Below are positions 1 to 64,000 of a stretch of DNA of 64,000 bases, piece by piece. The position numbers and the translations under genes were made by a program. The notes beneath the pieces were generated by a model. That model was not told the DNA's origin and did no database searches. It saw nothing but the letters and a program-made list of their open reading frames with translations. Every line of letters begins with the position of its first letter. The first letter of the stretch is position 1. This DNA is from Leucoraja erinacea (lineage: Eukaryota): positions 45,012,001 to 45,076,000 of the forward strand of contig NC_073391.1 in the NCBI RefSeq assembly GCF_028641065.1, in the 5' to 3' direction.

Positions 1-1240
1 CCAGTTCTTTAGGTGGTGGAGATCGTCCTACTTGGGCAGAAGGACCACGAGAGCCCTCCGTCAAGACACGGGCATCTCTCCGGTCGCCAGGTTCTCCCTC
101 AGGACCATGGTGTAGTCCTCCCCCAGGATCCCCCAGAATGTGCGGAGGAACTCTGCTGTCAGGCCGTACAGGCCAAGGGATTTGCCCCTTCGGAGCTGAC
201 GGAGGGCCGCGGTCAGTTCGTTCAGTGTCAGGGGGGCGTCCAGACGCTCGGCACATTCTGGGCCGACCGTGGCTAGATCTTCCCAAAGATCACTGCACTC
301 GTCCCCGCCGGAGCAATCCGGTGAGAACAAGGTGCCGTAAAAGGAACGAACCGCCACGTTTATGTCTTCAGGTTCGGTGATGGGGGAGTCCTCACCCGCG
401 ATCAGCTCCACTAACTGCTGACGGACTCCTCGCCACTTCTCCAGCGGGTAGAAGAAGGTTTAACCGCGATCCAAATCGTGGAGCATTTGGATCCGCGACC
501 TCCTTCTTCTCTGGTATTCCTACCAGAGGATCGGGTCCCCGACGGTCTCTTCGACACAAATCGAAATCGAGCAGCTCGCTTCGGAGCTGTCTGACCTTGG
601 AATCGCGCCTCTTGGTCGGCTGTCTATTGTACTCCTGACAGAAACACCGGATGTGAGCCTTGCCCACGTCCCACCGCAGTCGTAGGGGGTGAAATCCTCC
701 CTGCTTCCACTTACAGGTGGTCCAGAGCCTCTTAAGCGAGTCCCGGAAGTGGCGATCCTCCAGCAGGCGGTTGTTAAAGTTCCAGTACGCGCAGTGTGAT
801 GAACTGCGTCCACACTAAGTGATGGTCCGAGCACGGCACCGGCCGGATGGAGGCCGTCGAGACGCGGGAGACGTATGCCCGAGAAATGTACAGGCGCTAG
901 ATGCGAGAACCACCTCCTCTGACCTCCTGAAGAAGGCACTAGAGTCGGGGTGGAGGTTCCTCCAGGTGTCTACCAAGTCAAAGGAGCCCACAAGTTCCTT
1001 CAACTTCATCACTGACTCCTGGCCGCGCTGTTCGCCGGAACGGTCTCCTTCCTCGAGGGTACAGTTGAAGTCTCCCCCGAGAATCACACAGTCGCCAGGG
1101 TCGATGGAGCACAGCTGGGTAGACACCTCCCGGAACAGGCGCGTCGGCAACACGGCGGGCTTGGGGGCGTACACGTTGACAAAATGCAACTGCACGCCAT
1201 CCAGGCGCACGGCCAAGTGAAGCAAGCGGCCTGGCACCAC
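1..1240 (-). mobile_element. Tx1/L1-clade LINE ORF2 fragment (APE endonuclease to start of RT), degenerate
   Basis: Frameshifted peptides VPGRLLHL..FVNVYAP..ILGGDFNC..LVDTWRNLHP and KSLGLYGLTAEF..FWGILG are typical of Tx1/L1 ORF2. Confidence 0.85.
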
Positions 1241-1409
1241 TTGGATTAGATTAGATTCGATTCAACTTTATTGTCGTTGCACAAATACGAGTACAGGTAC
1301 AACGAAATGCAGTTTAGCATCTAATCGGAGTGCAAAGTCGTAAAATACTGGTTAAAACAATATGTACAATGTGGATATATTGATCCAGTACATAGGCAAA
1401 TAAATATAT

Positions 1410-2352
1410 TGTGGTGTCAGCCTAAACACGGGCCACTCATGCTCCAACCTTCGCCAGGGGATACGAGGGCGGGCACGTGACGTCATGGGCTAGAGGGAGT
1501 GTCATAGAAACATAGAAACATAGAAAATAGGTGCAGGAGTAGGCCATTCGGCCCTTCGAGCCTGCACCACCATTCAATATGATCATGGCTGATCATCCAA
1601 CTCAAGGGCCACATCTAACTCCCTCTTAAATATAGCCAATGAACTGGCCTCAACTACCTTCTGCGGCAGAGAATTCCAGAGATTCACCACTCTCTGTGTG
1701 AAAAAAAACTTTCCTCATCACGGTCCTAAAAGACTTCCCCCTTATCCTTAAACTTGTTCTGGACTTCCCCAACATCGGGAACAATCTTCCTGCATCTAGC
1801 CTGTCCAAACCCTTAAGAATTTTGTAAGTTTCAATAAGATCCCCCCTCAATCTTCTAAATTCTAGCGAGTACAACCCGAGTCTATCCAGTCTTTCTTCAT
1901 AAGAAAGTCCTGACATCCCAGGAATCAGCCTGGTGAACCTCCCTCTATGTACTCCCTCTATGGCAAGAATGTCTTTCCTCAGATTAGGAGACCAAAACTG
2001 TACGCAATACTCCAGGTGTGGTCTCACCAAGACCCTGTACAACTGCAGTAGAACCTCCCTGCTCCTATACTCAACTCCTTTTGCTATGAATGCTAACATA
2101 CCATTCGCCTTCTTCACTGCCTGCTGCACCTGCATGCCTACTTTTAATGACTGGTGTACCATGACACCCAATGTCCTGGTACGTAAGGTCCCTCACCGCG
2201 AGACCTTGAGAAGTCGACAGGTAGCTGACCCGAGAAAACAACCTCGCTCAGCTACAGCAACATTGTATTATAGTTAGCGCACCAACCTAACGTGTCACCA
2301 CTGAATAAATGACTCTTTGAACCGGCCTGACGTCTCACTTTTATTCACCACG
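1410..2352 (+). mobile_element. Possible solo LTR split by a CR1 insertion
   Basis: Termini TGTGGTG...CACCACG are near-inverted; AATAAA at about 2304; CACGTGACGTCA motif near 1475; no clean TSD. Confidence 0.35.
1505..2170 (-). mobile_element. CR1-clade LINE 3' fragment
   Basis: ORF with LYRVLVRPHLEYCVQFWSP..RRLRGDLIETYKI and a (TTTCTATG)n 3' tail. Confidence 0.92.
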
Positions 2353-2869
2353 TATGGTGCCGCTACAATATACAGATAAAAGGGTATAAAAGATAGCGTC
2401 GGGCCTGTGAGTTCAGCAGGGTAATGGTATTTTGGGAAAAAGCTGTTCCTCAGCCTGCTGGTGCGAAATCTGAGGCTCCTGTACCGTCTCCCTGATGGGA
2501 GGAGGGCAAATAGTTCATGGTTAGGGTGTGAGGGGTCCTTACTGATTTTCCCAGCCTGTCTCAGACACCGTGTGCGGTGGAGGGCAGCCATGGCAGGGAG
2601 CGGGGCGCCGATGATGTGATTAGTGGTTTTGCAGTGCCTTCATGTCAGTTGTGTTGCAGCTGCTGCACCACACCGTGAAGCAGGTGGTCAGGATGCTTTC
2701 AATGGTACAGCGGTAGAAGTTGGACAGGATCTAGGGGGACAGGTGAACTTTCCTAAGCCTCCTCAGAAAGTAGAGGCGCTGCTGCGCCTTTTTTAATCTG
2801 TTTCGTGGTGTTGAGGGATCAGGGCAGATCCTCTGAAATATGTACCCCGAGGAATTTGTAGTTGGGACT

Positions 2870-3600
2870 TTTAGGATTTCTGGCCGGAAATTCGAGTCCA
2901 ATAAAAAGGCCACCCCACTGGAGATGGCGCTGACGTGGCTCATGAAGACCGCGCCAACACACTCCAGGAGCCGAGTGGATTCATCTCCTGGGATGGTGTG
3001 GGTTTCTTGCAGGGAGCTCAACGCATCTATCCCATCCCTCGGGGTTGAGAGATGGTTAAACCTGCGGAGAGGCCTACTGCTGCCATTTATGTTGTAACTG
3101 GCAATGGTGATCGCCATGTCTGGAGTACACTTGATCCCCTCGCCGGTCCGCCGGTCGCTGACAGCAGAACCACTCCTCCCCCTACGAACGCTAGGTGGCG
3201 TGGCGGTGCGTCTTACCTTCCGGATCTTGGCAACAAAGAATGCTCTATTGCTCCCTCTACCCTCGGAAGGAACGACGCTGCTCCGGGCCTTGGCGTCCTT
3301 TTCTAGGTCGTCCAAGAAGGACATGAGCTGACGCCGGTCGTCCCCCTTCAACCCCATCGCTCCCGTGCCCCTCGCACTCCTTTTGAGGATGAGGTTCAGC
3401 GAGCCGGTGAGCCCTTGTACGTTTGGCCAGCGGAGGGAGGCCAGTCTGGGCCGATTTGGGGCTCCCTCGGCGGCCACGATCTTATCTATTTCCTCCACTG
3501 GGAATGAGTGTAGTGCCGTCAGGGGGGGAGTGAGAACATCCACTGGCTCATTGTCCGAGGAGTCCCCTTCGAACGACAAGCCCTGGTTTGCTGCATAACT
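2870..3600 (-). mobile_element. Tx1 LINE ORF1 end and ORF2 start (5' part of the element at 1-1240)
   Basis: MAITIASYNINGS..LQETH..SSGVAFLL is an APE endonuclease N-terminus; ...RPEILKV continues into VVPGRLL at 1240. Confidence 0.8.
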
Positions 3601-4024
3601 CAAATAGCTCTGAATCTAAAGAGGAAGCCTACAGGAGCGGGGATGCAGACCTCTAAAGTACCTCCACTGAATTTTCTGTCAAGTTTCTCAAGTTTGCGCA
3701 TGACACAACCCTGATTGGACTGATCCAGGATGGGGAGGAATCTGCGTACAGACACGAAGTGACACCGCTGGCGTCCTGGTGCCATTGCAACAACCTGGAG
3801 CTCAATGCTCTTAAAACAGTGGAATTGATTGTGGACTTTAGGAGAGCTTCCCTTCCACTCAGCAGAGGAAGCACAATCTGCCACAGTCAATGATGGTCCA
3901 ATTCTGTACGGTCATCTATGCAGCGAATCGTCCGATCAGCTGAGAAGGTTATTGGCTGCAACCTTCCCTCCAGTGACGAACTGGACACGGCAAGGGCCAG
4001 GAAGCGAGCAGGTAAGTTCATCTC

Positions 4025-4540
4025 TGAGGAAGAACATCCTTATGATGGAGGCAGTGCAGCATAGGTTCACGAGACTGAACCCTGGCATGGCGGGATTGTC
4101 ATATGAGGAAAGATTGAAAAGACTAGGCTTGTATTCACTGGAGTTTAGAAGGATGAGGGGGAGATCTTATAGAAACATTTAACATTATAAAAGGATTGGA
4201 CAGGCTAGATGCAGGAAACATTTCCCAATGTTGGGCGAGTCCAGAACCAGGGGCCACAGTCTTAGAATAAAGAGGAGGCCATTTAGGACTGAGGTGAGAA
4301 AAAACCTTTTCACCCAGAGAGTCGTGAATTTGTGGAATTCCCTGCCACAGAGGGCAGTGGAGGCCAAATCACAGGATGGATTTATGAGAGAGTTAGATAG
4401 AGCTCTAGGGGCTGGTGGAATCAATAGATATAGGGAGAAGGCAGGCACAGGTTATTGATTGGGGACGATCAGCCACGATCACCATGAACGGCGAATGCCG
4501 AATGACTTCCTCCTGCACCTATTTTCTATGTTTCTATGTT
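4025..4540 (+). mobile_element. CR1 LINE 3' fragment, flanked by Rex1/Babar pieces (3660-4025 +, 4540-4930 -)
   Basis: VQHRFTRLNPGMAGLSYEERL, FTQRVVNLWNSLP and a TTTCTATG tail. Confidence 0.88.
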
Positions 4541-4930
4541 TATTCACATACAAGGAATTTGCCTTGGTGCTCCGCCCGCTAGTGACAATGGCATACAGTG
4601 ACAGTTAGGAATGACACATAAAACATTAAACATTCATTAAAAAACATTATCGATTAAATATGTGAATTAAATAAAAATCCAGAGCAAAAGGAGGCTGCAG
4701 ACTTTTGGTTATTGAGTAGAGCTACTACTCGTGGGGGAAAAAAGGCTGTTTTTTATGTCTGGCCGTGGCAGCTTTGACAGTTCGGAGCCGCCTTCCAGAG
4801 GGAAGTGATTCAAAGAGTTTGTGGCCAGGCTGAGAGGGGGTCAGAGATGATCTTGTCCGCTCGCTTCCTGGCCCTTGCAGTGTGCAGTTCGTCAATGGAG
4901 GGAAGGTTGCAGCCAATAATCGTCTCAGTT

Positions 4931-5140
4931 GGTAGACAAAAATGCTGGAGAAACTCAGCGGGTGCAGCAGCATCTATGGAGCAAAAGAGATAGGCAACGT
5001 TTCGGGCCGAAACTGAAAAAGGGTTTCGGCCCGAAACGTTGCCAATTTCCTTCGCTCTATAGATGCTGTTGCACCCGCTGAGTTTCTCCAGAATTTTTGT
5101 GCACCTTCGATTTTCCAGCATCTGCAGTTCCTTCTTAAAC
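4931..5140. mobile_element. Penelope-derived fold-back (palindromic) element
   Basis: Inverted arms of about 80 bp centred on GAAAC..GGGTTTCGGCCCGAAAC; same sequence as the terminal region of the Penelope copy at 53161-53290. Confidence 0.7.
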
Positions 5141-5463
5141 CTTCACAGTTGATCGGGCGATTCTCCAAAATGGAGGATCATAGGTATAAAAGAAGCGGAA
5201 GAGAATGGTATAATATTGAAACACAATGAAAGATGACTGGCCAATTAGAAATCAAGGGGCAATGCATCCATCAATAGGGGAATGTATTGCGATCTTAATT
5301 TATTCACAGTTCAACTGTTCATCCGCTTCCTATTTACCCTACACCGAACGGATGTACGATCACGCCTCGCACCGAAAATTGATACATAATGCCGCAGTAT
5401 TTGTGTAGAACAGGTGTGCGCCTTTCTTGCTTTTAAAATCGGTCCAGCTCAATGTTTTGATTG

Positions 5464-5471
5464 CCGGAAGT
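5464..5471 (+). promoter_or_regulatory. ETS motif CCGGAAGT in the putative V1 promoter
   Basis: Perfect ETS consensus about 40 bp upstream of the leader ATG at 5510. Confidence 0.35.
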
Positions 5472-5509
5472 GATCGGAACGGCTAGACACTTTGCAGGTG
5501 TAATAAAAC

Positions 5510-5597
5510 ATGGACGTGGCTCCGAATTGCCGCCGCGTATGCGCCATCACGGCATTATGCGCTCAGACATTCGTTTTCTTGATATCCATGCCACCAG
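5510..5597 (+). CDS. Leader exon of TCR V segment 1 (MDVAPNCRRVCAITALCAQTFVFLISMPP)
   Basis: ATG at 5510, basic n-region and hydrophobic core; phase-1 donor CAG|GTGGGT at 5597/5598 splices in frame to the acceptor TTTCAG| at 6275. Confidence 0.7.
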
Positions 5598-6275
5598 GTG
5601 GGTATTTAACGAGACCTTTTGATCTTTATTGATTTTACCATATTTTATTTTTTTAAGCATAATAATGTGATTAAGGAAAATATTTAAGGTAAGAGTGGAG
5701 TGATTGAGGTGAGAAGAGAAATATTGAACAGGAACCTGAGAGGCAACTCTGTCACACACAAAGGTTGATAGGTATATGGAACGAGCCGCCTTCGGGGGTA
5801 GTTGAGGCAGGTGTTATCTCAACATTTAAAAAACATTTGTAACATCAGGAATCTGGATTCCTGTCACAATCGGCGATGAACAGGAGTGAGTTCCCGGGAG
5901 ATTTTCATGAGGATTGGAGACTCTGGAGAACATCTATGGAACCGCGATCTCTCCACACTTAAGCACCGAAACACATGTCCGCTCGAGCAGTTATTAGTCG
6001 TAAATCAAAATGAGAAGTTTCAAACATCTTCGGCACATTATTTATCTGCTCACAGATGCTGGCGTGTAGGTATGGCGAATGAAGGGTGGGAAGGTATTGA
6101 GATGGGGTGGGGGTTGATGGACGTGGGAGGTTAAAATGTGACCCGGCATCTCGCAATCTCGCAATCACCGGCTCATCGTTTCTCGCCGACGCTTCAACCG
6201 TAATTCCCGCGTCGGATTGTTGCGCTTTATATATTATACTGTGTAATTAATAAATCTTTGGTAATTTGATTTCAG

Positions 6276-6583
6276 AAGTTAGCACTCAGGACATTTTGTC
6301 CCAACAACCTTCAGCCTTGGTGATAAATGAAGGAAATACTGCGACCATTCCCTGTGACTACCCCGCCATCTACACCGCTGCTTACCTTTATTGGTACGCC
6401 CAGTATGAGGGTTGTGGGCCGCAGTATATGTTGGTCAGGCACACGGCAAATCTCGAAGAGAACGCGCCAGCTTTCCAAAAGCGGTTCACTGCACTGCAGG
6501 ACAGATTGAACGCTCGCATCCCTCTGAACATCTCACTCGCGGAGTTGTCTGACTCCGCTGTATATTTCTGCGCGGCCATGAAC
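6276..6583 (+). CDS. TRAV/TRDV: T-cell receptor alpha/delta-type variable (V) exon 1
   Basis: Ig V-set hallmarks: EGNTATIPC, LYWYAQ, GPQYML, KRF, LNISLAELSDSAVYFCA; acceptor AG at 6274-6275; followed directly by an RSS. Confidence 0.9.
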
Positions 6584-6622
6584 CACCATGTTACAAGATC
6601 ACAAGGCACTGGTACAAAAACT
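6584..6622 (+). other. 23-spacer recombination signal sequence of V1
   Basis: Heptamer CACCATG (6584-6590), 23-bp spacer, nonamer ACAAAAACT (6614-6622). Confidence 0.85.
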
Positions 6623-6689
6623 ATCGGTTCAGTCTGTGAATTGTGTCCACATAACCCGCTACAACCAGGCCTGGACTCCGTGAGCACGT

Positions 6690-7225
6690 GATCCAAATCT
6701 GAGGAAGGACATTATTGCCATAGAGGGAGTGCAGAGACGGTTCACCAGACTGATTCCTGGGATGTCAGGACTGTCTTATGAAGAAAGACTGGATAGACTT
6801 GGTTTATACTCTCTATAATTTAGGAGATTGAGAGGAGATCTTATAGAAACTTACAAAATTCTTAAGGGGTTGGACAGGCTAGATGCAGGAAGTTTGTTCC
6901 CGATGTTAGGGAAGTCCAGGACAAGGGGTCACAGCTTAAGGATAAGGGGGAAATCCTTTAAAACCGAGATGAGAAGAACTTTTTTCACACAGAGAGTGGT
7001 GAATCCCTGGAACTCTCTGCCACAGAGGGTAGTTGAGGCCAGTTCATTGGCTATATTTAAGAGGGAGTTAGATGTGGCCCTTGTGGCTAAGGGGGTCAGG
7101 GGGTATGGAGAGAAGGCAGGTACGGGATACTGAGTTTGGATGATCAGCCATGATCATATTGAATGGCGGTGCAGGCTCGAAGGGCCGAATGGCCTACTCC
7201 TGCACCTAATTTCTATGTTTCTATG
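6690..7225 (+). mobile_element. CR1 LINE 3' fragment
   Basis: RGDLIETYKILKGLDRLDAG..FTQRVVN and a TTTCTATG tail. Confidence 0.92.
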
Positions 7226-7423
7226 TGATGTTATTGCGGGGTTGTATTTTATATTTGCGATTTTGTCCGGATTTAATAAGGATGTTCGAGAAGTGCAGCA
7301 GATTCAAATGTTCTATTATTTATGTGTAAATAAATCCTTTTATGAGCTTGATTGATCATTTAATTGTAACGGCTCCACTGTATTAATGTGTGTCCGCAGA
7401 ACCGCAGCTCCTTAATTCTGATG

Positions 7424-7615
7424 GTACACACAAATGCTGGAGAAACTCGGCGGGTGCAGCAGCATCTATGGAGCGAAGGAATTAGGCAACCTTGAAGGGT
7501 TTCGGCCCGAAATGTTGCCTATTTCCTTCGCTCCATAGATGCTGCTGCACCCGCTGAGTTTCTCCAGCATTTTTGTGTACCTTCGATTTTCCAGCATCTG
7601 CAGTTCCTTCTTAAA
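7424..7615. mobile_element. Penelope-derived fold-back element with 15-bp TSD
   Basis: Inverted arms; flanked by TCCTTAATTCTGATG at 7409-7423 and 7616-7630. Confidence 0.75.
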
Positions 7616-7824
7616 TCCTTAATTCTGATGACAGGACACACAAATACGTTAACATTCTATCGTCATCTCAAGGAAAACAATGTTCCTGAAGGTAGAACCC
7701 AGAAGACCTGTATATAATCCCCCTTGTCATGCTTGATTTAGTGGCACACAATAGAGAATGAGATCGGTCTAGGCCAACGTTCTAAATGCCAATATCTGGG
7801 TACTTGATGGCCGGCGTAGACATG

Positions 7825-8431
7825 GAAACATAGAAACATAGAAAATAGGTGCAGGAGTAGGCCATTCGGACCTTCGAGCCTGCACCGCCATTCGATATGA
7901 TCATGGCTGATCATCCAACTCAGTATCCTGTACCTGCCATCTCTCCATACCCCCTGATCCCTTTAGCCACAAGGGCCACATCTAACTCCCTCTTAAATAT
8001 AGCTAATGAACTGGTCTCAATTACCTTCTGTAGCAGAGAATTCCACAGATTCACCAATCTCTGTGTAAAAAATGATTTTCTCATCTCGGTCGTAAAAGAC
8101 TTCCCCCTTATTCTTAAACTGTGACCCCTTGTTCTGGACTTCCCCAACATCGGGAATAATCTTCCTGCATCTAGCCTGTCCAACACCTTAAGGATTTTGT
8201 AAGTTTCCATAAGATCCCCCCTCAATCTTCTAAATTCTAGCGAGTACAAGCCGAGTCTATCCAGTCTTTCTTCATATGAAAGTCCTGTCATCCCAGGAAT
8301 CAGTCTGGTGAACCTTCTCTGTACTCCCTCTATGGCAAGAATGTCTTTCCTTAGATTAGGAGACCAAAACTGTATGCAATACTCCAGGTGTGGTCTCACC
8401 AAGACCCTGTACAACTGCAGTAGAACCTCCC
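7825..8431 (-). mobile_element. CR1 LINE 3' fragment
   Basis: The ORF at 7920-8414 is a CR1 RT C-terminus; CR1 3' tail present. Confidence 0.92.
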
Positions 8432-9637
8432 TACATGGTAGGCCGTGCGGCCTGTTTCTTTGTTGTGTAACATGACTGTTTTCTTGAAATGGAAAACAAT
8501 TGTTTTAACGCGGATTCAATAATTAAAACCAAGACAATATCCCATATCACCCACTTGCCACATAAATGTCCCCACCATTGCCCTTCCCTCGTCTCCTTCC
8601 ACCTACATCACTTCGAGCCGCTCTCTTCTCATCTCACTGGCCTTTATTTTAGTTTAATTTCTTGCCGTTTTCCACCCACATGTTCATCAAACAGCCCCCC
8701 CCCCCCCCCCCCCCCCCCTCACCCGTCTCCACCAATCACTTGCCTGCCTTTACCCGCTTCCACCTGTCTTCCAGCTTTCTCTCCACCGACTACAATCAAT
8801 CTGATAAAGGGCTGTGACCCGAAACATTGCCCTATCCATATCCTCCTGCGGTGCTACCTGACCCGATGTGTTATTGGAGGAGACTGTCTCCAACAGAGGA
8901 CTAAAACTGCGCAATGTTTCCTTTTGGGGGACAACGGATTCGTTTACCATAGATATCTAACACTTATCAGCCATATGATGGACGGTAGCTGCTTCTGGGT
9001 ATTCATGATACGATTGCGTCATACGTGGGCCTTACAGTGAACATCCAGCACATTGGCAACGGTGCATGAAATTAAGTTACAGAGATGGGCAGAGTGGGGG
9101 CAGCATAGTAAATTTGGAAGAAGCAAGATGGAGATTCAAGTTGAAATTATAGAGGGCGGGGAAGGGAAAGGAAGAGTAAATAGACGAGGAACGGTAAAGG
9201 CAATAGGATAAAATTATTATGCAGAATATAGCTATGGCGCAAAGAAAGAGTGGCCGGAATAGAATGAGTTTTCTCTTCACTTTCATTCGATGCCGTTTAA
9301 TGTGATACTGACTAACGGACGACTGGAAGGCTAATGGCTGCGCTCTGGTACTTCACACTGTTGGGTCTAAAATAGCGAGAAAGTCACCATAAAACTTTCT
9401 TTACTTGCATTATTTAGTTCCCCATTTTCCGCTAAGCGGTGCAATTGTATTTTCTATTTCACTCTCCCCTTGCACTCTGCCTGAAGAAGGCTCACCCATT
9501 CCATCCCTCATCCCTCCATAAATGCTACCTGAACGACAGAGTTACTCCAGCATTCTGAACCTTTCTTAGGTGTAAACCACATCTGCAGTTCGCTTCTGGA
9601 CAATGTCATACTAAGCATGTCAACCCTGTCCCCTCGC

Positions 9638-9669
<32 letters not shown>

Positions 9670-12600
9670 ACCCATTCGTTGCGACAATTCAGGCAACGGA
9701 AACATTTTCGAGTACTAGTCGACGTAAGTACTCAACATAATTGCTTGAATTATGAAGCGTGATTTGACCTTTTCCAATTGACTTGCCTACATGAAGCCAG
9801 GAGAAATTCCAGCAGCTATCTTTAAGACTTTCTTATACTATGGGTCCCAGAATTGTCCACAATATTGCCAAATGGTTCCACGTTTGAGGCAACGGCACTG
9901 TCGTTTACTTATCACTGACGTCGGAAGAAGAAACCTTCCACAAAATGCCCAGTGTGTGCGAACTTCCTCTCTTACCCTACTTGCAATTGGCAACCGTCCA
10001 ACAGCGACAGTGGCTACCATCACAAAGATTTATATGAGATATTTCATCGCAATACCATACTTTTAAGTTTAAAACCATTCTGCTGAAACTAAAAATAATA
10101 TTGGTAGTTATTCCCCATCTATAGCCCTAACCTTCCCGTCAAACAAATTCTCCTTGCCAAATGCGATTTTATTTCACGAAACTGGGGCTAGTGGCGTCAA
10201 GGGATATGGGGAGAAGGCAGGCACGGGTTATTGTTACGGGACGATCAGCCATGATCACAATGAATGTCGGTGCTGGCTCGAAGGGCTGAACGGCCTCCTC
10301 CTGCACCTATTTTCTATGTTTCTATGAAACTGTTTTCTCCCGAGGCTCACTTTTGTGTTTATAAGACACCCAGCCCATTAAATGCGGCGTCACAAGTGTT
10401 CAACAAAGCGTTGTTTGATTTTTAAGGATCATCGTAAAATTCATCTTCATTCCCGAATGCCTCGACTTTCTGTCCGGATGAAATCCTCTCTCGAATTATT
10501 TCAGATATGTTTCAAAAAAATGTCTACTTAATTATGGCTTAATAACGGCAAAAAAAACCTTATACTTAAATTCTGGAAAAATGCACCCACACCGACGCTC
10601 AAAATGTGGATTTCAAGCATGTCGGAAATGTTACACCTTGAAGATATGAGATTCGTCCTATCGGGCAAATCAGACCGATTTTGAAGATTTGGTCTCCATT
10701 TATCGACTTATTACAAGCATGTGGTGCAACACAGCCTTAGAAATTAAGTGTTTCAGAACCCGGTGAGAGGTGGGTAAAGATACGAAGGAGGCAAATCCCT
10801 TTCAACTGCTTTCTGCTTTCTCTTTTTTTTCTCTTCTCTCTTTTCTCTCTATTCTTTTTTTCTTTTTGTTTAGTTCACATCACCTACTTTTCTGTTTCGT
10901 GCTAAATAATATTCTCTCTCTCTCTATTTCTTGCTTTTCTTACTCTTTTTTTTCTACTATTAAATTAAAAATAAGAAGTTGTACATGAAATGTAATATGT
11001 TATTTATGTCTCATATTATTGTACATCACTTCTAATAAAAATATTTTTAAAAAAGAATTATTTCAGATGTGAAACTACCGTTGGAACCGCAAGCGCACCT
11101 GCATCTTGCAGACACACCGTAAAAGGTAAATGTCTGCAGAGCTATGGGCAAAATTAACTCCAGCCCCGAGTGTGGTTTCTTTCAGACCACACTCGTTTTA
11201 AACAGCTTTGGTACTTACTTAGAAAAACGTTGCTTTCAAGGTGGAAATGTGGGGGTTGTGTTCATTGGATAGACACTGTCGGATGTAAAAGCCGCAGAGA
11301 GGAAGTTAGATAGGGCCATTCTACTTGACACACTGACAACTTAACAGAATTAATATGGTCTGAATGTTTGTTCCAAGAGCCTAAAGATGCAGGTGCCTCA
11401 CGCAGCCCAAACATCACAGCATTGGTGTTAATGTTCGCAGAATATTTAATCCGAAATAAAATATTAGATGATGCTTCCTTGAGTTCAGATAAACTTCGCA
11501 AACTTTAATACCTATTCTTGTAGAAACAAACATACAAAGCAATATTTTTCCGGTTAATTACTATAAAGAGCATAAAGCATTTTTATGAATCTATGGCATG
11601 AAACCACTTATCCTTTCCACATATCTGGTCTCCTAATTGGACTGTACGTGGCTGCAATTTTCCCGACTCGGCTCTGTATTAGCATCGGCTAGAGGGTGCG
11701 ACTGTCCTACCAGATTTTAAGCATTTCGCTGCACGGGACCAACGATGTGACAAAACACGAATCTAGATATGATGGAAATCAGAAGTAGAACGAGAAACCG
11801 GAAGGAGGACTCGTCAAACTGTGCAGCATATGTGGAAATATAAACAGAATGAGGCCAGGTCAGAGATTCTTCAACAGGGCAGGAATAGACTGCACAAAGA
11901 CGAGTTTTGAGGGCCGCTGGTCCCAGAGTAGTCCTACTCGTCAACCATATCAGCACATCTACTACGACCATCCCTTCTAGTGTTACCTCTATGATCACAG
12001 CGTTGCTACAACCCTTAATGCTATTACAATTATTCTTACTATTATTACTTACATTATTACTGCTGCCGCTACAGCCACCACAAATGTTACTACTATTATT
12101 ACTATCTTTCTTTCTTTTAAAATCTTTTTATTGTTTTTGTCCCCAAAAAAACAAAAATAATATATAAAAAACAGAGAAAAAGAACAATGATAAACATAAC
12201 AATGATATTGATACATAGGGATCAGGGTTACATTAATAACAGGTATAACCTAATATGAGTCCAGTGTCAAAATACACATTGAATATAGACCTCCCGGTCT
12301 CTATGTAAATATAGTTAAATCTTTAAAAGGAAACTTATACATGTAAAAATAAAACACAAAGAGAAAAAGACAAAGAGAAAAAGAAAAAAGGGAAAAAAAC
12401 AACCCCCCCCCCTAAACTAAAGAAGAAAAAAAAAAAAAAAAAGAAAAATTAATAATAATAAAATAAGAATAAAAATAAAATAAATAAATAAATAGATAAA
12501 CAAAGCAACACAAAACCGAATCTGAACTGAGAATTTCAACAATTTAAGTCTGTTTGTCGTCAAGTCCGTTCCACCCTATAGAGGTAAAATAATTTTTATA

Positions 12601-14859
12601 ACGGTTAAAGAGGGGACAATTTATGTTGTATGAAAGTGTTCAATAAATTTTTCCCCAAGTCTTATCGCTATTATTACTATCATTACGTCTACTACTGTTA
12701 TCAATGTTGCAAGTGGATCTGTCGCTGTATATTATATTCCTGTTTAGTTAAAGCATCATAGCTAACTTCTCGATGTCAGAAATGTTGACGCAAGTAACAC
12801 GTGACGGCAACAAAACCATCCTGAGACATTGAACATAGATTTAATCGGTGAGATAATTCATCGCAGCAGATATCCGGCAGTCTTCCCTTGAATGCTCTGA
12901 TGCAAATCATGCTGACATTGTTCACATTGACAATAATGTTTTCTATTCGAATCAAATTTATGAGATGTAAGTATTGAAACGTGAGAGCTAACGTGAAGAG
13001 ATCGTGTAGGAAACTGATGATATATTTCCGATTCAGGGGCACAAAGTTGCACATCCACGTTTGTAGATTGCATTGATATGGAAACAGATTCAAGATTCAG
13101 ATTCAGATTCGATCTTTATTGTCATTGTGCTGTGTACAGTACAGAGACAACGAAATGCAGTTAGCATCTCACCCAGAAGAGCGAACATAGAACAATGAGC
13201 AGTAAAATATATATATGTAAGTAAAATATATATATGTAAGTAAAATATATATATATGTACGTCAGTAATCTTCGGAACTAAACGGAGTAAGTGAACAGAC
13301 ACAACTGTGGTAAATTGAGGTTAGAACCTACGTGCCTCTGATAATTCCGTGAAGCGTAAATCTATTGCAGGTTATAAAATGTAATGACGTGTGCTCATTG
13401 AATAATGGGCTTTATCAGAAGTGCTGCAAATGACAGCTCTGTTTGAAAATCCACAAACCGTTATTCAGATAAAAGTGTCTTTGATCTTTTTTTCCTTCTG
13501 TTCACCTTCCTGAATATTGTCATTATTCTCAGTTTCGACCTCGAGCTTGTGTTTTTCCGCTGTGCAAGCAGCCCCTATTTGCGCCGGATCTGGCGCACAG
13601 TATCGCAATATGATTACCGTCATTCGAGAAGATAATATTTGGCATGGAACAGCGGCAGCGCAGGTTCTGCAGAACGATCCCTAGCCATAGAATAATAGCT
13701 TGAATAAAAGCAATTCGGGGTGATGCAAGGGTATTTTCTAAAGGTAGAACGCATTCGATAAGTAAGGTGAATGAAAGGTTTCTCTGAACATGTAAGCCTC
13801 TTAACATCTTTTTAAAGCTTAGGACTTGAGGTGTACAGAAACGCGTACAAATCGTGCCGACTTTTGTGTACTGACTCGATATGGTCTATTATCTTACACT
13901 CACAAACTTGGTATAATTGTGCGTACTGAATGTACTGTTAAACTGCATGCAAAAATACAATTTCTTTATTCATTATACTTGAAAATAAAGTGCCATTGAA
14001 CCGTTGATATAGAAATTATATAGATAACGCCATTTTAAATTACTTCTGGACCATTCAAAAATGAGGCATTTTGCAACCGAAAGTATCAGAGATGTCCCCG
14101 ATCGCTCTCCTTCGAAACCGATTCGCAATGCACGGAATGCACGGCCCACGGAGCAGGGTCAAGACACTGCTGTTGCTCCTCAGAAACCTCTTCCGCCCTT
14201 TGCCTCCACAACGCTCGCTGTCTAATGAAGATTATTTTGGCTTCCCCGCTATTTGTCTTCAGTTTACAGATGTAGTTCTATTTCTGACACCACGGACTTA
14301 TAGAGTGGGACAGCACTGAAATAGGCCCTTTCGGCCCGCCATGACCCTGCCTTGCCACACTAATCTCATTTACACGCATTCTGTGCCTTGGAGATTGAAG
14401 AACCTGTCAGACTTGTCGTTCGGTTATCTGCCTCCATCCCCTCTTCAGACAGCGCAATCCAGATTCCAGCAAACCTGCGGGCAACGGTTCGCTCAGAGTT
14501 CCTCTATACCTCCTAACTCTCACCCTAAACATATGCTCTCTTGTTTAAGGAACTTGCACATCGGGGAAATTATTTTTACTATCTACGATATTTATATACA
14601 TTTTTTCTCCATTTCTATCACATCCCCACACAGCCCTCCTCTCCACGAAAACCAAACCCAGACTCTTTATCTGTCCTTACACTCAGGTTCTCCAGTCCAG
14701 CCAACATCCTCGTAAATTTCAGATGCATCCACTCCAGAACAATTGCATCATTTATTTAGCGTGGCTAGCAGAACAGCAGAAAGTAGTTAATGTGTGGCAT
14801 AAACCATGTTTTATACAGTTGTTATATGAGATTCCAGTTATTTTGTTAGCCAATTAGTT

Positions 14860-15200
14860 GATGTGGACAAGCTTTTCCCTTTGAGAATAGGGAAGATTCA
14901 AACAAGAGGACATGACTTCAGAATTATGGGACAGAAGTTTAGGGGTAATATGAGGGGGAACTTCTTTACTCAGAGAGTGGTAGCGGTGTGGAATGAGCTT
15001 CCAGTGGAAGTGGTGGAGGCAGGTTCATTGGTATCATTTAAAAATAAATTTGATAGGCATATGGATGAGAAGGGAACGGAAGGTTATGGTATGAGTGCAG
15101 GCAGGTGGGACTAAGGGGGAAAAAAGTTGTTCGGCACGGACTGGTAGGGCCGAGATGGCCTGTTTCCGTGCTGTAATTGTTATATGGTTATATGGTTAAT
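14860..15200 (+). mobile_element. CR1 LINE 3' fragment (second subfamily)
   Basis: KLFPL..TRGHDFRI..FFTQRVVAVWNELP and a (TTATATGG)n tail. Confidence 0.85.
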
Positions 15201-16030
15201 GAGTTCGACCACGTCTTATGCCTTCTTCGCCGCATTATCAACCTGTGCTTAAACTTTGAGGGATATTTGAACTTGGACATTAATGTCCCTCTGTTCATCA
15301 ACACTCCTCGTGGCCTTGTTATTTAAATAGCTCGTCCTACTCTCAAAACTGTGACGACCCGGTTGATTTGGTTGCACTAGGGACTTGGGACTTAGTTTTG
15401 TTTTGCGCTATGTTATATTTTTTCTTTGTTGAACTTTTTCTGTAATGTATTAAGCACTGTACTTACAACCCTGTTGTACTGCTGCAAGGGGGAAAACATT
15501 GTTCCGATTAGATACATATGACAATTGAACATTATTGAATCTTGACTCATGACTACTCTCGTTTGCCATCTTACTATGCATCATAGCCCATTTGTCAGGT
15601 TTTAACTCCATCTACCATTGCTCCAAGCCATTTTCCAACCGATCCGTCTCATGTTGTTACATTGAACAGACTTCATTGCTTTCGACAACATCACCTCTGC
15701 TAGTATTAACTGCAGATATATCATACCCTCTATATTCACATTCGGGTAGCTTGGGAATATATAATATATAGAGCCAATGTTTCTGGTTAGCTCTCAACCC
15801 TGGTGCAAGATCTCAATGCGAAATGTCGACTTACATGTTTTGGCTCCATAGATGTCGATTGGCCCACTAAGCGCTATTCTGTTGCTGCAGGTAGAAACAC
15901 ATGATCCATATGCTGTTATCTCCTAAAATATTTATTCAGATTTGTTCGCCCGAATTTGCCCACTGATGACTATCAACTCTCGCCTTTCCACACGAATCTT
16001 GTTCCTTTGAAGTTTTCCAATATTTTCCCT

Positions 16031-16185
16031 GTCACTGAAGGAAGATGCACGAGTCTGCACTGATCTGGCTCCTTTTTTTTGCAAGCGATGCAATTGTAAG
16101 TGCAAATGGGGATCTGCGCTCATCATTTCCTTCTTGAATTATGGAAATATTTGCTGTCTTCCGATTCACGAATAGAGAAAGGCCT
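16031..16185 (+). pseudogene. Decayed TCR V relic (FR1-FR2), truncated by a CR1 insertion
   Basis: One frame reads VTEGRCTSLH*SGSFFLQAMQL*VQMGICAHHFLL. TGA sits at the first-Cys position and TTG TAA GTG CAA at the WYVQ position, with the same C-to-W spacing as V2. Confidence 0.5.
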
Positions 16186-16550
16186 GGATAAATTAGACGT
16201 GTTGAAGATGTTTCCACTAGTGGGAGAGTCTAGGACCAGGGGCCATAACCTCAGAATAAAATAATGTACCTTTAGAAAGAAGACGAGGAGGAATTCATTT
16301 AGACAGAGGGTGCTGAATCCGTGGAATTCTTTGCAACAGAAGGCTGTAGAGGCTAGATGAATGCATATTTTAAAGATAGAGTTTGGTAGGGTCTAGATTA
16401 GTAAGGGTGTCAACGGTTATGGGGAGAAGGCACAAGAATGATATTGAGAATGAAAGATAGATCGGTCATAATTGAATGGCGGAGAAGACTCGATCGGCCG
16501 AATGGCTTAATTCTTAACTCATACAACTTATGAACTTAGGAAATTATGAA
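16185..16550 (+). mobile_element. Old CR1 3' fragment
   Basis: Degenerate GESRTRGH and QRVLNPWNSL-like sequence plus CR1 3' UTR. Confidence 0.75.
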
Positions 16551-17125
16551 CTATGTACTTCAACGGTGGCTAATGAGGCGCATGGATACCCGTTAGGCCC
16601 CAGCAATCTCATTCATTTATTCCCATGGCAGTATTGAATGCATTTCAGCAGATCCCGGGGAGTTGTGGACTTTATGGACTATGACTCTAAACACTCGCAC
16701 TGCCTCCTTCATTAAGCTATCACTCTCAAATATGAACGTGTCTCACTCTGTACTCTCTCTGCAACATGTCTTCGTCGGAGTAGAAACACGCTCACCGCGT
16801 CAGTGCTTTCAAACTTCGAGGCTTCTATGAGGGCGCTTAGCAGCCTTCACCTTTGCAACTCAAAGAGGGAAAGAACACAGCATGGTCGATATTTCCCTAC
16901 AGGTAGCCCTGGTGAAAATCTTGTAACATAATATTTGCCCCATCAATCGGGACTAACATTAGGGAGTTGGAGGTGTTACCGATCCCCCAAAGGCAATGCC
17001 TTGTATGCAGAACTGTATTTGTCAATTCCTCCACCTTGAGCACCTTTATTAATTTTTCTTCGACATTACATTCGTACGTGGCTTAGGACATCAAATACTA
17101 TGGAATGATTCGAGCTTAGTAATGC

Positions 17126-17477
17126 ATGTTCCAGTGCTCACGAAATATATTTTGGAAACGCCTGGCCGTGTCTGTTTGTCCACTAATGATATCGTTTGGC
17201 TTAGGTGAGGGAAACGTTGTGCAGACATCTCCATCACAAATTCCCAGCGAATGGAAGACGATCTCGATGGAATGTGAAACAACCATTGCATTCTCGGAGA
17301 TGTATTGGTATGTGCAGCAGGCAGCCGAGGGCCCAAAATTATTGATCGTGGCTTCAGATCGGGGTGAATATGAAGGTCGATTTACAGCAGTCGGTCGAAG
17401 TTCGGAGAAGAGTGGTTCCTTGACAATCTCGTCCTTGCGTCTGACAGACACCGGAACCTACTATTGTGCGGTGCACA
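17126..17477 (+). CDS. TRAV: T-cell receptor alpha-type V segment 2 (V exon from 17205 with an in-frame leader-like extension from 17126)
   Basis: ISMEC..MYWYVQQAAEGPKLLI..GRF..GSLTISSLRLTDTGTYYCAV, followed by an RSS; the upstream in-frame ATG gives a signal-peptide-like MFQCSRNIFWKRLAVSVCPLMISFGLGEG. Confidence 0.9.
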
Positions 17478-17514
17478 CACAGTGCCAAAGAGCGCCGGAG
17501 ACCGTACAAAAACT
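17476..17514 (+). other. Recombination signal sequence of V2
   Basis: CACAGTG at 17478-17484 and nonamer ACAAAAACT at 17506-17514 give a 21-bp spacer; the overlapping CACACAG at 17476 gives 23 bp. Confidence 0.85.
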
Positions 17515-18349
17515 GTCCTGCGTTCAAGTTGCTAGTTTTAAAGTGACTGAACTAATAGGCGCTCTGTTGTGTGAAAGGTGGTGAAGTGCCCACTTCATCA
17601 TAGTCGTAAGATGTATTCTTTTGATATCTGTTGATAAAAATATATGGGCTCTATGGAACACTTTTCCCGAAAGCTTTCTTCGAGTGCGCATTCTTACACT
17701 ATCAATCCGTTCACCCAGTAGAAATCTCCAGCGAAAAGCACAAAGGTTCAAGATCATCGAATCGCAGTTTGAAGAAGTAATTACTGTTCGCGGCGTTCAA
17801 AATATAATCGACAAATACTTTCACAACGGGCAAGCGAGGTATTACGTGATAAAATATTTTCAATTTTTAGATGTTATTTGAACACAATACATTGTAATCA
17901 ATATTTCGCTGTCAATCCATAGAGTTTCGGGATAAATTAATACTGATTCATTAAAATACAAGTTTGTTTTTATTTAGCAGTGAATAACATTTTGGAGAGT
18001 AATTTATTAGACGAGCTACTGCGCTTCGGGGTGGAATGTGGTATATTTTTCGTGAATGGAAGCAGGAGTATTGGATTGCTATATTATATCATATCATAAA
18101 AGTGATACAAATAATATAATCTAATGTAGTTGAATGCATAAGACACATATAACGGATGCTTTGAACATACTGTATATGAAATGCCGCTGGCAGGATTAAA
18201 TTGCAATTGAACATGTTGCGAGTTTTGTTGTAGGATTCTGAACATTCCACCAGGTACACGTACCGGGAACTATATTCTCTCTGCCTTACTAGGATTCCAT
18301 GAGAAGGCGCAATGTTGAGTTACAGTGTATATTGATGAATTGAGGGTTT

Positions 18350-18865
18350 AGGTCCTAATTTGAGGAAGGACATTCTTGTTATTGAGGGAGTGCAGCGTAG
18401 GTTTACAAGGTTAATTTCCGGGATGGCGGGGGCTGTTATATGCTGAGAATGGAGCAGCTGGGTTTGTACACTCTGCGGTTTAGAAGAATGAACGGTGATT
18501 TCATTGAAACCTATATGATTGTTAAGGGTTTGGACACGTTAGAGGAAGGAAACATGTTCCCGGTGTTGGGGGAGTCCAGAACTAGGAGCCACAGTTTAAG
18601 AATAAGGAATAAGCCATTTAGAACGGAGACGAGGAAACACTTTTTCTCACAGAGAGTGGTGAGTCTGTGGAATTCTCTGCCTCAGAGGGCGGTGGAATCG
18701 GGTTCTCTGGATGCTTTAAAGAGAGAGCTAGATAGGACTTAAAAATGGCGGAGTCAGGGGATATGGGGAGAAGGCAGGAACGGGGTACTGATTGGGGATG
18801 ATCAACCATTGAATGGCGGGCCGAATGGTCTACTCCTGCACCTATTGTCTATTGTCTATTGTCTT
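18350..18865 (+). mobile_element. CR1 LINE 3' fragment
   Basis: LGLYTLRFRR..GESRTRSHSLRI..FSQRVVSLWNSLP and a (CTATTGT)n tail. Confidence 0.88.
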
Positions 18866-19724
18866 AAAAGCTAAGTAAATGGATTTGTAAACAACACGAA
18901 GTGGAAGTATAGCGGAACAAAAGAAGTACAGTTGAATAAGTAAAGAAACTTAAGCCGCAAGGTGAAATACACACCTAAATGATTAAGTTGTATGAATCAT
19001 TTTAATCAATCAATCAATCAATGAGTAGACATGGGCACTGGATGTCAAACAATAGATGTCAAGAGTTATTATATGGCTTTAATCCGCCGTCAAGCGAGTT
19101 GATGTGACGCCTCAGATGTAAGACACAACAAAATTCACACCATGGGGGAGGGAGGGGGAGGCACGTTAATTAAAGAAAGATATATCGGAAGTCCTAGAAT
19201 GGAAAGCTTCAGTTTGGGAGTAGATGCGGTGGTAAAGAGAAGTTGAGAGTATGGGGTTACGTCATTGCCAGAGGCAAGGTCGAAGGAAATGGCGTCACGT
19301 TAACTGGGACAACAGGTGGGCAATACGTCAGTGAGGCCGCACTTGTACCATCGTGTTGAGTTTTGGTCAAGCGACCAGAGGCAGAATGGCATTAAGCAGG
19401 AAGTCGCGCGGAGACGATTGAGGAGGATGGCGCCAGAACACGAGACCATGAGCTATTGAGAGAGGTTATGGAGTATATGACTATTCCTCTCAGGTGTGGA
19501 GTCTGAGAGGTGATCTTGCAGATGTGTACACACTCATGGGGTGAATAGATAAAGTCAGTGCAGTCGTTTTGGGGGGTGGGGGGCATGACGTACAAGAGCA
19601 CATCAACTGGAACAGAGATGGGAAAGATTTAATAGGAACACGAGTGGTAAATTTGTCACACAGAAGATGCTAGGTGCTGTCATTGGAACGAGCTGTAGGG
19701 GAAGTAGTTGGAGTGGTTACAATA

Positions 19725-19804
19725 ACAAACTTTGAAATATATTTAGGTACACGAATAGAGACAATCGTTTCTATTCGTGTACCTAAATATATTTCAAAGT
19801 TTGT
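19725..19804. repeat. Perfect inverted repeat with 35-bp arms and a 10-bp spacer
   Basis: 19725-19759 is the exact reverse complement of 19770-19804. Confidence 0.9.
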
Positions 19805-20641
19805 ATAGAGGCAGTATAGACGGAGCCTTGGTTGTGGCGTCTTTAAACTTATATGACGTCGCATTCATGAGGTTGTTTAAGAGCTATGATGTTTGGACGA
19901 GTGGGGTGGGGGGGAAATGATATAGATCCAGAATTGTTGAACAGAAAAAAAGAAGAAGAGGTTGGGAACAAATGGACTCTCCGTTTTGCAAATCTGTGTG
20001 CTGGGATCATGGAGATGGCCGTACTCAAGAACAGCTTCCCCGCTGTTATCAGACTAATGAAGGATGAGGGGGGTCTTATAGAAACATATACAATTATAAA
20101 AGGACTGGACAAGCTAGATGCAGGAAAAATGTTCCCAATGTTGGGCGAGTCCAGAACCAGGAGCCACAGTCTAAAGGGGAGGTCATTTAAGACTTGAGGT
20201 GAGAAAAAAAAAACGTTTTCACCCAGAGAGGTGTGAATTTATGGAATTCCCTGGCACAGAGGGCAGTGGAGGCCAAGTCACTGGATGGATTTAAGATAGA
20301 GTAATGCCCCTGTCCCCACTTAGGAAACCTGAACGGAAACCTCTGGAGACTTTGCGCCCACCCCGCCCCCCCCCCCCCCCCCGCCCACCCTACCACCCCC
20401 CCCCCCCCCCCCACCCCCCCCCCCCCCCCACCCCCCAAGGTTTCCGTGCGTGGATTTGCCTGGATTGCACCGCAAAACACAGTTTTCAATGTATCTCGAT
20501 ACAGGTGACAATAATAAACCAACACACATCCCAATTATTTATCGGCCATTTATCGTCCAATACCAATACATCAGATAATGCCAGATCGATGGTCGTTGGA
20601 TAACAAGATTTCTTCGCACGATTAGCCAAAGTTGAGATTTA

Positions 20642-20867
20642 TGCCCCTGTCCCACTTAGGGAACCTGAACGGAAACCTCTGGAGTCTTTGCGCCCCACCC
20701 AAGGTTTCCGTGCTGTTCCCGGAGGTTTCGGTCAGTCTCCCTACCTGCTTCCACTACCTGCAACCTCCGGCAACCACCTGCAACCTCCGGGAACCGCACG
20801 GAAACCTTAGGTGGGGAGCAAAGTCTCCAGAGGTTTCCGTTCAGGTTTCCTAAGTGGGACAGGGGCA
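20642..20867. mobile_element. PIF/Harbinger-type MITE (TIR TGCCCCTGTCCCACTTAGG..., TTA TSD); partial sister copy at 20305-20450
   Basis: TIRs of about 85 bp flanked by TTA on both sides. Confidence 0.85.
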
Positions 20868-20880
20868 TTAAAGTTTGCCC

Positions 20881-21788
20881 TCATCTTACTAATGTAGTAA
20901 TTCGATTCCAAAGATACAGTGCAGCATTTTTAATTTCCTTCCTGAATTTACTCTGGGTGACTACATAAATGCAGGTGTTGGTGCAAGAGCTCAGAAGCTG
21001 AAGCATGTTTGCATTTTCCTGGCGAATGAACCTTGGGTCGTTGAAATTAGAACCGCTGAAATAGGGTTCCTTTGAAATTTCCACGTAGAGGAAATCAACA
21101 ACGTACGGCATCCACAACAGGATGAAACTGCCCGAGATTAGAAAGAGCAAAACGATGGACTTTCTCCGACTGTCCATCTCTGCGTCGCTCTGCTTTTCTC
21201 CGTGACTCTGGGACACGAGTTTTTTGCGGCCTCTACTCGCCACGAGAATGTGTCTGACCGTCAGAATATTAAAGATCAAAATCAGGACGAACGGGAGGCC
21301 TGGGTTTAAAATGCGTGCGAACCAATCATACATTGTCCAGGCGAGGGATATGCTGTAGATTGGTTTTCTGGTGCAAAACCACGGTTGGTTGTCAATGATG
21401 TAGACTGGTTCGTAGATGAAGTACCAAGGGACGCTTTTCAAACAGCTCAACACACAGATTGTCCCAATGACCGCCGCCGCCGTTCTCTCTGTGCAATATG
21501 TACTCCTCAGCTTCTGGCAACAAATGGCCACGAACCGATCAAAGGTGAATGCGACCGTCAACCAGACCGAACTCTCGATGGCTGCATAAATTGCAACAGT
21601 GCTGAGAGTACAAGCTGGGGTTAAGGACATAAAACTAAATGGGAAATAAATGCCAACAATCCGGTTGAATATAACAGCAGTGATAACGACCAGTAGATCC
21701 GTCACCGCCATGGACAACAGATACCGACTGATGCACTTGGAGAGACCGCATCTTCCTCTGAACAGGATTACAATCGCCACCACATTCA
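20881..21788 (-). CDS. GPR139-like: GPR139/142-like class A GPCR gene A, exon 2 (325 aa with exon 1)
   Basis: 7TM pattern: NVVAIVIL (TM1), YLLSMAVTDL (TM2), SVWLTVAFTFDRFVAIC (TM3), PWFC (ECL2), SFILLWMP (TM6), SSCTNTCIY (TM7); acceptor TTTTCCATCAG at 21789. Confidence 0.92.
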
Positions 21789-22019
21789 CTGATGGAAAAT
21801 AAATTTAAAATTAATAGACGTGTTATCGTATTTATTTTAGTTTAGCCCAGTTGAGTTTAGTCTATTGTCACGTGCACCAAAGTACAGTGAACCCCTTTTT
21901 GTTGCGTGTAACCAGTCCACTGAAAGACAATACAAGATTCGGCTCGAAAGACCGAATGGCCTACACTTGCACCTATTGTCTATTGTCATGATGAAAATCG
22001 AGCCATCCACAGTGGTTCG

Positions 22020-22407
22020 AAACTTATAGAAACTTACAAATTTATTAAGGGGATGGATAGGCTAGATGCAGGAAGATTATTCCCGATGTTGGGGAAGTCT
22101 AGAACAAGGGGTCACAGTTTAATGATAAGGGGGAAATCTTTTAGAACCGAGATGAGAAAATCATTTTTTACACACACAGTGGTGAATCTGTGGAATTCTC
22201 TGCCACAGTAGGTAGTTGAGGCCAGTTAATTGGCTATATTTAAGAGGGTGTTAAATGTGGCCTTTGTGGCTAAAGGGATCAGGGGGTATGGAGAGAAGGC
22301 AGGGACAGGATACTGAGTTGGATGATCAGCCATGATCATATTGAATGGCGGTGCAGGCTCGAAGGGCCGAATGGCCTACTCCTGCGCCTATTTTCTACGT
22401 TTCTATG
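22020..22407 (+). mobile_element. CR1 3' fragment in the gene A intron (duplicated at about 32295-32680)
   Basis: CR1 RT C-terminal sequence and 3' UTR. Confidence 0.85.
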
Positions 22408-23678
22408 GATATTCAAACTATCAGCCGAATGTTTTAAAGTTCTTACAGATAATAGTTTTATAGATTGAGAGCAAAGCGAAAATAAATAGTTCCCGGTATA
22501 ATTTTCTGTCACGAATTTACCCGGAATATTTAGCTCTCAATGTAAAGGCAAGGACACGAGTGCGAAGGATTTGAAGGTATCGCGAAAATCCATTGAATGT
22601 TAGTCGGTATCTATTAGTGAACAATTTTCCCTTTGAGGGGACAATGCAATGAAAATCTAGGTCTCTTCCACTATGGCTGTCAATCTGTACTGCGGCCTTT
22701 CCAGTAACGGTTCAAACACAATGTACCAGTTTCCCTTTACCTTGAAGTGTACTGAGCCTTGACGCATAAGGTATAGCAAGGTAGTGGTGCCACAAATACG
22801 ATACTGATAAGATATTGAACCGCAAGGTACAAAGTCGCCCCAAACTAACCATCAAGTTGCAGAACACAATTAATATTTATCTGTATGCACGCTCAAACAA
22901 TAAACACAATATCGGCGTTAACTTGGATGTGTTAAAGAAAATGATCAGAGAACAGCCTTTACAGTAAATATCCGTAAAGTAAAACGATCAAGAATGTTCT
23001 CCAAGACCCATGAGAAATTGTAGCATCTTCTGAAAACAAATAAGAAGCTCTGGCCCAAGGCCGATTAAAATGAAGACGTTATGCGTGGTAGGAGAGCCCA
23101 CTAGTCTCGTCCGGTAAAGCAAAGATAATCTGTGGCAAAGAGAAGTCCGAAAGTAAGCATGATCTCGCACACCATCCAGCCACCACTGTTGTCCGATAGG
23201 GATCTCCTGGTCTGTTGAATCGCTCTGCGACTTTGGACCATTGACATCGTCCACGTAGATCGGGTAAATTGTGACTTGGAGTGATGGCATACAATCTATG
23301 ATTACGAATTTGCAGTTGAATTTGCATCTTCCCAATTTGCAATCCTTGTGAAATGAATAGAAATACATTTCGGGAAAAGGCATCTCAGGTTGCAAGATCG
23401 ACATTAATCATTTTGTATCATCACTGAGGGTCAGGATTTGTGCAAGCTGGCGTGGTTGATTTCAGCAAGTCCGACAGGAGACCTCTCATCAAAGCCTCAC
23501 ATTTTATAAGTAGTTACCAAAAGTTTGGTTTCGTGACAAATTCTGAAAATGAACCATTGCAGCTTACTTACCGAGGTAGAAACACACAGAGAGATATGTG
23601 CCACCTTGTTAATTGGCAGAAAAACAGCAATTGATTAAACATCGATATATCACTCGCTGATTTAGTACAACGGCTTAC

Positions 23679-23748
23679 CCGGAACGCCGATGGCTGCAAG
23701 AAGTGGGTAATAAATAGCATAAACGGGACCCGTTATTCTGTCGTGCAT
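23679..23748 (-). CDS. GPR139-like: GPCR gene A exon 1 (MHDRITGPVYAIYYPLLAAIGVP)
   Basis: 70 nt; phase-1 donor G|GTAAGC; supplies the N-terminus and first half of TM1 in frame with exon 2. Confidence 0.88.
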
Positions 23749-24242
23749 TGTTCATGAGATGGGTTGGTTTATCCTGAAGGTATTCCGGAGTGCAATTTTG
23801 CCACAACCGACCTCTCAGTTTTACGTGGCGGGAATCCACAGAGATTCAATTAGGTGAACGATGATTCAATTTCTTAAACGAATAAATTTGACACACGTTC
23901 CCTGTGCTCATTTTGTTTTCCAGCCATTGGCCATCGAGGCGAAACAACCGCAGTTGGGTGAGATATAGTTGTGTAGAGAATTGAAGCAACACAGTAGAGG
24001 TGGTTACGTGTTTTTGTCCTGTGTCGCAACATTGTAAATCTAATTTGCACAACACGAAATGCACTTAGATAATACACGGAGGACTCATTCAACGCACGGT
24101 GGATTCACAACACAGAAACATGTCCCACACTGTCATCAATGCCATCCACATTTTCCCCTTTCCATTGCGAACGTTAGATCAGTGTTACGCTGATACAATG
24201 AAAGTCTTGTTTTTAGCAGCATGACAGGCACACAGACCCAGA

Positions 24243-24832
24243 TAGAAACATAGAAAATAGGTGCAGGAGTAGGCCATTCGGCCCTTCGAGCCTGCACCGC
24301 CATTCAATATGATCATGGCTGATCATCCAGCTCAGTATCCTGTACCTGCCTTCTCTCCATACCCCCTGATCCCTTTAGCCACAAGGGCCACATCTAACTC
24401 CCTCTTAAATATAGCCAATGAACTGGCCTCAAATACCTTCTGTGGCAGAGAATTCCAGAGATTCACCACTCTCTGTGTGAAAAATGTTTTTCTCATCTCG
24501 GTCCTAAAAGATTTCCCCTCATCCTTAAACCGTGACCCCTTGTTCTGGACTTCCCCAACATCGGGAACAATCTTCCTGCATCTAGCCTGTCCAACCCCTT
24601 AAGAATGTTGTGAGTTTCTATAAGAACCCCCCTCAATCTTCTAAATTCTAGCGAGTACAAGCCGAGTCTATCCAGTCTTTCTTCATATGAAAGTCCTGAC
24701 ATCCCACGAATCAGTCTGGTGAACCCTTTCTGTACTCCCTCTATGGCAAGAATGTCTTTCCTCAGATTAGGAGACAAAAACTGTACGCAATACTCCAGGT
24801 ATGGTCTCTCCAAGACCCTGTACAACTGCAAC
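24243..24832 (-). mobile_element. CR1 LINE 3' fragment (duplicated at about 34517-35020)
   Basis: LYRVLERPYLEYCVQF..RRLRGVLIETH. Confidence 0.9.
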
Positions 24833-25903
24833 ATTTTTCGATACATCTCTGTGGAAATATTGTTCACACCCACCATCCAAGTTCTACACAAGATTACAAG
24901 ATGTACTCGCTAAGGCGGCCTCATAAAACAGAAAGTGCAAGGTGAGACCTCATAGGCAAATTACAGCATACGCCTTGCATTGCAAACAAGCTCACACAAT
25001 ACACGGTCTGCAAGTAGACAATGAAGGTAACTTATTTTGCACAAGAGCCATTCACCCTGTGTTTCACCTAAAGACGTTGCTGTCGTTTACAAGTAGGAAA
25101 CGTATTATTCAAAACGGTTGACGACCCGTATGTGCTTGTAGATGTTCGTCCATTGCAAGGGATAAAATAGTTAAGAGTCAAGAGTCAGGGTGATTAATGG
25201 CAATAATGGTGCAAAAACAAAGTGGATGTAATTCGGAGCTTATTTAAAGGTTGAAGCGTTTATTAACCCAACGGTTGTAGCAACGAAGCTGCCCATGAAC
25301 CTTGACGTTACAGTTTTCAGGCCCTTATCACTTATTTCCGATGGCAGGAGTGACAGTTCGAAAGGTACATGGACAGGACAGCTTTGGAGGGAGATGGACT
25401 AAACGCGCGCAGATGGGACTAGAATAAAGGGGAGGCCTTCTTAGAATAAAGGGGAGGCCATTTAAGACTGAGGTGAGAAAAAAACCTTTTTCACCCAGAG
25501 AGTTGTGAATTTATGGAATTCCCTGCCACAGAGGGCAGTGGAGGCCAAATCATTGGTTGGATTTAAGAGAGAGTTAGATAGAGCTCTCGGGGCTAGTGTA
25601 ATCAAGGGATATGGGGAGAAGGCAGGCACCGGTTATTGATTGGGGACAATCAGCCATGATCGCAGTGAATGGCGGTGCTGGTTCGAAGGGCCGAATGGCC
25701 TCCTCCTGCACTTATTTTCTATGTTTCTATGTTTTCTAGTGTAGCTGGGACATTTTCGCCGGCGTGGGCAAGTTAGGCCGAAGGGCCTGGTTCCACGCAG
25801 AATCACTCCATGACCCTTAATTTGGTTTGAAAATGAAAATATAGTTAGTTTGAAGTAAAAAAGCACTGCCTGCAAATGGTTGTTTGGGTTGAATTAAAAA
25901 GGC

Positions 25904-27115
25904 ACTCTCTCTCTCTCCTCCTCCTCTCCTCTCTCTCCCACATCTCTCTCCCCTATCCCTCTCTCATTTCTCTCCCTATCCCTCTATTTCTCTCTTCTCC
26001 CCCCCCCTCTCCTCTCCTCCTCTCCCCTCTCTCTCCTCTACCCCCCCTCTCCTCTCCCCCCTCTCTCTCCCTCTCCTCCCCCTCTCTCTCCTCTCCCCCC
26101 TCTCTCGTCTCCCACCCTCTCCCTCTCCCCCCTCTCTCCTCGCCCCCTCCCCCCCCTTCTCCTCTCCCCCTTGTCCTCTGTCCTCTCCCCCCTCTCCCCC
26201 TCTCCCCCCTACTCTCTCCCCTCCCCTCCCCCCCTACTCTCTCCCCCTCCTCTCACCCCGCCCTCCTCCCCCCCCTCCTCCTCCTCTCCCATTTCCCCCT
26301 CTCCCCCCCTCTCCCCCCGCTCTCCCCCTCTCCTCTCCCTCTCCATCTCCCTCTCCCCCCTCTCTCCCACCCTCCCTCTCCTCTCCCCCTCCCTGTCCTC
26401 TCCACCTCTCCTCTCCCCCCGCCCTCCTCTCCCCCCCTATCCTCTCCCCCCTCCCCCTCTCTCCCCCCTCCTCTCCTCTCCCCCTCATAACCCCCTCTCC
26501 ACTCCCTCCCTCCTTTACCCCCCATCTCCTCCTCTTTACCCCCCTCTCCTCTCCCCCTCTCCCCCTCTCCTCTGCCCCCTCCACCCCCCGCTCTCTATCT
26601 CCCCTATTTTTCCTCCCCTCCAACCCCTCCCTCACCGTCCCTCCCCTAAACCCCCCTCCCCTCCACACACCCCTACCCCCTTCCCTCCACCCTCCCTCCC
26701 CCCCTCCCTGCTCCCCACCTCTCCCCCTCCCCTCATCTCACCCCACTCTCAGCACACCCTCTCTCTCCCCCCCTCCACCCCCTCTCTNNNNNNNNNNNNN
26801 NNNNNNNNNNNNNNNNNNNNNNNNNNNNNNNNNNNNNNNNNNNNNNNNNNNNNNNNNNNNNNNNNNNNNNNNNNNNNNNNNNNNNNNNNNNNNNNNNNNN
26901 NNNNNNNNNNNNNNNNNNNNNNNNNTCCACACCCCCTACCCTCTTCCCTCCATCCTCCACCCTCCCCCCTCCCTCCCCCTCCCTGCTCCCCCACCTCTCC
27001 CCCTCACCCCCCTCTCAGCACACCTTCTCTCTCGCCCTCACTATCTCTCTCCTCCCCTCCTCCCCCACCTTTCCCCCCTCACCCACCCTCCCTCTTATCC
27101 TCCTCTCCACCCCTA
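25904..27115 (+). repeat. Polypyrimidine (CT-rich) low-complexity tract containing an assembly gap (26788-26925)
   Basis: Almost entirely C/T; the paralogous tract is at 36784-37135. Confidence 0.95.
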
Positions 27116-27544
27116 AGGAATGGGATAGTTGTCAGCTGTCAGTTGGACAAAATTAGGACATTTTATTATTTTCCAAAATATATTTCTCAATGTTTCTTGT
27201 TTAAAGCCTGCACATGCACATTCACCCAAACTACTTACTTATTTATTTATTTATCATCTAATAACAGACAAGCCTGCAGCATGGAATGTATTCGATGATA
27301 AATAAATAAATAAATAAATAAATAGTTTGGGTGAATGTGCATGTGCAGGAACTGCCGAAGTCGATCTCCAGCAAAGGTCGCCAGCTCCGCGATGTTAGGC
27401 CGCAGTGCGGAAAAAGATACGATACGGAAAAAAATCGCATCTCCGTCAAGGTGAGGGATTAAAATAAGTTTCCAACTCTTAGCTACCTGCCCATAATCCA
27501 CATCCTTCCAATCCCGGTCGACCTACCTGCCCATCCAAAACTCT

Positions 27545-28910
27545 GATAGAAACATGGAAACAAATACAAATAGCTGCAGAAGTAGGCCATACGGCCCTTC
27601 GAGCCAGCACCGCCATTCCATAAGATCATGGCAGAACATCCAAAATCAGTACCCGTTCCTGCTTTTTCCCCCAAATCCCTTGCTTCCTTTGTCCTAAGAG
27701 ATAAATCTCTCTCTCTCTCTTAAAAACACCCAGTGAATTGGCGTCCACTGCCTTCTGTTTCAGAGAATTCCACAGACTCACAACTTTCTCGGTGAAAAGT
27801 TTTTCCTCATCTCAGTCCTAAATGGCCCACCCCTTATTCTTAAACTGTGACCCCCGGTTCTGGACTCCCCCAACATCGGGAACAGTTTTCCTGCATCTCG
27901 CCTGTCCGATCCCCTAAGAATGTTACATGTTTCTATAATTTATCCTCCCTTCCTTCTAAATTCCAGTGAATACCAGCCTAGTCGACCCTCCTTTCATCAT
28001 ATGTCAGTCCCGCCATCCGCGAATTAACCTGGTGAACCTACGCTGCACTCCCTCAATGGCAATAATTAGAAGACCAAAATTGCACACAATATTTCACTCT
28101 AGATGCGGACCTCTTTGCTCCAAAATTCAAATCCCCTCGCATTGAAGGCCAACGTGCCATTAGCTTTCCCCGCTTCCAGCAGTACCTTCATGCTTACTTT
28201 CAGTGACTGGTGTACAAGCACACCCGGTCTCATTGCACCTCCCCTTTTCCTAATCTGGCACCATTCAGATATTCCTTAGTGAAGACAGAACCAAAGCAGT
28301 TATTCAATTGGTCTGCCATGTCTTTGTTCCCCATGATCAACTCACCTGTTTCTGACTGCAAGGGACCTACATTTGTTTTAACTAATCTTTTTCTCTTCAT
28401 ATATCTATAAAAAAAATTGCAGTCAGTTTTTATGTTCCCTGCCAGTTTTCTTTCATAATCTATTTTCCCCATTCCTAATTAAGCCCTTTGTCCTCCTCTG
28501 CTGGACTCTGAATTTCTCCCAGTCCTCTGCTAGGCTGCTTTTTCTGTCTAATTTGAATGCTTCAATTTGGTTTTGATACCATCCCTGTTTATTTCCCTTG
28601 TTATCCACGGATGCACTACCTTCCCTGATTTATTATTTTGCCAAACTGGGATGAACAATTGTTGTTGTTCATTCATGCAGTCTTTAAATGCCTTCCATTG
28701 CATATCCACCGTCAACCCTTTAAGAATCAACTGCCAGTCTATCTTGGCCAATTCACGTCTAATACCCTCAAAGTTACATTTCTTTAAGTTCAGGACCCTT
28801 GTTTCTGAATTAACAATGTCACTCTCCATCCCAATGAAGAACTAAACCATATTATGGTCACTCTTGCCCAAGAGGCCACGCACAACAAGACTGCTAACTA
28901 ACCCTTCCTC
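27545..28910 (-). mobile_element. Rearranged CR1 fragments (duplicated at about 42775-43935)
   Basis: FYRYMKRKRLVKTNVGPL, LNNCFGSVFTKE and PWITREI motifs. Confidence 0.85.
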
Positions 28911-28947
28911 ATTATGCGTGGTATGTTAGGCGACATTAGGCGAGTGG

Positions 28948-29596
28948 TATGTTAGCTTTCATTGCAAAAGGATTTGAGTATAGGAGCAGGGAGGTTCTAC
29001 TGCAGTTGTACAGGGTCTTGGTGAGACCACACCTGGAGTATTGCGTACAGTTTTGGTCTCCAAATCTGAGGAAGGACATTATTGCCATAGAGGGAGTGCA
29101 GAGACGGTTCACCAGACTGATTCCTGGGATGGCAGGACTGTCTTATGAGGAAAGACTGGATAGACTTGGTTTATACTCTCTAGAATTTAGGAGATTGAGA
29201 GGGGATCTTATAGAAACTTACAAAATTCTTAAGGGGTTGGACAGGCTAGATGCAGGAAGATTGTTCCCAATGTTAGGGAAGTCCAGGACAAGGGGTCACA
29301 GCTTAAGGATAAGGGGGAAGTCCTTTAATACCGAGATGAGAAGAATTTTTTTCACACAGAGAGTAGTGAATCTCTGGAACTCTCTGCCACAGAGGGTAGT
29401 TGAGGCCAGTTCATTGGCTATATTTAAGAGGGAGTTAGATGTGGCCCTTGTGGCTAAGGGAATCAGGGGGTATGGAGAGAAGGCAGGTACGGGATACTGA
29501 GTTGGATGATCAGCCATGATCATATTGAATGGCGGTGCAGGCTCGAAGGGCCGAATGGCCTATTCCTGCACCTAATTTCTATGTTTCTATGTTTCT
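28948..29596 (+). mobile_element. Young CR1 LINE 3' fragment inserted into an older minus-strand CR1
   Basis: Uninterrupted 183-aa CR1 C-terminal ORF and a TTTCTATG tail; older CR1 endonuclease sequence (IMGDFNL) resumes at 29597. Confidence 0.92.
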
Positions 29597-30152
29597 ATTA
29601 CTCAATACCCAATCTAGAATAGCCTGCTCTCTCGTTGGTTCCTCTACATGTTGGTTTAGAAAACTATCCCGCATACATTCTAAGAAATCCTCTTCCTCAG
29701 CTCCCTTGCCAATTTGATTCACCCAATCTATATGTAGATTGAAGTCACCCATTATAACCTTTGTTGCACGTATTTCTAATTTCCTGTTTGAGGCCATCCC
29801 CAACTCCACTACTACTGTTGGGTGGCCTGTACACAACTCCCACTAGCGTTTTCTGCCCCTTGGTGTCTCGCAGCTCTACTCATATCGATTCCACATCCTC
29901 CAAGCTAGCGTCCTTCCTTTCTGTTGCGTTAATTTCATCTCTAAATAGCAACGCTACCCCACCTCCTTTTTTTAACAGAATCCCGCGGTCTAGGCATAAG
30001 CTTAGGGGCGACCGCGTCTTTGTGATTGCAGCTCCTAGACTGTGGAACAGCATCCTCCTTCCCATCAGAACTGCCTCCTCCATCGACTCCTTTAAGTCAA
30101 GACTCAAACTTTATCTATACTCCCAAGCCTGGATGGATTTAAGAGATAGCAA

Positions 30153-30408
30153 TGCCCCTGTCTCACTTAGGAAACCTGAACGGAAACCTCTGGAGACTTT
30201 GCGACCCCCCCCCCCCCCCCCCCCCCCCCCCTCCCCCCCGCCAAGGTTTCCGTGCGGTTCCCGGAGGTTTTTGTCAGTCTCCTACTTGCTTCCACTACCT
30301 GCAACCTCCGGCAACCACCTGCAACCTCCGGGAACCGCACGGAAAGCTTGGGTGGGGCTCAAAGCATCCAGAGGTTTCCGTTCAGGTTTCATAAGTGGGA
30401 CAAGGGCA
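30153..30408. mobile_element. PIF/Harbinger-type MITE inside a CR1 fragment
   Basis: Same TIRs as 20642-20867. Confidence 0.8.
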
Positions 30409-30905
30409 TTAAATAGAGCTCTAGATCCTAGTGGAGTCAAGGGATATGGGGAGAAGGCAGGCATGGGTTATTGATAGGGAACGATCAGCCATGATCACAA
30501 TGAATGGAGGTGCTGGCTCGAAGGGCCAAATGGCCTCCTCCTGCACCTATTTTCTATGTTTCTATGTTTCTATGTAATGAACAGACGTCTCCTCTCTTTT
30601 AATCTCCCCTTTCGCGCCCTTGCACTTCTAAACTGCTCTTTCTCTGTCACCCTAACACTATATTCACCACTCGGTATACTCTTTCTTTCGTGTACCCTGA
30701 TGTACCCGTCTATGCTGCAATTTGCCTGGAATGCACGCAAACACAGTTTTCAATGTATCTCGATACAGGTGACAATAATAAACCAACACACATCCCAATT
30801 ATTTATCGGCCATTTATCGTCCAATACCAATACATTAGATAATGCCAGATCGATGGTCGTTGGATAACAAGATTTCTTCGCACGATTAGCCAAAGTTGAG
30901 ATTTA

Positions 30906-31141
30906 TGCCCCTGTCCCACTTAGGGAACCTGAACGGAAACCTCTGGAGACTTTGCGCCCCACCCAAGGTTTCCATGCTGTTCCCGGAGGTTCCCGGAGGT
31001 TCCGGGAGGTTTCTGTCAGTCTACCTACCTGCTTCCACTACCTGCAACCTCCGGCAACCTCTGGGAACCGCACGGAAACCTTGGGTGGGGCGCAAAGTCT
31101 CCAGAGGTTTCCGTTCAGGTTTCCTAAGTGGGACAGGGGCA
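30906..31141. mobile_element. PIF/Harbinger-type MITE, TTA TSD
   Basis: Duplicated counterpart of 20642-20867. Confidence 0.85.
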
Positions 31142-31154
31142 TTAAAGGTTGCCC

Positions 31155-32062
31155 TCATCTTACTAATGTAGTAATTCGATTCCAAAGATACAGTGCAGCA
31201 TTTTTAATTTCCTTCCTGAATTTACTCTGGGTGACTACATAAATGCAGGTGTTGGTGCAAGAGCTCAGAAGCTGAAGCATGTTTCCACTTTCCTGGCGAA
31301 TGAACCTTGGGTCGTTGAAATTAGAACCGCTGAAATAGGGTTCCTTTGAAATTTCCACGTAGAGGAAATCAACAACGTACGTCATCCACAACAGGATGAA
31401 ACTGCCCGAGATGAGAAAGAGCAAAACGATGGACTTTCTCCGACTGTCCATCTCTGCGTCGCGCTGCTTTTCTCCGTGACTCTGGGACACGAGTTTTTTG
31501 CGGCCTCTACTCGCCACGACAATGTGTCTGACCGTCAGAATATTAAAGATTAAAATCAGGACGAACGGGAGTCCTGGGTTTAAAATGCGTGCGAACCAAT
31601 CATACATTGTCCAGGCGAGGGATATGCTGTAGATTGGTTTTCTGGTGCAAAACCACGGTTGGTTGTCAATGATGTAGAGTGGTTCGTAGATGAAGTACCA
31701 AGGGACGCTTTTCAAACAGCTCAACACACAGATTGTCCCAATGACCGCCGCCGCCGTTCTCTCTGTGCAATATGTACTCCTCAGCTTCTGGCAACAAATG
31801 GCCACGAAACGATCAAAGGTGAATGCGACCGTCAACCAGACCGAACTCTCGATGGCTGCATAAATTGCAACAGTGCTGAGAGTACAAGCTGGGGTTAAGG
31901 ACATAAAACTAAATGGGAAATAAATGCCAACAATCCGGTTGAATATAACAGCAGTGATAACGACCAGTAGATCCGTCACCGCCATGGACAACAGATACCG
32001 ACTGATGCACTTGGAGAGACCGCATCTTCCTCTGAACAGGATTACAATCGCCACCACATTCA
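31155..32062 (-). CDS. GPR139-like: GPR139/142-like GPCR gene B, exon 2 (325 aa with exon 1)
   Basis: Near-identical paralog of A (6 aa differences counted); intact 7TM ORF. Confidence 0.92.
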
Positions 32063-33952
32063 CTGATGGAAAATAAATTTAAAATTAATAGACGTGTTAT
32101 CGTATTTATTTTAGTTTAGCCCAGTTGAGTTTAGTCTATTGTCACGTGCACCAAAGTACAGTGAACCCCTTTTTGTTGCGTGTAACCAGTCCACTGAAAG
32201 ACAATACAAGATTCGGCTCGAAAGACCGAATGGCCTCCTCTTGCACCTATTGTCTATTGTCATGATGAAAAACGAGCCATCCACAGTGGTTCGAAACTTA
32301 TAGAAACTTACAAATTTATTAAGGGGATGGATAGGCTAGATGCAGGAAGATTATTCCCGATGTTGGGGAAGTCTAGAACAAGGGGTCACAGTTTAATGAT
32401 AAGGGGGAAATCTTTTAGAACCGAGATGAGAAAATCATTTTTTACACACACAGTGGTGAATCTGTGGAATTATCTGGCACAGTAGGTAGTTGAGGCCAGT
32501 TCATTGGCTATATTTAAGAGGGTGTTAAATGTGGCCTTTGTGGCTAAAGGGATCAGGGGGTATGGAGAGAAGGCAGGGACAGGATACTGAGTTGGATGAT
32601 CAGCCATGATCATATTGAATGGCGGTGCAGGCTCGAAGGGCCGAATGGCCTACTCCTGCGCCTATTTTCTACGTTTCTATGGATATTCAAACTATCAGCC
32701 GAATGTTTTAAAGTTCTTACAGATAATAGTTTTATAGATTGAGAGCAAAGCGAAAATAAATAGTTCCCGGTATAATTTTCTGTCACGAATTTACCCGGAA
32801 TATTTAGCTCTCAATGTAAAGGCAAGGACACGAGTGCGAAGGATTTGAAGGTATCGCGAAAATCCATTGAATGTTAGTCGGTATCTATTAGCGAACAATT
32901 TTCCCTTTGAGGGGACAATGCAATGAAAATCTAGGTCTCTTCCACTATGGCTGTCAATCTGTACTGCGGCCTTTCCAGTAACGGTACAAACACAATGTAC
33001 CAGTTTCCCTTTACATTGAAGTGTATTGAGCCTTGACGCATAAGGTATAGCAAGGTAGTGGTGCCACAAATACGATACTGATAAGATATTGAACCGCAAG
33101 GTACAAAGTCGCCCCAAACTAACCATCAAGTTGCAGAACACAATTTATATTTATCTGTATGCACGCTCAAACAATAAACACAATATCGGCGTTAACTTGG
33201 ATGTGTTAAAGAAAATGATCAGAGAACAACCTTTACAGTAAATATCCGTAAAGTAAAACGATCAAGAATGTTCTCCAAGACCCATGAGAGATTGTAGCAT
33301 CTTCTGAAAACAAATAAGAAGCTCTGGCCCAAGGCCGATTAAAATGAAGACGTTATGCGTGGTAGGAGAGCCCATTAGTCTCGTCCGGTAAAGCAAAGAT
33401 AATCTGTGGCAAAGAGAAGTCCGAAAGTAAGCATGACCTCGCACACCATCCAGCCACCACTGTTGTTCGATAGGGATCTCCTGGTCTGTTGAATCGCTCT
33501 GCGACTTTGGACCATTGACATCGTCCACGTAGATCGGGTAAATTGTGGCTTGGAGTGATGGCATACAATCTATGATTACGAATTTGCAGTTGAATTTGCA
33601 TCTTCCCGATTAGCAATCGTTGTGAAATGAATAGAAATACATTTCGGGAAAAGGCATCTCAGGTTGCAAGACCGACATTAATCATTTTGTATCATCACTG
33701 AGGGTCAGGATTTGTGCAAGCTGGCGTGGTTGATTTCAGCAAGTCCGACAGGAGACCTCTCATCAAAGCCTCACATTTTATAAGTAGTTACCAAAAGTTT
33801 CGTTTCGTGACAAATTCTGAAAATGAACCATTGCAGCTTGCTTACCGAGGTAGAAACACACAGAGAGATATGTGCCACCTTGTTAATTGTCAGAAAAACA
33901 GCAATTGATTAAACATCGATATATCACTCGCTGATTTAGTACAACGGCTTAC

Positions 33953-34022
33953 CCGGAACGCCGATGGCTGCAAGAAGTGGGTAATAAATAGCATAAACTG
34001 GACCCGTTATTCTGTCGTGCAT
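33953..34022 (-). CDS. GPR139-like: GPCR gene B exon 1 (MHDRITGPVYAIYYPLLAAIGVP)
   Basis: 70 nt; G|GTAAGC donor. Confidence 0.88.
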
Positions 34023-35719
34023 TGTTCATGAGATGGGTTGGTTTATCCTGAAGGTATTCCGGAGTGCAATTTTGCCACAACCGACCTCTCAGTTTTACGT
34101 GGCGGGAATCCACAGAGATTCAATTAGATGAACGATGATTCAATTTCTTAAAGGAATAAAATTGACACACGTTCCCTGTGCTCATTTTGTTTTCCAGTCA
34201 TTGGCCATCGAGGCGAAACAACCGCAGTTGGGTGAGATATAGTTGAGGAGAGAATTGAAGCAACAGAGTAGAGGTGGTTACGTGTTTTTGTCCTGTGTCG
34301 CAACATTGTAAATCTAATTTGCACAAAACGAAATGCACTTACATAATACACGGAGGACTCATTCAACGCACGGTGGATTCACAACATAGAAACATGTCCC
34401 ACACTGCCATCAATGCCATCCACATTTTCCCCTTTCCATTGCGAACGTTAGATCAGTGTAACGCTGATACAATGAAAGTCTTGTTTTCAGCAGCATAACA
34501 GGCACCCAGACCCAGATAGAAACATAGAAAATAGGTGCAGGAGTAGGCCATTCGGCCCTTCGAGCCTGCACCGCCATTCAATATGATCATGGCTGATCAT
34601 CCAGCTCAGTATCCTGTACCTGCCTTCTCTCCATACCCCCTGATACATTTAGCCACAAGGGCCACATCTGACTCCCTCTTAAATATCGGTCCTTAAAGAT
34701 TTCCCCTCATCCTTAAACCGTGACCCCTTGTTCTGGACTTCCCCAACATCAGGAACAATCTTCCTGCATCCAGCCTGTCCAACCCCTTAAGAATGTTGTG
34801 AGTTTCTATAAGAACCCCCCTCAATCTTCTAAATTCTAGCGAGTACAAGCCGAGTCTATCCAGTCTTTCTTCATATGAAAATCCTGACATCCCACGAATC
34901 AGTCTGGTGAACCCTTTCTGTACTCCCTCTATGGCAAGAATGTCTTTCCTCAGATTAGGAGACAAAAACTGTACGCAATACTCCAGGTATGGTCTCTCCA
35001 AGACCCTGTACAACTGCAACATTTTTCGATACATCTCTGTAGAAATATTGTTCACACCCACCATCCAAGTTCTACACAAGATTACAAGATGTACTCGCTA
35101 AGGCGGTCTCATAAAACAGAAAGTGCAAGATGAGACCTCATAGGCAAATTACAGCATACGCCTTGCATTGCAAACAAGCTCACACAATACACGGTCTGCA
35201 AGTAGAAAATGAAGGTAACTTATTTTGCACAAGAGCCATTCACCCTGTGTTTCACCTAAAGACGTTGCTGTCGTTTACAAGTAGGAAACGTATTCTTCAA
35301 AACGGTTGACGACCCGTATGTGCTTGTAGATGTTCGTCCATTGCAAAGGATAAAATAGTTAAGAGTCAAGAGTCAGGGTGATTAATGGCAATAACGGTGC
35401 AAAAACAAAAGTGGATGTAGTTCGGAGCTTATTTGAACGTTGTAGCGTTTATTAACCCAACGGTTGTAGCAACGAAGCTACCCATGAACCTTGACGTTAC
35501 AGTTTTCAGGCTCGTATCACTTATTTCCGATGGCAGGAGTGACATGAGAGTGTGGCCAGACTGGTGTGGGCTACTGATGATGCTGGTTGCCTTTTTGAGG
35601 CAGCGACTCTTGTACATCCCTTTGATGGTGGTGATGGTGTGTGTGTGGGTGTGTGTGTGGTGGGGGGGGGGGGGTTTATTACCTGTGATGGACAGAGCTG
35701 TCTTCACCATTCTTACCAC

Positions 35720-35866
35720 CAAAGATTATAGAGCAGAGTCCGGCCCCGCTACCAAAGATGTCGCGTTTGGCATAAACAAATGGCGGCCGTGACGTTCCTC
35801 TTAGTACTACACGTCAGTCCATTGGATTTCGGAGGAGTGGTCTATCTTGTTCCTCTAGGATCTTTG
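35720..35866. mobile_element. hAT-type MITE
   Basis: 8-bp TSD CTTACCAC (35712-35719 and 35867-35874); imperfect TIRs CAAAGAT..ATCTTTG. Confidence 0.7.
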
Positions 35867-36782
35867 CTTACCACTCTTTGCAATATTCTTCGATATTAGG
35901 CGTTGGAGTTGCTGACCCGAGCCATTTTGTAATGGTTTGCAGTCCATTGAAAAGATAAGCATTACGGTTTTTTTAGACATTTGTACCAGGAAGATTGATC
36001 AAAAGTGCTGAACTAAACTATCTTTTTGAGGTATACAAAATCATGACAGGAATAGATCGGGTAGATGCACAGAGTCTCTTGCCCAGAGTATGTGAATCGA
36101 GGACCAGAGGGCATAGGTATAAGGTGAAGGGGATAAGAATCTGAGGGGTAGCTTTTTCACACAAAGAGTGGTGGGTGTATGGAACAAGCTGCCAGAGGAG
36201 GTAGTTGCTGCTGGGACTATTCCAACCTTTAAGAAACTGTTCGAAAGGTACATGGACAGGACAGCTTTGGAGGGAGGTGGACTAAACGCGCGCAGATGGG
36301 ACTAGAATAAAGGGGAGGCCTTCTTAGAATAAAGGGGAGGCCATTTAAGACTGAGGTGAGAAAAAACCTTTTTCACCCAGAGAGCTGTGAATTTATGGAA
36401 TTCCCTGCCACAGAGGGCATTGGAGGCCAAATCATTGGTTGGATTTAAGAGAGAGTTAGATAGAGCTCTCGGGGCTAGTGTAATCAAGGGATATGGGGAG
36501 AAGGCAGGCACCGGTTATTGATTGGGGACAATCAGCCATGATCGCAGTGAATGGCGGTGCTGGCTCGAAGGGCCGAATGGCATCCTCCTGCACTTATTTT
36601 CTATGTTTCTATGTTTTCTAGTGTAGCTGGGGCATTTTGGCCGGCGTGGGCAAGTTAGGCCGAAGGGCCTGGTTCCACGCAGAATCACTCCATGATCCTT
36701 AATTTGGTTTAAAAATGAAAATATAGTTAGTTTGAAGTAAAACAGCACTGCCTGCAAATGGTTGTTTCGGTTGAATTAAAAA

Positions 36783-36783
<1 letters not shown>

Positions 36784-36815
<32 letters not shown>

Positions 36816-37135
36816 CACATCTCTCTCCCTATCCCTCTCTCATTCTCTCTCTCTCTCTCTCTCCCCTTCTTCCTCTCCCTCTCCCCTCTCCTCCCCCCCC
36901 CCTCTCTCTCTCTCCCCCTCTCCTCCTCTCCCATCTCTCGTCTCTCCCCTCTCCCTCCTCCTCTCCCCCCCCCCTCTCCTCTCTCCGCTCCCCCCTCTCT
37001 CCTCACCCCCCTCTCTCCTCTACCCCCCCTCTCTCTCTCTCTCTCTCCTCTCTCCCCCCCTCTCTCCTCTCCCACCCTCTCTCCTCTCCCCCCTCTCTCC
37101 TCTCCCCCTCCCCCACCCCCCCTCTCCCCCCCCTC
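36784..37135 (+). repeat. CT-rich low-complexity tract
   Basis: Composition. Confidence 0.95.
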
Positions 37136-37895
37136 AAATTGTATTAATCATTATGGCAAAAGCCCCGGATTTCAATTGTATTCATAAAGTGCGGTGATGC
37201 AGAAATGTGAGCTGCCCAAAAATATATGACGTTGGCTCTGTAGGTGACCAGCAGGGAGATGTGAAACTTTAGCCACCACTCCATTAGGATCACCTATCAG
37301 TCAAATGGTATATTCTCTCTATTTACGGTGGTCAGCCCTCATTTTGTTGGGTTATTTCTGTTCTTGAAAAACTCAGATATCAGAGTTTTCAAATATTTAT
37401 TTATTAGTACGCATTGGCCATTTCTCAGTAATTGGGGCGTTATGTAATTGACACAGGAAGCAGACTGCCGAATTAGGATAATATTTTACTAAATCGGTAT
37501 CATCATCATTAAGATAGAGGGCGAATAGTAAAAATGTTTCATAAAACATTAAATATTACCCTTAGGTGGAGGATTGGAGAAAATGGAGGAGAACCGGCCA
37601 TTTTTGTGCCTTCCATCACAGTAATGAATGCTGTGGTGGATGTTTGTGTTCAAATTTTTATTGTGTATTTGAGTGTTCTTTATCGTTGTACCACTGCTGA
37701 CAAATTCATTTCACTTGCACTTTATGTGCAATGTGACGAATAAAACCGTATTGTATTGAATTGTATTAGGAGTGAAAAACGGATTCGAAGAAAGTATCTG
37801 GGATTCAAAACTGTTAATTCGTTACATCGCTCGTTAACTTCATGCGATTCAATAGATTCAATTGAACATTTTTTCATTCTTTATTTTTATATTTA

Positions 37896-38788
37896 TCATT
37901 CACGAAACATTCTTAATGGAAATGTAAACATTTTCTTTAACTCTTCCCTGAATCTTCTCTGGATTGCTGCATAAATGAAGGTGTTAGTGCAAGAGCTCAA
38001 GAGTTGAAGCATGTTTCCGGCTTCCTGGAGAATAAACTTGGGGTCATTGAAGCTTTTGAAGTTGTAGTCGTTTGTGATGCGGACGTACAGGAACTGTACA
38101 ACATACGTCATCCACAAGAGGATGAAACTTCCGGAGATAGTGAAGAGCAAAATGATGGACTTCCTTCGACTTTCCATCTCTGGGTCGCTCTGAGTCTGTC
38201 CATTGCTCTGGGCCCGGAGCCTCCTGCGGGCTCTGCTGGCCGCCAGGATGTATCTCACCGTCAGCGCGTTCAGCAGCAAAATCAGGAGGAACGGGAGACA
38301 CGGGGTGGAAATTCTATCAAACCAGTCCAGTGCTGTCCACACTGGCGAAGTGTAACGGATTTCCTTCAGCCTGCAATACCACGGAACGTTGTCGATTATA
38401 TAGATAGGCTCGTGTATAAAATACCATGGGATATTGCTCAAAAATCCCAACACACACACTGTTCCTATGACCACTGTTGCTGTTTTCTCGGTGCAATATT
38501 TTGCTTTCAGCTTCTGACAAGAAATAGCTACAAACCGATCAAAGGTGAAAGTCACCGTTAACCAGACGGAACTGACCCTGGCTGCATATGTCACCGCAAT
38601 AGTAAGACTACAGACTGGGGTGATGGATAGGAAGCTGCCCGCAAAGTAAATCCCACCGATCCTGTTGATTATGACCGCGGTGATAATGACAAGAAGATCC
38701 GTCACTGACATGGACAGCAGGTAGCGAGTGATGCATTTGGACAGACCGCATTTGTTTTGTGACAAAACCACGATCGCCGCTAAATTGG
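37896..38788 (-). CDS. GPR139-like: GPR139/142-like GPCR gene C, exon 2 (320 aa with exon 1; second subfamily)
   Basis: NLAAIVVL, YLLSMSVTDL, SVWLTVTFTFDRFVAIS, PWYC, SFILLWMT and SSCTNTFIY; acceptor TGATTTCAG at 38789. Confidence 0.92.
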
Positions 38789-38875
38789 CTGAAATCAGAG
38801 AGCGGGGGATGGAGGGAAACGAGAGAATGTGAGAGTACATGTTACATTTTCAGGGAAATACTGAACGCAAACTAA

Positions 38876-39111
38876 TGCCCCTGTCCCACTTAGGAAACCT
38901 GAACGGAAACCTCTGGAGACTTTGCGCCCCACCCAAGGTTTCCGTGCGGTTCCCGGAGGTTCCCGGAGGTTTTAGTCAGTCTCCCTACCTGCTTCCACTA
39001 CCTGCAACGTCCGGAAACCACCTGCAACCTCCGGAAACCGCACGGAAACCTTGGGTGGGGCGCAAAGTCTCCAGAGGTTTTCGTTCAGGTTTCCTAAGTG
39101 GGACAGGGGCA
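38876..39111. mobile_element. PIF/Harbinger-type MITE, TAA TSD, in the gene C intron
   Basis: TIRs as above; TAA on both sides. Confidence 0.85.
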
Positions 39112-39414
39112 TAAGTATGCGGTCTTGATTCTTTAAAGCATCGACACTGATATACTGTGCTCTCCCAAGCAGGAGTTTGAACTTTCAGTGACATTGAGCT
39201 TATTACAAGTCTGACGTCTTAAGTCTGAAGAGAGGTTCCAACACGAAACGCCACCTATTCCGTTTCTTCAGAGATGCTGCCTGTCCCGCGGTGTTACTCC
39301 AGCATTGTGTGTCTACCTTTGGTATAAATCCGCATCTGCAGTTCCGTCCTACGCTGAATAAAAGTCATGATATGCCCAAACCATTCAGGCGTTCATTACA
39401 TTATTCTCAGAATT

Positions 39415-40052
39415 TTAGCTTTCATTGCAAAAGGATTTGAGTATAGGAGCAGGGAGGTTCTACTGCAGTTGTACAGGGTCTTGGTGAGACCACACCTGGA
39501 GTATTGCGTACAGGTTTGGTCTCCAAATCTGAGGAAGGACATTATTGCCATAGAGGGAGTGCAGAGAAGGTTCACCAGACTGATTCCTGGGATGTCAGGA
39601 CTGTCTTATGAAGAAAGACTGGATAGACTTGGTTTATACTCCTTAGAATTTAGGAGATCGAGAGGGGATCTTATAGAAACTTACAACATTCTTAAGGGGT
39701 TGGACAGGCTAGATGCAGGAAGATTGTTCCCGATGTTAGGGAAGTCAAGGACAAGGGGTCACAGCTTAAGGATAAGGGGGAAATCCTTTAAAACCGAGAT
39801 GAGAAGAACTTTTTTTCACACAGAGAGTGGTGAATCTCTGGAACTCTCTGCCACAGAGGGTAGTTGAGGCCAGTTCATTGGCTATATTTAAGAGGGAGTT
39901 AGATGTGGCCCTTCTGGCTAAGGGGATCAGGGGATATGGAGAGAAGGCAGGTACGGGAAACTGAGTTGGATGATCAGCCATGATCATATTGAATGGCGGT
40001 GCAGGCTCGAAGGACCGAATGGCCTACTCCTGCACCTAATTTCTATGTTTCT
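39415..40052 (+). mobile_element. Young CR1 3' fragment in the gene C intron
   Basis: LAFIAKGFEYRSREVLLQLYRVLVRPHLEY... Confidence 0.92.
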
Positions 40053-41020
40053 AATTGATGGGACATCGTCGGCAATACACTCATTCTGGGCGAATGTTAC
40101 ATTAGAAATTAATCGTGTAACATTACTCGAAGTTAACGCAATCCTCTTCTTGGAGCGATTTACCTTCCAACGTGTCTTACATTAATTTGCTACTTAATTT
40201 GGGAGAATCATTAATTCGGGGAATGCAGTATTTCCATTCCGTCATCAAATCATCTCTAAAGTTTCTTTAGCAGCGCGTTAGGTTCAGGGGCAATATCTAT
40301 TACTAATTTAGTTCACTGCTAGAATGGACCTTGACCAAGTTTCTGCGGTTGGCTGAGTTCAGGTGCGATACTGGCAAGGATTGCTCAGCAGGGCCGATAT
40401 CACGAACATGAAACTTTTTACAGCGCACGGCTGGGTTCGCATCGAATAAAGAGATCCACAATAAACCTGGTTTCTCTATTCCGGTAGACAATTTAATTGC
40501 CTACTAGAAAATAATAACTTCATAGCTAATAGCTTCTTCCCCTGAAACATGGTTGCGTGACAAGGGACCATCAAGCCGGGCTACGAAATTTTGAATACAC
40601 CCAAAATGGTGGAAGGCCATTCAAAAAGCCGGACATCATGTATGGAGAAATTCTCCAGCCTTTTCCCAAATACCTTGGTTTCAAGTTTAACTTGATATCG
40701 CTTGTCCTATAGGAGGAGAGTTGTCTTTCTGTTTGCCCCATTTATTCGTTTCAATATGTTAACCCTTCCTTCATTATTTAAACAGAATGAACCGCTATCC
40801 AATTTTACAGAATCTGTCCTTATTAATTAGCCATCGATATACCGGCAACACTTCTGAATCTAGTATTCATTTCTTTGGAAATTGTGCTCAGGGCAGAATT
40901 AATTTTTCAGAATGAAGTTCGATCAAAGCTAATTGCAAATATAATACACTCGCCGGTCTGTGCCGAGCCATGGCTTGACTAGAACAATTACAAAAATGGA
41001 AATCGGACTGCAACCCTTAC

Positions 41021-41090
41021 CTGGAACAGCGATAACTGCAAGTGCCGTATAGTAAATGGCATACGGCAATCCTGTGGGCGGGGCGTGCAT
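41021..41090 (-). CDS. GPR139-like: GPCR gene C exon 1 (MHAPPTGLPYAIYYTALAVIAVP)
   Basis: 70 nt; G|GTAAGG donor; in frame with exon 2. Confidence 0.88.
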
Positions 41091-41576
41091 GTTCTCTGTA
41101 CAGTTGACACGTTTGACCAAGATTCCACGCACAAACCTCGCCTTTCATTGTTTATGGACTCCCTTATTATACTTGTTGCCACGCCAATGGAGACCAATAC
41201 GTCTCATTACAAACAGAGTTAGTTCCAGTCACCGAACAAACAATTCAGGTTGCATCATATAGTAGATTCAGGTAAGAAATTCGTGCTGAAAATGACACTT
41301 TAATTGGGGAAGCGGGTATTACAGAATTACACACCAAAATCCTTTGTCTGTCATTCATTGAAGCATGAGTCCAATCATCATTGCCCAGTCCGATGTTAGT
41401 ACCACTCCAATCCCACCTCGCTTCCATTGACTGCAAACTGCCCTTTAATCACGTTGAAAAGTGCAAGAATAAGATTAGTCTACCGCGTACATTGGAGTCG
41501 AATGGGATAAAAGCCAAGATAAACCATTCTAGTCAACTCTACATTTTAGTTTTAGAGAAGGATATCTAGATATTGG

Positions 41577-41760
41577 TGTTTAACAAGGAACTGCAGATGC
41601 TGGAAAATGGAAGGTACCCAAAAAAGCTGGAGAAACTCAGCGGGTGCAGCAGCATCTATGGAGCGAAGGAAATAGGCAACGTTTCGTGCCGAAACGTTGC
41701 CTATTTCCTTCGCTCCATAGATGCTGCTGCACCCGCTGAGTTTCTCCAGCCTTTTTTGTG
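41577..41760. mobile_element. Penelope-derived fold-back element with 14-bp TSD
   Basis: TATCTAGATATTGG at 41563-41576 and 41761-41774; inverted arms centred on GTTTCGTGCCGAAAC. Confidence 0.75.
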
Positions 41761-44700
41761 TATCTAGATATTGGGCCAGACATTGCGTCACCTGTCTCAC
41801 GATCGATACAACACATACCCCAGAATCCAGATGAACTGAATGGAACATATCGATAGTGTCTGACCCTTCCATAAATAGGGCCGGTTTTGAATGTCCAGTT
41901 GTAATTTAGTTTAGCTTATTATAGAGATACAGCGCGGATACAACCCTCTAGGCCCACCGCGTCCGCGCTGACCAGCGACCACCCGTTTATTGTAGACAGA
42001 GAGAGACAGGGAGAGAGACAGAGAGCGGGGCGGAGAGAGAGAGACGATGAGACATTGGGATAGGGGGACAGAGACAGAGAGGCAGAGCATAGAGCAGAAG
42101 GAGAGAGGGGAGTTTCGTTTAGTTTTAGAAATACAGCTCGGAAACAGGCCCTTTGGCCCACTTATTGTGGTTAACCCAGATGTGGAACTGATGTCCTAGG
42201 AAGTCATCTTTGGTTGTGGGCCGGCTGGGTACTTGCGGGGAGAAGCTTCTGTGAATCCGCAGTCTGTCGCAAGCTGATCGTCTTACATCTCATGGCTTAT
42301 TGACAAAACAATACGCCCGCCAACTTCCAATGTACAACCCTCCGACAGCTAATGAGTCAGTGACTAGTTATATAGAACATAGAACATAGAATGTACAACG
42401 CGCAGCACGGAAAGAAGTGATGTACGTTGTACAGTGTCAAAGGTTCAAAGATCAGTTTATCATATGTACCGATTAAGGTGCAGTGAAACTCCAATTACCA
42501 CACAGCCATACTAAAAAAAAGCAACAATTCAGGAACCGCGAGCTCCGCGATGATAAGTCCGCAGCTCCCTCGGTTGGAACTGCCGAAGTCGATCTCCATC
42601 AAAGGTCGCCAGCTCCGCGATGTTAGGCCGCAGTGCGGAAAAAGATACGATACGGAAAAAAATCGCATCTCCGTCAAGGTGAGGGATTAAAATAAGTTTC
42701 CAACTCTTAGCTACCTGCCCATAATCCACATCCTTCCAATCCCGGTCGACCTACCTGCTCATCCAAAACTGTGATAGAAACATAGAAACAAATACAAATA
42801 GCTGCAGAAGTAGGCCATACGGCCCTTCGAGCCAGCACCGCCATTCCATATGATTATGGCAGAACATCCAAAATCAGTACCCGTTCCTGCTTTCCCCCCA
42901 AATCCCCTGCTTCCTTTGTCCTAAGAGCTAAATCTCTCTCTCTCTCTTAAAAACATACAGTGAATTGTCCTCCACTGCCTTCTGTTTCAGAGAATTCCAC
43001 AGCCTCACAACTTTCTCGGTGAAAAGTATTTCCTCATCTCAGTCCTAAATGGCCCACCCCTTATTCTTAAACTGTGACCCCTGGTTCTGGACTCCCCCAA
43101 CATCGGAAACAGTTTTCCTGCATCTCGCCTGTCCGATCCCCTAAGATTGTTACATGTTTCTATAATTTATCCTCCCTTCCTTCTGAATACCAGTGAATAC
43201 CAGCCTAGTCGACCCTTCTTTCATCATATGTCAGTCCCGCCATCCGGGAATTAACCTGGTGAACCTACGCTGCACTCCCTCAATGGCAATAATTAGGAGA
43301 CCAAAATTGCACACAATATTTCACTCCAGATGTGGACCTCCTTGCTCCACAATTCAAATCCCCTCGCATTGAAGGCCAATGTGCCATTAGCTTTCCCCGC
43401 TTCCAGCAGAACCTTCATGCTTACTTTCAGTGACTGGTGTACAAGCACACCCGGTCTCATTGCACCTCCCCTTTTCCTAATCTGGCACCATTCAGATATT
43501 CCTTAGTGAAGACAGAACCAAAGCAGTTATTCAATTGGTCTGCCATGTCTTTGTTCCCCATGATCAACTCACCTGTTTCTGACTGCAAATGACCTACATT
43601 TGTTTTAATTAATCTTTTTCTCTTCACATATCTATAAAAACGTTTGCAGTCAGTTTTTATGTTCCCTGCCAGTTTTCTTTCATAATCTATTTTCCCCATT
43701 CCTAATTAAGCCCTTTGTCCTCCTCTGCTGGACTCTGAATTTCTCCCAGTCCTCTGCTAGGCTGCTTTTTTCTGGCTAATTTGTATGCTTCATCTTTTCT
43801 TTTGATACCATCCCTGATTTCCCTTGTTATCCACGGATGCACTACCTTCCCTGATTTATTATTTTGCCAAACTGGGATAAACAATTGCTGTAGTTCATCC
43901 GTGCAGTCTTTAAATGCCTTCCATTGCATATCCACCTCCTCCATCGACTCCTTTAAGTCAAGACTAAAAACTTATCTATACTCCCAAGCCTTTCCTGAAC
44001 GAGGGCTATATGTATAAATGTATTTAGTTTGTTTGTTTATACAATTCTTATAACAAATGTAAAGCACCTTGGCCAACGAGAGTTGGTTGTTAAATGTGGT
44101 ATATAAATAAATGTGACGACTTGACTTGACTTGACTTGACTAAACTATTAATTCTTCAATGTGNNNNNNNNNNNNNNNNNNNNNNNNNNNNNNNNNNNNN
44201 NNNNNNNNNNNNNNNNNNNNNNNNNNNNNNNNNNNNNNNNNNNNNNNNNNNNNNNNNNNNNNNNNNNNNNNNNNNNNNNNNNNNNNNNNNNNNNNNNNNN
44301 NNNNNNNNNNNNNNCATATAACAATTACAGCACGGAAACAGGCCATCTCGACCCTTCTAGTCCGTGCCGAACACATAATCTCCCCTAGTCCCATATACCT
44401 GCGCTCAGACCATAACCCTCCATTCCCTTCCCATCCATATAACTATCCAATTTTTTTTTTAATGATAAAAACGAACCTGCCTCCACCACATTCACTGGAA
44501 GCTCATTCCACACAGCTACCACTCTCTGAGTAAAGAAGTTCCCCCTCATGTTACCCCTAAACTTCAGTCCCTTCATTCTCAAGTCATGTCCCCTTGTTTG
44601 AATCTTCGCTACTCTCAGTGGGAAAAGCTTTTCCACGTCAACTCTGTCTATCCCTCTCATCATTTAAAAAACCTCTATCAAGTCCCCCTTAACCTTCTGC

Positions 44701-44924
44701 GCTCCAAAGAATAAAGCCCTAACTTGTTCAACCTTTCTCTGTAACTNNNNNNNNNNNNNNNNNNNNNNNNNNNNNNNNNNNNNNNNNNNNNNNNNNNNNN
44801 NNNNNNNNNNNNNNNNNNNNNNNNNNNNNNNNNNNNNNNNNNNNNNNNNNNNNNNNNNNNNNNNNNNNNNNNNNNNNNNNNNNNNNNNNNNNNNNNNNNN
44901 NNNNNNNNNNNNNNNNNNNNNNNN

Positions 44925-45132
44925 TCTTAGAGCAGCTTGTACTGGAGCCTAGCAGGCAGCAAGCAATTCTGGATTTAGTGTTGTGTAATGAACCGGATTT
45001 GATAAAGGAACTTGAGGTTAATGAGCCATTCGGTGGCCATAATATGGTAAATTTTAATCCACAATTTGAGAGGGAGAAGGGTAAATCGGAGGTGTCAGTT
45101 TTACAGGTGAACAAAGGGGACTATGGAACCAT

Positions 45133-45166
<34 letters not shown>

Positions 45167-47325
45167 GCTTGCCAAAATTGACTGGAAAGATAATCTTGCA
45201 TGGATGACAGTGGAATAACAATGGCGGGTATTTCTGGGAATAATACAGTTGCAGGATCAGTTCATTCCAAAGAAGAAGAAAGATTCCAAGGGGAGTAAGG
45301 GGCGACCGTGGCTGACAATGGAAGTCCGGGACAGTATAAAAATAAAGGACAAGAAGTACAACATAGCAAAGATGAGCGGGTAGCCATAGGATTGGGTGAC
45401 GTTTAAAGAGCAACAGAAGATAACTAAAAATGCAATACGGGGAGAAAAGATGAGGTACGAAGATAAACTAGCCAAGAATATAAAGGAAGATACTAAAAGC
45501 TTCTTTAGATATGTGAAGAGGAAAACATTAGTTAAGATCAAAGTTGGATCCTTGAAGACTGAAAAGGGTGAATTTATTATGGGGAACAAGGAAATGGCAG
45601 ATGAGTTGAACAGGTACTTTGGATCCGTCTTAACTAAGGAGGACACAAACAATCTTCCTGATGTACTAGTGGCCATATGATCTTGGGTGATGGAGGAACT
45701 GAAGGAAATCAACATTACGCAGGAATTAGTGTTGGGCAGACTGATGGGACTGAAGGCTGATAAATCCATATGGCCTGATGGTCTGCATCCCACGGCACCT
45801 AAGAAAGTGGTTCTTGAAATCGTGGACGCATTGGTGATCATTTCCCAATGATTGGTGATCATTTTCCAATAGATTTAGGATCAGTCCTGTGGATTGGAGG
45901 GCAGTTCATGTTATCCCACTTTTTAAGAAAGGCGGGAGAGAGAAAACAGGGAATTATAGACCAGTTGGCCTGACGTCGGTGAGTGGTGGGGAGGATGCTG
46001 GAGTCAATCATAAAGGATGAAATAGCGGCACATTTGGATAGCATTAGCAGAATCGGTCCGAGTCAGCATGGATTTATCAAGGGGAAATCATGTTTGACTC
46101 ATCTTCTGGAATTTTTTGAGGATGTATGGACAAGGGAGAACCAATGGATGTAGTGTACCTGGACTTTCAGAAAGCAATTGATCAGGTCCCATATAGGAGA
46201 TTAGTGGGCAAGATTAGGACACATGGTATTGGGGGTAGGGTTGCGGACCTGGACAAAGAGTAGGGATTAACGGGTCCCTTTCAGAATGGCAGGCAGTGAC
46301 TAGTGAATTACCTCAATTACTAGTGAATTACCGGTGCTGGGACCGCAACTATTTACAATATACATAAATGATTTAGATGGAGGGATTCAAAGTAACCTTA
46401 GCAAATTTGCAGATGACACAAAGCTGGGTGGCAGTGTGAACTATGAGGAGGATACTATGAGAATGCATGATGACTTGGATAGGTTGGATGAGTGGGCAGT
46501 TGAATGGCAGATGCAGTTTAATGTGGGTAAATGTCTGGTTATCAACTTTGGTAGCAAAAACTGGAAGGCAGATTATTATCTAAATGGTATCAAGTTGGGA
46601 AAAGGGAAAGTACAAAGGGGTCCTTGTTCATCAGTCAATGAAAGTAAGCATGCAGGTACCGCAGGCAGCGAAGAAAGCGAATGGCATGTTGGCCTTCATA
46701 ACAAAAGGTATAGGAGCAAAGAGGTCACTTCTGCAGTTGTACAGGGCCCTAGTGAGACCACACCTGGTGTATTGTGTGCAGTTTTGGTCTCCAAATTTGA
46801 GGAAGGACATTCTTGCTATTGAGGGAGTGCAGCGTAGGTTTACAAGGTTAATTCCCGAGATGGCGGGACTGTCATATGCTGAGAGAATGGAGCGGCTGGG
46901 CTTGTATACTCTGAAATGTAGAAGGATGGGGGGGCATCTTATTGAAACATATAAGATTATTAAGGGTTTGGACACGCTAGAGGCAGGAAGCATGTTCCCG
47001 ATGTTGGGGGAGTCCAGGACCAGGGGACAACATTTATGAATAAGGGGTAAGCCATTTGGAACGGATGCGAGGAAACACTTTTTCTCACAGAGAGTTGTGA
47101 GGCTGTGGATTTTTTTCCCTCAGAAAAGAGTGGAGGCCGGTTCTCTGGATACTTTCAAGAGAGAGCTAGATAGGGCTCTTAATGTTAGCGGGGTCAGGGG
47201 ATATGAGGAGAAGGCAGGAACGGGGTACTGATTGTGGATGATCAGCCATAATCACTTTGAATACCGGCACTGGCTCGAAGGGCCGAATTACCTACTCCTG
47301 CACCTATTGTCTATCGTCTATTGTC
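44925..47325 (+). mobile_element. Long degenerate CR1 LINE (endonuclease end, RT and 3' UTR)
   Basis: KSFFRYV, LGPQLFTIYINDL, KFADDTKL, RPHLVYCVQFW and a (CTATTGT)n tail; many frameshifts. Confidence 0.92.
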
Positions 47326-48673
47326 AACATGAGTAGCCTCGCAATTTATTTACACTTTTTACATTTCCTATCCAGGGAACTATTTACTCTAAATCTTACA
47401 TAGATATATACGTTGCTGAGACGGGGGGGGGGGGGGAGTCAACCTGACTGAAACAGAAAACAATATGAGCGCCTTTGCCCAGGGTGAAAATGTCAAACGT
47501 CAGACGGCATAGGTTTATCGTTAGATGGGTTACGTTTAAAGGAGATTTATGAGGCAACTTGATTTACACTGAGCATATTAGGTGCCTGGAACGGGCTGCA
47601 CGGTGCTAATGGATGCAGATACGGTAGTGATATTTACGAGGCATTTCGACAGGAATGTGAACAAGAGTGCTGTAAATCATGTATAACTAAGATTAGTTCA
47701 AATTGGAACCATGGGCGGCACAGACTTAGTGGGTCGAAAGCGCTGTTACGGTGCTCTGATGTTCCATGTTCCTTGTTCTAACATTACAAGTGGCGGGTGA
47801 GGGAACGTCTGAAGCACAGAATTTGGTCATCGGGTTATAGTATTGTGCATTGAGTGCTGAATAAAGTTCATCATTTCTATTTCCTAACCTTCAGGTTTTC
47901 CTGCCATGGAGACCTTTTGTTTTGGTGTGTTTGACGAGGATTCTCCTCGAGCCAAGGTTAGTTAAATTGATGGGCAATGGGGATTGTTCACCGATACATC
48001 GCCTTCATCTTTACATTTTGACTATATCTCGGTACACGTGACAATGTTAAATTTAGCAACAACATCAATTTCCTAACAATAGGAATTTAGCCAGTAGAGA
48101 AATTGAATACGAAAACTCAGCGACAACGCTAGGTTTGAGCTTAAAGACTGTATTCTCAGTAGTTCTCTCGACCCCTTTCTTTGCTGGCTAAATTAATGTT
48201 GTTATCGATTGGATAACGCCCACATTTGTTCTTACTTTACTGTATCGATTAAAATATGATTTGGTAAATATCTCTGAAGGCTCATTGAAAGTTGGGAGAA
48301 ATCATCGTTTCACACGAAAGCATTTGCATGCCGACGACGAGGAACATTGGCGATGCAAATCAGTAAATATTAACGCAAAATGATGACTGAAAATAATTGC
48401 ACGATTGTTGACGCGCATTGAATATATTTATCATGTTCGTATTCCATACCCATTCGCACAAATAAAAATAAAAACTCCACGGGAAACGAAATCCCAATTA
48501 GTTACTGAGCAGTGGTTGATGAAATTGCTGATAAATTGCATCGAGACTATTCTGGTCCATAAGGGATCGTTGTCTCCAAGGTGATTTTTGGAATAAAATT
48601 CGACCGCGCACAAAATAAAAGAATGGACAACAATGCCAAATCTATTTGTTCAAGAAACTGAACAACATAGTTG

Positions 48674-48722
48674 CCTAATTGCCTCTCTGTGGATTCCGTA
48701 TGCCTATAACTAACTGAGAGGT
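48674..48722 (+). promoter_or_regulatory. Conserved proximal promoter block of subfamily I GPCR genes
   Basis: CCTAATTG..TCTCTGTGGATTCC..AACTGAGAGGT is shared with the gene A upstream region (23810-23854, - strand). Confidence 0.5.
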
Positions 48723-48780
48723 TTGGCTGAGCTATCGCGAAGAGACTGCGTGACCGAATATCAGCAGCGAAACTGGAAAA

Positions 48781-48850
48781 ATGCACGGCAGAATAAGTGG
48801 TCCCGTTTATGCCATTTACTACCCGCTTCTTGCAGCTATTGGAGTTCCGG
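48781..48850 (+). CDS. GPR139-like: GPCR gene D exon 1 (MHGRISGPVYAIYYPLLAAIGVP)
   Basis: 70 nt; G|GTAAGA donor. Confidence 0.88.
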
Positions 48851-51586
48851 GTAAGACGTTGTACGAAATATCTAATGGTTTTTAATGACATATTGTTGAT
48901 AGTAACTAACCTTACAGCTTTTTGGTCTTTCGCAAAATGTTTCAATAATTGAGTTTACATTTTTGCCAGTATTAGAGGGCATCCATTAGAAATTAAGCGA
49001 TGGCGGCAATAAAATACGAACGGTGGTCAATATTTTTAACAAACAATTAAATTGCATTGAATCATCTCCCGTTGCCTTTGTTTTTAAGAGTAAAAAAAAC
49101 AGGGTGTATTATGAGTTTGGAGAGATATTACTGACAGAAAGTATGAATAAACATATTTGACATCAACCAACGTTCGTTTGCAGAAACTTACAGTATTTAC
49201 AGTCACAACAACCATCACTGCTTGGTAACTTCCTGAAAAATCTCGAGGCTTAAGTCTACTCCTGCTCGTGGACGATTTAAATCAAACAATACGGTGGGAT
49301 AGATTATTACTTTGTGGGTTATTTCTGTTAAAGTTAGTAACATCGGCTACACTGCACCTGATACCACTCCAGATTTTCATTGCATTGATCTCAATTGGCA
49401 TGCAAGTTGAGGAGATCTAAGTTACTCGCGGAGTCGCTAATGTGCATTTAACGGACAGCTCCGTTGTTACAAGCAACGAGCAATGCACTTGACTCAAGCG
49501 GGTATAAACTAATTCTGAATAGCGGAGCAATTCAACACACAACCAGGTCCTCGACAGGAGCGTGCGCGGTAATGCTATTCTTTGCCATGTTGCACGTCTT
49601 GTGCATGTTTTCAGCCGCTCATGTTATCCGGTGTCTTTCCGGAGTTCACCTTCCTGAGATCCCCGTTATTCGGCGAAGTTCGGAAAGTAATGCATAAATG
49701 GCTTGAGAATGTTATTAAAGTGTTTCCTAACCGACTGATCTTCTCCTACTCTGATGGTCGTCGGACGGTTTCGGTGTCTGATATGTGGCATGCAAATAAT
49801 GCGGGTAAAAAGACACAAATTGCTGCAGTGACTCAGCGGGTCTGGCAGCATTTCTAGAGGACATAAATTGTTGACATTTCGGGTCGGATGACGGGTCCCG
49901 ACCCGAAGGGATGCTGTCTGACCGCCGATTTACTCTAGCAGTTTTATGCAAATGATTGTACGAGCTCAGCAGAGAAATGGTCAAACTACGCCTGGTTATG
50001 TCGAACTGACGAGCGTTCATTTATTTCACGTGTTTCCGGGATTTCACAGAGATGGCATTGGTCGTGCCTCCAGTTACCTGCTCTAGTTCTTTGAAGCATA
50101 CATCGATGTCCAACTTCACTGAGATGTCCTTATTATATGGAAAATATAAATCAAAATCATTTTGTATATCTTTATTGCAGTCTGATAAAAAATATGCAGT
50201 AGGGGCGGGTTCTGGAGAAATTTTAGAAATTCGTCCTTCAAACCTCTTCTTCTTCGCTCCCGTGTCTACAATGACAATAATTTTGGAGCTCGACTTCTGA
50301 TGGGAAGGAAATTGTATCGGTGTGCAGCACGTTACCGCGCCCTGGTGAATTAGGTTGGAGAATATTTACGCTTTGACATTCGTCAAGTTATCAAGATTTT
50401 AATGCGGTTCTTGTGTGCTTCCTTAGATATTGCAGTGAGAAAGATTGATAAGAGGGTATTAGCATCCAAAGGGAGCGGCCGTGTGGGACGAAAATTCCCC
50501 CTGCCTCTTCAAAGAATGGAAATGTTTAGAGGGATATTTAATAAATACCATTTGTATGACATGATTTATGAATAACTTGTATTATTGTGTTTCTGTTATC
50601 CTGGCTCTTTATTTTAATATTGGCATGCTCTTCTGGTATATACCATTAATGTTCGCTTTTATAAATTAATTGCTTAAAGTATGTTTAAANNNNNNNNNNN
50701 NNNNNNNNNNNNNNNNNNNNNNNNNNNNNNNNNNNNNNNNNNNNNNNNNNNNNNNNNNNNNNNNNNNNNNNNNNNNNNNNNNNNNNNNNNNNNNNNNNNN
50801 NNNNNNNNNNNNNNNNNNNNNNNNNNNNNNNNNNNNNNNNNNNNNNNNNNNNNNNNNNNNNNNNNNNNNNNNNNNNNNNNNNNNNNNNNNNNNNNNNNNN
50901 NNCGCAAACATGTGTATCCCGGTCCCACGGAACTGTATACTTTGCAAGTGCGGAAGGCAACTCTATTTGCATTTTTATGTACGTTATTTTTTGTGTCAAC
51001 GTGACAGCAAACTGCCGACATTCATGACGTGAACCTAACGGTACTTCAGAGGCCAAGTCACTGGATGGATTTAACAGAGAGTTCGATAGAGCTCCAGGGG
51101 CTAGTGGAGTCAATGGATATGGGGAGAAGGCAGACACGGGTTATTGATAGGGGACGATCGGCCTTGATCACAATGAATGGCGGTGCTTGTTTGAAGGGCC
51201 GAATGGCCTCCTGCTGCACCTATTTTCTATGTGTCTATGTTTCCATGTTTCTTATGTTAGAGAAAACGCGCAACTCCGTTTTTTATGACTATTGCCTTAA
51301 GGAATCACAGAGAATGAATCGTGTGTTTATTTCTCGCCACTAACGCAGCGCAGATTTTCCATACTCTTTTCAAATTCATATTTGTACATGTTCCTATTTT
51401 TATTGCTTACAACTGAAGATTACACGTGGAGGTGAACTGGTAAAATACAAATTGTTCGTTTGGTGCCTTCGTCCATAAATGATGGTTCGCCAGGATTAAA
51501 ATATTCCATCGTGGAATCGCGTCACGTGGCACTTGGTGGGGATTTCATAACACGTTTGTTAATTTCAATTCTCTTCTCTCTCACAG

Positions 51587-52491
51587 TTAATTTGGTGGCG
51601 ATTGTAATCCTGTCCCGGGGAAAGTGCGGTCTCTCCAGATGCATCAGTCGGTACCTGGTGTCCATGGCGGTGACGGATCTACTGGTCGTTATCACCGCTG
51701 TCATCTTCAACCGGATTATTGGCATTTATTTCCCATTTAGTTTTATGTCCTTAACCCCAGCTTGTACTCTCAGCACTGTTGCAATTTATGCAGCCACCGA
51801 GAGTTCTGTCTGGCTGACGGTCGCTTTCACCTTTGATCGGTTCGTTGCCATTTGTTGCCCGAAGCTGAACAGCATATACTGCACCGAGAGAACGGCGGCG
51901 ATTGTCATTGGGACAATCTGTGTGTTGAGCTGCCTCAAAAGCGTCCCCTGGTACTTTATTTACGAACCCCAGTACATAGTTGACAATAAACCCTGGTTTT
52001 GTAGCGTAAAACCCAGTTACAACACCATAGGATGGACTGTGTATGATTGGTTTGCGCGCATTTTAAACCCTGGGCTCCCGTTCGTCCTGATACTACTATT
52101 GAACGCGCTGACGGTCAGACACATCCTAGTCGCCAGCAGAGCGCGCGCGAGACTCATGTCCCAGAATCAGGGAGATAAGCAGAGCGACGCAGAGATGGAA
52201 AGCCGGAGGAAGTCCATCATTTTACTCTTCGCCATCTCGGGCAGCTTCATCCTGTTGTGGATGACGTACGTGGTTGATTTCCTCTACGTTCAGTTTTCAA
52301 AGGAACCCTATTTCAGTGGTTCCAACTTCAACGACCCAAGGTTCATTCGCCAGGAAAGTGGAAACATGCTGCAGCTGTTGAGTTCATGCACCAACACCTG
52401 CATTTATGTAGTGACCCAGCGTAAATTCCGGGAGGAGATAAAGAATGCGGTGCTATTTCTTTGCCATGCATTTGCTTCGTTAAAAAGATAG
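51587..52491 (+). CDS. GPR139-like: GPR139/142-like GPCR gene D, exon 2 (324 aa with exon 1)
   Basis: Acceptor CTCTCTCACAG| at 51586; intact 7TM ORF most similar to A and B. Confidence 0.92.
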
Positions 52492-52756
52492 CATCAGCTC
52501 CCTCTAGTGGTCCAGATTAAGTTAACAGAGAGGATTTGAAGAATGTAGTTCGTTCCTTTGGAATGCGATTGCTTCATTAGTAAGATGAAGGCTTCAATTA
52601 ATGTTTTGATGAAAAGTTGTTATCTTTCCTTCATTCCACCCGACATTATGTAACAAGGGTTGGTCTTTAGCGATAAATAGGCGGCCAGCAGCCAGCCGGC
52701 GTCTCTCAACGCGTGTGATTCTCTTTTCATTAAATACGGGGGTTCGTGCTGTCTTA

Positions 52757-52977
52757 TGCCCCTGTCCCACTTAGGAAACCTGAACGGAAACATCTGGAGA
52801 CTTTGCGCCCCACCCAAGGTTTCCGTGCGGTTCCCGGAGGTTGCAGGTAGTTGCCGGAGCAGGTAGGGAGACTGACAAAAAAACCTCGGGGAACCTCCGG
52901 GAACCGCACGGAAACCCTGGGTAGGGCGCAAAGTCTCCAGAGGTTTCCGTTCAGGTTTCCTAAGTGGGACAGGGACA
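52757..52977. mobile_element. PIF/Harbinger-type MITE, TTA TSD confirmed by an empty paralogous site
   Basis: Empty site GTGCTGTCTTA|CCGAGCG at about 57585-57602. Confidence 0.9.
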
Positions 52978-53160
52978 TTACTGAGCGCACAATGGCATCG
53001 CTGGGGGAACCGCTGCCTCACGGCGCCAGACACCCCGATTCGGTCCAGAACATCGCACATTCTCGCTTGTGACTTTCCTCTGTTTGCTCCGGTTTTCTCC
53101 CACATTGCAAATATTCGAGGGTTTGCAGGTTAATTGGCTTTCGTATAATTCCCCTAATGT

Positions 53161-54417
53161 TTAAGAAGGAACTGCAGATGCTGGAAAATCGAAGGTAGAC
53201 AAAATATGCTGGAGAAACTCAACGGGTGAGGCAGCATCAATGGAGCGAAGGAAATAGGCAACGTTTTGGGTCGAAACCCTTCTTCAGACTGATGTGAGGG
53301 TGGTGGGGGGTGGGGGACGGGAAGAATAAAGGAAGAGGAGGAGCCAGTGGGCTGAGGGAAGGCTAAGAAGGGGTGGAGAAAGTAGGGACTATCTGAAATT
53401 AGAGAAGTCAATGTTCATAACGCTGGGGTGCAAACTGCCCAAGCAAAATATGAGGTGCTGCTCCTCCAATTTACGGTGGTCGTCACTCTGGCCATTGAGG
53501 AGGCCCGGAACAGAAAGGTCGGATTCGGAATGGGAGGGGGAGTTGAACTGCTGAGCCACCGGGAGATCAGGTTGGTTATTGCGAACCGAGCGGAGGTGTT
53601 CGGCGAAGCGATCGCCAAGCCTAAGCTTGGTCTCACCGATGTAGAGCAACTGCAATCTAGATCAGCGGATGCAATCGATGAGGTTGGAGGAGGTGCAGGT
53701 GAACCTCTGCTGCACCTGGAACGACTGCTTGGGTCCTTGGATGGAGTCAAGGGGGGAGGTAAAACGACAAGTGTAGCATTTCTTACGGTTGCAAGGGAGA
53801 GTGCCCGGGGAGGTGGTGGTTCGGGTGGGAAGGGACGAATTGACCAGGGAGTTACGGAGGGAGCGGTCTCTGCGGATAGCAGACACGTGGTGGGAATCCG
53901 TTGGAGGTGGCGAAACTGACGGAGGATTACTTGTTGTATGTGACGGCTGGTAGGGTGGAAGGTGAGGACAAGGGGGACTCTGCCCTTGTTATGAGTGGGG
54001 GGGTGGGAGTGAGAGCAGAGTCGCAGGGTATAGAAGAGACCCTGGTGAGAGCCTCATCTATAGTAGAAGAGGGCAACCCCCTTTCCATGAAGAATGAGGA
54101 CATCTCCGATGCCCTGCTGTGGAACACCTCATCCTGGGTGCAGATGCGGCGCAGACGGAAGAATTAGGAGTATTGGATGGAGTCCTTACAGGAAGCATGG
54201 TGGGAAGAAGTGTAGTCCAGATAGCCATGGGAGCCAGTGGGTTTATAGTGGATGTCGGTCAGTAGTCTATCGCTTGCGATGGAGATAGTGAGGTCAAGAA
54301 ATGGTAGGGAAATGTCGGAAATGGTCCAGGTGTATTTGAGTCCCGGATGGAAGTTAGTGGTGAAATGGATGAAGTCAGTGAGCTGCAGGAGGTAGCACCA
54401 AGGCAGTCGTCGGGATT
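53161..54417 (-). mobile_element. Penelope-like retroelement fragment (RT C-terminus, GIY-YIG endonuclease, terminal repeat)
   Basis: LPFLDLTI..TDIHYKPT..YLDYTSSH; LLYIGETKLRLGDRFAEHL; flanked by CCCTAATGT; inserted in an HE1-like SINE that is intact at about 57595-57880. Confidence 0.88.
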
Positions 54418-55179
54418 TCCCTAATGTGGCGGGAGTGGATAAGTGGGTTAACACAGAACAAGAGTGAACGGATGGTCGATGGTTGGCATGGACTCGGTGG
54501 GCCGAAGCGCCCGTTTTCATGCTATATATGGAAAATAAATTAAACAAAACATCATACGTAACAAAACGATTGGTCCGCTGGCGATCGCTTGTGTTCCCCA
54601 TTCGTGGTCCAAAGCCGCACCCTTCTTGCGTTAGTGGGAGATAAAATAAAGCGAGAAATATGAGCGGCAGCGGTAAGTCATGCACACCATCGAGGTCGCT
54701 CTGTCATTCGAGCATATCATAGCTGACCCATAAGATGTCACGCCCTATTTACACTTTGCACAACTTCCCCCATTCCCCAAACCATGTTCAGCTCTGCTTT
54801 GAATCCATCACTGTCCAATGTAAACAATTCAAAAAGCAGTTTTTAAACATATTCCCAATCAGATTTTGCCCAGGAACGGAAAAGACGGCAAAAGGTTATA
54901 AACACTGCCCAGTCCATCATCAGCTCTGACCCCCCTCCTATCGAGGGGATCTGACGCAGTCGCTGCCTCAAAAAGGCTGCCAGCATCATCAAGGACCCAC
55001 ACCATCCTGGCCACACACTCATCTCCCCGCTGCCTTCAGGTAGAAGCTACAGGAGCCTGAAATCTGCACCATCCAGGTTCAGGAATAGCTGCTTCCCCAC
55101 AGCCATCAGGCTATTAAACTTAACTTAAACAAAACTCTGAACATTAATAGCCCATTGCACTTTACCTGCTTATTTATGT

Positions 55180-55184
55180 GTGTG

Positions 55185-55252
<68 letters not shown>
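55180..55252 (+). repeat. (TA)n microsatellite in the tail of a Rex1/Babar fragment (54875-55390)
   Basis: Direct inspection. Confidence 0.9.
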
Positions 55253-55256
<4 letters not shown>

Positions 55257-57594
55257 TTGGTATATGGTCACACTGCTCTGTTCTGGATTTATTTGTGCCC
55301 ACTATATTCTGTTGTGCTGAAGCAAAGCAAGAATTTCATTGTCCTATCTGGGACACGTGACAATAAACTCTCTTGAATCTTGAATCTTGACCTTGTGTCC
55401 AACAAGCGATTTCTCCACCTGAGTCGATTCCCAGCATTATAAACATCTTGGGAATTTGGTTATTGTTAAGCCTCCTATGTGTTTCATGCTTTACATTGAG
55501 ACAATGTCCCCCCTGCAGACTTCAGGCAATATCGTGCGGTTCATTTCAATATTTAGTGGAACGAGATCAATCTTTCACTGATACTTCGTTGAACGAAAGT
55601 TCATCAGCGTAATATTAATTCATTAATCTTAAAGTCGGAAAACTCAAGGGTTTCAAGTACAATTGTCAAGTGCATTCCTTCCCATTTTAATTGATCAGTC
55701 AGAAAAAGATTGTAATTGTCTGAATTGACAATGGCGTACGATATGATCAAATTAACGTTGGGTGTTCAGGGCAAATCGGCAGATCTGTTTCTCCCGTCTG
55801 ATATCACATTTCCTCCTTGATAATAGCGCCAAAACCTGGCGAGTTGTGTATATTGTTTCAGTGGACTATTTCTGTACAGTTTGTACTTAATATAGGATTG
55901 AGCTATGTGTAATATATTTTGCTGAACTGTATGCCAAAAGAAGAATTTCACTGTACCTCGGTACATGTGACAATAAAGAACCATTTAACCGTGTTTCCCT
56001 CATTCATCTGGATCCAATAATCAATCGAAAGGAGACCGAGTGTCCCTAAACGTTAAGCACAGATTAATAAATTATGGACACAGAACCGTTGATAATAAAG
56101 ATGACTTTCTCCATCTATCTCATCTTCACCCACCTCATCCTGGAACACGTGTCTCTGTTTTGTTTGTTGTGTCAGGGTTGCACTTTTTCGACTTTATTGC
56201 TTTTCACCAACCGTGCTCCGCAACAGCATTGGCGCATTTCACTCGATAAATAACATCGGGAAACTGCACATTTCACATTTCACCACCTCACAAAACACAA
56301 TAAAATATCAGGAGCGATGGCCCCCAGACCCCACGATGTCAAGGTATTAACCACGATCTCCCATGGTCTATCTTCGTCTCAAGTCCCTCTTTGTGCCAGT
56401 TCCCCATAATGCTCGGCTCTTTGATTTATCTATCTCCACCTCAAATGTATCTAATGAACCATCCTCCAGACCAGAGAACGTCAAAGATTAATTACCCTCT
56501 GAGAAAATACATATCTGAGAACTCAGCGTTAAATGGTCGCCTTCTCATTATGAAACCGTGTCCTCTTGTTTGTAACTTTCCCACAAGTGAAAACATCCAA
56601 GTAACCAAACACTTCTTGTCTAAACATATCCGTTTAGCCTTTAGTATCTCATATGTTTAAATAAGTTGAGCTTTCATTCTACTCAACTCCAAGGGTTACT
56701 GATCCCAAACTCTCTTGCCTCTCTTGGTAGAACAGTTCTCCAATCCCAGGAGAAAGCCTGGTAATCGTTGTTGGACTTCGTCCAATGCTACTGTGACCTG
56801 TTTGGGGTAAGGGGACCAAACCTGTACGCAAAATTCGAGATGTGGCCTCGCCAACTGTAACAAAAACCTGTAACAAACATAAGTGTGACAAAGTCACAGA
56901 CTCCACAGTCAAAAAGGTCCAACAGAGAATGTACATTCTGCCACAAGCAATGATAATAATAACAATAAACTTTATTCCGGAATCGAGGTCCAGACAAGGG
57001 GACATTACATAAAAATGCATTGCATATTAAAACATATCATAATGTACATATAAAATCTTAGTATATCACTTATAAAAACATAATAAATTATATATATATT
57101 TAAAAACAATACACGAATTAAAAATCCAGATTTAAAAAATGATGGTCCAATTTTATATTGCCATCATAGAACTTGTCCTCACCTTCGCCATCATGGACTG
57201 GTTTGGCTCAGCCACCAAGCACGGCATCCGGAGGCTGCAGCGCATCGTTCGATCAGCCGAGAAGATTGTTGGCTGCATCCTTCCCCCTATCGAAGAACTG
57301 TACACTGCAAGGGCCAGGAAGCGAGCGGGTATGGTAATCTCTGACCCATCTCATCCTGGTCACATACTCTTTGAAGCACTTTGTGTACCTTCGAATTTCC
57401 AGCATCTGCAGTTCCTTCTTAAAAACTGAGGAATGTAGTTCGTTTCCTTGGAATGTGATTAGTAAGATGAAGGCTTCAGTTAATGTTTTGATGAAAAGCT
57501 GTTATCTTTCGATAAATGGGCGGCCCGCAGCCAGCCGGCGTCTCTCAACTCGTGTGATTCGCTTTTCATTAAATACGGGAATTGGTGCTGTCTT

Positions 57595-57880
57595 ACCGAG
57601 CGGCACAGTGGCATCGCTGGGGGAACCGCTGCCTCACAGCGCCAGAAACCCCGATTCGGCCCTGAACATTGCACATTCTCGCTAGTGACTTTCCTCCGAA
57701 TGCTCCGGTTTCCTCCCACATTGCAAAGATGTGAGGGTTTGCAGGTTAATTGCCCTTTGCAAACAGAAAGTTCCCCTAATGTTTCGGGAGTGAAAAGGTG
57801 GGGTACCACAGAACAAGAGCGAACGGACGATCGATGGGTGGCATGGACTCGGTGGGCCGAAGCGCCCGTTTCCATGCTAT
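57595..57880 (+). mobile_element. HE1/V-SINE-like element
   Basis: tRNA-like head GGCACAGTGGC..GCTGCCTCACAGCGCCAGA and V-domain CTCCGGTTTCCTCCCACA. Confidence 0.6.
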
Positions 57881-59369
57881 ATGTGGGGGGGGGGGGGGGG
57901 GGGGGAAACAAAATATCATACATCTGAGCACGTAAAAAAACGATTGGTCCTCTGGCGATCGCTTATGTTCCTCGTGCGTGCTCCAAAGCCGCAACCTTCT
58001 CGTGTTAGTGGGAGATCGATCAATCAATCAGATTTATTCATCACATACACGATAGAGTGCAGTGAAATGAATTTGCCAGCAACGGTACAATCAAAAAGAA
58101 CAGACAATACACAATAAGAATTGAACACAAACATCCACCACAGCGTTCTTCACTGTGGTGGAAGACACAAATTACAGTCACTCCTCCTCCATTGTCCCTC
58201 CGTGATCGGGGCGATAAACTTCCGCAGTCGCCGCTGCGGGCGGCCAGATGTACAGGCCCACTCGTCTGGAAGGTCAGTCCCGAATAGATAAAATAAAGCG
58301 CGAAATATGAGCGGCAGCGGTAAGCCATGCACACCATCGAGGCCGCTCTGTCATTCGAGCATATCATGGCTGACCCATAAGATGTCACGCCCTATTTCCA
58401 CTTTGCTCAACTTCCTCCATTCCCCCATGCTCAGCTCTGCTTCGAATACCTCAGTGCCTCACGATCCCACACTGTCCAATGTAAATATTTCAAAAAGCAA
58501 TTTTTAAATATATTCTCAAGCAAATTGTGTCTATCAAACAATTTATCCACCTGTCGGTGCCCTGAATTATAAACATCATGGGAATTTGGTTATTGTTACG
58601 CCTTCTATGAGTTTCATGCTTTGCATTGAGACAATGTCCCTCCTGTAGACTTCAGGTTCATTTCAATGCGGTTCATTTCAATATTAAGTGGAACGAGATC
58701 AACCTTTCACTGATACTTCGTTGAACGAAAGTTCATCAGCGTAATGTAAACTCATTAATCTTAAAGTCAGAAAACTCAAGGTTTTCAAGTACAATTGTCA
58801 AGTGCATTCCTTCCCATTTTATTTGATCAGTCAGAAAAATATTTTAATTGACTGAATTGACAATGGCGTAATATATGATCTAATTAACGTTGGGTGTTCA
58901 GAGCAAATCGGAGGTCTGTTTCTCCCGCCTGATATCACATTTGATCAGCATTCACGGGTCAAACAATCATGGAATCAAGGATTCGTTCAATTACCAGACC
59001 TGAGATGGACACCATTCAGTTCGCGTTGCCCACTGAGTTTTTGAAATCGAACAATGCAGTCTGGCCAATTTCCGTGCTGTTTCTGCAAACATATACAAAT
59101 GATTCCCGATGAAGTGTCATAGCAATTTTTTTTTTTATATTGCATGATTATACTCCATCCGTGCCATAGCCAATTATATCAGGGTCCTAATTATACTCGT
59201 TTCTATCAAATCTTGGCATTGTCTGCGATGCAAAGTCTGCACTGCCCGGGCATGGTGAACGGATGTTCTTCTATACCCGTCAAGTACAGTTTTGCCCAAT
59301 GTCCTCTCAACCACCTTAGCTCCAGAAAGTATACGGCCCAACATACCTCATGTTCATCGTCCCTGAAAC

Positions 59370-60330
59370 TATGCAAGCAACTGACGCGGACGGAGTCTCT
59401 GGCCGCGTCCTGAAGAACTGTGCGGACCAATTGTCGGGCCTGTTCACGGACATGTTTAATCTCTTCATACTCCGTTCTGAGGTACCCACCTGCTTCCAGA
59501 ATGCCACCGTCACCCCGATGCGAAGGAAAACGTAATAAGTCGTAATGCCTTATTGAGTGCAGTCCAGTGGCCTTGACATCCACCGTTCACCTGAAGCTCA
59601 GTGCTCGTTAGACGGTGGAATTAATTGTGAACTTTCGGAGAGCTCCCCTCCGCACCCCCCACTCACCATGAACAACACAATAACCACATCTGTGGAGTCA
59701 TTTAAGTTCCTTGGAACCATCATCTCCAGTGACTTTCAATGGGAGGCCATCATCGACCCCACAGTCAAAAAGGCCCAACAGAGGATGTATGTCCTGTGGC
59801 AGCTGAGAAAACACAATCTGCCACAGGCAATGATATTCCAATTTATACTGCAATCATAGAGTCTGTCCTCCCCTTCTCCATCATGGTCTGGTTTGGCTCA
59901 GCCACAAAGCATGACATCCGGAGGCTGCAGGGCATCTTCCGATCAGCCGAGACGGTTGTCGGTTGCAATCTTCCCCCCATCGAGGAACTGTACACTGCAA
60001 GGGCCAGGAAGCGAGCGGGTAATGTTATCTCTGACCCCTCTCACCCTGGCCACAAACTCTTTGAAGCACTTCCCTCTGGAAGGCGACTCCGGACTGTCAC
60101 AGCCAGACATAAAACAGTTGTTTTTCCATGAGCAGTAGCGCTACTCAACGGGCAAATGTCTAGAGCCTCCTTTTGCTCTGATATTTTATTTCATTCTTAT
60201 CATGTTTAATTTATAATGGGTTTTTATAGTCTACTGTATCGTGTTGTTACTTGCGCGCAAAGAACCGAGGCAAATTCCGTGTATGTATACATACTTGGCT
60301 AATAAAATCTATTCAATTCAATTCAATTCA
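59370..60330 (+). mobile_element. Rex1/Babar LINE fragment
   Basis: DGVSGRVLKNCADQL, FKFLGT, KKAQQRMY, LPSGRRLR and an (ATTCA)n tail. Confidence 0.85.
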
Positions 60331-61040
60331 ATTCAATTAACTTCTTTGAGAGGCTAGTTATGGAATACATTAAATCCAGCCTACCAAGCAACTTTTGAGA
60401 AGGTTCCGCTCCTTCAACTTCTACCAATCGGTGGTAGCCAGTGCCATCTTCTTCGCTGCCGTGTGCTGGGGCACTAGGGCGAAGGCTGCGGACGCCAATA
60501 GGATCAACAAACTCATCAGAAAGACTGGCTCCGTCCTGAGGGCGGAGTTGGATCCATGGGAGGTGGTCTTGGAGGGGGGGATGCTCCTCAAACTGCGGCA
60601 TATCATGGACAATACATCCCCTGCATGACATACTGGTCAACCTGAGGAGTTCGTTCTCTATAAAATAATCCGGTGTGCGGGGCGAGCGGGGGATGGGGGT
60701 TTTTGTGCGTTCCAAGGAATGGAGCCCCAACCTACTCGACCTCTGCCTACAGCTTAGACCCTCTAGTCCTGGCAACATCTTCGTAAATATCTGTACCCCT
60801 TCCAGTTTGTCAACATCGTTCCTATAACACGGTACCCAAAACTGAACACAACACCCTAAATGTGGTCTCACCAACGTCTTATACAACTGCAACGTGACCT
60901 CTCAACTTCTATACTCAATACTCTGTCTGATGAAGGCCAATGTGCTTTAATGTATTGACAGTTTAAAACGACAGTCGGCATGCAATATTGTTGGTGTGTA
61001 ATTTGTATGGCATTTAAACCATATTTGGTAATAACCATAG

Positions 61041-61519
61041 TGTTTAAGAAGGAACTGCAGATGCTGGAAAATCGAAGGTACACAAAAATGCTGGAGAAAC
61101 TCAGCGGGTGCAGCAGCATCTATGGAGCGAAGGAAATAGGCAACGATTCGGGCCGAAACGGGCTGAAGGGTTTCGGCCCGAAACGTTGCTTATTTCATTC
61201 GCTCCATAGATGCTGCTGCACCCGCTGAGTTTCTCTAGCATTTTTGTGTACCTTGTCCTATCCATGTGCCTGTCAAACTGGTTCTGAACCATTGGGATAG
61301 TCCCAGCCTCAACTAACTCATCTGGCTGCTGGTTCCATACACCCACCACCCTTTGTTTTAAAAAAAGTGACCCCTCAGATTCCCATTAAGAAAGGGAAAA
61401 GGTTCTCACCTCCACCCCCCATCAGTCTGAAGAAGGGCTTCGGCCCGAAACGTTGCCTATTTCCTTCGCTCCATAGATGCTGCTACACCCGCTGAGTTTC
61501 TCCAGCATTGTTGTGCACC
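61041..61519. mobile_element. Composite Penelope-derived element (fold-back, CR1 piece, extra terminal repeat) with 17-bp TSD
   Basis: TTTGGTAATAACCATAG at 61024-61040 and 61520-61536. Confidence 0.7.
61423..61458 (+). ncRNA. Minimal hammerhead ribozyme-like motif (Penelope type)
   Basis: CTGAAGA-A-GGGC-TTCG-GCCC-GAAA-CGTT: both core boxes, a UUCG-capped stem II and a palindromic AACGTT stem III; stem I pairing is weak. Confidence 0.5.
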
Positions 61520-61737
61520 TTTGGTAATAACCATAGGTGTCCGTGTTTCAAGGCCACAGAATTTTGTTTTACGATTTTCGATCATCCCGTTGTGTAAATC
61601 CTACGGCGAATCAAAAAAAGCGAATCTGTTTGTTAATTGCGTCAACGGTGATGTAATCTGAACATATTTGTTCGGTGGGTGGAACTAATGTTCAATTGTT
61701 GTTGAGTCGAATTGACTTCATTAGGATTTGCAATCGG

Positions 61738-61745
61738 TATAATAA
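61738..61745 (+). promoter_or_regulatory. TATA-like box in the conserved subfamily II promoter
   Basis: TATAATAAGGGA is shared with the gene C upstream region (41164-41171, - strand). Confidence 0.5.
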
Positions 61746-61811
61746 GGGATCCATTGGAACATTTAGTCTTATGCGTGGAATCACGAAACAAACATCTCTG
61801 CGACAAAGACC

Positions 61812-61881
61812 ATGCACGCCCCGCCCACCGGATTATCTTATACCATCTATTACACTGCACTTGCCGTCATCGCTGTTCCAG
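61812..61881 (+). CDS. GPR139-like: GPCR gene E exon 1 (MHAPPTGLSYTIYYTALAVIAVP); exon 2 not in the window
   Basis: 70 nt; 21 of 23 aa identical to gene C exon 1; G|GTAAAG donor. Confidence 0.82.
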
Positions 61882-63529
61882 GTAAAGTATTGCCGAAACT
61901 TCGTTTTTAGTCATAAACTCAATGCAGAGAGGTGGAGGGTATACTCTATTTGTACTAAAATCTATTCAGACCCATTTGGAAGAATCAATTTCAGTTCTGA
62001 ACTCTGCTGGTAAGGAGAACAATTCCGGGCTTTGAAGACCCCGAGTGTCGACTTGCCAGAATGTGCCAAAAGAACAGGTAATTCAATTATGAGAACAGAA
62101 TGGATATTATGCGTTGTGTTTCCTTGTGATAAACTAAACAGGCATTGATGTGTTTAGAACAATTCAATTATTTGAGCAAAACACATGTTGCTGGAGTAAC
62201 TCAGCGTGCTAGGGGACATCTTTGGAGGGATTCGACAGGTAACGTTTCGCGTCGAAACTCTCTTCCAACCCTTAGAGAAAAAGGCCGTAAGATATAGGAA
62301 TCAGACAGGCCCCCTCACTGTCCATCTTCAAATCCAGTGTTAAAACACATTTGTACTCCCTGGCTTTTAACCATACCTGAGGCTTTGCTTCTGTTTGTGG
62401 TGTTTTTGATGTTTCTTTATTTTACATGTCTTTTCCTACTATTTCTTTTGATTGTTATTTTTGGTGTGTATTAACTTTTTTGTCAATGATTAGTGATGTA
62501 CTGCACTTTGTTGCAGCTATGTTTGTTTTTAAAGTGCTGTATAAATAAAATTATTATTATTATTATTAATTATTATTATAATTATGCCATTCGGTTCGTC
62601 GAGGGTGCTCCTCCATTCGTGGTTGAACTGTGTTGCCCTTTCTATCTCTTACAAATAGCGGAGTTAGGGGATATGGGGAGAAGTCAGGAACGGCGAACTG
62701 ATTGGGGATGATCAGCCATGATCACATTGAATGGCGGTGCTGTCTCGAAGGGCCAAATGGCCTACTCCTGAACCTATTGTCTATTGTCTATTGTCTATTG
62801 TCTATTGTCTATTGCATTCTGCTGCCTTCGCCCCGTAAACGTTCGCCCGTAATCTTCCACATAAGCTGCCTAACCCATTCAGTGACTCCAGCACTTGGCT
62901 TTTTCAGCATCTGCAGTTCGTTATGTCTCCAATTAACGGATTTGATATGGAATACACGGATGAGTTATATCCTCTGATGGAAGATTGCGGAACTAAAGTC
63001 TCAATGCAAGGCTTAAATCGGCCCTTTAAGGAAGAAACTGCAGTGGTTCTTCGCGCGCAAAGGCGGTGGGGGAGTTGAGACTGTTGTCTAACTAACTGCT
63101 TTTGATCTCGGCCAATAAACATTTCGGAATCTTTTCTTGATAGACCTGTTAGGCAAGAGCGTTTGGTATCAGGAACAAGGGGGTTGCAGAGGGAGTATAG
63201 ATCTCACAAAGCCCAATTATTAGTTACGAGAATCGACAGCCGCAGTGCATCTTCCATGTTCCTCTTCCAGCAGTGGTCCCCAAACTGTGAAAAATCGGAT
63301 CATTCCAGCTGAGCGATCAATGTACGCAGATCCGGTTGATACTAAATTCAGTATGACCATATGATGCCCATTAGTGTACGGTTACGGAGGTAACACTGGG
63401 GAAGATGATAGCGATGCATAGGTAATAAGATGGAAACACCAACTTCTCTTAAATTAGTGTTTCCTTCCGAATGGCTGGATAGATTCGGCTTGTAAATCGC
63501 TGCCAATTTGACAAATTGAACATGCTCTA

Positions 63530-63935
63530 AGTTCAAGTTCAAGTTCAAGTGAGTTTATTGTCTTGTGTCCCTGATAGGACAATGAAATTCTTGCTTTGCT
63601 TCAGCACAACAGAACATAGTAGGCATTGACTACAAAACACATGAATAAATAAACTGATGAAGTTCAAATAACAGATAATGGGTTATTAATGTTCAGAGAT
63701 TTGTCCGAGCCAGGTTGAATAGCCTGATGGCTGTGGGGAAATAGCTATTCCTGAACCTGGTCGTTGCAGTCTTCAGGCTCCTGTACCTTCTACCCGAAGG
63801 TAGCAGGGTGATATGTTTGTAGCCACGATGGTATGGATCTTTGATGATACTGCCAGCCTTTTTGAGGCAGTGACTGCGATAAATCCCCTCGATGGAAGGA
63901 AGGTCAGAGCCGATGATGAACTGGGCAGTGTTTAC
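63530..63935 (-). mobile_element. Rex1/Babar LINE 3' fragment
   Basis: Reverse strand encodes an LPSGRRYRSL..RFRNS-type terminus; (TTGAAC)n tail. Confidence 0.75.
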
Positions 63936-64000
63936 TCCAGAGCGACAAACGCGTTTATGTTATTTGTTTATTTTATCAAATAGCAATATCCACTTCAGAC

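Follow-up and report, generated by a model that had tools for sequence, protein, structure and literature searches.

In GPR139, the Trp/Phe site comprises residues F3x33, H5x43, W6x48 and N7x38 (part of PMC5430874), and in fish TAARs amines are bound by Asp5.42 (part of PMC4695389). Mouse olfactory receptor (OR) promoters, as described in part of PMC5318403, contain homeodomain, O/E and MEF2A sites and usually lack a TATA box. The Greek-Island composite probe has an Ebf site one base from TAATTG, and the mouse composite works less well when 2 bp are inserted (part of PMC5608512). Olfactory receptor repertoires of cartilaginous fish are held to be very small, and the catshark has 32 canonical V2Rs (part of PMC11979771). 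The window analysed here (the whole stretch of 64,000 nt from the skate Leucoraja erinacea) carries five genes, A-E, of a receptor family known to date from sharks and rays only, with several hundred members in skate.

Read from the sequence, each of the five is an intact class A GPCR gene of two exons, with a GT-AG intron and a product of 320-326 aa. The coding part of exon 1 starts at ATG and extends for 70 nt (23 codons plus one base) to a GT. Gene A (exon 1 coding part MHDRITGPVY..., 23679..23748; exon 2 from the remainder of TM1 to the stop, 20881..21788), gene B (33953..34022 and 31155..32062) and gene C, of the MHAPPTGL subfamily (41021..41090 and 37896..38788), lie on the minus strand. 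Gene D (48781..48850 and 51587..52491) and exon 1 of gene E (61812..61881) lie on the plus strand. Exon 2 of E is just past the window end, at window-equivalent 64238-65148 (C15:45076238-45077148, plus strand), and only A-D are complete in the window. Splicing to the AG acceptors gave products of 325 (A), 325 (B), 320 (C), 324 (D) and 326 aa (E). DRF was present in all five; the TM7 motif was NTCIY in A, B and D and NTFIY in C and E, and the TM6 motif was LWMT in B, C and D, LWMP in A and LWMA in E. The earlier note had reported these motifs for five genes and they hold in every one; however, because exon 2 of E is outside the window, its DRF and NTFIY cannot be read from the window letters. 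The note's strand assignments, its divergent C/D pair and its two subfamilies hold, and its claim that the N-terminus lacks an N-glycosylation sequon was confirmed: a scan of all five products over their full length found N-x-S/T in none. A and B arose by recent tandem duplication. The unit with A (20454..24412) and the copy with B (30720-34686) were 97.6% identical across 3,979 nt, with 10 differences in the 908 nt of exon 2, and the two products differed at 6 residues.

All 40 exon-1 candidates in 654 kb begin with MH exactly 23 codons upstream of the donor, and among 92 full-length homologs from sharks and rays, 90 have M plus 22 residues before x-N1.50. The MH start at a fixed distance from the donor is not due to chance. 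The 70-nt, 23-codon, phase-1 segment, described earlier as an invariant first exon, proved to be the coding part of exon 1 in the five genes. Its length is fixed only within their clade; elsewhere in the genome it is 20-27 or more codons. A TATA-like box was found 57-94 nt before the ATG in 48 of 51 anchored promoters; thus, the whole of exon 1 is longer, at a predicted 100-135 nt or so.

Pfam search of family proteins gave 7tm_1 matches (E 1e-20 to 6e-25) and a weak Srx match besides. The core residues N1.50, D2.50, R3.50, P5.50, W6.48, N7.49, Y7.53 and the C3.25-C45.50 pair were each conserved in 75-78 of 78 paralogs. An AF2 model of a skate ortholog made with an alignment (pLDDT 85; single-sequence 43) had a seven-helix fold with class A matches; Foldseek placed GPR139 first but about level with NTSR1 and CXCR2, and so did not discriminate. 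The family thus consists of class A (rhodopsin-like) GPCRs. The OR family proper was ruled out by the two coding exons and by the lack of any 7tm_4 match in the same Pfam search.

In a tree that used 28 family rows out of 78 skate models plus 120 homologs, the family formed one clade (support 100/100). Its sister was a third single-copy gene of jawed vertebrates (100/96), and two amphioxus proteins branched between this pair and GPR139/142. Together these groups formed a clade against protostome FMRFamide-receptor-like proteins (100/98). An AU test, run on a quick tree of 36 of 56 rows with groups named after the tree was seen, rejected a clade of the family and GPR139/142 (p=0.022) and an all-vertebrate clade (p=0.026). 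GPR139 (C20) and GPR142 (C23) are each present in skate as a single-copy gene of their own, and family identity to them was 18-26%. The designation "GPR139/142-like" therefore did not survive as a statement of closest kinship; relationship within the wider lineage did, through the clade and a shared intron. The family is a distant cousin of GPR139, not a GPR139/142 duplication. A phase-1 intron lies between G-x-P and x-N1.50 of TM1 in the family, the sister gene and skate GPR139 and GPR142, as read from donor and acceptor for GPR142 and from the acceptor for GPR139; a pattern search for GPR139 exon 1 matched only that of GPR142. Because skate GPR139 and GPR142 carry this intron too, the split TM1 is inherited and no novelty of the family. 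The family and its sister gene have in common a short N-terminus, a DRF-like motif, T6.50 and a TM7 without Pro. Shark orthologs exist for both subfamilies, which indicates that these are older than the shark-ray split.

The skate cluster at C15:44.0-45.1 Mb contains at least 87 family genes, including those of the window. Of 23 chromosomal family clusters, 11 are subtelomeric. One TM3 motif had 550 exact copies genome-wide (reversed control, 0) and was present in 50 of 73 sampled family members, from which about 800 members are estimated, pseudogenes and haplotigs included. The evidence thus supports the birth-and-death repertoire proposed in the earlier note, at a size well beyond a single array. 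In the same genome, class C receptor matches of all kinds numbered 24 among 51 candidates, and the OR profile had 1 match among 99. No description of the expansion was found in the literature searched, which excluded subscription journals and bioRxiv supplements. The family sits under the automatic annotation label "probable GPR139". The ESM Atlas holds chordate clusters with this label, together with FMRFamide-receptor-like clusters.

Sequence entropy, computed on exon-2 frames of at least 280 aa, was 2.01 bits at pocket positions versus 0.84 at inner TM positions (78 paralogs, p 1e-9). The sister gene reversed this pattern (0.64 versus 0.91; 79 orthologs). The 15-residue pocket fingerprints took 72 distinct forms among the 78 paralogs. 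Within the C15/C989 clade by itself, pocket variability was not above that of outer non-pocket positions (p 0.17). dN/dS was 0.28 overall, 0.30 in the pocket and 0.17 at inner TM positions (26 pairs), and no position class exceeded 1 by pooled NG86, so positive selection was not detected. The family evolves under purifying selection. An acidic residue occupied 5.39 and/or 5.42 in 71 of 78 paralogs and 3.32 in none.

Consensus matching revealed a TAATTG homeodomain-type site adjoining an EBF-like site in the promoters of A (23835..23852, minus strand), B (34109..34126, minus) and D (48676..48710, plus), followed in D by a TATA-like box. The promoters of C (41166..41200, minus) and E (61709..61743, plus) matched a loose pattern only, with a degenerate composite site and a TATA-like box. 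Motifs were then counted, by consensus match only, in 55 non-redundant promoters out of 68 family upstream regions; since family promoters are homologous, the counts are not independent. EBF-like sites occurred in 31 of 55 promoters versus 9 of 273 control stretches, and 25 of 30 placed sites lay 11-30 nt upstream of the TATA box. The TAATT+EBF composite was found in 13 promoters versus 2 of 273 controls (shuffle mean 0.4), with 1-2 nt between TAATTG and the EBF-like site; 12 of 37 C15/C989 promoters had it. CRE/ATF-like sites occurred in 24 of 55 promoters versus 7 of 273 controls, and MEF2-like sites in 10 of 18 dispersed members versus 20 of 273. A loose O/E pattern was not enriched (32/55 promoters, 85/165 controls). 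EBF and MEF2 are B-cell factors too.

Two V segments (V-set), neither of them mentioned in the earlier note, lie in the window within the receptor cluster, both on the plus strand: one at 6276..6622 with a 23-bp-spacer RSS, whose nearest counterparts in the genome are the TCR alpha/delta-type V arrays of C1519 and C1211, and one at 17205..17514 with a CACAGTG heptamer, 21-bp spacer and nonamer. We take these to be TCR-type by likeness; a PDB search did not separate TCR from Ig. The TCR alpha constant profile matched nowhere, which is uninformative, and no TCR constant gene was located; a V-segment homolog search for TCR-locus synteny in other species yielded 2 candidates, none of which scored. 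An IgNAR-like locus (C15:44.798-44.821 Mb) also lies inside the C15 cluster. C989 shows an alternating arrangement of 7 family genes and 17 RSS-bearing V segments, and V and family matches co-occur on C924, C928, C977 and C1316. Five of the 23 chromosomal clusters lie within 100 kb of Ig-domain clusters, where 0.16-0.5 were expected under a null that left out other tandem families. The C8 V-set matches and the C17 C1 match, without the RSS pattern, were counted as Ig-domain clusters and not as antigen receptors. The enclosure of an IgNAR-like locus and of RSS-bearing, putatively TCR-type V segments by the family cluster is new.

Varied pockets and promoter motifs like those of smell receptors suggest that the family is likely an overlooked set of chemical sensors. 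More specifically, we tentatively favour, at a little under an even chance, the reading that A-E are intact members of a several-hundred-gene family forming a chemosensory repertoire, with predicted expression in olfactory-type sensory cells. This reading draws on family size, the variable pocket, the acidic TM5 and the positioned OR-like promoter motifs. The family would descend from a single ancestor with a short N-terminus that had been sister to GPR139/142 from early chordates on; bony vertebrates would have retained it as one gene, and tandem and subtelomeric duplication would have multiplied it in cartilaginous fish. Each gene would be transcribed from a TATA promoter under the control of EBF (O/E) and homeodomain factors. 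The ligands would be amines or basic peptides in water or mucus, not Trp/Phe, bound by acidic residues at 5.39/5.42 and 3.37, and signalling would go through Gq/PLC, as for GPR139. Against a chemosensory role, no transcript of A-E was seen in the runs searched. X6 and X7 (presumed-RNA runs, tissue not stated) gave one contig each matching 98 nt of exon 2 at ~81%, as a paralog would, with no exon1-exon2 joint. Runs X1, X2 and X4 covered introns evenly and had no joint, and thus behave as DNA; neither set of runs speaks for or against expression of A-E. In part of the catshark study (PMC11979771), the 50 top-ranking brain-and-olfactory genes include no GPCR, and only V2Rs are considered olfactory. 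Other observations that run counter to this role are the TATA promoters, their homology, which makes motif counts non-independent, the 1-2-nt composite spacing, the clade-level pocket result, the lack of any position class with dN/dS over 1, the position of the window clade among IgNAR and TCR-type V genes, the five clusters near Ig-domain clusters, the sharing of EBF/MEF2 with B cells and the EBF-like sites found within 700 nt upstream of 7 of 19 V exons. A bolder form, possible but doubtful in our judgement, would make the family the fifth, main olfactory family of sharks and rays: several hundred genes from a peptide-receptor-like sister gene of GPR139 that remained single in bony vertebrates, with an independently acquired O/E-homeodomain code, amines or basic peptides bound via aspartates of TM5 and, as for ORs in mammals, a clade lodged between TCR alpha/delta V segments.

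The antigen-receptor surroundings raise a different prospect: the receptors would serve leukocytes or barrier tissues and detect cationic metabolites and peptides of microbes or of the host, with the genes kept in and near antigen-receptor and other Ig-domain clusters and driven in lymphocytes by EBF1/MEF2/CREB. The enclosed IgNAR-like locus and V segments, the alternation on C989, the co-occurrence on four further contigs, the five clusters near Ig-domain clusters and the CRE/ATF-like sites all point that way, as does the expression of catshark OR genes mostly outside the nose, some in spleen (part of PMC11979771). However, 18 of the 23 chromosomal clusters have no listed Ig-domain cluster nearby, and 11 are subtelomeric, so co-location may stem from common duplication-prone regions. 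The TAATTG+EBF composite was absent from all 19 stretches upstream of neighbouring V exons, and octamers were not enriched (5/70 versus 5/70). The mammalian TRA/D locus also contains OR genes, which are not known to have an immune role. We consider an immune repertoire unlikely. A sensor role outside olfaction, in chemosensory or neuroendocrine cells (skin, gill, gut, taste, reproductive tract), or a division of organs among clades, would fit the differences among clades in N-terminus and promoter make-up (the composite in C15/C989, MEF2-like sites in dispersed members), and the short X6/X7 matches weakly hint that some paralog is transcribed. This alternative is decidedly unlikely, since the composite resembles the olfactory one.

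If the family were for the most part duplication-prone DNA whose copy number drifts neutrally, with few copies functional and haplotigs inflating the counts, this would account for the near-identical A/B duplicate and the matching patterns of matches on C924 and C989. Many family matches also fall on small unplaced contigs among the matches listed, beyond which lie 450 of the 550 motif matches. However, in 654 kb, 38 of the 39 exon-2 frames that have an acceptor reach at least 293 aa, dN/dS is low, shark orthologs of the subfamilies persist and promoter motifs stay positioned. Drift, already weakened by these findings, is very improbable. The aromatic amino-acid role proposed in the earlier note, that of GPR139/142-type L-Trp/L-Phe sensors, was not supported. 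GPR139 was the best PDB match by sequence (E 9e-11) and by fold, barely above NTSR1; W6.48 was present in 75 of 78 paralogs, and window genes had N7.39 and an aromatic 3.33 (4 of 5). However, all four Trp/Phe-site residues were kept in 0 of 78 paralogs, three in 2 and two in 42; the 5x43 position was mostly D instead of H, and R6.51 occurred in 6 of 78. The family also does not form one clade with GPR139/142, and GPR139 is also reported as a dynorphin receptor (part of PMC12287315). Trp/Phe sensing is very unlikely.

The family is at least twenty times larger than the known olfactory sets here (24 class C and 1 OR match). If olfactory, it would change the view that cartilaginous-fish repertoires are very small, and if it is a fifth olfactory family, the "tiny shark repertoire" would be artefactual, the product of searches confined to four known families. 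If immune, it would be a previously unrecognised innate receptor repertoire. The sister gene, which zebrafish-type fish, frogs and reptiles have in single copy, is a tractable entry to ligands and to the question of how one gene gives rise to a receptor repertoire.

The surroundings partly resemble the elasmobranch antigen receptor complex, AgRC (Flajnik et al. 2025, part of PMC12227049), where one region combines an IgNAR cluster with V exons of TCR alpha/delta type, a number of them scattered between clusters. The AgRC is marked by linkage of IgH clusters, TCR alpha/delta genes and PSMB5; an IgNAR-like cluster and RSS-bearing, putatively TCR-type V segments were observed here. That study dealt with four other species, and its main text and two supplementary files never mention GPR, GPCR or coupled receptor. 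With OR, TAAR, V1R-ORA and V2R-OlfC repertoires the family shares hundreds of clustered, partly subtelomeric paralogs, a variable pocket and, as candidates by consensus, homeodomain, O/E and MEF2-like promoter sites, and with non-classical TAARs the acid at 5.42. However, it is an unrelated lineage with an intron-split coding region and TATA promoters, and its olfactory role is predicted only. GPR139 and GPR142 (PDB 7VUG, 9M42) are its best PDB match and agree with it in the position and phase of the intron, in N5.58, in a TM7 motif without Pro and in L6.47-W6.48. They differ in being single genes in skate, in their longer exon 1 (45 codons in skate GPR142) and in lacking the C3.25 disulfide pair; the family lacks their Trp/Phe-site residues. 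The sister gene (skate C24:9977230-9978189) is possibly GPR210A or GPR210B of Rinne et al. 2019 (PMC6504862). It occurs once, with its pocket conserved, in sturgeon, coelacanth, amphibians, reptiles and teleosts, has ERF in place of DRF and S/C in place of W6.48, and by eye lacks the EBF+TATA module in the 250 nt upstream of its ATG. However, it shares with the family the phase-1 intron, short N-terminus, C3.25-ECL2 disulfide pair, T6.50, the missing Pro at 7.50 and 24-31% identity.

The five two-exon class A GPCR genes of the window (A, B, and C on the minus strand, D and E on the plus strand) belong to a skate family that is real, intact, under selection, and far larger than the five genes of the earlier note. 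Four long 7TM frames and five ATG-start 70-nt segments flanked by GT were found in the window. Splicing by script gave predicted products A-E of 325, 325, 320, 324, and 326 aa, all free of internal stops and N-glycosylation sequons; exon 2 of the spliced model of gene E (+) starts 238 nt past the window end. These models agree with the motifs, strands, lack of sequons, and two subfamilies (I, genes A, B, and D; II, genes C and E) described earlier. The 70-nt first exon attributed to five genes was recovered as five segments; however, because TATA-like boxes lie 57-94 nt upstream of the ATG in 48/51 anchored promoters, the 70 nt represent only the coding part of exon 1. Genes A and B are a tandem duplicate (97.6% alike). 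Between the window genes, LINE fragments of CR1/L2 type, ~240-bp short palindromic repeats, and long CT tracts are abundant at many sites (e.g., 28940-29600, 39358-40060, 20638-20871, and 30902-31145).

Searching the genome with exon 2 yielded 1,488 candidates; at least 87 of the best 131, which were scored, lie at C15:44.03-45.14 Mb, on the contig of the window, which itself occupies C15:45,012,001-45,076,000. In the 654 kb around the window, exon-2 frames with an acceptor reached at least 293 aa in 38/39 cases, and 40/40 exon-1 candidates had an MH start at codon -23; several fragments and one stop-bearing frame were also present. The exact motif FTFDRF[VI]AI had 550 genome copies (control, 0) and was carried by 50 of 73 members sampled independently of the motif. 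These values would give ~800 family copies, a fair estimate that counts in pseudogenes and haplotype duplicates. The genome-wide count bears out an expanded array, but its size is far above five genes. In the same genome, class C receptors gave 24 matches of 51 candidates and an OR profile gave 1 of 99. At E ≤ 1e-8, 2,756 relatives were found in the protein database; named entries among the best 120 are from sharks and rays only, nearly all with the automatic name "probable G-protein coupled receptor 139". Our literature search found no paper describing the family. The coding part of exon 1 has 20-27 or more codons in clades other than that of C15. The Met-His start (e.g., window 48781-48786) is invariant in the C15 clade (40/40 in the cluster, 91/92 shark and ray homologs) and absent from dispersed family clades; it might bind metal or cap the pocket.

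Skate GPR139 (C20:0.75 Mb) and GPR142 (C23:10.93 Mb) are single-copy and 55% alike, and a class C-type gene lies no more than 35 kb from either; the mammalian genes likewise have one nearby. A divergent match at C24:9.98 Mb was a third single-copy gene, GPR139-like in sequence (C24:9977230-9978189; termed the sister gene). It is conserved in sharks, and sturgeon, coelacanth, bowfin, amphibians, turtles, squamates, and teleosts also have orthologs; the best 120 matches include none from mammals or birds. Two database records join the sister gene to TMEM183A, suggesting that TMEM183A is its neighbour. In a 56-row IQ-TREE analysis, support was 100/100 for the family, 100/96 for family plus sister gene, 99/92 with two amphioxus proteins added, and 100/98 with GPR139/142 also included. 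Both a family-GPR139/142 clade and an all-vertebrate clade were rejected by AU tests (36 rows; p = 0.022 and p = 0.026, respectively), moderate values involving long branches. A phase-1 intron before x-N1.50 is common to the family, sister gene, GPR139 (seen by its acceptor only), and GPR142 (seen at both splice sites); family and sister gene have in common a short N-terminus, T6.50, and a Pro-less TM7. The family is related to GPR139/142 but outside that group, and the C24 gene is its sister in the tree; the earlier reading as "GPR139/142-like" amino-acid receptors is not supported. Genes A/D clustered with horn shark and catshark proteins and C/E with a sevengill protein, indicating that the subfamilies are older than the shark-ray split. 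Rinne et al. (PMC6504862) named GPR210A/B as GPR139/142 relatives in fish and coelacanth; the word "shark" is nowhere in the accessible text of that paper.

In an AlphaFold model built with an alignment for the Rhinoraja ortholog (pLDDT 85), TM1 starts at residue 8; the fold matches are class A receptors, among which GPR139 ranks first by a very narrow margin. Of 78 paralogs, 75-78 retain the activation residues and the disulfide pair. Entropy at positions we take to be the pocket, from generic numbering, was highest in the 78 paralogs (2.01 bits; outer non-pocket 1.51, inner 0.84) and lowest in 79 sister-gene orthologs (0.64; outer non-pocket 1.03, inner 0.91). Pocket and outer non-pocket variability did not differ within the C15/C989 clade alone (p = 0.17). 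Across 26 independent pairs, dN/dS was 0.28 (0.22-0.37) overall; pocket positions gave 0.30 and inner positions 0.17. Selection is purifying and relaxed outside; positive selection is without proof. All four GPR139 site residues (taken from PMC5430874) were kept in 0/78 paralogs, and the amino-acid (Trp/Phe) sensing proposed earlier is unlikely. An acid occurs at 5.39 or 5.42 in 71/78 paralogs, at 3.37 in 62/78, and at 3.32 in 0/78. Because fish TAARs are reported to bind amines through Asp5.42 (PMC4695389) and GPR139 to bind dynorphin via Gq/11 (PMC12287315), the family ligands may be cationic.

The best reading of the family, held tentatively, is a chemosensory repertoire; the main rival, an immune repertoire, is rather unlikely. 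Antigen-receptor elements are close by. The window contains two V-set segments with a recombination signal (RSS), both lone and on the plus strand, for which leader exons were not found: 6276-6622, with a 23-bp spacer, whose nearest genomic V is only 42% identical and for which a word search found no database homologs, and 17205-17514, with an unusual 21-bp spacer. Inside the receptor cluster, C15:44798318-44821480 contains an IgNAR-like cluster made up of one V with 23-RSS, five C domains, and a TM exon. On C989, 17 RSS-bearing TCR alpha/delta-type V segments are interleaved with 7 family genes, one of which falls in the C15 clade in the tree; V and family matches also occur together on C924, C928, C977, and C1316. 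The match patterns of C924 and C989 agree, suggesting alternative haplotype copies of one region. Genome-wide, 5/23 chromosomal family clusters lie within 100 kb of Ig-domain clusters (both lists partial), where a uniform null predicts 0.16 and a subtelomere-matched null 0.5, and this count was reached in 0/20,000 draws; 11/23 family clusters are subtelomeric. The arrangement is consistent with the elasmobranch antigen receptor complex (PMC12227049), in whose accessible text and two supplements GPCRs are unmentioned. At C3:9.81-9.85 Mb, each of two family genes has a stop-bearing C1-set exon ~10 kb away; these pairs are a co-duplicated unit of receptor and Ig-domain remnant. A gap in the C15 cluster holds two single-frame class A GPCR-like genes of another family (C15:44915076 and 44927184; 344- and 361-aa frames), and C2H2 zinc-finger clusters lie inside (C15:44.62-44.64 Mb) and just past (45.145-45.175 Mb) the receptor cluster.

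Three sequencing runs behaved as DNA, and two runs guessed to be RNA gave one contig each, with 98 nt matching a paralog at ~81%. The catshark paper (PMC11979771), in its accessible parts, considers only four known receptor families, leaves GPR139 unnamed in the main text, and lists no GPCR among the top 50 olfactory genes.

We compared 55 non-redundant upstream regions of the family with 273 controls. EBF-like sites were present in 31/55 family promoters vs. 9/273 controls, and of the 30 sites that could be placed, 25 lay 11-30 nt 5′ of TATA; CRE/ATF-like sites in 24/55 vs. 7/273; and a composite of TAATT and EBF-like sites in 13/55 vs. 2/273. The composite is strict in A, B, and D and loose in C and E. 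MEF2-like sites were found in 10/18 dispersed members, and a looser O/E pattern was not enriched in family promoters. Upstream of 19 V exons, the composite was found in 0/19 and a lone EBF-like site in 7/19. EBF and MEF2 are active in B cells too. Since they are, and since the family promoters are homologous, motif likeness to OR promoters can serve only as a lead. Mouse OR promoters are reported to have homeodomain, O/E, and MEF2A sites and usually no TATA (PMC5318403), whereas skate family promoters bear TATA-like boxes. In the Greek-Island composite, one base separates TAATTG from the Ebf site (PMC5608512); in the skate family, the gap is one or two bases.
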